DNA of 64,000 nucleotides, taken from assembly GCA_905178155.1 (NCBI GenBank), contig CAJINV010000001.1:14381379-14445378 (forward strand), read 5' to 3'. Origin of the DNA: Amoebophrya sp. A120. Its lineage: Eukaryota; Protista; Dinoflagellata. The notes under the pieces were generated by a model that saw nothing but the letters and a program-made list of their open reading frames with translations, was not told the origin of the DNA and ran no database searches. Below, piece by piece: positions 1-64,000 of this stretch (positions are counted from its first letter, which is position 1; each line of letters begins with the position of its first letter). The position numbers were made by a program, and so were the translations under genes.

Positions 1-60
1 GGTTGCCCTATATGGTAACGGCAACTGCCTTCGCGCTGCGTTTGCTAAGCAATATCGCAA

Positions 61-111
61 GCGCGCAGAGCGCGCGCGCCGGCTTCGTGGGCCGGCGCGC
101 GCTCTGCGCGC
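61..111. repeat. GC-rich hairpin (inverted repeat)
   Basis: gcgcgcagagcgcgcgcgccggc / gccggcgcgcgctctgcgcgc are near-perfect reverse complements around a 7-nt loop. Confidence 0.7.
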
Positions 112-186
112 GCGCGCGCACGCATTTGGTTACCAGATCAGACATGGAAACCGCGAAACAGCCTTCTGCTACTGCATCATGGACAA

Positions 187-2576
187 TCACAAAAAATTTG
201 AAACTAATTTCAAAGTCTCATCAATACTGACGTGCGTCTTGGCATCTAGTGCTATGAGTTCCATGCGCTGGTCTGGTTGTATGCCGAGGAAGTCGAGGAG
301 TTCGCGCAAAAGTGCGACGTGCGGGCCGCTTGGCGGCAGTTCGTCGGGTTTTTCCTCCTCTTCGTCCTCGTACTCCTCTCCTGTGAGCATCATGGTCTTG
401 TTGGTCAGCAGCTTTGACAAATACACGTCGTCCTTGATGCGCTCGATGTAGCTTTCGAAGGTCTTTCTCCATTTGCGTTTTCGCGCTTCCTCCTCTTCCC
501 GTAGCCTCTTTGCCTCTAGCAGTGCCTGCGCTTGCCTTTCCTGCTCGAGGATCTTCAGCTCACCTGGAGAGGGAGGGATTTTCGATTTTGTTTCTGTGTC
601 GATGTTTGCTGCAAAAAAAAACTACTTATTTTGACTTTATCAACAGCACATGCATTGTTGAAATTGCCTGAAATTAGAATTATCGCTCTCGTGTTCCAGC
701 TGCACATGTTCATCAAGAACATCTTAATATTCTGTAGTTAACGACACTCGAAAAGTTTATGTTTGATGTTCTGAGGTATATTGTGTCGATCTTACCGACT
801 TTGAGCTTCGAATATCGCATCAGGTCCTCCGCCAGCACCTTTCTCGCAAACCACTTCCAAAAGGACTGGAAATTGGTGGTACCGCCCTCGTCCTCGATAA
901 TGTTCCACTTTTTTGGAATGATTTCATGGTCCCGCAAGTACCCTTCGACCTGCAGCGTTTCATCGATAGCAGCAATCAGGCGTGGCATCTCATCGACCAG
1001 CACTTTTCCGCCCTTCTGAAAGCCCGCGAAAACCTGTTTTGTTTTTGAGCATGTGAGTTAATCTTAATAGCAGAAGCGTTGCTATAGCCAACAGGTAAAA
1101 CAATCAAAGGACGGCGTCGACGTGCTGCACACGGTGCACTTATCTTCTATGGTTTTGCTTTTGATTTTGTAGAGGACCACTTCGCTAGTGGAGCACGGCG
1201 GAATCCCGAACCCAAAAACAATAGCAAGTAGGAGCTGCTGAATAGTTATAGTAAAATTGAGCCTACAATACCTTTTGCATCTGTCCTTTTTTTCTCAACA
1301 TTTCTCGTCTGCCCTTCTCGAAGTCTGCCCAGTCCGCGAATGAGTTTTCCTTTTTCGCTTGGTACAGAAAGTTGGTTTTCTTTCGCACCAGAAATTGTCC
1401 AATCCAGTTGCAGGGGTTAAAACGGTAGTAGAGCTGTCAAGTACAATTGTGGACTCAACTTCTTCAAGTTCAAATTCTAACCAGGCATGGCATTGGTGCC
1501 AGCGAGAAAAAACTAGAGATGCAATCCTCGTCTTCATGTCAAGAAAGGCAAATGAAAAAGCTCCGAATCCGGTAGAAAAAAATCCGAATCCAGCCGATGA
1601 TGATGCGCATCAGAAGCATACCGTAGGACTGGCGTCTTTCCTCTGGTGCCTTTGGTGTATGATCTTCGTGAGCTGCTCCAGCGCCAATGCGAGAAGTGGC
1701 GCGAGCGTTTCCCCGATGTAAATGTCAAAGTCAGCGAGTTGCGCTTGTCGACCTGAGATGAATTCGCGTTGGTTCATCGTACTAGGGTTGCCATACTACA
1801 TTAAATCAGGTGGAGAAAGTGGAACCAGTCGAAGTGAACTGGAGTGTCAACTTCACGAGGACGTGAAGTTAGGCACGCATCATCATGATCTTCTTCATCT
1901 TGTTCATGAGTGGAAAAAATATTCTTCTGATTTCCCGTACCTGATTTTGTTTCTGCAGATCCTTGGAATTCCTTCTTCCAGTCTTTGCGCAGGTACTTCA
2001 TAAAGAAATTGCGGTCGAGCACAAAGTCTGTTGGTATGCCCATCAGGGGCGCGCTGCTGCTCGACGACGTTGACGTACCATTTCCACTCGTGGAAACGCG
2101 AGCCTCTGGCGCGGCCGCCATCTTGTCCTGCTACTCAAGTAGATGAATGTGAAAGAGCAACACAACCTGACCCCGAGAACGCTCTTGCAAGCGGTTTGCA
2201 GAGGAGATGTCAAGCGGGGTTCTCTGCAGCGATTCTACTAAACGGGATCGGTCAAGGGTGGCAGGAATCAAGAAGACACACCCCACCTTTCGGTCCTCTT
2301 CGTGTCCGGTTTCCACGATCGGCCAAGAACTGAGACGGGCTCCAGATTCTTTCTATTGTGATGCTCGCGTGTTCGCCAGCAGAAGCACCGCAGACGACAC
2401 TCGTGAACCGAGCTGGAGCAAAGTCCCGTTTGTATTTCGTGTATCACTTCAAGATGTCCTCGTCCTGACGCCCCATTTGTTTGGTGGTAGTAGATGAAGG
2501 TTGCGTCTGCCTGAATACGAGGCAACGCAACCTCTCGCAAGCGTACTACTTTTCGTTTTCCAATAGCCAAATGCAA
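187..2576 (-). CDS. Multi-exon protein of unknown function with Dpy-30/RIIa-like motif (boundaries approximate, may run off the window)
   Basis: Minus-strand exon-like segments at ~187-560, 780-1015, 1380-1420, 1620-1795 and 1960-2130 separated by AT-rich introns; YIGETLAPLLALALEQL...FNPCNWIGQFLVR resembles a Dpy-30 motif. Confidence 0.4.
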
Positions 2577-3794
2577 GACGTGCAGCCTACTAGCGGGTAC
2601 TAATTACAAATGTATGTATCGTAAAAACGCAGATCATCACTATTCGAGGCTGATGACCATTGGCGACCGCGAGCATGCACACTCTCGCTCTGTCCACTCC
2701 TGCTCGTCACGATTTTAATGTTCCCTCCGGGTGTCTACGCGACGCGAAAGCGATCACTCCACCTTCTTTTTTTCAACAACACCCCCGGCAACTTCACACG
2801 ATCGATATACTCTTCCGGAAGACGCTCCTCTCGCTTTGTCACTTCCACGACATCTTTCGAAAACGACGATTCATTCCACTTCCATCTACTTGGGAACATT
2901 CATTTAATGAGTTCGCCGGCGGGAGTCTAAACAATCAGATACGAACTCGAGAAGCTGAGGGTCCTCCATTGCAACTTCTGTTGACAAAGTCAAACTATAG
3001 TCCCTGCTTTGCGAGTTCGGATGTCCCTGCGCGAAATAAAACAAGCACGGCTAACATAGTGCCGCGAGCGAAACCACTCAGTGTTCTTTGGGGGTAGATG
3101 AAATGGATCTCATACTTGTTCTCGAAAGTAGGCAAACGATCCTTCGCCAGTTGTTTGGAATTTGTGGGAAGAAAAGCTTGAAAGAAAGCGAGAGAAGCAA
3201 AAGCAAAGGGAAAGGGAAACTTCAACTTCTACGTATTCGTCGCTCTGTACAACTTTCGGTGACGGAGTCGGAGTGTATCGGTCCCTTAGCATTACGAAGT
3301 ACAGCAACCTTGGAAGACGTAAAAGAAGAGAATACGAGCAAAACATTCGGTTTAGAAAGATAGAACCACTCAAAAACAAAACCTTCCTTACGACGAGTAG
3401 AACTGGGACTGCTACTGCAGGCATGGTCGCTGCCGCAGCTGTATTCTCGCTGTGCGAAGTACTCCCTACGGATACAGCACACGTCACCAGACATGCTGAT
3501 GCTTCTTGATAGAAGATGTGGTTAATCTTAATGTCGCTGTGCATCAAATTTCAACATACTTTTGTTGGATTTATTGCCGTTAGTTTGTTCCAAATTGCTG
3601 TAGCTGTATTCTCGACGTGTACTACCTACTGCGGAATCATTCAGGGTCGAAGTGATGTGAAGATGGTAATGACATTGGGTGAAAAGCAGTCGCATTCCGC
3701 TGGGTACTTACGCTGGACGAGCAGAGGAAATTTAGTTTTAGAACTGCACTTCGAATTCCTCCTTTCCTTCGCTTGAACACAACTTGCGAAACAA

Positions 3795-5764
3795 CTATGC
3801 GCCGAGCACTGCGAGCATGCTCATGGACACAAAGCCGATCAGCAAAGCGAGCAACCGTGTTCCACTTTCCGTGGGAGTGGCAGAGCCGATAGACAGCGCA
3901 GAGGGAATGAGTTCGTTGACCGCGATCTGCAAGAACGTGCCGGCAGTAAGCGAAGAACAGACCGCGGGCCAGGCCGCGCCGTCGGCGTCCCCGAGCGACA
4001 TGCCGATTATCGCCCCCAGGGGTGTGGAGAACGCGAACACCTGTGTGAAAATGAGAAACCGGGTTCGCGCTTTGTTACATGTCGCGTCCTGCACGATAAG
4101 TTGCGTTTCCTCCAATGCGAGCTCGTTTTGGGTGGTGAGCAGCGGTGCCTCCAGTGGCTTCCCGGCTGGGGAGTTGGAGGAAGTGCCCGGTCTTGAGGCG
4201 GATTTTTTCCTCTTGCCAAACGGCGAAGTGGCCCATCTTACCACCGGGAGGTTGGAAATCCGCGGGCCCAGCAGGGAACTGACTCCCGAAGGCAGCAGCG
4301 ATCCGAGTGTCACGCGCGCGTCGGGAAGGTCGCAGCGTCCAGCGAGATTGCCTGCGCTTTCGGCGCCAGGTCCGCAGCCGCACGCAGCGACGACTTGGGG
4401 TGATTTCACTACTTGCAGCGAAGCGCCAGGGTCCTGCTTTGATGGTGTCGAGGCCGCGTGGTTTATTATTCTGTTTTTGTTCTCGGAAGTTAGTTCTTGC
4501 TGGAAGGTGCTGCGCCCGAGGACCTGTGTCATCACGCAAGCATCACCACCGTGTTCGCTTTCGCCTTCTGCTCCTTCGTCGGAGGACGACCCGGAGCCCC
4601 CATCTGTAGCAGCCTTACCTCCGCCCTGTGTCACTTCTACGGTCAGCAGCGTTTGTCCGAGCGCGAAGGCTGCCAGCCCCTTGTGTGCAACGATCGCGAT
4701 CATCGTGGAGAGGGCGAGGGAAGCCTTTTGCGCGCTGCCGAGACCCAACCCCTCCAGCACACTGTGCACCATCAGAGCAGAGAACAAAAGCGTCGCTTTG
4801 ACGATGCCAAGCTGTTCGGCACTGACATCCCGGCAGTCTTCAGCGTTGATCGCCTGACCGCCCACTTCCCCGCAAAACTTGGCATCGGAAAGTGCTTGCT
4901 GCGCTTCCGATTGCTTTGTTGCAAGCTTTGATCTCTCGAAAGCCACGGCTCGCTTGCCTGCCGTTGCGGGTGAAAGAGAACTAATTGGAGCGGTACCTCC
5001 GACCTCCAGATCTACGACCTCCCCGCTAGCGATCAGCTTTGCAGATATCCGTCGCTCTGTTGCCGTCTCTGTGGCTGCGATGGTTGGTTCTGTTTTATTT
5101 TGTTTTCGTCTTTTTTTCTCAGTTCGTTATGATTCTGAAATTCTGCTGAGTTTTGGTTTTCATCTTCGAGCTAAACTTGCTCATTTTCAATCATCAAAGG
5201 CATCTCTAGAAGAACATTGGTCTTGCGCACCCGCAGCTACGCAGGCACCCTCAGCTACGCAGTTCTTGCAGATGGTCGTCGTCGTGAGAGAGATGGTGAC
5301 TAGAACACAGACTAAGTAGACTAGCAGCTGCAGCACCAGTTGAGGAAAACGAAAATGATAAAAATCTAGTAAGTACCACTCTCAAGGCTTTTGCCCCCCG
5401 TTTCAACATCGTTGACCGACGCTTCTCTACTTGTTGCTTTCTTTCCCGAGGCGGCGTTGCTGAGGCCGATGATCCCGCCAACGAAGATTTCGAGTCCGAA
5501 GAGCAAAATGTAGGATACGCCTCCCAAAATTGGCGCACCGAGGCCGATGTCGCCGATCGCGTCGGGGAGGACATGGACTAGCGCAACGCTCAACAGCACG
5601 CCCCCAGCTAGGCAGTTCGCACGCTTTACCAACCGATTTCCCTCCGGCGTTCGCGCATACTCTTGCAGACACCAGCTTGCAATGATACCCGCGTACGCAA
5701 CAACGATGGTCCCAATAATACCAACGATCTTTATGATAACCAGGCTGTGCTGGTCCTCCTCCAT
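3795..5764 (-). CDS. ZIP family (Zrt/Irt-like) zinc/iron transporter, multi-exon
   Basis: N-terminal ANCLAGGVLLSVALVHVLPDA (ORF 5366-5797), His-rich HHLSHDDDH segment, ZIP signatures ALMVHSVLEGLGLG, IVAHKGLAAFALG, STPLGAIIG and AGTFLQIAVNELIP (ORF 3795-4946). Confidence 0.9.
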
Positions 5765-6957
5765 CTTTGTCTCTAGAGCTCGCCGCAATAGAGGCACCTA
5801 TTCAGCAAAATGACACGACACGGACGTCTCAACATCTCTTTCGAATAGTTTTTTCGTCTTTATTTTTATAATCATACTTCGGCTTCGTTATAGGCAACGA
5901 AGATGGGGCGTACTAGATCGATGAATGCATGGATTTCTACTGTTTCATCCAATTGAATCACTCATCCTGTTTTCGTGTGTGGGATCCTGAAGAGTTCTCG
6001 GTAGATTTCACGCAAGAGGCGCTTAGATTTCGACTTTATCCCCCCAAGCTGATGCGATGGAGGGAAGTTCGTCTCATAGGAGATGAAGATGTACGTTCGT
6101 TCTTCGGGTAATAAATGTCGAGATGAATTTTTTACTCGTATCTCCAACAAAGCGCTTTGCAATTCCAATTGCATCATGCAAGAAGTAGAATCTGAACGTG
6201 AAGAACTAGAACTACACTCCACACCTCACCACTCAATTTTAGTATTTTGTCTCCGCTTGACAATTCCACAACTCAGAGAAGTTAGGACAGTCCTTGAATC
6301 AGGGCGGCATGGAACCAGTGTTGATCGACACGCTCTTGCGAAGTGATAAAGCTATAGTACCATTACAACCTTCCAGATCGCGGGTCAGCCGCCCGAACAC
6401 AAAAAGGGGAGCATACTTTTCTAATTTCTTTTTGCTGATGTCCCGGTGGTCATTTACATTTCCAATACACTGCTTCTGATCGTGATCGTCCGCGATCGCT
6501 TTGATTCTTTTTTATGCTTGACGAGCTGTCAGTGTGATATAAAGAGGCTTCAAATAAATTTCGTTTTTGGCAGGGCCTATCAGGAGGAGGTGGGGTGGAA
6601 AAACATAGTTTGTTGTCTCAAACATTCGTACTCATTCGGCCATGATGTTTCAGTCTGATTTGATATCGATGATCGTCCTCGTCTTGTTTCTCTTCTAGGA
6701 CTAGGGATCGAGGACATGATTGAAAATAGTAGTTTTCTTCGTGCTATTCGACTGTACCATCAACACGATTCTTGAGTTTATATTTCTGCATACGAGCCAC
6801 CGAATGTCAAAAATAAGTAATTCATTGCGACGAAGAGGGAGAGCGATGTTGCCCCACCAGGTCGAAGTCGGTAATTATAGTGTCGGAGTAGCAGTAGCCA
6901 CAGTCACCAGAGACGAGTCTTCTACACGAGGGAACAGCGCCCAAGTCTTTATTCGCG

Positions 6958-9900
6958 TCATTCTTCTACATCCATGCGATCTGGGGAACCAGCAGGTGCA
7001 GGAGCTCCTTCACCTTTATTTGAGTTGTCTTTTTTATGTTTCCTTTTCCCGCCGCAACGCTTCTTCAACGACTTGCTAGCGGGTTCGCCACCAGCCACGT
7101 TGACGAATTGGTAACGTTTCGGGACCACGTCGACTGCAGAATCAACATCCATCGTCAGACTCCCTGGATGGCAAACATTCGACGTCGCAGAATTATCGTC
7201 TCCCGGAGACATCGCACTATCAGGACTGGCAGCTGCTGAAGTGGAGGCCGAACTTGACGAAGACGAGGGGCCCACGAAGTTTGTGCTGCTGCTGCTGCTG
7301 CTGGACGGATACATCGCACTCTGTAGCAATTTCGCCTTTATTTCTTGTTCTTTCTTTTTCTTTTCGCGTTCGCGATTGAGGCGCTTTTGCTTCCGTTCAA
7401 CTTTCAGCCACTGATAGAATGTTGCTTGGCGTGCCCGCTGCAATGTGACTCGGCCGCCCTTAGGAGCTTTTTTTTGAGACTTCTTGTCGTTCGTCTTGAT
7501 GCACTTCGCTCCTGCAGCAGCTCCTTGAACAAGGTTCTGACAATGATTGTGATGCTTTCCACTATCCCACGTGGTAACTCCCCCTACCCCGGTTTTTCAT
7601 CGTTTTTCAAACTATTGAGCAGGTCTGAAAAATAAAAAAACGCGACCCGGTCACATGATCCGAGCGTGTGGACCTGAGCGACAGACTCTGTGCACTAGCT
7701 AGGGAAAAAGCGGACGATGAGAAGCGACCTTGTGCACACTAGCCATTTTATCCGAACCATGTGAGATAGCTAGCAACTTTTACTTTATCATACATGAGCC
7801 ATCCGAAATTTGCTTCCAGCAAAATGCTCATGTCCGAAATCCGTGGATCTCGGATCTCGAGTTCAAGTCGAGATCCGAGATCTGCGGTTTCTGCGGATCC
7901 GAAAACTATTGAGCAGGTCAAAAAAAATAAAAACTTGAACAGCTCAATCGTTTTACTTACAATTGCAAAAACATGCACTCCCTAAACGTGGAGCATACCG
8001 GGCAAGTTCATACTGCGCCCCCGAACAAACTTGGAAACTCTGCTGCCATCATGCAGCAGATAGTTTGGCCGAGCCGGTTTCTGAGCATACCATGCATGTT
8101 CGTATTGAACCCCCGACGGAGAACCCAAATCGACCCAAACCAAAAACCATAACGATCATTCGCTTTATTTTTTTGTCGTTTTTGTGCTGCGAAAAATCCA
8201 GGAAAATCCTCGGGGTAGTGGTCCGAACATGCAGCGGACTGCGATTTTTTTCAAATCAGGTCCATTGCGCCAAAGTGCGCAACTTTTGTTGATTTTTGCA
8301 AATTGTGGGCCGGCTCATGATTTTTCATTCCACTAGAGCCGGCCCACCAGAATACTCGGAGCCGGGGCTTCAGAAGTTTGCTGAGCCTTTTGACCCAGAT
8401 AATGTAATATCATTAATGGCAATATTTATATATATATGCCCGCTGCGCGACATTCGGATGGCTCACGCTTGATAGTTTGCAACTTTCTAGCTATCTCACA
8501 TGGTTCGAATTAATTAGCTAGTGCGCACAGGGTACTACTTCATGGTCCGCTTTTTCCGCAGCTAGTGTACAGAATCTGAAGACGCTCGGGAACCGACGTC
8601 GGCATGTGTGAGCAGGTGCCGAAAAACAAAAAATCAAACCTGCGCAATAGTTTAAAAAACGATGAAATTCCGGGGTAGGGGTAGAAATTTCACTCCATAT
8701 CCACCGGGGCCAAGACCGCTCCCACCTACCACGCCAGCCACCTTGTTGATTCCATAGGCTAAGAAATGGAGCGCGTGCCGGACCAGCTCGACGCTCGGGG
8801 TGGGGACTTGCTTCTCCAGCAGCTCTTTTCCGGAAACATGGAGGGCGTACATGACTACATGCCGCTTATCCTCCAGGTGCTCGATCGCGTGGAGACGTTT
8901 TCTCGCCTCGGAGCACACCACCGCGTCCTGCTCGACCAAGTGGTACCGGGGGTCCAGCAAGGCCTTCACGTCCTCGCCGTCCGCTGGTGTTCCCTCGTTG
9001 CGACCGTGCTTGTAGATGTCCAGATACGGAAAAATCTCGTCCGGAATCTCGGCAAGCGGCGTCGCGCCCGTGTCGTCGCTCATCTCGACAGCCGAAGCGA
9101 AGCTCGTGTTTTGGCCAGCCGCGACCTCCCGCTGCTGCTCTCCTTCACCTCTCCTTGCAGCAGGCGAAAACGAAAAAGAATGGCTCGACGAGGCGACGGA
9201 GGACGTCGACTCTCCGCCGGTCAAGCCCGCGAGCACCCGGTTGGCGTCGATGTAAAAGCACTGCCACACACTCGGGTCTGCGTCCCGCTGGCCGTACAGA
9301 AAGGCCTTGCGATTTCCCGGGTCAGACAACTCCGCGCCGCTGGCCGCCTGCTGCTTGAAGTGCAGATCTAATGCCTCGAATTCGTACCAATGCACACCGT
9401 CCGCGGTGACGGGTCGCTTGCAGTCGCGAATGTGCTCGAACGTAATTGCGCACTGCTGATCCTGCGTGTTGTCATGTGCGTACCATGTCGCTGCCGTGAC
9501 GAGATAGCCGTTCACCCTGAGAGGATTCACTTTCCACGAGGACTCAATGCGCTTCTTCAAAAACTCGCGCTGCTTGTCATGGGGGAGCTTGGCGGAAAGC
9601 AAATCCAGTTTCTGCTCCAGCTTTGGGGGAAACGTCGTAAACTGAAACACCTTCAAATAGGCCTCAATGCGGCGCGCAGTTTGCGTCACCACGACGCAGT
9701 GGCAAACCTTTTTCAAGGAAGTTTTCTTATTTCCGACATCCTCGTTTCCTGTAGAAGTTTTATTCAAGCAGCACGCAGGATTCTTCTTCGGTCCCTTACA
9801 ATTCGCATCAAAATCCAAGTCTACGACCAAATCAAGACACAATGCGTCTCCGCCGGCGATGCCTTTCATCCGCTGGCATAGCGTCTCAAACTGGAGACTC

Positions 9901-12900
9901 CCCTCGGCCAAAAAGGTGTTCAACATATCCTTGAACTTGGTTTGCACTGCTGGAAAGTGCAGAATTGGGTAGTACTGCTGCCACAAAACTTTCTCCTTGT
10001 TTAGCAGAGTCGCGATAAGCTGCTTCTCAACCTTCTTCGCGGCCGAACTGTCTTTGCGCGCTTCGCAGCGTTTCAGGTCCTGTTTCAGTTGCTCGGTTTT
10101 CTCCTCTGCCTGTTTGGTACAGCCCTGGCTCTGATCGTGCTTGTTTTCGCCTTTTCCAGCAAAGCCGTGGCACTGGACGAACTTCAAATCCCGCTCCGCA
10201 TGCAGCACCTTCAACGCCCTGCGCCCGCGGGAACTCCCAGCGAGCTGTGCAAGTCTAGTTACGCGCGTTCGGTCGCTCTTCGGGATCTGTGCCCCTACGC
10301 CATGTCCCGCGGCGGCACTCTGGTTATTCCCAGCCGTAGTTGCGCTACTCGTCCCCGAATTTGTCGTTCCCGAAATGCCCGTCGTGGTTGTCCCAGTCTT
10401 GCCATTTTTCAACACGCGCCGCACCTTCTTTTTCCGATTCAGCACGTTGAGCTGAAACCTGCCGAGCAGTGCGGCGAAATTCCGTCCGCGAATGTTGGCG
10501 CCAGCCGTCCACGCGGAATTCTTGACGAAGAGCTTTTTTCCCGACGTTGGGGCAACTGCTTCTCCGGACGACATCGCGGAGGACGCTTCTCTGTTTGTTA
10601 CGCGGTCGCCCCGCCGGATCTGGTACTTGTCGATGCGGCGGAGCACTTTGCGCTTCTCGCTGGAGAGGAGATCAGAGACTCCAATCTCGGCTTCCCACTC
10701 GGAGGAACATTTCAACTCCCCCATGACACTAGCGAAAAAATCCGCGGCCTTCTTCGGCGTCATTATGCGGCACATTACGTCCAGAACTTCCGCCACGGAC
10801 ATGGGACGGGTAAGGCGACGGGGATCTTGTTGGTCAGCTTGAGTTGTACCCTTTTCCGGATGGGGATGAAACGAATGACGACATAAAGCAGAAGCATATC
10901 CTTGTCCTTTCGAGTAAAAAGCCTGAGTGCCGCTCTTGTCTGTTTCACTTTCATCGGGTCGTGATAAGGCCGGTGGGAAACACCACGAGAGCCATTTCAG
11001 CAGAGTGTTCGTGTGCTTCTCGACCAGCTCCTTTGTATCGTAGCCGTCATGACCCGGGTTGTTCGGGACAACTTCGGACAGGTGTCGCCAGAGCGCACGG
11101 AACAGCGCCTGCACAAAATCAAAATATCCGGTACAAAAATTCCGGTGTCCTTGCTGACAGGCAGTGTGGTGTTTCTGGGTCGCTGCAAAAAAATCGGAAC
11201 TGGACCCAAAATTGTTGTCGGACCGGAAAGCTACTGCAGAAGTAGATGACAAAGCTTGATGCTGTCCGGAACTGTTTGCTTTTTGGCCACATGCCGCAGA
11301 GCCTTGCTTGCGTTTCTTCTTGGACGACACACCGTTCACGTCTGGTTCCCGAAAAGCCATCAAACGAGCCATCGAACTGTGCTTGCTGAGCCAGTACAGA
11401 TCCAAACACGCCTGATCCCCGAACTGATGCACGACCATGGGAGACGCGGAAAGACAACCTGAGGATGGCGACGGCGCCGGCTTCAATCCGTCACCGTTTT
11501 GCGCTGCAGCTTGTCCCCCCGCGACGTTATCTGACAGGATATTCTGTTGCTCCGGGCACTTCTGTCCTTTTGTTTTCGTTTTGTCTTTCAAGAGCAAAGC
11601 CTCGCTCCAAAACGCTTTGCAGTGCAGCACTGCGTCCGCAGCCTGTGGCCCGAAAAAATTACCACATGGACCAGCCAGTATCTGCTGTTGGGGAGCGGTG
11701 CCCAGGTCACGTCTTTTCGCGTACCGGGAGAGATAGGGGAGCACGAGAGCCAGGCTGTTTGGCAAGATCGGCATCTTGTCTAATATTTGCATCAGAGTCA
11801 CGTACTTGGCCCCGATGTAGCCTCTCGCTTTCGGATTTGATTTCTCCTGCTTGTTGTTCTTCGTTTTGTTCTTTTGGCCGTTTGTGCAGCCGCCCGATGT
11901 TGTCGGGAGCGCTGTCTTGCCGTCGCCCAATTTCCGCAAAACGCGGTAAAGCTCTGCCACGTACACCAAGTGCGGAAAGAGGGAATCTGGTAAAACGCCG
12001 TGACTTTGCAGCTGAATGCAGGTGTGCAATTGCGACAAGTAAGAGCTGTGAAATTCCGCAGATACTCCCTGCGAGAAAAAGCGGCACAGGGGAAGTTGGA
12101 ACTGCACGTAGAGGCAGGGCGCCATCACGAGCAGTTGCTGTGTCACGGCATTCGTTCTCAGATCCGACACCGTGTGAAAAGTAAAGGCCGCATCGTCCGG
12201 AAGGGGGAGAAGAGTGAAATCGCGATTTTTGTCCTGCTCGGCGACTTTTTCACCGGATCCAGATGCGGGTGGCGGCTTGTTCCTCGCTTTCCTAAAATAC
12301 AGCGACACGTACATCCTGCCCCTATCCCACTGAACAAAAGCACACGACCCATCTTCCCCGACCTACGACGCAAAAGTCTTTTTATTTTTCTAAAAGCTTC
12401 AGCAGCGCAAGCCAAAGCGCAAGCGCTCCTCTCCTCGCATAATATGTCAGCGAGCGGAAGCGCCACTTCTCTTCAATAATAGAAAAATAAGCCATGCAAC
12501 AGCTGAAATGGCGAGACTACAGGAGGAGGTTTGTGTCACACTACAAGGGTGCATGGTGCTGTGCAAGAGTCTGCCCACGCAGCAAGACAAAACCTATACG
12601 ATTCAAATAACAATGTCGAAGCTGCTTATTCCTTGCAATACAAAAAGTGCAAAGCCTACTTGATTTTCTTTGCGTTGACGTGGGTCCATGAGCTTTTTTT
12701 CCATGCCGATAGCCAAAGCGCGAGTTCCCCTCTAGCTCTTCCTTGTTTTGCTGACCCAAAACTACGGCTTCTGTCTTGTTGGGAATGCAATTTATTTTCG
12801 GCAGTTCACAGGAAGACGCCAACTTCGGTTGTTCGCGCTCAAAAAGTTGCTGCGCTTCTTCCAGCAACCGCGTACGATGGGTTTCGATCTTCTGCCGCAG

Positions 12901-13119
12901 CTCTGCGCCCGTGGTGAAGAACCCAGATCCACCACACTGCCCGTTATTGGAAGGCTCGTACACTTCGAAGAGCAAGGGGCCGCTAGGCGACCACTCGCCC
13001 CCGTCCATGCCCACAGCCCTCAGCGACACGCCCACAGACGCAGGAGCCGCGACAGCCGAGGCTGGAGCTGGTGAAGAAGCGTTTACCATTTCAACGTCGC
13101 CGGTGTTCGTCTTCATCAT
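6958..13119 (-). CDS. Large protein (>1400 aa) with a U-box-like segment; last exon separated by TIR intron E1; 12541-13119 is a probable 5' exon
   Basis: 1220-aa ORF 8652-12314 joins ORF 6958-7443 in frame (..GPGG|KHHNHCQ..) after removing 7563-8699 plus one TSD copy (1142 nt); CAITFEHIRDCKRPVTADGVHWYEFEALDLHF..SDPGNRK resembles a U-box. Confidence 0.6.
7563..8699. mobile_element. TIR introner E1 (1137 bp, ~245-bp imperfect TIRs, TSD TCCAC)
   Basis: tccac|tatcccacgtgg...cactccata|tccac (TSD 7558-7562 and 8700-8704); long inverted arms include cccctaccccgg and cgaaccatgtgagatagctag. Confidence 0.9.
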
Positions 13120-13190
13120 TTTTGTCGCGTATGTAGTTTTTCTACAGCGTTTGTTCTTTCTCCTTGTTTTTCTCCCTGTTCAACTTCATC

Positions 13191-13349
13191 CAAAAGTAAT
13201 TTGATCTTCAGCTTCGATGCGAAAGTAGTTCTTTTTTTTTTCCATGCCTGGGCATGGCCATGGCGTCAAAGGTTCAAGGCCCCAAAAAAAAGAAGTAGTT
13301 TGATCTCCGTGTTCGCACGAGGGCCAAAAGTAGTTTGATCTTCAGCTTC
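13191..13349. repeat. Dispersed direct repeats aaagtagtttgatcttcagcttc upstream of a gene
   Basis: 25-bp copies at 13191-13215 and 13325-13349 (1 mismatch), partial copies near 13221 and 13293. Confidence 0.7.
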
Positions 13350-14328
13350 AATCCGAATCCGGCACACACAGTTACAACGGTTAACACACCTGATCATCTA
13401 ATGTTACGTGGAGGCTACTCGTGATCGTCAAGAACTTTCGCATCACTGATGCAAAAGTTCTTGACGAGCATGGATTCAAGGCTAGTGCTCTATATCCGCT
13501 TTACCTCTGTGGCTTTCTGGCGGGTTTTGACTCTTTTGACTTTGAAGATCGCGGGAGCGCATCACGATACAACGCCTGAAGACGGGAAGTGCAAATGCTC
13601 TTCGTTCTAAAATGGAAATCGCCTTCTACCGCTGGGATTGAGCTTTCTTCCGATGATTTTGGGAGGATAAAGCAAATCATCTAGAACATCACTTTTTAGA
13701 AGACGATGGATAGTGATGCTGCATCCCATGCCCGTCAACAACAAGATTGCATACTTAAATTTGACAACTACGGCTGCAGCTGTTTGCATGTTCCTTGTCA
13801 TTCTCCTTCTGATTCTGTGCACCGCCAGACGAAGCTTCAGTTTTCAGCTGCAAATGCAACCTGTCCGATAGCTCCTTGCAAAAACGCGGTCACAGAGTTT
13901 CACCCCTTTCTCCACAGGGTGTGTATCAAAAGCGACATCGTGCTCAGTAAATGATGAGAAAAATTAGAATTACTATTTAACGAGCTCGATCCTCGTTTTC
14001 CAGCGTGAATGAATATTATGTTGCAGAAACTTGAAGTAAATGAAACTTCGAGAAGAAGCGTTCGGAAAATAGACGTAATAGAAAGAGCTACAACAGTTCG
14101 GTCGTAAAAGATAAAGAAAGCAACGTAGTACCAGCCGGTTCCAAGACATGCATTTCGAGGACCGATGTTGGAACGATAAAGAGCACGAACCCTCTGCCCA
14201 ATTAGTAGATGGAGGAAAACAATGGCCCTCAACAACGCACGTAAGTAGGGCGAGCTTCACTCAAATTATACTACTGCCTTAAAAGTTGCAGTGTGCATCA
14301 TGATGGACTTGTGCCAGCACATGCATCC

Positions 14329-16490
14329 TCACGAGCTACCGCACATGAGCGCTCTCGACACTGCTCGTAGTATGAGATCGACGAAATTTAATTTGCTTAG
14401 CTGTCCCCCCGGTTGCAGCATTTGCCCTTTCGTCATGCCAGGCCTGTTGTCCTGCGAGCCGAGAAACCAATCGCGAAACTGCTCGTCTGCGTAAGCACCC
14501 CGCCAGGAGGCGTGTCCGTAATTCATTTGCTTGTAGTATCGGGTGTAGCGCACCCGAAACCGACCGCTTTCGTCGTACAATTCGACAACGCGCACTTTCT
14601 CTGGTTCTTCCCGCCGAACCTCGAGCCGGCCACCCTGCTCTTCTACGATCACTTTGCGACAAAGGTCAAAATTGAAATCCGAGTAAAGCTCGGCGTGCCA
14701 CCTGCAAGTAGGTATACTTGAATTTGAATTTGTCCGTCGTGTCTACTTTCGCATTCATTTTTTCATGCACTACGAGTTCCTACCAACACGAATAAAGCAA
14801 ACATGTCTTGTCGGTGCAAGAAAAAAAGATCTACTTACTTGTCTTCCTCTGCGACGAAGAACCACAATGGGATATCGAGCTGAAGCAACGCGCGCACTCT
14901 GCGCTCCGCATCCTCACTAACGTACTCTCCGCCGGCCTCGGGCGGAGGGGTAAGCCTGTGCGTGCGATCGTCGTGGATGATGTGCTTTGAGATCAAACAG
15001 TCCTGGTTCTCCGTCCGCGTGCTCACCCTTCCGCTCGCTCGGGCTGGTGGCGATGGGTAGTAGGGTGTGTGCAAGTAGTGCTCGAGCGCGGCCTGCTGCG
15101 GCGTCGCCTCGGGGAGCGCATGGTTATGGGCGTCGTCCTCCCCCTCGTGGACGATGGACGGGTCGTCGCGGCCTCCCTTCGGGCACACCGCCGCGCAGGC
15201 TGCAAATTTCAGCCCGTACTTCTCGAAAAAGTTGCAGGGCATCGGGTAGCGAAACTCGTCAAACCCGCTGGCCGCCAGGGTGATCCCCACCGCGCCCGCA
15301 CCACCGGCGGACTTGCCCGTGACGTACAGCCGATCCTTGTCGATCCGCAGCCCGGATTTGTTTACCACGATGTCCAGCATTTCGAACAGCTGCTCCAGCG
15401 CGTCCGGGTACGTCCACTGCCACCACCCATTGTCGTCGAACAGCCGCCCCTTGTTCACGTGCGGCGCAAGCATGACGCAGTCCCCCGCCAGCGGGAACGC
15501 GTTTTGCTCGTTCTGTCGGGCCAGCGACTTGTTCATCGGGCTGCTCGGGTGGTGGAGATGAGGAGCAGGAGAATCACTACCCGCCTGTACCCCTGACGTT
15601 GCCTGCGAGGTCCTTTCCAGTACTTCGACCGGATCCACAAACCGCTCCGTCTCCCGGTCCGCGACCAACGTGAATGGGCAGCCCTGCTCGAAGGCCAGCA
15701 CGTCGTGGTCCAGCAGGTTCCAGGGGTCGTCGGGGGTGTGGTCCTTGAGGTCCGCCTTGGAAAAGGGGGCGTCCGCCGCCGCGTAGGTGGCGCCGCCGTG
15801 CAAATAGAGCAGCAACGGGTAGCCATTCGCGTTTGGCGGGGGAGAAGATGAAAAAACGTTGGCCGCCGGACTGTTTGGAGAGTAATTCGCCGGCGTTCGC
15901 ACTAGGTATCCCAAATTTCCCTTCGGGGTCCGCCCGCTCCGAATTTCGCCCGGCGGCAGGGACACGGGAAACCCGAGCTCGCTGTGCTGGTTCTCCGCGA
16001 AATACGACTGACGGCGCCGCTTCCGCTGATTCGGGAGCGCGTAATGCGTGATGGGGGCGACTTCTTCCTCCAAATCCGAATCCGCGTCGACCAACAACGA
16101 ACGGTCGATGGCCCTGCGATCGCGCGGAATTGTGGACGACGCGTCTCCTGTTGGTGACGCGGTCGACGCTGGGCTTCGACGATTGGCTCCTGCTTTGGGT
16201 CCGCGAGGTGGAGGAGGTGTGCCTTCAGCTAGTCTCTTCAGGTAACGCATGCGCTGCGCTTCGTGGGCCAAGTGCGCCACTGTGGAGAGCTTTTTCCATT
16301 GCATGCGTGCGTGGTGAGAACCAGAGGGGGACCCCGCTGACGTTGCACGATTATTTGTGGCCGCCGAGACGGAAGAATATATTTGCTTTCCCCCAGCAGC
16401 AGACATGCGTGCCCGCTGCAACACTGCGGCAGCGCTGTCATCCTGCTCCTCCACCGAAGAGAGCTCCTGCTCGTCCGTGTTGCCGGCCAT
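14329..16490 (-). CDS. Alpha/beta hydrolase (esterase/peptidase-like), 2 exons
   Basis: YPLLLYLHGG, IDKDRLYVTGKSAGGAG (GxSxG nucleophile), IPLWFFVAEED; canonical GT-AG intron ~14703-14838 leads to an exon with the candidate catalytic His (GHASWRGAY). Confidence 0.85.
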
Positions 16491-17664
16491 TTTTGGCGGA
16501 GTTGACCTAGACTAGGACCACAAGATATTGGGTCATATCGACCAAGACTAATTAGAGCGAGAACTACTTCGAAAAAAGAGTAAATGCGAATCAGTCATCA
16601 ACGTGGGAAAGGAAAAAGGGGATAAGGCTGTAGCCGTACCGATGTTGGGCAAGCGGCAGAAATAAATGCTGATCCACAGAAGATTACAGTTTTTTTGGCT
16701 CATCTGGTACCGAAAATGCTCCTTCGGCTGAGGAGCATCTGTAGTTGCTGCACCGAATAAATGTCTTGTTGCGAGACGTGGACCATTTTTGCGACGAGAA
16801 CTTGCTCCTACTTGTACTTACGTCTCCTCTATACAAATGGCTGCAAATGACCGAAATTACAAACAGGCTCAGTACCGAAACGGAGTGCCCGTGGGCAATG
16901 ATGAGTGGACTGATACTCTTCCATCTTCTTGTCAACCGAACTCAATTTGTGGTTCCGGGCGGTAGAAACATGTTTATCAAAAGTAATTGATACAACCCAC
17001 AGGCAAAGTACAGAAAGTGACCGATTCGCAGCTTCCTTTGCGTTGCAGGTCCAAAGCAGCCGAGATGGGTCCAGCGAAATCGCAGCCTGGCACCGCCATC
17101 ACTACACACACAGCAAGTAGAAGCACGCGCAACATCAGTGGACGACGAAAAAGTAAATCATGAGTACAACCGAAGGCGAAGCTAGGAGCATCATGAGCAT
17201 CAACAATCTTCTTCTTCTACGAGACCGACGATAAACTACAATAGGCTTACTCACCAATCCAATCTACTATGTATGTAGAAGGCACGAACAAGAAGTACGA
17301 AGAGAGTTTTACCGAGTTGATGTTGAGCGGAGGCATATATGATGCGGGAGCTGCCGCGAGAAATAACACATCAAACATGGCAGTAGATCATGCGCCTACG
17401 ATGCTAGACAAGAACATCTAGGAAACTCATACATGGGAAGCACCAGGAGCCGTTCGGCACAAGAACTTCTTGTCTGTCTATCTCTGTGTGACGGCCAGCA
17501 GAAAGTTGTAGCACAGAGATTGTAGCCGCTAGAAGCAGCACCATGATCATGTGGACTGTTCAAGAAAATTCGCACAAAGAATCACAAAAATGCTGTGTTG
17601 CTCATGCAAACATGTTGGTCGTGGCAAACGCAAGACTCTAAAAAATCGAAAAGGACGAAACAGA

Positions 17665-19104
17665 TCAGACTCGGTTACCAGTTTTAGGTGGTGCCGTTGG
17701 CACTTCGTAGCCACCAGCGGTCAGTTGCACTTCTGGATCCTCAGACAGTTCATAAAATCCCCCTCTTCCAGCGGCCCCCAAATTGTCCGGCGGACTGGCT
17801 TTGCCGATAGGCAGCTGCTGCGCTCCGTCGGCCCCGTTCCGGAGTGGTGCGGCTTCTTCTTTTGCCCCCCACCGCAGTCGCCAGCGACGTTGTAGGTACA
17901 AAACGCCAGCCTTGGAGAAAAACCACGCTAAGATTTCAAAGACACATCCGACCTTGCAATCGCAGCCGCCCTTCTCCCACAGTCCGTTGGCAGCTGCGCG
18001 ATCTGGCAAAAAGCGGCCGCACTGTTCGTAACGAACCTGCGAAGTGACGCGCGCGAGGTCGTCTAATAGCGCGAAGCCACGCCGGTTTCGCATCCGCTCG
18101 CTTTCTTCTGAATTGATGGCGCGCTGCAGGAAGTAGCTGCAGGCAGAAATGACAAGCAAAGTACCGAGGGCCACCGAGGTTGCGTTAACGACAAGGTTGC
18201 CGGAAAACCGTGATAGTACACACATACCGCACGTCAGCAAGGCAAGGACCAGATAGATCCACACACCATACTGGTAAAACGGCTCATGATGAATCTGAGA
18301 TGGAAGTAGTTGTAGTTGATGTTTCGAGCAGGCGTGTTACGTGTCAGTCTGATACACTTAGATTTAGAAGTGGTTTAAAGCTACAAATCCAATCAAGATG
18401 ATCTATTTGACGTATACTTTCCTGCTACGAGGAAACAAAGCTGTGGAACAAAAGAAAGATGCCCGCACCTTGCCCAGGACGTCTCGCTCCACATTGACTT
18501 GAAGAAGCCGCAGTAGAGCCAGCAACTGCACCACGATCATCATGCTGGATAGAACGCCAATGCCGATGCGGATCCATCGATTTAAAACTACTAGCAGAAC
18601 CAATGAGGAGGCGACGCTGCAAAACAGGGGCAGCCACCACTCGTCGGTCGCAGTATTGTTATGGTCCTGCAGATCCATAAAAATCAAGCCTATCCACACG
18701 CCCGCGACCAGGGACCCGGCGGTTGTGAAGAGCTTCGGCACGCGGTTGCTGAGCAGTACAATTGCTACCCCGGCAACGAGACAAACCAGGTACAAAAAAT
18801 CTGGATGGCCGAGGAAGTGACTCCTGTCCGGGAAGGGGCCAATCGTGGGGGCTGTGAGCGCAGCTGCGGATTCCGCTCCTTCCGGGGTGCTGACAATGTG
18901 GCCATGGTGGGAGCTGGTGTTGGTTGTACTAGTCCCGCCATCGGCCGCGTGTGACGAAGACGAAGAGGTTCCTGAAGCAGCGGTGGGCACTGTCGAATTC
19001 GTCACGGCTGCAGTTGAAGACGTTGACGTTGAGTTGCTGGAGCCGCCCAAGTGGCCCAACTGCCGTTCACCAACTGCAACTGGGTCGTACGTGTTTGTGA
19101 ACAT
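17665..19104 (-). CDS. Multi-pass membrane protein (DUF4203/TMEM198-like), 2 exons
   Basis: About six hydrophobic helices across ORFs 18403-19104 and 17665-18264, joined by a canonical GT-AG intron (~18271-18469). Confidence 0.55.
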
Positions 19105-19932
19105 GCTTGCGCACCGTAGTATTCGTCACGAAGAGGAAGACGGACACAAACACACTCGTGAAAGAACAATGCAAACCCTTAACCAGAAAAGCACTTTAAA
19201 GTTGAACTTTCGTCTATTTTGCGCTCGGCCTCGGCTCCGGCTGCATTAAAAATTTCAGAAAAATCACAAAAAAACATCAGCTCGGGTGTGTATTCGTGCC
19301 GGTCGCATAGCACTTTTGCACTCTTTGTCTTTAGCAAGAAAGTTCCTTAACGCAACCGAAATGGAGCACGTCCGGTTGTACACAATTATCGACGAGGAAG
19401 AAACGCTCCAGCGTATTCGGCGCAATCATTTTGCGCCGGAATCTGTTTTTATTGCAGCTGAGTACAACTTCATGCGTTCTTCCATGGCAGAAATGAGTCT
19501 TGCACTAACTTCTGCTCGCATCTCTGACGTGATAAATATCATGTGCCCTTTCAGCACCAGCAACAGCATTGTCCAACGAAGATAGTGATTAGAATATGGA
19601 ACACTAGAATGCTGTAAAGTTAAGTTCTCCCATGAACCCGATGCTGAACCACGACCACGAGAAGGAGGACGCGTGACATCACATTTACATGAGCGGAGAC
19701 AAGCGAGATGACAGCAAGAATCTTCACAAGGTTTATTTAGAGCAGATAGATTCACATTGGGATTGCGACCGCCCCCGTGTGCGGAGAAATGGTTTTTCTT
19801 TTTTCTCATCTTCTCATCATGCTGATATGTGCAGTCGTTGCAAGAAAAGTCAATGATGTTCTGCTTCTGACTTTGAGTTTGAGTAAATCGTAAAAAGTTA
19901 AATCCGAGCAGGACGCAGTCACGGGTCGTTCT

Positions 19933-22900
19933 TCACCGAGGTTGGTGCGGCGGAACTCCAAAACACATGCCAGTGATCCTTTCCATTGTCTGGTATGCAT
20001 TGCAACTATGTCTGGGTCTAGAAGGATGCAACTTGTGATGCTGCATTTGGATTCTACAAAAATCTGTATTGCGTAAACAGCAAAAGAGGTCCAGTCTTTG
20101 CAACGGCGTCAAAAGGGCATTTCTCATGCGGTATAGGCATCAGGATGAGGATGCCGATGCCGATGCCCTCAAAAAATATAATATGTGATGCTAGGGCATG
20201 CATCACAGATATCAGGTTCAGGAGGCATGGCGCAAAATGTGCATGACAAATCGTGCACTCTTCCAGACCCAGAGATATTTGCATTTGATATCTGGGCACA
20301 GCGTTTCATTCCCTGATCCGCCAATCGCCTCTCGGAGGCAAGTTTTTCGGATTCAGCCTCTAGTTCTCCTAGCTCTAGCTTAGCAGATTCCATTGCTTTT
20401 TCATGTTCAGCAAGAGCAGCGGAGCCCTCCTTCTCAGCTAGTACAGGAGCAGGTTTACTGTTTTGATCGTTGCCGCACGACGACGACGACATCCGCAACA
20501 CGTCCGCTAGTGCTAGTCCCCCGTCGAACCTCCTGGGCGCTCGTTTTATTTCCATTGCGAGTTTTGCTCGCGCTCGGTCATTTTTGCGTTGCAGCTCGTG
20601 AATCATGGTGCTCCGGTTGATGTAAACCATCCTCCAGCGGCTCCAGTCCCCCTCCTCCGCGGCCGGCGCGCCCCGAGAAGCTTTACGCATCTCTCGGAGT
20701 CCCTCCTCCAACCTCCCGCGGCGGCGAAGCGCCCCGGCCAGGTTGCTATGCGCACTCGAAACGTGCCGATGGTGTTCGGGCAAGACCTTCTCGAACAGGT
20801 CCACCGCTTCGGTGATCAGCTGGTACTCCGGTACTTCGAAAGCTCTTTGCAGAGCCTGCAGCATAAGGCAGAAATCAGCGCTCAAAGATGATGCCTGTGC
20901 AGAAGAAGAAGAAGATGACGTAGGACAAGATGAACTCGCTGTTGGTGTCCTACTAGTAGTAGCGTTTGTCATCGAAGATGCATTGTTTTGCGCGGTCTGG
21001 CGGACGATTTTTTCTCGTTCCTTGATTTGCGCAGTCACAGCAATATCGGCTAATAGCCCGTAGCAAAGGCCAAGCAACAGCTTGGCATACGCCGTGGACG
21101 GATGGCGTGGGCCGACTAAGCGCTCTCGCGTGCGCATCACCTGCTGCAAGCCCCGCACCGCGAGCGGTAGAGGTCCGCCACGATTCATCCATTCGTTCGC
21201 AAAGTCGGCTGGACTGTCGTCTACTCGCCCAAGCGAACTAACATTCAGGTTGTTCTTCCTCTGACTGAGACTGGCAGGACCCCCATCTTCCTCGTGATCT
21301 TCTAACGAGGTCATCGTGGTCGAATTGACGTCAATAGCAATTCGCCGAAGGCAAGAGTCAGAGGCATCGAGTATGACTTTGACATCGACTCCGCGGGGCA
21401 GGACAAATTCTCCTTCGCGTCCGTTTTGACCTCCTATTTGTTCGTGTAGTTCGTCATGCTTTATTCTACTCCCCGGAGCAGAAAGAGCAGATGAGGCTTC
21501 TCGGTCAACATTGCTCGACCTCGACGCAGGCCGGAAAAATACTGGCATCTTCGACTTGCTCGTGAACCTGGTAAATTGCTGTCGCCATTCCGCGACGAGC
21601 ATGTCCCGGGGCGTAAGATCTTCCGCTGTCGCAGCCCCGCTTGTCAAATGTAGACAAGATTGCGATTGCGCAAGGAGCTCTTTCATCGTGTCGCGAGGCA
21701 GACCACTGTACTGATATTTCACGGGGTACGCCCGGCTACTCGCGGTAAACACGCAGCACAGCTCCAAACAATCCATGAGTAACAACACCGCTTCTGCCGT
21801 CGACGCGGACGACTTGGTCGCTTCGGACAGAGGTTTTGTTTTGTTTAAGAACATGCTCCACACGATGTTCAAGTCCCAGGCAGCATGTGCCGGTTGCTCC
21901 AGCCCCGAACCTGGCATCCAAGCGAGCCGCGCTCTCTCCGTTCTGGCCAGTACTTCGAGCAGATCCGCGATTGTCCGAGGCCTGCTCTTCTGGTTCTGTT
22001 GCTTGGCTGCCTTCTCCGCTTTGTCGGACTCGGAAAGGAGGTTGTTGAGCAGCGCTTTTGCATCCTTCCAGCGCTGCATGCACTTCACGCTCTCCCTTGC
22101 TAGCAGAAAGTCCTCCACAAAAAAAGCCCCGACCGCACGCGCCGCCCTGGCGATGAAGGCGGGGAGCTCGAAGGGGGCGGTCACGTCAAGCGAGAGAATG
22201 CCACTAGCGAAAGGCGCCCGGCCCGACGCGACCATCAGCAGAGTTTTGCAGGAAAGATCTGCCCGGCCAGCATTGGAGTAAGCTCTCGCGCAAAAAAGAA
22301 GGAGCCTGCGATACTTTCGAAAGTAAGGGGCATCCAGCCGCTCGTAGAGCACGGCAGGGATTCTGCTTGATCGAGATGATGAAGCAAAAGCGTTCTGATG
22401 TCCTCCATGCAACTGCTGCTCCTGGTCGGGTCCATCTCTCATTGGGAGGTCGTGAGCGGCTCCTTCCGCCTCCACCTGGTGGTCACCCTTGTCGTCCTCG
22501 TCGTCCAGTCGCTGAATGATGTCCACGATCCTGGCAACCACATTATCCGCAACCACTTCCTGCAGTGCGGGCCAAAGTGCGTAGAGGAGGAAGTGGACCC
22601 CCGCATCAATCACCGCTAGTAGCTGCTCCGCGTCTGTCTCCATATCAAATCTAAAAATGTCTGGGTCTGGAAGAATGCAAGTTTGTCACGCTTGTCTCGC
22701 ATGACTCCGGAATCTGTTATGCATGAGCAGGAAAGCACATGAGTGAATGAATGAATGAGTGACGCCCCCTGACGCACCTCGTCGATCCGATCGCTTCACT
22801 AGTTCTTCCTCTTTCCTGGACTGCCACGAATGCAAAACGCAGCCAGCTTGTCACGCATACATATTAACCAGCAAGCGATTTCCCGGTCCGACGGCCCCTC

Positions 22901-25900
22901 TTACTCCGGTTTTCGACGACACACGCTGTGTCGTCTGTGGGTGAACCGGTACGCCATGCGTACATGGACGAAACCCCGATTGGCCGTTGAGCCACCCCCG
23001 CGGCACCTACCGACTCTCCCCGAGCCGGTACGCGTGATCAACAAACACCACTAGTGCCTACTGCTAGCCAAGCTAAATTGTCGGGGTTGTTGCCGAAGGT
23101 GAAGCTTGTCGGCTTAGCAGCGGGTTAAGTAGGGGGGGGGCCTCGTACCTGTCATGCAAAAACGCAGTTGGTCATGCGGAAAGCGAAATACATAGGAGCT
23201 CAGAAACTTGTCATGTGTCGTTGCGTAACGCAGTGCGCCCACCATGCACAAATTAGCATTTACAAGTTTCCAGACCCAGACGCAGACATATTTGCAACGC
23301 ATATTCCAGGAGCTTCAGCAAACACTCCAGATTCCGCCGGTCGAGCGCCGCAGAAAACGCGGCCATTCTGTTCGTCGCGCTCTGTAGTTGAGACCATGCG
23401 TTGACTGCAGGCAGCCCACACCGCTGAAAGGTCGTTTCTGCGAGTCGCAATGCTGGGATAAGAACTTTCTGTGACAAAAACCGCACGCCCTGTGCACGCG
23501 GACGACATTTCGACTTCACCTTGAAATCTAGTTCCGCATCATGAGTGCCAAGAACAGTCTTCTGCTTAAAGTCGGTTGCTTCGCTGCTGCACCGGTAGAC
23601 ACAGCACGCTGCGTACGAAGGTAGGGGGATACAGATGATGCTGCTTGTTCCTTTCTTCATCTCTAGCAAGCCAGCTCCTACGAGGGGATTAACAACAGAG
23701 TGCACCAACTTCTCCAACAGGTGGCCCGGATCATGCTTGCACTTTTCCGCTTTCATCGAAACTTCCCGATCTGCCGGCGGCTTTTCGCTGCTCGTCTCCA
23801 CTTGTTCCACTGGCATGTTGCCACAAGATGAATGTTGAGTAATGGCATGACTTCTATCGACTTTTGGTTCTCCTTCCGAAGATTTTGATGATACTGGTAC
23901 TTCGTGGTCTTCTCTTGACGCTTCCACTTCCTGAAAAAGCATGTCCCGTAGAGTGTCGATGCTGCACCCGCCAGGAAAGTATATTGCCATGGACTCCAAC
24001 ACTGCAACTGCAATTTGATTCTTCACCTGGGCCTTATCTTGCCTTAGGCTTTCGCGAGCCGCAGCAGTGCCCTCTTGCTTGAAAATGCGCGCCACACTCA
24101 GCAACACAGCTTTGGGCATGTGTTTTGCAAATATGCGCTCCACGGGATCGCACAGTATCGCTTCAAGAATGTCCTTCACTGAAGTCCTTTTCGAAGCGGT
24201 TGCGTAGTTGTAGTCACTTTCATCATGATGTGTGCGTGACTCATGTGAAGTGACAGTGTCCGTGCTGTTGTCATCTTCGAAGCCCAACACAGACGCTGCT
24301 TGCTGCTGAATATCGGTTCCTACTTTCCGAATGACCGCTGGATGTTCTCTGAAAATATACCATCGCCATCTACTTTTTGCATGACAAAAGATAATACAAC
24401 GCCACAATCTTCATCTCGTCCATCTCCATCATGTCCACTGTGATAAGTAAATTGCGTGGGGATGCTAAATTTTCAGGTGATACTGGATAGTTTCCACACA
24501 TGGCAGCCAACACCGCAAGCGGATCTCGTGCTGCCGCCATGGTGGCAGAGTCGCCCATGTGCAGGTACAAGCTTTGCAAGATGGCTGGACTAGAAGCAGA
24601 ACGTGATGCTCGCACGGCTTGTTGGCAAGAAGCATACTACGTTGAAAATTTCAAGAATAAGAAAACGAGCAAAATTCGATGTTTAGAATTCAAAACGGCA
24701 ATGCGTCGGGCGCCCTGTTTTTTGTTTTTGTTTTGGATAACGCGTGGCAGGTCACGAGACATACTGCTTCAAAACTTTCAGAAGCAGAGGACGCGACACA
24801 CTGCGTGTGTTATCGCGGACGCCTACTTCTTGATTAAAAAAAACGAGAGGCCTGGCATGGAACCGGCCAACGAAGACGGGCCGAGGGCTACCAACCTCAC
24901 GCACCAAACTAGTTAGCTAGATGTGGCCCTTTCTGGGGCATTCATAACCGGGGCCCAATGGGCTCGGGTCGTTACGTGGTCCGAATAGGTGAGGCGCGGC
25001 GACGCCTCCACAGGCAAGCGAGAAGCGGCCCGAAGGTACTGAAATACTACAGCCAGCTTCTTCGGGAATGCCCGGCGAAAGACATCGCCAGGGGACTCGG
25101 TGCAGGTGCTCTTTTTTGCATATCGCCCGCGATTCGCACAAAATTTTGCAGTTCCCACTGGAAAAATTTTCAAGAATGAACAGGGTCGACCCCTTCCGGA
25201 AACCCTAGATTTGGGCCATTCCGGAAACGGGTTTTTTCCCACTTCCCACTGGAAAAATTTTCAAGAATGAAAAAGCAGACCCCTCCGGCGACCCCTGACG
25301 CAAGGGGTCGCCCAGAGGACTTATCTGTTCATTTTTTGCTCAAAAAGCGCACTTTTTGAAGTTCGCCCACTTCGGAAATCGATTTTGAAGCCACGCGGCG
25401 CCCCAATTCCGGACGCCCAAAATGCAGCCCGTCGGGGAGGGGAGTCCCGCCCTGCTAGGGATCCGGATTGGGCGCGCGAATTGGGCGCACTATTTTAGGC
25501 GCCGGAAAACATGGCCCGGTATTTGGCCAACTCTGGCAAAGACGTCGCGGATCTGTAAAGCGCCCCACTTTCATCCTCCGGCCAACTGCTTGCCGGCGTC
25601 AAGAAGAGCCCCTTTATCGGGCTGCGGGGGCTCTGCCGGTTCCTCTGCAAGTACAAGTGGCGCCCCGTGGCGACGGTTGGCGAAATGATCTCCCGCCCGC
25701 GGGCAACCCGGCCGAGCCCAAGGGCGCCGCGTGCTGCTTCTGCGCTGCCGGTCGAGCCGCCGGCGTCGTGTTTCGTCGAACTTGGAACCCCTCCCGGCCG
25801 CCCTCACGACTCTAAAGACCCAACTTTGCTCATTTTCTTATTCTTGAAATTTTCAACGTAGTAAAGCAGAACGTGATGCTCGAAAGGCTTGTTGGCAAGA

Positions 25901-28900
25901 AGCACCGTGGTCGCAAGCACCTTTACCGTGCGTGGACCTCTCGTGGTCCAGAGGTCCTTTAATTTGTACTAGGGGAAGATTTGTTGGTCGTGTCGCGCTT
26001 GTTGAACAACTTCCTCTCGATGACGATCTCGAGGATTTCGAGGGCTGATAATTGGAACAAAAATTGTCCCGATTCTCATCTGGCTCCTCAGCGACCATGT
26101 GGAACTCGTCGCGTTCCTTGGCGAAAGCTGCCAAAGCTGGCGCGTGTCTTTTCAACAACGCGACCCCATTTTTCGCGCTCAATTGCGGCAGTGGGATGAT
26201 AGAAGTGAAGGTTGCAAAATTTCTGCACGCTGCGAGGGAGTTCGGGAATGTGACGACCTTCAGATCGATATCCGCGGCCGCAGCGGTCCGCAGCAACCGG
26301 AAGAACGCTGCGGCGGCATTTGCGGCACGCAGCAGCGCGTCGACGTCTTTCAAGCACAGGAAAACGAGGGCTGATGTTGAAGCCTTTCGGCTCCGGTTGC
26401 CCTGGACGAATTCTGTCATCTTCTCTCTCAGTGCGTGGCAGAGATAGGGCAAGGCCTTGTCCCAGGTTGCGTAGGTTGCCAGGGAGATGGGAACAGTCCG
26501 GATGGTCGTTGCGCTGCAAGATGAAGCTCCTCTGAGTTTGTCCGCCAAACTAACCACGAGTGCTGTGCGATCATGAAGACCAGAATGCCCGACCAAGTGC
26601 ACCATGTTTTCGCGGAGCGTCTGGTGGATGTGGATCTCCTGTGGAGATTGATCTCTGCCTCTCTCTTCATGCATCCGCGGCTCGTGCTTGTCTTGCTCTT
26701 CGTTGTTCATCGTCCAAAAAAGTGCTTGTGCGATCTGCCACTGCACTACTTCCCTACCGACAGCTGCTGTGTTCGCCATTGGACCGTCATCCTTGGCGGG
26801 ATCTTCAACCACAGGGGTGGCGTCTTCAAGGACTGCAGTAAGCGATAAATCACCGCGCTCCTGCTCTTCCGTCGTTGCGGTTGCGGTTGCCGCAATCGTG
26901 CTGCTAATCTTACCAACATCTACGGGAACATGCTTCACAGTCCACACATCCTGCACCTCTGGGCGCACATCGTCTGGTTGTTGTTCCATTTTCGATTTAT
27001 TTTCAGGTTGTGCGTCATCCAGTTTTGCTTTTGCTTCTGGTGGCCTAGATTGTTGCCCGTGTGGCATCTCAACCTCGTTCAGCACCTTAGACCTGCTAAC
27101 GCCATCATTGTACAGAAGCGGCTGCTTGATGTCCTCTCCACGAGTACTAGTGCTTACTTCGGTTTCAGTTTGTATTCGCGCTGGGCGTGGGAGGGGGAAA
27201 ACTGAAGCCAGAGAACCATCGCGAGAATATTTTTCCTCATCTGAGGCATGAAGGTGCAATTGCTGCTCGGATTCGTATTCCAAAAACTTCTTGACGTGGT
27301 GCCAGTCGTACACGAAGACCGACTTTCCTTCATCTCCTATATATCGCGGTGTAGTTCTACTTTCGTTCTTTGATGATGATCGTTGAACTGCCCTGCTCAA
27401 CAACAGAAACCGACGGGCTTGGGTGGGGAAGGCACGGTGGACTTTCCGGAGAGCAAAACGGAAACAAGACAGTACGGTCTTCGGCTTTGATACTTCTGCG
27501 GTTTTGATGCCTTTGCCAATTCTGAAGCTCGAGCGCGCTGGATTCAGCTTAGTACTTCCACCCGAAGTAGTTTCACTGTAGGCGTTAAGGTACGACGCAT
27601 CCTGCTCGTCCACATTTAGCGCGGCTCCTAGGAAGGCAACAGTGAAGAACAGCGCCGCATCGTCGGTCACGCTTTTGTCCTGTTCGATACAGACTACAAA
27701 GTCGAAACAGGAAAGAAAGTGCTCGCCGATGAGTCGGGACTGACACGCTGGCAGAATGAGGAGACGCGGCGAAGATGAACTGGGAGAACGACCTCCAAAA
27801 CCTTGTTTCACCACATGAAGATCATCCTGGTGCTTCAGACCTCCACCCGCTGGGGCTTCTACAGGTTTTTGCTCACGCTCACCAGAACTGCTGCATGGTT
27901 CCATCTGCTTGTGGTTGCTGACAAGTTTCTGCAAGCTTTGCATGGTCACGCGGAAGGGAACAGCCACATCAACAGCCGGCCCCCTAGGACCTTCTAGAAG
28001 CAGCTCGCCCTTCGATGTCGCGTGACAGGACAGGATGACGATTTCCAACCCGACGCTGTTCCCCTGCCCATACGCAGAGATCGGAGCTCGGTGTGCTCCT
28101 GTTGTACGAGCATTGTCGTGTCGTGGTGCGGATAGTTGATCATGCGCGTTGATGAAACTGGCGGAAGTAGGAGAAGTGCTGCCCCCTTCACACCAAATGA
28201 AATCAATATCTTCTTGCGCGTTCGTTTTATTTTTGCGACCCACGCCCTCTCCGGTGCCGCGAGATGTTGAGCTCTTCTTCGTTACCACCTGCGTCTCCAG
28301 CGTTTCCTCTGTCAGCCGATCGAAATGGCTCTCGGTGCACGTTTGCGCGTTTGGGATATTCTCTGAAAATTAGCAACCCCCATCCAATTTGTCACGCAAA
28401 ACAACATGTAAGCAGAGTCTGTGCCTGTCATGCGAAAAGTGGACGGGGATCATGGTTAATTTTCAGGGAATAGCGGAACAGCTCCGCCAACTGCCTTCTT
28501 TCTTTGTTTTCCTCCAGTTGTGGCAACGGAACCACGTCAAGATGAGACGGCGAGCCTAGTTTCTTGTTGCTGCTGCTTGTGGTTGCTCCTTGTGAAGACA
28601 CTTCATCCTTTTGTTCCCCGTGAGGTGCTTTTTCGTGCGGCTGTCCTCCTATCAACGCCGCAGTGTTCACAGATGCAATCGCACTCTGCACCAACGGGTT
28701 AGCACAGAGGTGCACAACTTCGACCGTCGAGCCAATAAATGTAGGTGGAAAAGGCTGGCTCATGTTGAGAGCAGAACTGCCTACGTTACAACTGGAACCG
28801 GTCTCCGTCCTCCCCGTCTGTTTGTGCGCGTTTGGATCAAATTTGTTTCGCCGTCGTATTTCAACGACCAGGTCGCCAATGGTTTTTTCCCGGCCGCTCA

Positions 28901-28964
28901 TCGTCATCACGTTGTTACTCTGTCTTTCTGTAGCAGTAGCACTGCAGAAGTGAAGCATTTGCAT
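19933..28964 (-). CDS. ~2190-aa CHAT (caspase-like)-STAND/NB-ARC-like-TPR protein split by five TIR introns
   Basis: Six ORF pieces (28428-28964, 25853-28288, 24370-24615, 23253-24407, 20169-22643, 19933-20127) fuse in frame after removing E6, E5, E4, E3 and E2 with one TSD copy each (9032-2468=6564 nt). Motifs: VILSCHA..LLLEG, LPACQS, VTDDAALFF (CHAT); LVGHSGLHDRT, LCLKDVD, LPQLS, CGNYPAVI (STAND); GPRHPSTA, HHRHVSSAHSNLAGAL (TPR). Confidence 0.75.
19994..20290. mobile_element. TIR introner E2 (297 bp, TSD TCTGG), family A
   Basis: tctgg|tatgcattgcaactatgtctgggtct...agacccagagatatttgcatttgata|tctgg; removal gives CAQ|TMERIT in frame. Confidence 0.9.
22643..23303. mobile_element. TIR introner E3 (661 bp, TSD CTCCA/TTCCA), family A with nested insert
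   Basis: tatcaaatctaaaaatgtctgggtctgg...ccagacccagacgcagacatatttgcaacgcata; colinear with E7 except for ~400 bp extra; removal (666 nt) gives LLE|TDAEQ in frame. Confidence 0.9.
22736..23138 (-). mobile_element. Nested ~400-bp insert with (TTCA)n tail, possible SINE/non-LTR retroelement fragment
   Basis: Absent from sister copy E7; ends in gagtgaatgaatgaatgagtg; internal hairpin gacgacaca-cgc-tgtgtcgtc. Confidence 0.45.
24343..24482. mobile_element. TIR introner E4 (140 bp, TSD CTGGA), family B
   Basis: ctgga|tgttctctgaaaat...attttcaggtgata|ctgga; removal (145 nt) restores CGNYP|AVIRK. Confidence 0.88.
24635..25863. mobile_element. TIR introner E5 (1229 bp, ~39-bp TIR, TSD AAGCA)
   Basis: aagca|tactacgttgaaaatttcaagaataagaaaacgagcaaa...tttgctcattttcttattcttgaaattttcaacgtagta|aagca; removal (1234 nt) restores frame; internal direct repeat ttcccactggaaaaattttcaagaatgaa at ~25152 and ~25243. 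Confidence 0.9.
28357..28472. mobile_element. TIR introner E6 (116 bp, degenerate TSD TGGGA/GCGGA), family B
   Basis: tattctctgaaaatta...taattttcagggaata; removal of 121 nt fuses ORFs 28428-28964 and 25853-28288 in frame. Confidence 0.8.
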
Positions 28965-29842
28965 GCAAGGTTCACAATCATGCTCACGGTATCTATTTGA
29001 TGCCTGTGTCTATTTCATAGTCATCTTCTGGTGGAACAAGAACGACGTTGTAAAATCAAAATCAAAACTGTTCTCGTCGTGCCTGCTTCTCACACTGTAT
29101 TCATGTCGCGTTTTATTTATATTTTGTTTTTGGTTTATAACGCAACTTACGGAAAAAAAACGCCACACGCGCTTGATCTTCAGCTCTGACACAGCAGATG
29201 ATGATGCAGACTTGGATTATTCTTTATTGATCCAGTCTCAACAATCGCAACTCCAGTATTGGAAAAAAAGCAACGACTGCTTGGAACATCTTCACAATAC
29301 CTTTAACTTTAAAGGAACCTCCCATCGTCTCGTTGGCGTTGAGCGAGGGGGTTCTTGTTCCCTCGGTTTTATATTTATTTCTTGAAGCCGACGTGGCGTC
29401 CATTTTCACATGCGAAAATATGACGCCGGGGTCGCTGAGGCAAAAAGTACGGTCGCAAGGGTCTTTGAAGCATCACTTTGACTTATTCCATAGTGTGCCA
29501 GCACATACAGCCAGCTTACACGGCCGCAACCGTGTCGAGGGGGCGGGGGCCGAAGGCTTGTTGCACAACGACAAGAATAATGGAACGCTTCCAAGTTGTG
29601 GATGTTGTGGTGGGATAAATTGCGCAATAAATGTGAATTATGTCGTGTTTTGATGTGGACGAAAACTAGACCAATAGTGTGCCGTTGAACGGCAACGGAT
29701 CAATCGTGTACGTAGATCCATGGGTCGTTGTTCCACCGACATCTAGAAGTCGTGAGACGATTCAATGTCATCTCGCAACCAGGCGAGCCAAGACAGAGTT
29801 TGAGGGGAAATGAAGTTGGTCGTCGCTACGTATTAACTTTCG

Positions 29843-32009
29843 TCAGATATCGGGCAGAGCCGCGGCGCTGGAGTTGTTGCTCCAACTTGTCGTGTTGCCG
29901 TAATGAGAATGACCGCCACCAGCACCAGAAAACATACTTCCTCCCCCTACAACTGGACCCCCGCCACCGCCGTGCGTGCTCGCAGCAAGAGGGTCATCGA
30001 ACGCCGTTCGCGGGGACAGTCCGGTCGCGCTGCTGGGGTTGTTGTGCAGTAATGAGCCATAGGGACTCGGCTCAAACTGCTGCTGGGCCGGAGGCAGAGG
30101 TAGAGCTCCTTGTCCTGCACCTGGGCCTGCATAATGATTGTCGGAAAACATGCTCGGATTTTTCGCGGAGCTCCAGTCGTCGTCAAAATTGACGTTGCCA
30201 GCGTTGTGACTCCCGTTGGTCGCGATCGGGACATTGTCTGACCACTCGTCTTCGTGGTCGTCCATCCCCTCGTCCGAAATCATGACCGTTCGCCTGACCA
30301 TGGCCCGGCCCACGGCGCCCACCCAGCTCTCTTTCTCGCTGGGTGACTCCGCGCAGAAAAAGAAAAACTTGCCGTCCTTCTGTATCAAATGCAAATATGT
30401 CTGGGTCTGGGAAGTAGGAAGATTTGTCATGCTAGTCTGGCATGACTCTGAACTATGTATTGCGCGGCCGCAAAGGGCCCCTCTTGCCTGTCATGCAAAA
30501 ACGCACTTTCTCATGCGGAGTACGCAACCCAGAACCACGGAAAAACTTGCCATGCTTGGCAGCGCATTACAATGTGCTCACTATTCCCTTTCTTGCATCA
30601 CAAGTTCCAGACCCAGACATATTTGCAATGCATATTCTGCCGCTGCAGGCAAAACGAGTTCTCGAGGTTCGTTTCGTGATCCGCGGATCGCTATCCTGTG
30701 GAAAAGTATCGCACTCGTATTGCAGTCATGCATTACAAATCTTGTTCTTAAGCTAAATCCGCATTGGAAACACAAGACTACAAATCTAGCTTATCTATCT
30801 TGGAAAGGAAACGCAGTGACTTGGGTGGATGTTGGTCATGTGATCTAAACCCCAGCCCCTGATCTAGCCTGCCAACCTCTATAGCTGACATACAGGATCT
30901 GAATGCCTCTGATGATCTGCATAGGGTCCCAAATGCCGTATGATGACATAGGATCCACATAGGAGATGATGGTATGAAATGCATACCCATAGACCATAGG
31001 ACAGATGATAGGAATGGATATGGAATGGCATAGGGATCGCTATGGATCTGGATAGTGCAAATGACTATGATCCGATATAGTAGATTGATGATGATTGCCT
31101 ATGCCGTGACATAGGAGAAGGACCATGAGAATCGTACGAATCCTGACAGGATGTAACGCAGCAAGAGACATACGTCGCTTGCGTGCTTGTGCATGTAGTG
31201 AATTGATACCGGAAAGGTGTATTGTCACAGAGGTTGACAGCGTGAGTGCTCAGGTGTTCGTCTTGTCCACTAACAGTGGAAGATTACGTCTAAAGACTTT
31301 TATATTCCCGTTTATCTCACTTTTTTTAACTTTTTTTATAAAACTTAACACCCGTTTTTTATTTATTTTTGTACAAAAAAAGTATTTATTTCTCATGCTG
31401 AGGAAATCTGTGATGCATTTATACGAGTACGATACTTTTGCAATGCATAGTCGCACAGTCATCATCTGACCAAAGTTCACCAGCTCCGTCGCGTCACTCC
31501 ATCGGTAAAGCTCGCAGGGCCCCTCCCGAAAGGTCGCTAAACCTGCAAAATTCAGGTTGTTGTACGTTCTTTCATCGAGGATCATTGCTATTCTTATTCA
31601 TTCTTTCATCCACGGTTGTACTACGTCAAGAGAGAACCAGTCGATTTTTTGCACGTGTCAGATAAACCAGATCCACCTAGGGCGAACGCGACGATTCACC
31701 GTCGCCTAAAATCACGCCAGGAGGTGCTTAGAAGGCCTCCACTGGATTGATCTACGAACAACTTCATCTCAATTCTCCAACTGCAACTACATCTACTGAG
31801 AAAAATCAGCCGCAAAAAACAGTACAGTCTCTGGTGAGAACGACGTATCGCCTTCTCCATTCCCGGACATTACGGCTTTCCTTTTGGAGCCAGCCCTCCT
31901 TTACGATGTCGCTGCGACTTATGATGGGATCGCTTCCGTCGTCGTTGGCCCGCCCATTTCCAATGAAAGTATTAACGGTGTCCGCCAAGGCCCCGAGGAG
32001 GGAAGACAT
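29843..32009 (-). CDS. PH-domain protein, 4 exons (one canonical intron, two TIR introns)
   Basis: Reassembled PH domain: KEGWLQKESRNVREWRRRYVVLTRDC|LATFREG..MMTVR|SADHETNLENSFCLQRQK|DGKFFFFCAESPSEKESWVGAVGRAM. Confidence 0.88.
30383..30634. mobile_element. TIR introner E7 (252 bp, TSD TTCTG), family A
   Basis: ttctg|tatcaaatgcaaatatgtctgggtctgg...ccagacccagacatatttgcaatgcata|ttctg; 21-bp perfect inverted core. Confidence 0.92.
30692..31449. mobile_element. TIR introner E8 (758 bp, TSD ATCGC/GTCGC) with internal degenerate minisatellite
   Basis: tatcctgtggaaaagtatcgcactcgtat...atacgagtacgatacttttgcaatgcata; removal gives TVR|SADHE in the PH domain; 30840-31150 is rich in catagga/gatc/gatga units. 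Confidence 0.85.
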
Positions 32010-33421
32010 TTTGCGCTTAAGAAGATCGGGGGTGTGTGATCGATGTAGTACCGCTGGCAATAAAGATGAACTTCTGATATTAATACAGAGCAAGAGGAGC
32101 TGTAGAGCAGAAAGTAGCTGTAACAAAGCGAGTGAAGGGTATGGGGCACAACAACTCAACAGAGGTCGCTATATCTAAAAAAGAGAAATCAGGTCGTAGA
32201 GGCTCGGTCGTTTCTTACAATCTGCCTGCTGTTCATGTGTGGTCACAGATATGTAGATGTGCATACAAACCCATTTAGATGAGGTCTGTCCTTTCCAATT
32301 CCATTTGTGTTCTTGGAGCTAGACTAATAGATAATAACACTCAACAAGGCGTTGGATACGAGCTAGGGTTGAAAGATCAATTTGAAGATGAGTTCTTTCT
32401 TGCCTCACACAGGACTGTGCTACACAGCAATTCTTCATACATCCTAAGAGACTCGCTGGTGCAGTCTCATGGTGCAGATGTATTTTCATCAACCGAAAAA
32501 TCCTGTGCTTTTTTAGAGGCTCAGGTACCGAACTTTGAAGTGATTTCGCTGGTCTAGATTTTGATTTGTCGACACCACAGGCAAAGTAGAACCGAGTGAC
32601 CTCTTAGACGTGTGTGCGTAGAGTGTATTTTCAGAATACAAACACCTTCGACCGACTTTCGCTCTGGTATGGATCTCAATTCCTTTGCATAGCAGTCTTC
32701 TTGCTGAGAGGTGGAGGACTTCCAGCTTTTTATTGTGTCCACGAACTCCACGCTGGAAAACAAAAAAGTCCATGCCGGCTCAAGGACCTTCGACGAATCA
32801 ATTTATCGTCGTCGAGTGGCCGATGACATTGCAGTTCCATAAACAAATGAAAATTCCAAACAAAAAACCTTGCGCTATTCTGTGAGATTGTGTGCATCGA
32901 CGTATGTAGAGAAAATGCAGGACATGATTATGGAGCAACCGTACTACGGAAGCAACGCACTCGTGTGGGGAAGGGGGTGCAACAGAAGAACGGAATACGA
33001 TCCTCCAGGAGACAAGAGCAATTTGGGATGGCAAAACCTTCAGGGAATATATGACACAGAAATAAAGGGGTACTCAATACGGAAACAGATGCCGCTGTCA
33101 TGGTGAGGGTTGGTGGAGCTTGATGGTGCCTCAACAGAGAAAGATGTTGAAGAGCATGAGCGCCGCAAAGGGCTTGTTACAAAGCAACATATTGAAAATA
33201 CTCCGTATCTAGCGGGACTCTACTTTCACGCGGGTCAACAACGATAGAGCAATAGAGTGGGGGAAAGGGATAGGGAATGGGAAAACAAAAAAAAACCTGT
33301 GAGCGATATAAAATTTATTTTTTTATCTTTTGTCCTGGGGTTAGGTTAGTACTTTTATGCAGCGCGCTTCTTCTCGTTCTCGACACCCCGGAGCATCAAT
33401 GGCTCGAAGTAGAAAGGTTTT

Positions 33422-34681
33422 CTACTTGCGCCAACCAAAGGTGGTCGAGGCTCCGATGATTGCCGGATCACTCGCGTTTTTCTTCAAGTTATACTTGTCC
33501 TTGGATCGCCACGGTGCACTGCCCAGCGTGTACCGCGCGCTTCGGCGGAGAGTGCAATCACTCAGTTTGTCGCCCGCTTGATGGAAGGTGCCTGATTATA
33601 TTTATACGATTTCTTTGGTCAGATTTTTTGCGAAAAGAGCACGTATTCAGTATTGACAGGGATTCCCTACGTACTTCGCAGCAAAGAAACAGAAAGCGCG
33701 AACAGATTGAGATTTGCAGTATCAACACGCCCAAGAGGCTCTGTCTTAGCGTTCCCAAAACGTCGCCCACGACGCACAACCATGAGAATGAACGACGAAC
33801 GATTTTTTGAAATATCTATTGAGTGAACAACACAAGAAATCGTGTGAAAAGCTGTACTTGGAATCGGGTATTTTCCCGGTCCTGTGGATGGGTCGCCCTC
33901 CTTCGGCATCTTGACGCCTGGTGGAAGGCCAGTGCGCGGCTCCGTTGGCGTGAAGCCGAAGAGTAGCTGCGGCTCCACCGCTTTGTGGTTCACTTTGTAC
34001 TTGTCAAAACCGGGCGTGTCTTTCTTGCTATGCGGCACTTCGTTAAACATGTGGTGGCGCTCGGTAAATGCCGGACAGAAATCTGACCGGTAGGTGTTGT
34101 GACACTTGCTGGTGAAGTTTCGCGTGTCGTACACGGGTGGGTACACGCGAGCGCTCGCTTTCTTTTCTTTGATCTGTTCCTCCAAGTCGTGCGCGTGCCA
34201 CCCGACCGCGTGCGTCTCGGACCCCATAAACGTTGGCAGCTTCGCCTTCCAGTAGTCCCCGCACTCAGCCATTTTCGAAATATACTTTGAGGGACCTGTC
34301 GTGGTATGGAAATAAAGAATTCTCATAAGGCTTTTGGGAAAGAAGTTAATTATGAAGATACTTTTTACATACCATGACGAAATTGAATTTCTGAGTCACC
34401 AGCAATCATAATCAACAATCATCAACAAAGAGAGAAATGCAGCGAGCAAAAGCCATGATCACGAAGCAAGAAGCCGTACCTGGAAATCGTGGCGCCGTTC
34501 CGAAAACCGCTCGTGCTGGCTTCATTTGCCGCCCGGAATACGTCCCCCGCATGTCGAACAAATAGTTCGGACCGGGCTTGGGTTTCGCATCCGGCCAGCG
34601 TCCCTTCAGACTGTAGGCAGGACTGGAGTTGGTAGTGCTCAAGGCACAAAGATTCGGCGTTCCGGGAAGAGAAACCGACAT
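33422..34681 (-). CDS. ODF3/SHIPPO (sperm-tail PG-rich repeat)-like flagellar protein, 3 exons
   Basis: SPAYSLKGR, KPGPNY, FGTAPRF, TPGFDKY, TGPGKYPIPS motifs; canonical GT-AG introns join the ORF segments. Confidence 0.65.
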
Positions 34682-35494
34682 CTTCGGATCGAGTTGTACT
34701 TGTAGTGAGTCACCTCTTGTCAATAAAATCACACGATCAAAGTTAGTTTTGTTTGGCCACAAAAGACACGAAGACAATTTTTGCGTAACTACACTGTCAA
34801 GGGCATCAACAGGAGCTGTAAGAAGGAGAACAGAAAAAACTGGATGTGGAAATCACGACCACGAAACTCAAACTTATAGCTACTGAAGAATTATAGGTAG
34901 GATGACGAGTATATCTATAGGCTGTGGGAGCAAAAGGTAAGCGCAGGCGGGCAACTGCAACAGCTTGAACTTTTCACAAACGTGGCCTCAAGGAGTTAAC
35001 TTTCAAAGGATTGCGCAGGAAACTTCTTACAGACACAAACTAAGCCAATGGAAGCGGCACGGACAAGAACGAAGCTGGTGGAACGACCTGAACGATCATC
35101 AACAACCAGGTGCACGAAATCAACAATGAGAATTTATAAATCTTATGTATTACAATGTCCGTGAACCGCGCAGCATCGGCCTGGATTTACAACTTTTTCA
35201 TATCTTGAGGAGCTGCAGGAGCTGCACGACGATCACGACGCGGAAAACGAACTGATGGTAGTACGAGATGAAAGTACGAAGAGGTAAATGAACGAAGGAT
35301 GGCACTATCGCAAGTTGAACACGAAAGCTCGCCCCATTAAATTTTCAAGAGGACAAACCTCCATGTGCAAGTGCGCGGTGTGTTTAGAAGACCTTACCAC
35401 GACAACGATGATATGGTCGCATTGATGAACTGTCGTGTTTTACTTTCATTTGAGATGCGCTTTCAGGTAAGTACTCGGGCCGAACTTTTCAAGT

Positions 35495-35535
35495 GTAACA
35501 CAGATTTGTAGCAATTTGCTACAAATCTGTGTTAC
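35495..35535. repeat. Perfect 20-bp palindrome with 1-nt spacer
   Basis: gtaacacagatttgtagcaa-t-ttgctacaaatctgtgttac. Confidence 0.9.
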
Positions 35536-36027
35536 TTTGCCAAAGCTGTTCAATTTATTTCGTGATGTTGCGCTGGCGCTACTCACAGATACAGCTACAG
35601 CTAGGCTGCTGTAAATAGGATTTTGTACTTGATGTCCTGCGTAGTTCGCGACTTGTTCGTGCTGTGTTTAGCTGGTGATTACTTCTACCTCAGTGTCAGT
35701 GTTGAGACAGGAAAGCTAAATAGCTCCTCGCACTCGCTAGCTACTTGAATGAATGCAAGAGCGAGGACCTAGGATACAGTGCGTCCTCCATGCAGTTGTT
35801 ATTTTTTAATCGTACCACGGGCGGGGATTCAGGATGTTAGTCTAAGTAAAAATAAGTGTGTTCTTGAAAGGATACGCATCGCTGTACTGCGCTGTGAGAA
35901 CTCGACAATGTGCGCGGAGCTACACGGTCACTACCGTCATAGCTGTTCTCTGCTCGGATGCAGTCCGACTTCGAGTTGCTGCAGGAATGAACAATATCAA
36001 TATGTATCTGCTTCAACATGTTGCATG

Positions 36028-36752
36028 TTACCACTTTTCCACACCGTCCTCGATCTGTTTGCGCATTTCGCGCAAAAAGACCACCAGGTCGTTGTTCTCC
36101 TTACCCTCGCGACCAGCGGCCACAGCTTCCACCCAGCCGTCGAGCTCGACTTGAGCGGCTTCCGAGTTATCTGCAAAGGCGACGCTGAATTCCTGCGCGT
36201 CCGCGATAGTCTCTTGCAACCGAGATTCCGCTTTTGCGATGAGCGCCTCGTAGTCCTGACTTTCTTTTAACCCAGCAGCTGCGCTAAGCCGCATCGCCAT
36301 AACCGCATCCTGAGAATAATGTGAATTTCCACTGGAAAATGTTCTTTCTAAGTTCTAGGTGGAGGATCCAGATGCTGTTTTATCGATCCTACTCCGAGTT
36401 GTCGCACTGTTGTTCCGCATCGATTAGCCTTTCCTCCTGTGGTAGCAGTGCACATCATGGAAGATGAGCAACCCACCCGCACTGCCGGGCGACTGCTGGA
36501 GAAATATGAGTATGATGTTTTTGCATTTGAGCACAACTTACGGTGAGAAAAGGTGAATTTTTAAGGTACCCGGAGCGTGGTGGCATTACCGACGGTTTCT
36601 TCGACTTCAAAAGCAGCTTTGGCAGCTTCGTACTCGGCAAGGTCGCACTCCTCGTCTTCGGCGCAGCGCGCTGCGATCTTGCCCCACCGCTCCAGCTTCC
36701 CCGTGGTGAAGGCCACCTTGCCAACATCGTCCAAATCTTCCCACTGGCCCAT
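36028..36752 (-). CDS. Small acidic helical protein, possibly tubulin-folding cofactor A-like, 2 exons
   Basis: MGQWEDLDD..TTGKLERWGK..|DAVMAMR..KESQDYEALIAKAESRLQETIADAQEF; canonical intron ~36311-36569; only weak resemblance to TBCA. Confidence 0.4.
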
Positions 36753-37268
36753 CTTGTTCTGGTATGTCTTTCTCTTGAACGAATACGAACGGGGGCTGAT
36801 GTCGATCAATTCTACTTTTGTTTCTCTGCCAGATATGTCTCAGGAAAAAGGACAATTACCCTGCTGGGATGCTACTGGGTAAAAGCTTATATTCGAAGGA
36901 AATACTGCGACCGATGGATGAACAGACTACGACAACCACTAGAGCTAGTAGATAGACCGATCGAGATAGAAATAGAATTCAATAACCGAGGCATAGATAA
37001 CATGCCCCCGAATCCGAAAGTGAGATTACCGAAAAGGTACTGATAATAGGTGATTTTGTTTGTTGCCAACGTCGGAGGTCTTTCGAAAAGCACCTATTCT
37101 TTATCCATCCAGGACCGACCATGGTGCGCTTCATCCGACCGCTGTTCTCTACCATCCGAGGATAAGTATGAAGGCGCATGAACATGATGTGCACCACCAT
37201 GATGTATTGTCCTGCGCAACTTTTCGATGTCACGCAAAAATGCAACTATCTTCATATCTGTTCAATTT

Positions 37269-38438
37269 TCACGCGTACAGAATCTGGCCATGAAACAAGT
37301 CAAAAAACGATCTTGCTTTCGCAGGCCCCCAGTTTGGAATCCGTTCGAGCTTGTCGCGCGACTCGATTGCCAGTACTGCTGCGAGCGATCCAAAATGGTC
37401 CAGCAGCAGTTCTGCGTCCATCCGCGTCAGGTCGCGACACAAGGCCAACAGATCAAGTGCGGTTTCGCGACAGTAGAATGCTTCATCAGCATCGTCAGCG
37501 GCCTCCCGTTGCTGCTCCTCGTAATGTACCGCTTTGGAGGAGGCTATTGGTTCGTCCTGCAATTTTGCTGCGGTGACATCAACGCCGCACTGATGCGTAA
37601 CTACGGTGCCGTCGTTCTGAGGAATTGTCTTTGTGTTTGGTTCGCCTGCTGCAGAAAAACCACCAGCAGAGCCAGTTGCTGTATTTGCCACTACTGGTGT
37701 GCTGGAAGCTTGTGCCTGCTGATTCGCCCCCTTCATCAAATTCGTACTTTCAGTCGCCACATGCCCGGCTATTATTTTCTTTCCCGCTACAACACCTCCT
37801 CCGGTAGTAAACGATGCAGATTTGTACCCTCGCAGAAAGGCTTTTGGCTTCCGGTGCACAAACGCCAGATCTTCAATCGCCAAGGCTGCTTCGGATGGAT
37901 TCCTTACGCAGTACAAGTTGCTGGGTGAAAAGATCACGTCCATCGTGAAGTCCTGCAAAACTTGCTCTAGAGCCTTTCCGACACAAACGGGGTCGTCAAA
38001 AAGCAAAAGCACAACAAGCTTCTTGACTTGATGCGCAGCTGTCGAGGCCGACGCTCCTGTGGTGGTGCTGACACTACTAGACACTTGCACTGTTCCTGCG
38101 GAGGTATAATTTGCAGTGGTAGAAGTTCCGCCAACCATCAATCCGCCAAGTCGCTCCAGTTTTTTTCGCATTCCGTGCAATTCCGTGCGCAGTGTTTTCA
38201 GTGACAATAACCAGACACCTACATCATTGCCGCCAAGCCGGAAGTCGAGCCCCTGCAGCGAAGCGACATAGTTGAGAGTGACACCGCGAATCGCGTTCGT
38301 TACCGGATGCTTTTTCAACGAGTTTGCGACCAACATTGTTGGGCGTGAAGGTGCCGAAGAAGCCGAAGATGCCAGAGACTGGTGTTGGGTGACCCCTGGG
38401 GCGAGCCCAGCTGGAGCTGATGTGCCTTTTCCGTTCAT
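37269..38438 (-). CDS. ERCC1: ERCC1/Rad10-like DNA excision repair protein
   Basis: Central domain (KKHPVTNAIRGV, DFRLG, WLLSLK, VVLLLFDD, SEAALAIE) plus C-terminal HhH2 (LTRMDAELLLDHFGSL..IPNWGPAKARSFFDLFH). Confidence 0.8.
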   Translation of the reverse strand: MNGKGTSAPAGLAPGVTQHQSLASSASSAPSRPTMLVANSLKKHPVTNAIRGVTLNYVASLQGLDFRLGGNDVGVWLLSLKTLRTELHGMRKKLERLGGLMVGGTSTTANYTSAGTVQVSSSVSTTTGASASTAAHQVKKLVVLLLFDDPVCVGKALEQVLQDFTMDVIFSPSNLYCVRNPSEAALAIEDLAFVHRKPKAFLRGYKSASFTTGGGVVAGKKIIAGHVATESTNLMKGANQQAQASSTPVVANTATGSAGGFSAAGEPNTKTIPQNDGTVVTHQCGVDVTAAKLQDEPIASSKAVHYEEQQREAADDADEAFYCRETALDLLALCRDLTRMDAELLLDHFGSLAAVLAIESRDKLERIPNWGPAKARSFFDLFHGQILYA

Positions 38439-39056
38439 GTTGTTTCTGTATTGATGCAGAAGTCCTCGAGGAACTACAACAAGAACTCTATTACTAGCAA
38501 ATGCAACAAATGATCTTGAAATTGAATCAGGTACAGGTTCAGGTTCTCAAGTACGGGTACCAGAAAATAACGAAAGCACCTACTAGTACTACTCTACTTA
38601 CATACTTACAAGCAGAACCACTACATGAAGATCACCACGAGAAGAATATGCACCAGGACCTTTCGAAATTTCACAGGGAAGTGATCATCGGCGCATCGCT
38701 GATGGTGATCATATCGTTGGTAATCGATTGCTTTCGCCCTACTTGGATCAATCCTTCAAGGTCAACTGCGCAGATGAAGAAGCGAGTCCACGGCATCGAT
38801 TGGCGAGCAAGCCACAACTCGTTCCGGCTTCGCACAAGAGCAAATGTCCTCTTGCTTCATTTTACGTGGTGGATAGATACCTATATCTTGCAATTTTACA
38901 GGATCGACGGAACATATGGTCCGGGCAGCGTCTTCGTCTGTGATGTAATCGACGATGTTTGTGCTTGTCCAGTGTCGGCGACATATCGACGTCGTAATAG
39001 TGTCGTCAAGTACAGCACGCAGATTTATTTCCTCGTCATGAATCAAATGCTACACT

Positions 39057-42000
39057 TTAGGTGTGATGGACATTCTTGTAATTTTTCTGGACAATGAGTG
39101 AGAGTTGAAAGTGGGCGCTCAACTTTGGCACGATGTTCCCGTCAAGAATGTCGCTTCGGAGTGCCGCTGCTTCTGACATGATGTTGTTCCGGGTCGTCTG
39201 TTTCTGATTTCTTGTTCGCAGCCTATTTTCATCGTCGGCGACATTTGCAACATCCGAACAAGCTCCATCGGAAGATCTAGTTGTAGACGCTTGCTCCGCA
39301 ACAACGAGCGGCTCTGCCACAAAGGTCTTGACGAGTAGGGCGTCGTCGCTGTTCTTGGTACTATCTTCATCTCCTGTACTTGTTGCAAAAAGATCCATGA
39401 GTTTGAACTCCAAGCGGCCGACTACAAGGTCATTTTCGCCGAGGAGCTCGACGACCGCGGTGGCCTTCTTGGGGTCGCCATGGACCAAAAACGTGAAGCA
39501 CTCGTTGATGACAGCATCCCCGATAATAGCGGCGGTTTTTTTCGCGTCTTTGCTTGTTGTTCCCTGCGTCCGTTTGCGAGCAAATCCCTGGTCGTGGTGA
39601 TCCAGCAAGAGTTGGCGGCCGTAAACTCGCACTACGTCTTCGTCGACGTTGCACGCATCGGCAACCATCGCCACATCTAAGGGCTTTCGATTTACTGCCA
39701 TTTTCGAATCATGCAGCTCTTTTTTCATCTTCTCCTGCCTTCTCCTATCACTGATCTGCCCTCGCGCTCCACCAGCAGCGCTGATCTTTTCCGCGCAATG
39801 ATAGAGCAGCGCGATCTTTTGCTTCAGTCGGGTTTCCCGTTGCAAAAGCTTCTCCGTGTCCTCTTTTGGCGCGTCGTGGGTCAAGGTCGCGTTCAAAAAA
39901 TCGTTGTCCAGCAACGGCGACCGCATCGAAATGCAGCTCGTGATGTACTGCTTCGGACCGTGAAGACGTTCTCGTTCCTTACGAATCGCAGCACCTTTCT
40001 TGTCAAGTATATTACCCCCGGCTATTTCATTCGCGAAGGCACCAAACCTCGATGTGCCATCTCGCAAGCTCACGCGAGCACTGCCACTGCAGCGCGATAG
40101 TTCGCAGAGGGACTTTACTGCGCCGATCGACACTCGGAGCACGGCGGTGATCTCTGGTTGCGAAGATAGGAGGCCATCAAGCCCTTGATCCTCGTCCCGT
40201 CCTTTGGCGTCATCTACCCGTAGACGCGGGGACTTGACGCGCTCCTCGAGAAGGACATCTTCTTCGGGACGATTGCCAAACTCCAGAACCTCGCCATCTA
40301 AAAGAATCGTTGGTCGCGAGAGATGAATATCATCTTCATTTGAGTTGTTGCCGGACAGGTTTTCGTGATGCAGCTGCTTTTGCGGTTTATCGCTTCGGAG
40401 AAAGGTGGGTTCTGAAAAAGACGGCGGAACGCTGCTACACAGCGGCTCAAAAGTAACACGAACATGCACTCGAGAGTCGTGCAGCGTTGGGATCTTGTTC
40501 ACCGGATCACGGCGGCAACGCAGCGCGTTCAAGAAACCGTCCACGACGTCGCCAATGTCGAAGAGGGACAGGTAAATGAGCGCTCCAGCGAACCCGAGCA
40601 CGACCGTTGTCCAAGGGTAGCCACTGCCTACCAAAGCAACCAACGCCGCAAGCGCCGCGTAGACTAGTAAGCGCGCACCTCTGGAGACCCGGCGACGCAA
40701 GCGCGATATGAAGTAGCGGAACGAAGAACTACGATGGGACAGTGTGTAGTTGCCTTCGCCGCGCCGTGCCGCACGATTCCTGTGTGGGCTTGTTTTCCCG
40801 GCTGCACGACCACCAGCGTGGTCATCCCTGTCTTTGTTCATCAAAGAGAGCATCTTTTCGCCGACGAAGTCGATTTCCGGCACTTCGTTGCCCTTCTCGT
40901 CTTGGCACACGGTGGTGAGGGGCAGCTCGCAGGTGGCCGAGCAGGCTTGGTTGTTCTGGCCGTCCGCGAAAGAGGACCACGAGTTACTGCTTTTCTTCCT
41001 CTTCCACGATTCGTTCTGCATCACCTGCTCGTCCGCAATCGTCGTGTTGGCTTGCTGCTGTTGCAGCACCTGCGTGAGTCGCTGCGTATCGGAAAACGCC
41101 AACGAAGTGGTCGCGACCGGCATCAGTCGCTGCCATTCTGCCGACTTTTTTGGCAGAGCGAAGGTCTGCTGTTTCACCGCTCTGTCGGACGCCAGCCCTG
41201 TGGGACCAGTCCCGGAAAAAAAGAACATTTCCAACACAAATCCGAGAAACGTCGACAGTAACCTCATCACCGCCTGGCGGTATTCTTTGAGCAGCTGCGC
41301 GAGGCCAATGGAGGAGTAGCTCGAGGTCGGGCCAAAGAGAAACCGCGTCACCACAAGCCGTTCCTCCTCGAGACGAAATTCGGAGTCGAGGGACGGGGTC
41401 TCAGACGGCAACTCAGATACTGACGGCGCGCATTCTTCTTCATGATTCGCGGTGCTGCTGAGAACAAGTGGCTTCGCATCTTTGACACCAATTGATGTCG
41501 ACGTCGTCTCAGGGTAGATTAGGGAAGCAGACAGTTCGTACTCCTCGTCCAAAGATTCCAAATAACCCTGGGAAAAATCATCGACATCCTGTGCCTTTTT
41601 CCAGAAGTACTGGTGGCTAGCGGCATTTGCTGCGGCTGACGTGAACATGCGGGCGGGGCCGGGCTGCGGTCGGTGCGCGTGCACTGCCAGGACACTCTGC
41701 GTTTCGTCAGCGAAGTATCCAGGAAAAAACACCCATCCACATCCAATTTGTCATGCTAAACATACATAAAGTCCTGCGTTTGTCATGCAAAAAATGGATG
41801 TGGAGGGGTTTTTTCCTGTGGATACGAAGTGCGTGTCTCGCACCAGCCCGGGGTAGCCACGGTTTCGAAGCCACTGGTCCAGGAGCAGCTTCGAAAACTC
41901 GAAAGGGTTGCGCGTTTTCGCGGCTTCGAGAATACGCGAGAGATCAGTGTCCTGCTGACCCGCCTTGTTGTTTTTTTCCCGTCCCATTTTTGACATGATT

Positions 42001-45000
42001 TCCTGCTCTATCTTGTCTCGTTCCCGCTTCCGCTCCTCCGCCTCCGTTTTTTTTACGAGGTGAAGCAATTCCACAAGACTAATCGCACGCTCTGCGATTT
42101 TGTCGTCGCCCGAAAACATATCGTCATCGAAAATCTGCAAACTCAGAGTCTGGATGGAAGAATCCTCCACAAGGAAGACAAACTCGTCACCGTCTGTACG
42201 GGCATTGCTCGTCGTCCTAGTCCACAGTGGCCTTTCATTCTCGCCGTTAATTGTCGCGGTGCGGTAGACTTTGCTACCGACACACACTTGGACATACGGA
42301 TCGGAAGTGCGTCGGCCGCTCCAGAGCGACCACGGAAAGTTCCAGTCATCGCCCCGCAGGTTCTCAGCGGAGAGCACTTGAACTCGCAGAATTCCCTCCG
42401 GCATGGGCGCCAATAGGTCCGGCAGCTTCAGGCCTTTATCCGCCGCCCTCTGTGTTGCCGTCATCATGGGTGATGCCTCTAGTTCCACCAATGGCGAAAG
42501 ACCATTGTGGTCCACCACAAGTTTCTTGGAGTTTGTGAACGCGGGGGGCGCAATGGTATCGGTGCTGAGTGCCCGTTCCAACTGACTTCGAGGAGACAAG
42601 GTTGATGTAGTGGCAGTTTGAGTTTCGACGTTCTTAATGCCATGTTGGGCATTGCCGGCATCGTGGCCTGCTCCTGAACAAGCATCATTGCCAACATCAC
42701 CGCTAGCAGCACTAGAAGGCGCCATGGATACATCTACCAGCGGAACCGCCAGCCGCTTGGGCAAGACGCACAACTGCCCCAGTGCGTCGGTGATACTGGA
42801 CTCCACGATCGGGTACAGGTTGACCTGGTGCAGAATGTCGAGCCCCCCGGCAAAGCGAAAGTCGCAGGCCGGCGGATTGACGAAATAGGCGGACAGGCCC
42901 TGAATAAACGGCGGCTCGTCAATCAGGTCGTTCAGTGCGAGCACAAACAACCCCCTCACGCGCAAGTTCTCCACGCCGACGTGGATACTACCTATCGTCA
43001 GCCCGATCTTCGAGCCCTCCGAGAAATCGCCGTCCAGGTCGAGAAACAGGTCAAAGTGTCGCCGCTCCTTCTTGTGCTTCAGCTGCCCTCCATACGCAGC
43101 GCCGATAGTAGTTTCTTCTACCCGGCTGCGACCATACAACTTCCTTAATTTGGGCGGATTCTGGCCCAAATCGCACACCAAGTTGAGCGTGACGCTGTTG
43201 CGAACGGCAGTGGGGAGTTTCGCGCGGATTTGGGGCAGCACCTGCGACTGGATCACGTCCTCGATAACCGTTTGGACGACGGACCAAAGGTTCTTCAGCA
43301 ACGTGTTCAGCCAGTGCGTTCCGAACGGCGTCGGGGAGGGGAGGCCGTCGAGCACCGTATGCGCAGCCGGTCCTGACTGCGGAGCGACAAGACAAATCTG
43401 GTCTACCGCGTAATCGATCACATACGGCCACAGTGTGCCAATCAAAACCGCCAGGAAATCATGTTGGTGCCCCGGATCACGACCAGAATCCGTCCCTTTC
43501 TTATGCGCGTTAGCTTTCTGCTCGGTCGCTGGAGTATTCGTGTCGACAACTCGTGCTCTGGAAGTCTCAGCTTCGTTTTTTCGGCCACCTGGTGGAAAAG
43601 CCTTTACTTCGACCGCATCACTGCGCTGATGATTGCTCTTCGCCGGGGATTGCTCTGGGTCAGGTTCTGTTCCTTGAGTAGGTTTCGTTTGCCAATGCTC
43701 CATGAAAAACTCTTGTGTAGGAGACTTTCGAACCATAAACGGCCCCTTTCGTCGAGTCTGTACCTCTTGGTGGACTACTTCTCCCTCGAAGTCCGTGTCG
43801 CTTGAAGGAGGCTGCGGCTGCTCGCCACGTAGAAATGCCCGCTGCTGCTCTCTTTGCATCCTACCGCCCACTCCTAGTTCTTTCTCAATGTCAATATACA
43901 CGTCCTCCACCTTTTCCTCCTCAAACAGTACGAGTTCGAGACTTCCGTGGAGTTCTTGGCGCGGCGCTACCTCCTGCTTGATGACCTGCACGTTGGAGCG
44001 CTCACGCAGCAGGCGGCTCAAGGGGTATTGGAATGTGCCGATCCATTCGTCAGGCTCCTGGGGGTCGTCCCCATGATCCAGGTCCACCCCAAAAACGTCG
44101 ATCACCAAGGTTTCCAATCTCGGGTCCTGGAGCACAATACAGAACACCTCGTCGATTTGTGCGAGGCCGAAGGCCCGCTGATCCACCAAATCCAGGTCCA
44201 CGCCGAGGATTTCGCAAATAAAAACCGTCGGTATGCCGCGGTCCTTCATCATCTGAATGTCGTGCATAGTCTCGGCCAGAATGGCCGGGTCCAGGATAGG
44301 GGGCAGCACGCGGTGCACCGACGTATCGTACTGGTTTGACGCTGCCGTGGTAGCGCCCGCTCGCGTTGATGCCGACTTGTTTAACGTGGCTTTTTCTCTT
44401 GGTGATGCTGGTGCTTCTTGCAGTTGTTTTCTTTCATTTTTACAACGGAGGTTATTTTTTTGCTCCTTTCGGACCGTTTTGATTTGCAGCCGGACGCCGG
44501 AGAAGTCATACACATTCTGGATTCGGTCAAGCCCAACTCGGAGAAGAAAGCGATCTTCAGCAGGTGCGGGAAACGCCGTGGGAAACTGACGCATCATGAA
44601 GCTGCCCTCACGTTCGATGCTCGCACGATCCACCGACTGCCACTCGCAGCGCAGCAAAATACGGGCAGACTCCCGAAACACGAGCTCGTCACCGTGCTTC
44701 GTCTGGTCGACGGTAAGAAGACTGTACCACTGTTGACTCACGTACCGCCGGACACGAAGAGTGTCAGTTTCTTGTCGTATTTTCCTATGATTTTTCTTGA
44801 AGCTGTGCGTGGCACCTTCTAGGTCGTCCCGATAGCAGTTCTGCACAAGATCCATCACCTGCAGACTGGTCTTCGCGATCTGGTCGTCGCCCGAGAAAAC
44901 GTCCTCGTCCCAGACGGAGATCTCGCACGTTTGTCTTTCGGGACTGTCGATGAGAAACGAGAACCCCTCCACCTGTGTGACATCCGCCATTGGGTGCAGC

Positions 45001-46838
45001 CGGTGCGCGCGCTCCATCGACTCCACTTGTTGCATTTTTGACGACGGCTCTGTGCTGCCAGTGCCAACACTTCCACTTGTCGTGTGTGTAGATGAGGGAG
45101 CGCTGAGAACCGCATTCACGACGTTAGAAGCAGAAGCGTCCTTCTTGTTACTGGGAGGCCCAGATGAAGAAGCTCCTTTGGCGCCGGGCTTCTTCTTTTT
45201 ATTGTCTACTGTGCCATTGGTGTTGCCCTGCTTCGCTTTCGTCGTTTTCGGCATCCAGCTTGGGTTGCAGTTCCTCGGGATCGTCGGCGTGCAGTAGTTT
45301 TGCGACCCAATTGCCACACGCACGTAGGGGTCACTGGTCTTCACGCCCGTGAACAGGGTACAAATGCCCCAGTCGTCTCCCCGCAAGTTGTGCGCTTCCA
45401 ACACACGTATCGTCAACTGGCCCTTCGGCATCGGATAAATGACCTCCGCATGGTCGCGACAGGGAATCTTGCGGAAAAACGAAGATGTTGCAGTAGATTT
45501 GCCGGATTTCTCCCTTAGACCTGCACCCGCGCGGGCTCTTGCATGTGACGTACTACTCGTGGACTGATCTTCATCGTGGTCGCCAATTTTGAGTTCCCGC
45601 AATAGATCGCCGATGTTGTCTGTTCCGTCGGCGTTCTTGTTAGCGTCCTCCGCCACAGCCACTGGATCCGACGTTGTACTGTCCAAAATGTAGGTGAGCC
45701 GCTTCGGCAGCACACAGGCTTTCCCGATGGCGCTCTGGATAGCGTCTACGATGGTCGGTTTCAGGGACTGGATACCGGGGGCGAGCTTCGCGACTCCGCC
45801 AAAATCCAAATCAAATTCGATCTTTGGCGGGTTCGTGAAGTACGCCGAGAGGCCTGCGCAAAACAAGGGCGCGCGCTCAGATGAGATGTCGTTCAGAGTG
45901 AGGAAAAGCTTCCCGTGAAAAAAGAAGTTCCGGACAAGGCACTTTGCAGGTCCGACGACTATGTGAAGCAGGTCGATCATTTCATCCTCTAGTACTGATG
46001 ATGTTGCTTCTAATTCATCTGCAAGCGGCTTGATGTTCGCTGGTTGTTTTCTTTGTTGCGCGCATTTCGAAGGTCCTGTCCAGCAACTTTCGGGTCCAAC
46101 AACATCATCACCTTTCTCGCCGCGGCCTTTTGCGCCGTGGTCCACAGGAAGTTGTAATCCGCTTGCCGGCGCGTCCAGCTCGCTCGTGACGGATCTCCGG
46201 CAGCGCTGGTCGAGACTGAGGTCGAGGCAAATGTCTAGATCTTTTCTACCGGTTTCCGGGTCCGTGCGCAGGGGCAGCGTCGTAATACTGCGGACACTGA
46301 AGGGGCGGTCCCCCAAGTTTGCGTTGATGGCCACCTTCCAGTTGCCGATTGCGGAAGGAAGAGTCTTCTCGATTTCGGGGGTTATCTGCTTTTCGATCAC
46401 ATCCTGCAGAGTGCTTTCTATCATGGGCCAAATGTGCGCAAACACACTGTTTGCCCAATGCGTTAGGTCGGCGTGGTCCTCCTGGTCCTGAGCTGATGGT
46501 GCAGTAGAGAGGTTGGAGGCGCCAGCGCCAGTGCCGTCTTCTTGCCGCGCTGGATGTCCTCTCCTTTTCTCTTGCTGTTGAAAGGGCATGGGCAACGTGC
46601 GGAAAGTTTCTTCTACCAGACGTTTCACGACCAAACTTTCGACGGAGTGGCTCACTTGGCGGCCAGCATATCGCATGATTAAGGGCCACAAATCCCGAAG
46701 CACGTGCCGTAACCATTCCTGCGAGGCGGCGTCGTCAACTTCTGCTGACTGGTCGCCCCGCTTTGGGAGCCCTACGGTGTGCTGCAACATATTCGTCGTC
46801 CTCCCTTCCGCGTGAGTACCGGTCAGAAAAAACGCCAT
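39057..46838 (-). CDS. ~2550-aa extended-synaptotagmin-like protein with two SMP-C2-C2 modules
   Basis: SMP motifs (HWANSVFAHIWP..NLGDRP; HWLNTLLKNLW..DLGQNPP), C2 motifs (GQLTIRVLEAHNL..SDPYVRV; GILRVQVLSAENL..SDPYVQV, IFDDDMFSGDD); ORFs 41751-46838 and 39057-41732 fuse after removing E9 (114 nt). Confidence 0.85.
41716..41824. mobile_element. TIR introner E9 (109 bp, TSD CGAAG), family B-like
   Basis: cgaag|tatccaggaaaaaac...gttttttcctgtggata|cgaag; carries an in-frame stop at 41751-41753; removal gives THF|ADETQ. Confidence 0.9.
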
Positions 46839-47711
46839 GAAGCGAGAGCGAGAGCGACCCCGAACCCAGAAATGGGTTCGCGAACAAAAATAATCAAAAT
46901 TTTATGGCTTACTTGATAATCTATTCTAGAGTCTAAATGTAAAGTCGAACAGCGAAAATAAAACAGAAAATCGAAAAGGAACAAAAGGATAGATGAGTTA
47001 AAGAGGTGCTTCAAATCGTACACTTAGTGGCGTAGTTTTGGCTTCAAGAAGAGTAGCACCTGCTAGTCGTAGCACAACAAAGGAGTTTTTGCAATTAGTG
47101 CCATCTGCATGTTCATCGTAGTTGTATCACCATGTCCATGGCGTCAAATCCACTAGGTTTGTAGTTCTTATTTCGTTTTTGTATATTTTTTTTCGGCCAG
47201 CACAAATTCCAGGTTTATTATCATTTTGCTTCCGAAATAAAGGGCGAGAATCTATTTCCAGTCCGAGTTGTTCCCTTTCGCGTTCGTATTGTTGTTGTTC
47301 TCTTACATCAATAAGTAGTGTGATGAAGATCTCGTAGTTCTTATGCAAGTAGGAGAGAGATCCTTGTGCAGGAGCAGGTGCTCGTGCTTCCACTCCTTAG
47401 CCGACAACAAACAGAGACTCTAGATCCCAGATCTGGCATGCGACCGAGGCGGAGCAGATGTAGAAGCCGAGATGAGGAAACCAGATGCACCATCAAACCG
47501 AAAGCTCTCTCATACTAGCTCTGGTGGAAAGCACCACAACCGACCAAGATGATGATGATCTTTTTCAACTTTATTGATAGCCGCGAGGATCCGTCTCAAT
47601 GTTGCTCTTTCTTAATGTTCTAGTGTCGCATCAACATGATTATGATCGTGTGGCAGCGGCGCGTCTTCCGATGTATTCCATGCACTGTCACTGTGCAATG
47701 CAGCCGCGGTT

Positions 47712-49099
47712 TATCCATAGTAAATTTCCCGTACACGTACAAAAGCCGCTTTTTTCTGCACCTAAAAATTAACGAAAAAAAAATGCATTTCAAAAAATTC
47801 AAAACCATTAATAATGATATGCGTGCAACAGTATGCAGCTAGAGCTGCGATATGAGTATAGGTTTCGAAAGCAAGAGCCTAAAGCTGCGGCGACTCCGCG
47901 CCGCTTTGCTCGCTTTCCTGGGCGGGGACCTGGCGAAGGAATCATACAGAGGAGGATACAGCGACGAGCTTGTCCGGTCAATAGATGAATGCGAGCGGGG
48001 CCTGTTTGAATCGGAGCAAATCAAGCGGGCGGCCGGATTTGATTCGACCTTGGACGCTCTGAGAGCGAGCACTATACTACTTTGCAAACTTTCCCCGCCT
48101 AGTTTCATCCTGTTACGCTAATAATTTTTGCCCTTTTGTAGCTTTCACGCACAGACGCAAATTCCAACCCGAGCAGGTCAGCTCGACATTTCGCGCGACG
48201 AGATCTCCGCCTCGGCGGCTGTCGCCAGCTCGAAGAAAATTTATATTCTGCTCGCGCAAAAATGGTCTCGAGGGTTGACACAAAAATAAATCCAGCCTTG
48301 ATTTTACGTTTTCAACCCAACAAAATTGCATCAGTTTTTCGTGTACAGTAGATTTAATCCCCACGGTATGGTGAAACGAGGCATGCTCCTGTACATGATT
48401 TTTCATTTAGAAATAGCTGTACAGGAGCATGCTTCCATTCACCATACCATGCGGATTAAATCTACTGTACACAAAATAGAGCGGCGACTTTGGGTTAGTT
48501 GAAAACTGAGCGAGAGGGTTGACGGAAAAGGTCGTCAACCCTCGCCGACCAACCCTCTCCGACCAACCCTGCGAGACAGCCGTCAGCCTCAGCATCCGTT
48601 TGCCGTCACAACATCACAGGTCCATCCCTCTCGTCGCACGTGGCGACCAGGTGGCACGGGGACATGGAAACAGCAACCTGGACGAAGACGAGTGGCCCAA
48701 TGGCAGTGACGGTTTTGAAACGGCTACGGAACCGCCCGAACGAAAGGCAGCAGACGGCTCTGAAGTCGGAGACTCCGGCGGATCGGGTGGATTTGGACGA
48801 TTTGCGGGCAAACCCCGTGCCTTTCGAGGACGTGGCCAGTGAGCCCGGAAGTGCTCCTGATGGTGTTCGACGCGTGGATCTCGCGCGGAACCTGGCAGAG
48901 ACTCTAGCCAGTTAAGAGAGCTACACCCACGCAGCACCATAGCAAAAACCTCTATTCTATCGCAGCTCTAGCTGCATACTGTTGCATGCATATCATCATT
49001 AATGGTTTTGAATTTTTTGCAATGCGTTTTTTTTTTCGTTAATTTTTAGGGGTAGAAAAAAGCGGCTTTTGTACGTGTACGGGAAATTTACTATGGATA
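47712..49099. mobile_element. TIR element E10 (1388 bp, ~155-bp TIRs, TSD CGGTT), intergenic or UTR
   Basis: cggtt|tatccatagtaaatttcccgtacacgtacaaaagccgc...gcggcttttgtacgtgtacgggaaatttactatggata|cggtt; internal hairpin 48341-48472. Confidence 0.92.
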
Positions 49100-49389
49100 C
49101 GGTTGCCACCGAATTTTCGCCCGTTCAAAACTTTCAGTGCATTTGCACTACCGACCCAAAGACCATGCAAAAAATGGAAAACACGAGAGGAACAGGGACA
49201 GCAGCAACAAGCATTTTTTCATCTCCTCCTCAGCGATGAAGAAGATTCAAACTTTACTCGTCATGTCGAAGAAGACCAATTTCGGATCACTTACAACGTA
49301 TTTGCATATTTAGGCAACATCAGTGGCAGTTCTGTACTCTTAAAAGGCATCTGAACTACCCAAGCGGTCGCGCACTAGCAGCTGCTGTA

Positions 49390-52359
49390 TCATTTTTCTT
49401 CGTTCTTTCGCTGCAACTGGTTTTGTTTTCTGCGTGCTCGCCTTTTGGCAGAGCTGCTCTGCTGACCCTGCTCCGTCCCTGCAGTGGTCCAGGAGTCACC
49501 TACGTGCTCCTGCTCGTTTTTCGTCTGGTCACCGCCTGCGGCCCGTTCTGGAAGCTTTGCTCGTTTTGCTGCCGGCTCGTTTTCGTCCAATGCTCCCCCT
49601 TCCCCGGCGGCGTCGTCTTTTTCCGTGTCGAACGACGCGGCTGATACTCCGGCTCTCTGTTGTTCACGATCACGCTTATGTGTTGAGGCGGTATCTCTCG
49701 TCTCTCCACCTTGCTTTCCCTTGCCTTTCCCCTTTTTGCCCTTGCCTTTTCCTTTCGGCGTGAAACCCGCAGAGGAGGTCTGCGACTTTTCCTGTGCTGC
49801 AGAGCATGCGACACTACCGTTCGACGAGATTTCCTTGCTGTTTGCGAGCTCTCGGACCTTCTCGAAAACATCACCACCAACTCTGTCGCCAGCTGCCAAA
49901 GAAAGTGTTGAATTCGCCGACACTGCAGTCGTCCCAGTGCTAGTCCATTTCAAAATTTCCTTCGCCTGGCGCACATCCTTGGAACCAAGAAATGTAATGG
50001 CCACGGCCTTGCAGCGGTCTTCAATGTTCCCAGCAACAACTCCCCCGCCTGCACTGCCGTCCCGTCCGCATCGTCCGATGCGGTGTAAATGATCCTCGCC
50101 GTTTTCGGCGGCGTCGAAATTGACCACGACGTTCAAGCCCAGCACGTTTAGTCCCCGACCAATGACGTCGGTCGCGAGCAACACCCGAACCTTGCAGGTC
50201 TTAAACTGCAAGTACGTCGCGCAGCGCTTCTCCTGACCCATATCACTGTGCATCATGCGCAAATTGACGTGCCAAGGTCGCTTCATGTACGGGCGCAGCT
50301 TGGGCGCTGCTGGCGCAGTTGACGTTGTCGCTTCTGCACTTGCAGGTTGAGGTTTCTCTTCAGGTTGAGCCTCTCCCGTCGTGTCAATTTTCTCCTCTTT
50401 CGGCGCGGCCGGGAATTTGTCGGCGTGTTCCAAAAGCTTCGCGTGCAGCCACGTGACTGTTTTCTTCATGTTGCAGAAGACCAGCACCCGCTCCTGCGAG
50501 TAGGTCTGCAGGATCTCGACCAGCTTCGCAACTTTCTCGTCGCTGTTGGTAAATCCCTTCTTGTCGGCTTCGAAGAAACAGAACTCCTGTCGGCAGTTGA
50601 TGGCGCTTTCGCCCATGGCACTGGCCACCGGAGTGGAAACTGCATCGGTCAACAACTTGTCTCCAGGAGGAGTTGTCTGAGCTGTGTCGGCAGTTGAGGT
50701 GGCAGGAAGGTCTCCGCTATCGACTGCGTCCGGTGAAGATGCCGGTACCTGCTCGCCGGCCGCTTGCGGTGGGGCTAGCGATGACTCGCGTCCGACTTGG
50801 ACAAAATACACGCTTCGTGTTCCAGCCACCTCCACTGATTCAACACGTCCTTCTTTTTTGACTGTCGATCCCGGCGCTCCTTCAACTTCTTCCGGCGTAG
50901 AAGTTTTCAAAGTTCGGATGAACGACCGGGCCAACTTGTCAGCAGTTGGCGACCAGCTTGCGGAGAAGAACCAGGCAGAACAGGGGTGGTGCACCCGGGC
51001 AAAAATCTTGCGCAGTTGCGGCTCGAAACCCAAATCTACCATCCGGTCGCCTTCGTCCACTACGACAACCTGCAAGGATGACAACAGATCACTACGCAAA
51101 GTGAGCTGCTCCTTGATTTCGGTCGTGCCTTTGGCTTTTTTCTTCCCGTTTTCAGATATTTTTTGTTCTCCAGCAGATTTTTGCCCATCAGTTTTGATGG
51201 TATCGCTGTCTTTCGAGTCATCCTGGTTCTTCGTGTCTTTTTTGCTTGTCGTTGTCTTCTGCACCGGCGAAGAACTGCTGGGTCGTCTAGAGTCGCTGCT
51301 ACTGGTCGTAGAAGTTGTAGTGCTCTGCTCTTGCAACAGGTCGTTCAATCTGCCAGGCGTTCCCATGAGCAAATCGCAGCCGCGGTTCAGCGCAAAGACC
51401 TGCTTCCCTTTGGAATTTCCGCCAAAGACCATGGCACTGCGAACACGCGGGTGAAATTCGTCGTAAATCTTCTTGTTCTGGCAACAGAGCTCACGAGTCG
51501 GGAGAAGAATCAGCGCCACGGGTGGCTGTGTGTGCTTTCCACTTCGCTTCAAACTCGTGACTTGTGCAAGCAGGGGCACCAAATAGGCAAACGTTTTTCC
51601 CGTTCCCGTGGGCGCGATTCCGATGAAATTTGTGTCGATTTTCGTGTCTGCGGGTGGTTTATTCGAGGTGTTGATCGCTTTGCCACACAATACCGGCCAC
51701 GTCAAGCTTTGAATGGGGCTCGGCTTTGAGAAAACGCGTCGCAGGTACTTCTGCACAAAAAAGGGCACTCGCGATACGAACTCGGCATTCTCGAAACTTG
51801 ACCAAATTTGCGGCGCATCGCACTTGTCTTGCGTAATCGGAGAAGCAATCGATAATGATTTCTCGCAGGTGGAGGTAATGCTGGAAGGAGACGCCAGCCC
51901 TTTGTGCTCGACTCGAGTGCCGTTTTTGTTCGTGTCCACCGAATTACCGGCAGTAGGTTCATCACAGATATCTGAACACTCGAAAACAAAATCGAATCTC
52001 GGTGTTGATTTCTCTTTCTCGCCAAGATCCTTCCGCGGTTCCTCAGTCGTCGTGCCGCTTTGGCTTGCCGCTACAGCCCCAGCGAAGCTGTCCTTCCCAG
52101 GATGATGTTCGTCCGCCATCGATTCCGCACCACTCTGCTGTTTTTTCTTCTTTTTATGTTCCTTTTTTTCCTTTTTGAGGCCTTGTTCCGCGTCGGCTGC
52201 TTCTGTGGTGTCCCGCCGATGCAGCACTGTAGTCTTGTCCTCCCTTGCCAAATCATCAGACCCTTCCGCCTTTTTCGTTTTCTTGTGCTTTTTCTCCTTT
52301 TTACTTTTCTTCTGTACCGATGTCCCAGGGGGACATGGAGCACCCATTGCAGCGGTCAT
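49390..52359 (-). CDS. DEAD-box RNA helicase (variant motifs)
   Basis: PSPIQ (Q motif), APTGTGKT, PTRELC, GG, TPGRL, DEGD, SAS, LVFCN, HSDMGQ, TDVIGRGLN, HRIGRCGR. Confidence 0.92.
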   Translation of the reverse strand: MTAAMGAPCPPGTSVQKKSKKEKKHKKTKKAEGSDDLAREDKTTVLHRRDTTEAADAEQGLKKEKKEHKKKKKQQSGAESMADEHHPGKDSFAGAVAASQSGTTTEEPRKDLGEKEKSTPRFDFVFECSDICDEPTAGNSVDTNKNGTRVEHKGLASPSSITSTCEKSLSIASPITQDKCDAPQIWSSFENAEFVSRVPFFVQKYLRRVFSKPSPIQSLTWPVLCGKAINTSNKPPADTKIDTNFIGIAPTGTGKTFAYLVPLLAQVTSLKRSGKHTQPPVALILLPTRELCCQNKKIYDEFHPRVRSAMVFGGNSKGKQVFALNRGCDLLMGTPGRLNDLLQEQSTTTSTTSSSDSRRPSSSSPVQKTTTSKKDTKNQDDSKDSDTIKTDGQKSAGEQKISENGKKKAKGTTEIKEQLTLRSDLLSSLQVVVVDEGDRMVDLGFEPQLRKIFARVHHPCSAWFFSASWSPTADKLARSFIRTLKTSTPEEVEGAPGSTVKKEGRVESVEVAGTRSVYFVQVGRESSLAPPQAAGEQVPASSPDAVDSGDLPATSTADTAQTTPPGDKLLTDAVSTPVASAMGESAINCRQEFCFFEADKKGFTNSDEKVAKLVEILQTYSQERVLVFCNMKKTVTWLHAKLLEHADKFPAAPKEEKIDTTGEAQPEEKPQPASAEATTSTAPAAPKLRPYMKRPWHVNLRMMHSDMGQEKRCATYLQFKTCKVRVLLATDVIGRGLNVLGLNVVVNFDAAENGEDHLHRIGRCGRDGSAGGGVVAGNIEDRCKAVAITFLGSKDVRQAKEILKWTSTGTTAVSANSTLSLAAGDRVGGDVFEKVRELANSKEISSNGSVACSAAQEKSQTSSAGFTPKGKGKGKKGKGKGKQGGETRDTASTHKRDREQQRAGVSAASFDTEKDDAAGEGGALDENEPAAKRAKLPERAAGGDQTKNEQEHVGDSWTTAGTEQGQQSSSAKRRARRKQNQLQRKNEEK

Positions 52360-53146
52360 ATTGTCGAATTGCAGCTGTCCTCGTCAATTTGTGCAAAAAC
52401 ACATTTAAGTGCTACAAGGAAAAGGCATCACTAGCTTGCTAAATTGGCTACTTACAACAAGTGCGGACTGCTCGATGCTTAGTCTTAGGGCTGCTCCTGT
52501 CGTGAAGACGACTTACTTTGCTTAGATTTGGTTGATCCATAGGTGCGACATTTTTCGTTCGGCAGTACAATCAGCGAGGTGGATTTTTTCACACCACGGT
52601 CAAACCGTTGATCATGAAGATGAAGATCTTCGGTCGAGGAACGTTTCTTTGAGAAGTGACTTACACTTAGCTTTTTTTCTTGGATCTACAGTGTGCTGAA
52701 GTTGTTCCAGGGGTGGATCAGGATCACCTCCAATCGTTGCTCGATCCTACAACTTTCTGCAAAGGGGATTATTTTGGAGATCGAGCGCATCTTCTGATTT
52801 CATCTGTTAAGAAGCTGCGTCATACATCATTCACGATCTTTGGCTCCTTTGTTGGATGATCTTCAGCGGTGGAGAGAAGAAGAAAGAGCGCCCCCTTCTT
52901 CATATTTCGTCGCTATCAAAAATCAGATACCGGATGCCCTACGATCTATCAAGCGCCACGGTGCACCAACGTCGTTAAGAAGAAGACCCTGACTTTTTTG
53001 CTCTTTTTAGCACGAACTCTGTCGCTGCACCAGGGAACGGCATTCAGTGCAGGATCGCGGTGCAAGCATCTTCGCAGATTCGGTTGTTTTTTTGTTCGTT
53101 TGTTTCTCTTTCTAAATCTGCTTTCTCAGCCAGAATTCTCAAGCAT

Positions 53147-54520
53147 TCACGGTTGTTCGGCAGAAGCACGACCAGGGGCAGCTTTCGGGCTGTCACTACC
53201 AGTGCCTTGTTTGTTTTCCACCGCAGCAGAAGCTGCTGCGGCGCCGACAGACTTTTTCGATTTACTGCCCACGCCGTTCTTTTTCTGAGCGGGAGCTCCG
53301 TCTTTGTTATTTGCGTTGAGTCCTCCCTCATCTGTCGCCGCAGCCGCCGACGCCGACCTCTCCTCCGCCTCAATCTCGCAGAGAAGGTTGTTCAATTGTT
53401 CGTCCTTCTTTTTGCCGCTTTGCAGAATCATGTCCACCAGACTCTCCTCCAGCTCTTTCTTTTCCGACTGCGCATCCTGCAGCCGCTCACTAATATCGAC
53501 GTAATCCTGCGTTGCTTTTTCTAGAATCGCTTTCTTTGTCTCCGCCTCTTTCGACAGGATAGAGATTTTCGTGGCACTCTGCTCCACTTGTGCTCGCAGT
53601 ACTGCGATTTCTGTGCGTGTGTTTGGTACATATCACCTTTTCAATCGCTTTTTCCAGGTTGTTCCAATTGAAAAGAAAGAAACAGAAAGTTGAAGAATGC
53701 ACACACAGGGGCAAGAACCAAGAAGCTGTAGAGATTTTGGAGTACCTCTCTGCTCAGTGGCGTCGAGAAGCTGCATCTGCGCGTCAAGTCGGGCGAGCCG
53801 CCGCCGCTCCGCTTCGGCTTGCTTCACCTTCTCCCGCAAGGCGCTGCTGACCAAGTTCTTTTTGGCCCCGACCGCCTGCTGGATGCTGGCTTCCGCCTCC
53901 ACGGCCGAAAGTTCCCTCTCGGTTTTCGGTTTCGATTTTTTCTTCTTGTCGCTTGCCTGGTTGGACGACGATGCGCCACCGAAGAAGCTGTTCCACAAAC
54001 TTCCGATTCCAGGCGTTACAAGAGAGGATTGGGATTGCTCTTGTCCAGAGGCACGCGTTGCCGGATCGAACTTTGAGCTGGTCGCAGCCGTGCCTGCTGC
54101 GGCATTGTTGTTCGGAGAAGGCTGCACAGCTCCACCTTGTTGCAACGTCGAAGGGGCTCCACCGCTGGTCACTGCGCCCCAGGGTTGCGCGCCGGGACTC
54201 GATGCACTCGCCATGCTTGGTGGACCAACAGCAGCGGGGCCTGCACCAAAAAACGAAGTAGACGACGAAGCAGCGCCGGCGTTTTTCAACACGGTTTTTG
54301 TTTCCCCGGTACCACCAGAAACCCCAGCCATGCCAACCAAGGTAGCAAAATCTTCGCCCAGTGGATCCTTCCCGTTGCGTGGTCCCCCCGGCTGCTGTGT
54401 GTAATGCATCGTCTGTGGCGGCGGTGGGGGCTGCTGACCTTTGCCAACGAAGGCGGACGAACTACTAGTCATGCTCTGCGCCGTCGCAGGCTTGTTCTTA
54501 TCGAACCAATTCAGCTCCAT
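53147..54520 (-). CDS. Coiled-coil protein, GORAB/RAB6-interacting golgin (DUF662)-like, 2 exons
   Basis: RRRLARLDAQMQLLDATEQR|EIAVLRAQVEQ..KKELEESLVDMILQSGKKKDEQLNNL after a canonical GT-AG intron (~53611-53744). Confidence 0.6.
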
Positions 54521-55029
54521 TTTAAGAATCTTCAGCGTGCTAGAGTAAGTAAGATGAAGATGACCCACTTTTTCTCACTTTTCTGAGCGTGAACCTCGGA
54601 GAAGATGGCCCCAATTCTTGCACATTTTTCATACATAAGTATGGAACTGGGTCCGTGACGACACGCTCAAAACCGCAGAAAACGAAGAACACACACGGCC
54701 GAGGCCGAGACGAGGTGCCCTTCTCAGAGACTTGTGGCTGCGAGCAGAGACTGCACAGACAGCAAAGTTTTTCCATATAAAACAGTCCCGCGGCATCTAG
54801 ATCTATCAAGACACATTTTGATGTTCTTCTTCTTTCTGTATATGTCGACCTCGCTTCGCAGCCCTTTGCTTTTACATTACTATGAATGTTGTTGATGTAT
54901 GAGCCCTAATTAAAGGGGCTTTTGGTTTTGCACCATGATGATGATCTTCTGTACGAATGGCGTACAACGACTCCGGTGCTATACAAAAAATTGCGACTTC
55001 ATCCATGCACTAGCATCAGTCTTGCTGGT

Positions 55030-55761
55030 CTAACTTGAGTGTCGGCCAGAACGCCACCGTGCACCAGACGGTGTTGGTGCCTGTCTACTGCGATTAACCG
55101 CCAGCAAAGAGCCCTGATTGGGTTGGGCTTGCTGCCTTCTACCTGTTCCTCGCCCTGCATGCGTATCTTGCACTTCTTGCCGGGCAAGCGCGGTGTCAGC
55201 GCGTGTATCGTCCGGCGCAGCTCCCTCCATGCGCTGCTGTTGAGGCGCAGCTGATGCAACCTCTTCCTCTACTCGCTCGCTCAGCTCACGAGACCGCCCT
55301 TCCAGCCACTCTTGTAGCGCGTCGAGCTCCTCTACTTGCTCGCTCAGCTGACGAGACAGCCCTTGCAGCCACTCTCGCGTCGAGACACAAGCGTTTGAAA
55401 GTGCGTACGCACCTCCGAGGCCACAGCCGGCAAGACAACAGCAGATGGCGGTACCCTCCGCTTGCGTAATGTCCCGGCCGACGTACGGTGTCAGGCAACT
55501 GCTCGTCGAGAGATAATTTCCGACAAGCGCAGCATTTGCCCCGGTCCACACCAGGTTCTTGCAGTGCCGTCCCCAAAGCTGAAGTGGGGCACTTGGGTCA
55601 TCATCAGGTTCACCTCCAACCGATCCGCTTACTTGTTCTTGTTGTTGACCTGCTCGTGCTCCCAAACTTGGAGTCACTGCTTCACAGAGTGGCGCGCTCC
55701 AAAAAAAGACCACAACTACGGCTACAAGCCGAAACACAATTTGACTTCTCGGACAGTTCAT
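55030..55761 (-). CDS. Putative secreted/membrane protein with a 21-aa tandem coiled-coil repeat
   Basis: Signal-like N-terminus (LVAVVVVFFWSAPLCEA), hydrophobic AICCCLAGCGLGGAYAL, repeats REWLQGLSRQLSEQVEE / QEWLEGRSRELSERVEE. Confidence 0.55.
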   Translation of the reverse strand: MNCPRSQIVFRLVAVVVVFFWSAPLCEAVTPSLGARAGQQQEQVSGSVGGEPDDDPSAPLQLWGRHCKNLVWTGANAALVGNYLSTSSCLTPYVGRDITQAEGTAICCCLAGCGLGGAYALSNACVSTREWLQGLSRQLSEQVEELDALQEWLEGRSRELSERVEEEVASAAPQQQRMEGAAPDDTRADTALARQEVQDTHAGRGTGRRQQAQPNQGSLLAVNRSRQAPTPSGARWRSGRHSS

Positions 55762-56799
55762 GATGTATGTTTCGATTTCGACTTTGCGGTTTGTAAAAAC
55801 TACAGAGACAATTCAAGTAGCCTCAGCCTACGTAATGATCTACGAAGAAAAGACGACTGATAAGAGCCAAGCACTTCTACTGGCCAAATGTAAATGAAAA
55901 TGAGTTCAAAGAGCCTGAGAGGAAAAATAACTGCAAGATAAGAACTACTGTACCGCGAACCAGGCCCGTCCTCCAAATTTGTGTGCCGGTGTTGTGTCAG
56001 ACTACACACTACTTCCTGCGCTAGTATGAAGGTACATTTGGCAAAAATTAACCCCCCCGCCGGATGGCTTTAGCCAGCGCAGTCAATGGCTTTAGCCAAG
56101 AACGACCCTAAAAAACCAATGCGCCAAAGGGCGCCCGCGTGTTGTTCGTCCGAGACACCGAGAACGAGATCCGACCCCACATACATCGCCCGATGGGCGC
56201 CAGATTGTGGGCGCGGAATTGTCAAACCGACAAAGGCACGCAGGACGAAGAGAGCAGGCGCGCCGGCATGCCGACCATGAAAACCATCCGCGCCAAACCT
56301 CCGCCCGCGAGGCTCTTCGGAGGCTCTTAACGGGAAAGGGAACGGACCACACAGCGCATGTCGCCTGTTGGCGACCCCAATGCCGGCGGGGGGAAAAACT
56401 CCAAACAAAATCGGAGCAGCGCGGGCGCAGCGTGACGCCACACGCACGGCGGGGGGTCGCGGCGTGTTTCCTTTTTGATGTCGCGATCACGCGCCGGCAA
56501 GCCTCCGGACAATGAAAACGCCGGAAACGCCGGCGCACACACAGCAGGGGTTCAGCAAGCAAAAAAGGACGCCGCCAGCCCTGTAGCAACTCTCCGCCAA
56601 CCAGCGCGCGACCATCGACCGATGCCACCTAAGAGCATCCCATCCGAAGGCCGCCCGACCTGACGCTCGCGGCAAGAACGTCGCGGCTTTTTCAAAACAA
56701 AAACCCGGGCGCCCTCTACCAACCCGCCCCCGCGAACCAGCGGCGAAGGGCTGACATTGCCGGGGGCGCAGCGGGTGGGAATTCTACTGGCCGGCGGGC

Positions 56800-59225
56800 G
56801 ACGGGGTTGATTGGCCGGGCCTGCTGGGCACCCATGCTTTTTCCGCGCCCGTCCTTCTATCCCCAGGGCCAGGGCCGGGCGACCAGCACGCCCGGCGGAG
56901 AGCGCCGGCCGTAGATAGAACGAAGCCTGCCAACCGCAAACCGGTTGCGGGCGCGGGCCAGTCAATGGGCTGCCAACCGCAAAACTACTGCGGGAAATGC
57001 ACACAGACAGATGCCCGGCGTCGGCCCGGGCGACGCGCTCCACCACGGCCGGCCCCCTCTCCCCGGGAACCAGGTGGGCCGCCCGAAGCACTTACCCCGC
57101 AAGCGCAGCGCGGGAAATCGGAACGCGCCAAGCTGGCCGACAGAAGCTGGCGCGCGACCCAATTATGCCAGCGAGGGAGGCAGGCGGGGCCCCGGCCGGC
57201 CCCATGCGTGAGGCTTTGGCCATGCTTGCAATCCAAATAACGAGAACCAACGCAGGCGGCGCGCCGGCCGATAGAATTTCTTCCCAACGAACCAACCGAG
57301 GGCCGCGGCGGCCGAATCAAGCGCAGGTCGCCCGGGTAATGCCTATGCTTGCGCCCTTCCACACCATGCAGCCCCCTGGCCCAAAGCGAGCCTACCCGGT
57401 CCGCCGCAAGGGTGGTAGAAAGGCGGGCCGGCCTGCTGGCCAACCACGCACGGGCGCGCTGCGGGGCGAGACGGGCAACGCAGACTCGGGCCCGCCAGCG
57501 GATACGGCATCCCCCCGCAAAGATCTGTTTCTCGGCGGGCGCCCGGGAAGGGCCGGCGCCCAAAATTTGCGGTGGGCCGCCAATCCAACCTCCTGCCCGC
57601 CAAGAAACAAAAGTCGCGGCCGGGCGGGGGTCAGCCCGCCGGCGGGGGATCCTGCGTGCCCTTGGGGGGGGGGGTGCAGGCACACCCAACCCTGGGAAGG
57701 AAGGCCGCACGCAGGTCCGAGGGCCGGCCGGTCCCGCCGCGCGGGCGGGGAGGCGAGGGCGGCCGCGGGAAAACAATGGGCGCCAATGATGCTTCAGGGC
57801 AACAGCCCACCCCCGGCTCGCGAAAGGGCCGACGGTATTCGGGGCCCCCAGGCAATCGCCCACCCGGACTGACAACGGCAGCGGGCCTGTTTTCCCCCGG
57901 GCATGGGATTGGGCGGGGGCAAGGGTGGTAGGGAGGGCGGATGGATGGTTGGGCAGATGAAAAAAGGGAAGCCGACGCGGTGCGCGCGCGCGGGCCGGCG
58001 GGGGGGCGCGCCCCCTCTGCGGCGCAAGTAATTGCATGCCCGCCCGACTGTCCCCAGCTTTCATGCTGCCCGCGCTCCGCGCCCCGCCCCCAAAGACACA
58101 CTCACAAAAACAAAGCGCCCGCCGGCCGGCGCCGCGCGTCCGCCGGCCGGATGCCTAGATGCTTTCGCACAGGGGCGGGCGGCGCCCGGAAAAGGCAGAG
58201 CGCAAGACGCGAAGCGGGAGAGGGGGCGGCCGCCAAGAACCAAAAAACCCGCGGCCGGGGCCGCCGCCCGGGAGCCGCAAAACACGCGCAGGGCATGGCT
58301 TTTAGCATCCATAAGGGATCCGGAGTTCCATAAGGCCTCCGGAAGCCTTCCGGCGGCTGAAAGCCGCCGGCGGCACCGCGGAAGCCGGCGGAACGCCAGC
58401 GGAATGGGGACCGGTCCCGGAGGTGTAAAAGTTCAAAGAGCAAAGGCAGAAAGAGCCGGGGCCGGCAAGCGGGCCAGGTCGCCGAAAGTAAGAAACCTGG
58501 GCCCGCCCGCGGGGCGCGGGTGGCAAAACTAACATACATAGACGCGCCATCGGCCCAGTCAGTGCGCGTCCCAGCAGGCCCTGTCCGTCGGTGCCAGGAC
58601 AAAGGCCGTCCGAAGCAAGCGGCCGCAAAGCAAGCAGGAGAGGACATGCGGGCCCAGCCGTTGCGCTGCCGCGCAACTTGCGCTGCCGCGCAACAGCGCC
58701 GGGCGCCGCTTCCATCTGTTCGCTGGCCCCAAGGAAGCAAAGGCTGGGGGGGGGCACACAGGCAGGCGGCTTCCCCTTGCAAGTCGCGTAGCTGCCCTGC
58801 TGCGCGCGGGCATCGGTGGCACGGGGCCCGGTCCGTCGGAGGGAAGAAGAAGGCGCCACCCAAGCCCCAAAGGAAGCGCGCAACATACGAGCCGCCGGCC
58901 CCCGAAGAACGCGCTTTCTAACCGGCTGGGGCGGCCCTCGGCCCGGTTGGTCGAACAGGCAGGCCGGCCCGCCCGACGCGCGCGCGCAAGTGGGCTCCTG
59001 CTGCTGAGCCCTCCAAAGTCAAGGAGGGCACAGGCAGTACAGGGCGTCCGGCGGGCGCGGCACCGGAACAAGCCTGGGACACATTCACTGGGGCAGGCGG
59101 ACGGCCCCGAGCGCCAGGGGGCTTTGCTTGCCAATCCGGGGCCAGCGTGGGTGCCTGGCTCCCATCGCCAGGCTGCCGGCCCCGGGCAAGCTACCCGGTT
59201 TGAAATTGGTGTAAAAAAGCACTAA
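56800..59225 (+). pseudogene. Disrupted hAT-like transposase remnants
   Basis: GTRWAARSTY (~57065, cf. TRWNSTY), MLAPFH..AYP (~57345-57395), LLASIRDPEFHK (~58300, cf. LATLLDPRFK) in hAT order but in broken frames. Confidence 0.55.
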
Positions 59226-59558
59226 TCTAAAAGCGGGAAGGGGGCAAAAGAAGCGCGCCAAAGTGCCGGCGCGAATGGCCAGGGGGAAGGCGCGGCGCGT
59301 GGTCCAAACAGACAGGGGGCGAGCGCAGGCATTGGCCGTGGGCCCACGAGGACAGCCAAGGCCACACGCCTGTGGGCCCATCGCGCCCCCGGCTTCTGCA
59401 CCAGATCACGAAGCGGAAACAGGACCCGGCAAAGGAATGGGAAAAACCAAGCCCCCCACGGGGCCCTGTCTACCGTGTGCAACACATTGGGCGGCGTTGG
59501 CATAACACAAACCGGAAACCAAGCACAAACCTTGCCGAAGATCAAATGAAACCACTGC

Positions 59559-60363
59559 TCATCCGGATGGGACCGGGCCACTTTTTGCCTCAGAAATTTC
59601 ACAGAAACTGCCTCAACTTCACCGGAGCCAATGCCTTGAAATAGGTCGGGATGGCCTTGGCCACCACGGAAAGCACAAAACACAGCCGGAACATGCAATA
59701 GCCGTCCCAAATACCCACTGCAAAACGCCCACGGGAGCCCATGGGGCGCCATCGATAATGGAACCACCCAAAGCCGCCAATATTTTTTGTCGCCAATTCT
59801 AGACAAAATGGGGGGGCCTTCGGAAACCCCCCCGAAACTCCCTCAGAAACTCCCTCAGAAACTACTGCGACTTTTTTTCTGCGCCTCTGAGTACCCCCCT
59901 TAGAAACTCCCTCAGAAACTACCTCAGAAACTGCCTCACTTCAAAAGCAAACGAATCGCGTGCGATTTTGCCAGTATAGAAGTGAGGTAGTTTCTGAGGT
60001 AGTTTCTGAGGGAGTTTCTGAGGGGGGTTCTCAGGAATCAAGACCATCTGTTTTCGAACTCGAAAACAGACACGAAAACGGACCATGGGTGGGGTTCGGT
60101 CCGCAAAAGTGAGGGAGTTTCTGAGGTAATTTCGCAGGGGGCTCATGAAATTGTCCACCGGGCATGATCTCCAACATGGACGCAACACAATGTCCCCGGG
60201 CGAAGCCGGCCATCCAAATACACGCAAGACAATGAGGCGACCCTACCGACGGCAAACGACAAAAACCCCAAAACGGCCCCCGGGAGTACCCCAAACCCTG
60301 AGAAGTTGAGGTAGTTTCTGAGGTAGTTTCTGCAAATACATCGGCCCGGTCCCATCCAAGTGA
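59559..60363. mobile_element. Nested TIR element (805 bp, apparent 6-bp TSD CACTGC) with 12-bp repeat arrays
   Basis: cactgc|tcatccggatgggaccgggcc...ggcccggtcccatccaagtga|cactgc; many gaaact(a/c)cctca units on the left, their reverse complements on the right. Confidence 0.7.
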
Positions 60364-63300
60364 CACTGCAAGTGGCCCGCAGGCTGCGCCAAGAAGGCCT
60401 ACACCCTAAAAATTCCGCCCAAAAACAAAACCCTGGGCCCCCCCGGTTTCTTGGCAACCCACACCCAAAACACTGCAACTTTTGCGCTTTCCCCAAATTG
60501 GGTTTCCGCTGGGATTATTGTGTTAATTTGTGGTTTAAATTTTGTTTAATTTGTGGTTTAGTTTTGCATTAAAATTTGCATTAATTTATGGGGGGCGCGA
60601 TTTCCCTCATGTTTCGCCTTGTTTTGAAATTAATGCAAATTTTATTGCAATTTTTATTGCATAGATTATTGCAAAAGTTATTGCAGAGGTCAGGCCGCGG
60701 GACCATGCGAAAAAAGTCGCAAGTCCTGCCGCCCCCTCTGCAAAAACCCTCGACCCCCGTTGGCTCACAAGAGCGCCGCTTCCAGCAAAGGGCCACGCGC
60801 TTGGCCGGGGCCGGCTCCCAATGTCTCGGCGGGCGACGTCCTACCCCCTGAAGCCCCGGGGGAAGAGCCGCGGCAAAATCAAGCCCCCGGGCCGAGCAAC
60901 ACGACCACGAAAACACCGCCCGAGAAACAACCCGACAAGGCCCGCCCCCGGCGAGAAGCCGGGGAACTTCGGCACGGCGCAGGGCAGGGCTACACCCTCG
61001 CAATGGGCACGGAACCCAAACACGGCACCCGCGGGCCACACACCAAAAGAGCAGGGCTTCCGGGCAAAGTTTCCCCCCCCGCGGACTCCGCGCGACGCTC
61101 TTCGGGAATTCCGGCAAAGCCAACCCCTGGCCAGCCAATGCCCAAAACCAACGAGACGAAACCCGGCCCCGCTTTTACATTAATGCTGTTTTACGCTGAT
61201 TTTATTGGCCCGAATTTGCCCGGGGCTGGCTGACTGACCATCGGTTGCCCCCGGCGGTCCGGCGCGGTGCCCTAGCGGTTGCTTGCAAGGCCGAGGCGAG
61301 GCGGGCCGCCCGGCCCAGCCGCCGGCTGCCAGAAATAAAGGCCGCCGCGCGGAGGCGGCGCAAGTCTTTCAGCCAACGGGCCTGCAACCAACAAGCCCCG
61401 GCCGCTCCCACGCGTGAGTCAGTGTGGCTGCCTGCGGTCGCCGGGTCGGCAAAAAAAAAAAACCGGGCTGGGCGAACAAGGGACGAACGCGCGGGGGCGA
61501 AGGCAATTGCACTCGGCGTCCTCCCACGCACACAGGCCAGCAACAGCCAGCCGAAGCGCGCGGCGCGGAAGCAACCCACATAAAATATCCATCCGTCGAG
61601 CAGGGTAGACGGCGCCATGCACGCAACAATGCAAACAAGGCGGCGCTCTGGTGGCGCGCAACACCAGCGATGGGGTGGGATGGAAGGTAAAAGCAAAGCA
61701 AAAGGCGGCGGCGGGCCCCGTCGCTGTCTTCCATGGGGCAGCTTGCTACGCCCGGGCGCCGACGGCGGGCGGGCGTCCCCACCAGGGCAGCAACCGCAAT
61801 CCGCCCAGACCGACGGACAAAACAATTTAGGCGGCCGCTTGTGGGCGCCGCCCCCCCTCCAAGCGGAGCGCGGGCACAGCAAAAAGAAACTGCGACCACA
61901 AACACAGGCGCCCACGGAGCAAGGGGGGGGATGCAGGCGCGCCACCTTCATCAGCGGCAGCGAACGTGCCGCGCGCGCGGGCACAAAGAAATGAAAGGCC
62001 CGGCTGGCCCATTCATTGTGAGGGAGGCCGGCGAGCCCCCTCGGCGCCGCGCCCGCTTTCTTGCATCCCGGGCGTTACGCTTTCCTGCCGGGCGGCCAGC
62101 CGCCTTCCGCCTTGGAACAAGGCCAGCGGGCTGCACCTGGGAAAGGCGAAACACGGAAGCCATCGAAACGATGGCGGGCCCACGCCCAACGCAAAATCGG
62201 TGCCCCAGGAAGCAGGAACACACAATGCGCGCATGCTCTTCCCGCGGACTCTCCTAACCAAGAGTGGGAGCGCGCGGTCGGGCCGTCCCGATGCCCAGGC
62301 CGGTGGCCCAAGAAATCCGGCGCCACTTTCGCACGCCCCTTCCCAAGACGGCGCCCCCCACCCTCCACCGCCTCTCTCCAACGCCACAAGAAACACAACA
62401 GAGCCTCGGGTGGGTTGCCAGAAATCGAGCAGCGCGCGGCGGTTTCTGCTATCGAACAAACAGACATGGTCCCTCCACAAGACCTCCAGGCGCGCCCGCG
62501 AGTAGCTTCACTATGTTTACGAGCGCTGACTAAATTTCATCGAGTTCAATGCTTTAAAGGCCGAAATCGATCAAATTTAGCCAGCACTTTTGTGGCTAAA
62601 GCCAGCGCGCGCGCTGGCTAAAGCCATCAGCCGGGGGGGTTAATTTTTGGCACTATGTACCTCCTTATGCGCTAGCAGAAGGAATTTTTAAGATTGCGAT
62701 TGCAATCTGTAGTCGTCGGCGGCCGCCAGGATCTTCACACATAAAAACTGATCTTGCAGCTTCGCTTTTATTTGGGGGTGGAGATCATTCGGTAATGCAC
62801 TGCTCGAGTGTGTGAACTATCTAAGTACTAAGTGAAAAGGACCAAATTTCAACATTCACTAATGGATTCAGAGCCCCCTTTATTCGATTTTGTGTTCCTC
62901 TGAGCAGGAGCAGCGCGTGCATTCTTCCGTCAAGATGCACAAGCCTCCTGACATGAATCATGATCATGATCATCCTCATGATTAATTTGAATTTCCATAT
63001 CAAGAATGCCTCGGCCGTTGGTTCTGGTATCGATGCTAGCTTAAGAGATCTCGATTGAAAATGAAACGGACTCCAGAATCATCCTCATCGTGGGGGACCA
63101 AACGTCAATAGATGGATCAACTGCTAACTCGCACGACGATTTCAAGCGACAAACGAAGGCTCAAGTTCACCTTCGCCGGAGCCCTCCGTACACGGACGAC
63201 TGGAATTGAAGGCGTCACTACATCCCACATGCGTGGAGACACCATGTTTGCGTGTTCTTGTAACTACCGCAAATGCAAGGCTACCGCTTTGTGTTTTTTG

Positions 63301-63484
63301 TTCAGAGGTGGGAAAAAACAACTGTATGTTCGAAAAGAAAATGAAACTGTACTCCTAGGATTGCGCGAACGCCGAATCTGGACAGTCGTCAATATCGGTA
63401 AGACCCAGCGCATCCATGCAAAAGCTCGGAGTCCGTCAACTCAAGCAGGCCGACGCGGTACAGCACAGAGGAACTGGATATTTA

Positions 63485-64000
63485 TCACGACAAAAAAAAA
63501 ACTACGCACATGCATACAAAATAGGCACTGCAAGTGCAAGACGTGAGCTGACTCCGAACTTCAGCAGGCAAAGGATAAACGTCGAGCCCGGCGCTAGTAA
63601 CCTGCATCCAGGGGAAGGCCCAGACGTTGGGGAGCCCGTAGTGCGCCACCCCCGGAAAAACCTCGGACCCGTCTTTGCGCTGCCAGCGAAAGGGCGGCTG
63701 GCCGGCGGTGGTCGGCCCGGACTTGGCCTGCACGCTCATGACGCGTGCGAGGCAGTGGTTGACCAGCTTCGCGTCGATGGCGCCGTTGGGAATAGGGTTT
63801 TGCCTTGCCAGATCCATCCGTGCGGCCACGTCGTGACCGGGCGACGTGGGTCCCGGCCAGGCACCCCACTTGTTCTCCACTAGAAGTCCCCGCATGTCGA
63901 GCAGTGACCCGGGTGCCGCGGCCGTCAGAATCTTCATCCGCGGCGCATTTGTCGCCGAATACAGGTCCCCGTGCGACTTTTCCGCTGCGGCAAAGCCCGT
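63485..64000 (-). CDS. Phospholipase B-like (PLBD) protein, C-terminal part
   Basis: VAARMDL..NGAIDAKL..KSGPT..QPPFRW..HYGLPNVWAFPW match the PLBD C-terminal motifs; gene continues beyond the window. Confidence 0.85.
   Translation of the reverse strand, partial: TGFAAAEKSHGDLYSATNAPRMKILTAAAPGSLLDMRGLLVENKWGAWPGPTSPGHDVAARMDLARQNPIPNGAIDAKLVNHCLARVMSVQAKSGPTTAGQPPFRWQRKDGSEVFPGVAHYGLPNVWAFPWMQVTSAGLDVYPLPAEVRSQLTSCTCSAYFVCMCVVFFLS

Follow-up and report, generated by a model that had tools for sequence, protein, structure and literature searches.

Coding sequence in Amoebophrya sp. A120 is interrupted by TAY…RTA elements that stay in the DNA, yet are missing, together with exactly one 5-nt copy of their flanking repeat, from an RNA assembly wherever that assembly can be read. 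We are highly confident that they are A120 introner elements truly removed at the RNA level. They are the published A120 introner elements: their ends, 5-bp repeats and RNA support are already in print for this organism, and E2–E8 are already annotated as introns in public A120 models. Our addition concerns the cut. Amoebophrya removes tens of thousands of introns that lack GT-AG, apparently with no U1 either, and published work left the true intron borders undefined, since they are masked by the repeat; where the two repeat copies differ, existing RNA-seq data can expose these borders. The stretch analysed, 64,000 nucleotides long and here called the window, is A120 genome sequence. Three named A120 protein models (P0001, P0002 and P0005) map onto it; P0001 carries the name Amoebophrya sp. 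A120 and is 100% identical across the matched part, and P0002 and P0005 are neighbouring A120 models.

Eleven TAY…RTA elements with a 5-bp flanking repeat (TSD) lie in the window. The first-pass annotation had placed ten of them correctly (E1–E10, 109–1388 bp) and missed the eleventh, X12; its count of seven perfect and three imperfect repeats among E1–E10 was confirmed, and across all eleven, 7 TSDs are perfect while those of E3, E6, E8 and X12 are imperfect. The elements, listed without strand, are the following:

7563–8699: E1, a 1137-bp TIR element with a perfect 5-bp TSD in gene A; an RNA contig piece begins at 8700
12323–12711: X12, 389 bp, 3/5 TSD, gene A; an RNA piece ends at 12317
19994–20290: E2, 297 bp, family 1, gene B; skipped in an RNA contig
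22643–23303: E3, 661 bp, family 1, 4/5 TSD, gene B; skipped in an RNA contig
24343–24482: E4, 140 bp, family 2, left end TGT, gene B; an RNA piece ends at 24337, and P0001 spans it
24635–25863: E5, 1229 bp, 53-nt TIR, perfect TSD, gene B; RNA depth and P0001
28357–28472: E6, 116 bp, family 2, 3/5 TSD, gene B; spanned by the annotated protein P0005
30383–30634: E7, 252 bp, family 1, within the PH domain of gene C; P0002 and orthologs
30692–31449: E8, 758 bp, 4/5 TSD, within the PH domain of gene C; P0002 and orthologs
41716–41824: E9, 109 bp, family 2, gene D; supported by the reading frame
47712–49099: E10, 1388 bp, 93-nt TIR, perfect TSD, not in any long ORF

By sequence relatedness, E2, E3 and E7 make up family 1 and E4, E6 and E9 family 2, with E2 oriented opposite to E3 and E7; no relative of E1, X12, E5, E8 or E10 was found inside the window. 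The perfect TSD of E5 is part of a 41-bp flanking direct repeat. In a chance control that required a 5-bp repeat with at most 2 mismatches and a TIR score of at least 12, 11 TAY..RTA pairs passed in the window, 9 of them known elements, and 40 dinucleotide shuffles of the window gave a mean of 0.275 passing pairs and a maximum of 1. A motif-free TIR/TSD scan of the window returned 6630 noisy pairs. The pairs at 24762–25863, 62450–63262 and 7689–8571 were rejected, since they are internal or due to chance.

The host genes, and the ordinary GT-AG introns that had also been reported from this region, are given below:

6958–13179, minus strand: host gene A, 1561 codons stop to stop once X12 and E1 are removed; RNA coverage
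18295–18468, minus strand: ordinary GT-AG intron, skipped in the RNA assembly of run X3
19933–28964, minus strand: host gene B, a single 2202-codon frame once E6–E2 are removed
29843–32009, minus strand: host gene C, P0002, a 287-aa PH-domain protein whose coding sequence is interrupted by one GT-AG intron and by E7 and E8
31543–31825, minus strand: ordinary GT-AG intron of gene C, from the sequence and P0002
39057–46901, minus strand: host gene D, 2576 codons, with SMP and C2 domains

Deleting each element plus 5 nt opens long frames at all ten genic sites (1561, 2202, 244 and 2576 codons), so the earlier claim that loss of the element and one TSD restores the frame extends to X12. Deletions of the element plus 0, 3, 4, 6 or 7 nt do not open them, and plus 8 does, as frame requires. 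In gene D, removal of E9 unites open frames of 1690 and 886 codons. The main exon of gene A had no Pfam match. The public gene models, which splice out E2–E8, agree with this arithmetic: P0001 equals the element-plus-5 model at 1595 of 1595 residues across E2–E5, and at the E7 and E8 sites in the PH domain the orthologs of two other strains align gap-free. Gene B is carried in the annotation as two models, P0005 and P0001, and P0005 also contains a doubtful 35-nt skip within open frame.

Conventional splice sites do not account for these junctions. As had been claimed, GT-AG, GC-AG and GA-AG pairs are absent on the coding (minus) strand in all 6 registers of all 11 elements, which do not have the GT/GC..AG ends of U2-type introns. 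In-frame GT/GC-AG pairs do occur near every site (6–26 within 35 nt), but none of them reproduces the element-plus-5 mRNA.

The RNA evidence comes from one assembled run, X3. Its RNA type was initially a guess, but X3 skips the GT-AG intron at 18295–18468 and is therefore cDNA; its contigs drop minor forms, and it may not be independent of the public annotation. A skip is supported at 6 of the 10 genic sites, exactly at E2 and E3 and through piece ends and depth at E1, X12, E4 and E5. Contiguous pieces of one 4400-nt contig skip 302 nt at E2 (19989–20290) and 666 nt at E3 (22639–23304). Inside E1 the depth is 0, the value predicted if the element is skipped (13.90 if retained), and coverage returns beyond it. 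Bin depths are 4.53 and 3.22 at X12 (skip prediction 4.54 and 3.22), 12.6 at E4 (12.60 if skipped, 16.10 if retained) and 2.13 and 12.2 at E5 (skip prediction 2.12 and 12.23); loss of the whole 41-nt repeat at E5 predicts 1.26 and 13.10 and was rejected. The fit was poor in a bin near E1 (5.95 against 7.46 predicted), and one bin near E5 showed an excess (0.77 against 0.29). E6–E9 were not seen in the X3 assembly. Of the raw RNA runs, X9 placed 89 reads on a single family end and X10 none; neither covered the host exons. These skips, with the A120 models that span E2–E8, bear out the proposal of frame-perfect introns removed without GT-AG. Family 1 is spliced in both orientations, as E2 and E3 are both skipped in RNA and their orientations are read from the sequence.

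Where the cut falls can be read from the imperfect repeats. With k as the number of TSD bases on the 5′ side of the intron, the RNA sets k at 1 or more for E3 and at 3 or less for X12, annotation and orthologs set it at 1 or more for E8, and annotation sets it at 1 or less for E6. The four imperfect TSDs fit together only at k=1, hence the register N|TAY…RTA·NNNN, in which the cut lies one base outside the element start; we did not find this register in the literature. A single register, with the first T of the element at intron position +2 and no fixed acceptor, is thus the better-supported reading and probably correct. Two of the four calls (E6 and E8) are based on annotation, and the upper bound of 1 hangs on one annotated residue, in P0005. 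At k=1 the intron starts with GT at only 2 of 10 sites and ends with AG at 1 of 10. T stands at +2 in all 9 top A120 non-canonical motifs (Farhat Table S4, PMC7789003). The same holds for 892 of 1322 annotated fam1 introns. BLAT-type aligners can bias the placement of junctions in annotations, and the excess of T at +2 there may be such a bias.

It is also conceivable, if doubtful, that there is no single register, the cut sliding inside the TSD or varying by family and the ends stemming from several unrelated transposon superfamilies. Seven of the 11 TSDs are perfect, hence uninformative on register, automated TSD calls differ widely between families, and Gozashti 2025 assigns A120 introners to diverse TE types (PMC12130899). 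Against this, k=1 is common to four informative sites that are mutually unlike by BLAST, one consensus fits all 22 ends, and the repeat length peaks at 5 bp for every one of the 11 elements. A fixed register, if true, would specify the substrate, distinguish between a relaxed spliceosome and a hairpin nuclease, and account for the harmlessness of exon insertions.

The elements are likely removed by a relaxed spliceosome with no requirement for AG, while the spliceosome as the catalyst itself is close to an even call. The 5′ cut would be made one TSD base ahead of the element, where the intron end reads N-U-A-Y and would resemble a GU-A donor; the TIR hairpin would draw the intron ends together, and the 3′ cut would follow four bases beyond the terminal RTA, regardless of sequence. 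One whole TSD would be lost, and the original exon therefore rebuilt. In predicted folds of the native sequences, the TIRs pair in 11/11 elements, with a mean pairing probability over the first 20 nt of 0.25–1.00, a terminal stem of the euglenid type that would join the intron ends. TIR base pairing may guide removal, as the first-pass annotation proposed, but the predicted stems start inside the element.

A protein nuclease and a ligase might instead excise the same introns by reading the TIR hairpin, with no part for the spliceosome; such a route has been proposed for euglenid nonconventional introns. We regard this as rather unlikely, although several observations suit it: neither end has a fixed dinucleotide in any register, TIR pairing is predicted in all 11 elements, removal of one family in both orientations needs symmetric signals, and A120 yielded no U1 snRNA (PMC7789003). 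However, the predicted stems begin 1 to 8 nt inside the element, varying by copy, and excision is constant. The pyrimidine|purine junctions of euglenid nonconventional introns (PMC11282704) appear, in the k=1 register, at only 1 of 10 donors and 2 of 10 acceptors. Nearly all spliceosomal proteins are kept in A120, and the invariant T would be at +2, which speaks against a nuclease and ligase.

Far less probable is that reverse transcriptase produced the skips by switching template between the 5-bp repeats over the hairpin, with the elements remaining in the true mRNA. Direct repeats with strong structure are a known setting for false non-canonical junctions (PMC4176328), and all the RNA evidence is cDNA; a search for direct-RNA data from Amoebophrya returned nothing relevant. 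If the elements were retained, however, four genes would be disrupted at ten sites, and among the affected regions is a PH domain that two other strains conserve. Template switching is also at odds with the zero depth inside E1 and with exact skips even where the repeat matches at 3/5 or 4/5 and where predicted pairing is weak (E3, 0.25).

Run X1 retains the elements in DNA. Excision from DNA in the transcribing stage, in the manner of ciliate IESs, is the least credible reading: it would suit TIR elements with TA borders that sit in exons and take exactly one repeat with them, and the DNA evidence is one run with no life stage stated, but X1 contigs cross the E1–E5 junctions at single-copy depth (25.6–29.1), two pass unbroken through X12 and E4, and no empty site occurs among the 15 DNA joints listed. 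We know of no separate somatic nucleus in Amoebophrya's group. DNA joints from the E2 end to the E3 start were read as other copies of the family, not as circles. Thousands of DNA contigs stack on the E2 and E3 ends, which is not a measure of copy number, and summed contig depth was left out as such an estimate.

A TAT-N7-AAA-like consensus is common to all 22 element ends. TAT opens 19 of them, TA 21 and TG one; AAA occupies positions 11–13 in 17/22 and falls within positions 10–15 in 19/22, against a background of 9% of 2138 TAY sites for the latter. Because all 22 ends share this consensus, one mobilising enzyme class for the elements is plausible on sequence grounds. At length 5 the flanks have an identity of 0.89, against 0.21–0.32 for the remaining lengths between 2 and 9, a peak that is partly circular since the scan itself required a 5-bp repeat. 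Among 80 frames from E1, E3, E5, E8, E10 and a 6.6-kb element, none had a Pfam match, and Farhat et al. 2021 found no transposase in A120 (PMC7789003). At their birth, an integrase-like DDE transposase of the Ginger/GingerRoot type would, we think with fair confidence, have bound the shared ends and inserted the element with a 5-nt stagger.

IS3EU and GingerRoot elements (PMC10045372, PMC6839031) have TA..TA and occasionally TG..CA termini, as do the elements here, but their TSD is usually 6 bp rather than 5, and their autonomous members encode a DDE transposase, none of which was found in the window elements. The suggested link to IS3EU fails on TSD length (PMC10045372), flank identity being 0.27 at 6 bp against 0.89 at 5 bp. 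Ginger1 and Ginger2 (TDD) have TG..CA termini, unlike the elements here, with TG at 1/22 ends; the Ginger2 TSD is 4–5 bp according to PMC10045372 and 6 according to PMC6839031, compared with 5 bp in the window. A120 introner family 38, with five copies and ORFs like LTR-element proteins, is listed as 'Ginger; 5-bp TSD, TA/TA termini' (Gozashti et al. 2025, PMC12130899, sd07 row 580), and the superfamily is 'Unknown' in 54/56 A120 rows among those listed; no window element was matched to family 38 by sequence.

Farhat et al. 2021 (PMC7789003) described A120 inverted repeats that start with TAT, seven variable bases and then AAA, direct repeats of 3–5 nt (5 bp in the legend of Fig. S19), RNA-supported non-GT-AG junctions, repeated families and a hairpin model. 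Organism, repeat start, direct repeat, RNA-supported junctions and repeated families all agree with what we found. That work regarded the border position as undetermined, described the repeats as variable and argued against general mobilisation by a transposase. In the window, all 11 elements carry a 5-bp repeat, and a single register is indicated at four sites. A broader generalisation, to which we give somewhat less than an even chance, is that most A120 introner families form one TAY-N7-AAA lineage with a fixed 5-bp TSD and one register (1 TSD base, element, 4 TSD bases), in which the first T supplies the donor +2 U and distance from the TIR, with no AG, sets the 3′ cut. If so, any insertion, whichever its orientation or target, would be born a perfect intron, since the symmetric end is all the signal there is.

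Among other systems, euglenid and Fritillaria introns (reviewed in PMC11282704) are, as here, MITE-like, with a TIR hairpin, a TSD at the borders and no GT-AG; Fritillaria has a dominant AG-AC/AT pattern, whereas no dinucleotide is fixed in the window elements. The TIR/TSD introners of Micromonas, Aureococcus and Symbiodinium (PMC9860276) carry or co-opt GY and AG sites, which the window elements have in no register; they are DNA transposons, and the exon is rebuilt, as here, by loss of one TSD.

When the whole window was scanned for TAY..RTA ends that carry a terminal inverted repeat (TIR) and are bordered by 5-bp direct repeats, all ten elements of the first-pass annotation were recovered (109-1388 bp; 5-bp repeats perfect in seven and imperfect in three), along with another, X12. 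All host genes lie on the minus strand.

7563-8699: E1, gene A (minus)
12323-12711: X12, gene A (minus)
19994-20290: E2, gene B (minus)
22643-23303: E3, gene B (minus)
24343-24482: E4, gene B (minus)
24635-25863: E5, gene B (minus)
28357-28472: E6, gene B (minus)
30383-30634: E7, gene C (minus)
30692-31449: E8, gene C (minus)
41716-41824: E9, gene D (minus)
47712-49099: E10, outside any long open frame

Under a strict scan, nine of the 11 pairs in the window were these elements, while 40 shuffles yielded 0.275 pairs on average and never more than 1. Flank identity was 0.89 at 5 bp versus 0.21-0.32 at other lengths, a peak partly inherent in the scan design. Across the 22 ends, positions 1-3 are T (22/22), A (21/22) and T (20/22), followed by variable bases, with T and G preferred at positions 8-9 and AAA at 11-13 in 17/22. 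This agrees exactly with the TAT-N7-AAA pattern of A120 inverted repeats, described as TAT, seven less conserved bases and at least three A (PMC7789003). Two families recur in the window, E2/E3/E7 (family 1) and E4/E6/E9. The longer elements look non-autonomous, since none of 80 frames from E1, E3, E5, E8, E10 and a 6.6-kb element at 56025-62667 matched Pfam.

DNA run X1, RNA assembly X3 and raw RNA runs X9 and X10 were compared with positions 7200-27199, so that the RNA view covers E1, X12 and E2-E5. Run X3, initially RNA by guess, is cDNA, because its depth is zero between genes and the GT-AG intron at 18295-18468 is skipped. A single 4400-nt X3 contig joins 19515-19988, 20291-22638 and 23305-24337, omitting 302 nt (E2 plus 5) and 666 nt (E3 plus 5); among the X3 pieces listed, one starts at 8700 (E1) and one ends at 12317 (X12). 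Bin depths fell within 0.05 of a skip model in 8/10 bins, the misfits being one bin that adjoins a skipped repeat (5.95, predicted 7.46) and another with 0.77 where 0.29 was predicted. Retention of the elements in this RNA does not fit the bin depths. The cDNA junctions bear out the proposal that these elements act as introns: E2 and E3 are skipped exactly, and depths at E1, X12, E4 and E5 match skipping. Run X9 gave 89 reads on the family-1 end at 22643-22674 only and none on the host genes; all came from one other locus, where the element is joined to flanking sequence, so that either the element is retained there or the reads stem from a related strain sharing the family. Run X10 gave 0 reads.

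Deleting each element plus 5 nt leaves long open frames at 10/10 genic sites, as had been claimed at nine sites for removal of the element with one copy of its target-site duplication (TSD). The further claim that sliding the junction across the TSD never yields GT-AG, GC-AG or GA-AG also held in every register for E1-E10 and X12, and no in-frame canonical pair in the vicinity reproduces the same mRNA. A gene B exon matches a 1595-aa A120 protein (P0001) at 100%, and this protein equals the element-plus-5 model at 1595/1595 residues, E2-E5 included. P0002 (287 aa, PH domain) covers E7, E8 and one GT-AG intron, and its orthologs in two other Amoebophrya strains align without gaps at both sites; P0005 spans E6. 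Thus, 7/10 genic elements (E2-E8) are already introns in public A120 models, those retrieved being for genes B and C. The observation of transposons serving as introns is real and well supported, and the system is already known. Within an open 830-codon exon, a 35-nt TT..GT skip at 27745-27779, probably an annotation error, divides gene B into two public models; an RNA contig also terminates near it.

Perfect repeats hide the intron border and imperfect ones reveal it, which makes E3, X12, E8 and E6 the informative sites. With k as the number of repeat bases on the intron's 5' side, the X3 contig retains the last base of the downstream copy at E3 (k at least 1), the X3 piece end at X12 gives k<=3, Ser instead of Pro at E8 in the annotated protein and both orthologs gives k at least 1, and Arg instead of Pro at E6 in the annotated protein gives k<=1. 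Only k=1 fits all four sites, the upper bound being one annotated residue in P0005, the model with the doubtful 35-nt skip. Introns would then read N-TAY…RTA-NNNN, with an invariant T at +2, in the place of U in GU, and an acceptor of no fixed sequence. All 9 leading A120 motifs in Table S4 carry T at +2, and the commonest A120 repeat has four bases ahead of the 5' end (PMC7789003); family fam1 introns have T at +2 in 892/1322, where six equally likely registers would give about a third (PMC12130899). These published data lean towards the same register. Aligners may prefer T at +2.

The removal signal is functional in both orientations, because the oppositely oriented E2 and E3 are skipped within the same X3 contig. 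Somewhat short of an even bet, most A120 introner families may form one TAY-N7-AAA/5-bp-TSD lineage with one register and a symmetric-end signal, in any orientation or target. In the mechanism proposed here, an integrase-like DDE transposase would produce the 5-bp stagger, a spliceosome lacking U1 (not found in A120; PMC7789003) would use N-UAY as donor, a hairpin would join the intron ends and the 3' cut would be positioned four bases past RTA. TIRs pair in 11/11 predicted folds, run without a shuffle control, but the stem begins 1-8 nt inward of the element's end. The main rival is removal by a hairpin nuclease-ligase. Template switching, for which an artefact setting is described (PMC4176328), is an unlikely source of the skips: retained elements would disrupt four genes at ten sites, among them a PH domain conserved in two other strains, RNA depth within E1 is zero, and skips stay exact where the repeat matches at 3/5 or 4/5 and where predicted pairing is weak (E3, 0.25). 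Excision at the DNA level is also unlikely: the elements are kept in DNA, where run X1, possibly the assembly source and hence not independent evidence, covers all of 7200-27199 at about 27-fold, with contigs crossing the E1-E5 junctions and unbroken through X12 and E4. Separately, 28 DNA contigs link a family-1 end (20290) straight to a family-1 start (22643); these may be copies lying side by side or head to head at another locus, or the junctions of circles.

For A120, 29,850 repeated introns with RNA validation and a hairpin model have been reported, with TAT-start inverted repeats and repeats of 3-5 nt, for which the Fig. S19 legend gives 5 bp (PMC7789003). Family 38 is listed as Ginger, '5-bp TSD, TA/TA Termini', and superfamily is unassigned in 54/56 rows, from 56 of the 58 A120 rows of file sd07 (PMC12130899). 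The suggested resemblance to IS3EU stands for the termini, shared with IS3EU and GingerRoot, but not for the TSD, 5 bp here versus usually 6 bp there (PMC10045372, PMC6839031). Further comparisons drew on introners of Micromonas, Aureococcus and Symbiodinium (PMC9860276) and introns of euglenids and Fritillaria (PMC11282704). In the open-access literature, we found no paper connecting Amoebophrya to IS3EU and none fixing the register, on which Figs. 3 and S19-S25 of PMC7789003 may bear. The present analysis is of value for its lead on the register and for the independence from orientation, each of which could be tested on reads already available.

Several other features were observed. E1 carries 126-nt sub-terminal inverted repeats (7682-8578) and E10 a 75-nt internal hairpin (48321-48492). 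E5 is flanked by two 41-bp copies (24594-24634 and 25864-25904; two differences) with the TSD at both repeat ends; both are kept in mRNA and P0001 as a 12-residue tandem duplication, a structure that microhomology repair where the element ends may have produced. Gene D (39057-46901, minus strand) encodes an SMP and C2 domain protein, and a DEAD-box helicase gene lies at 49390-52383 (minus strand). A weak Rad10/ERCC1-like match occupies 37269-38546 on the minus strand, as do most genes in the window. A hydrolase-like gene (14329-16511; weak Abhydrolase_3 match) has a candidate GT-AG intron at 14702-14838 and zero depth in run X3. The GC-rich 6.6-kb element (35 frames, none matching Pfam) overlaps no recognised gene and contains inverted and tandem repeats nested within it (59203-61202, 59815-60345). 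It has TA..TA ends and TIRs 60 nt or more in length, and its flanking repeat, perfect over 8 bp, puts it in a TSD class different from that of the introners.
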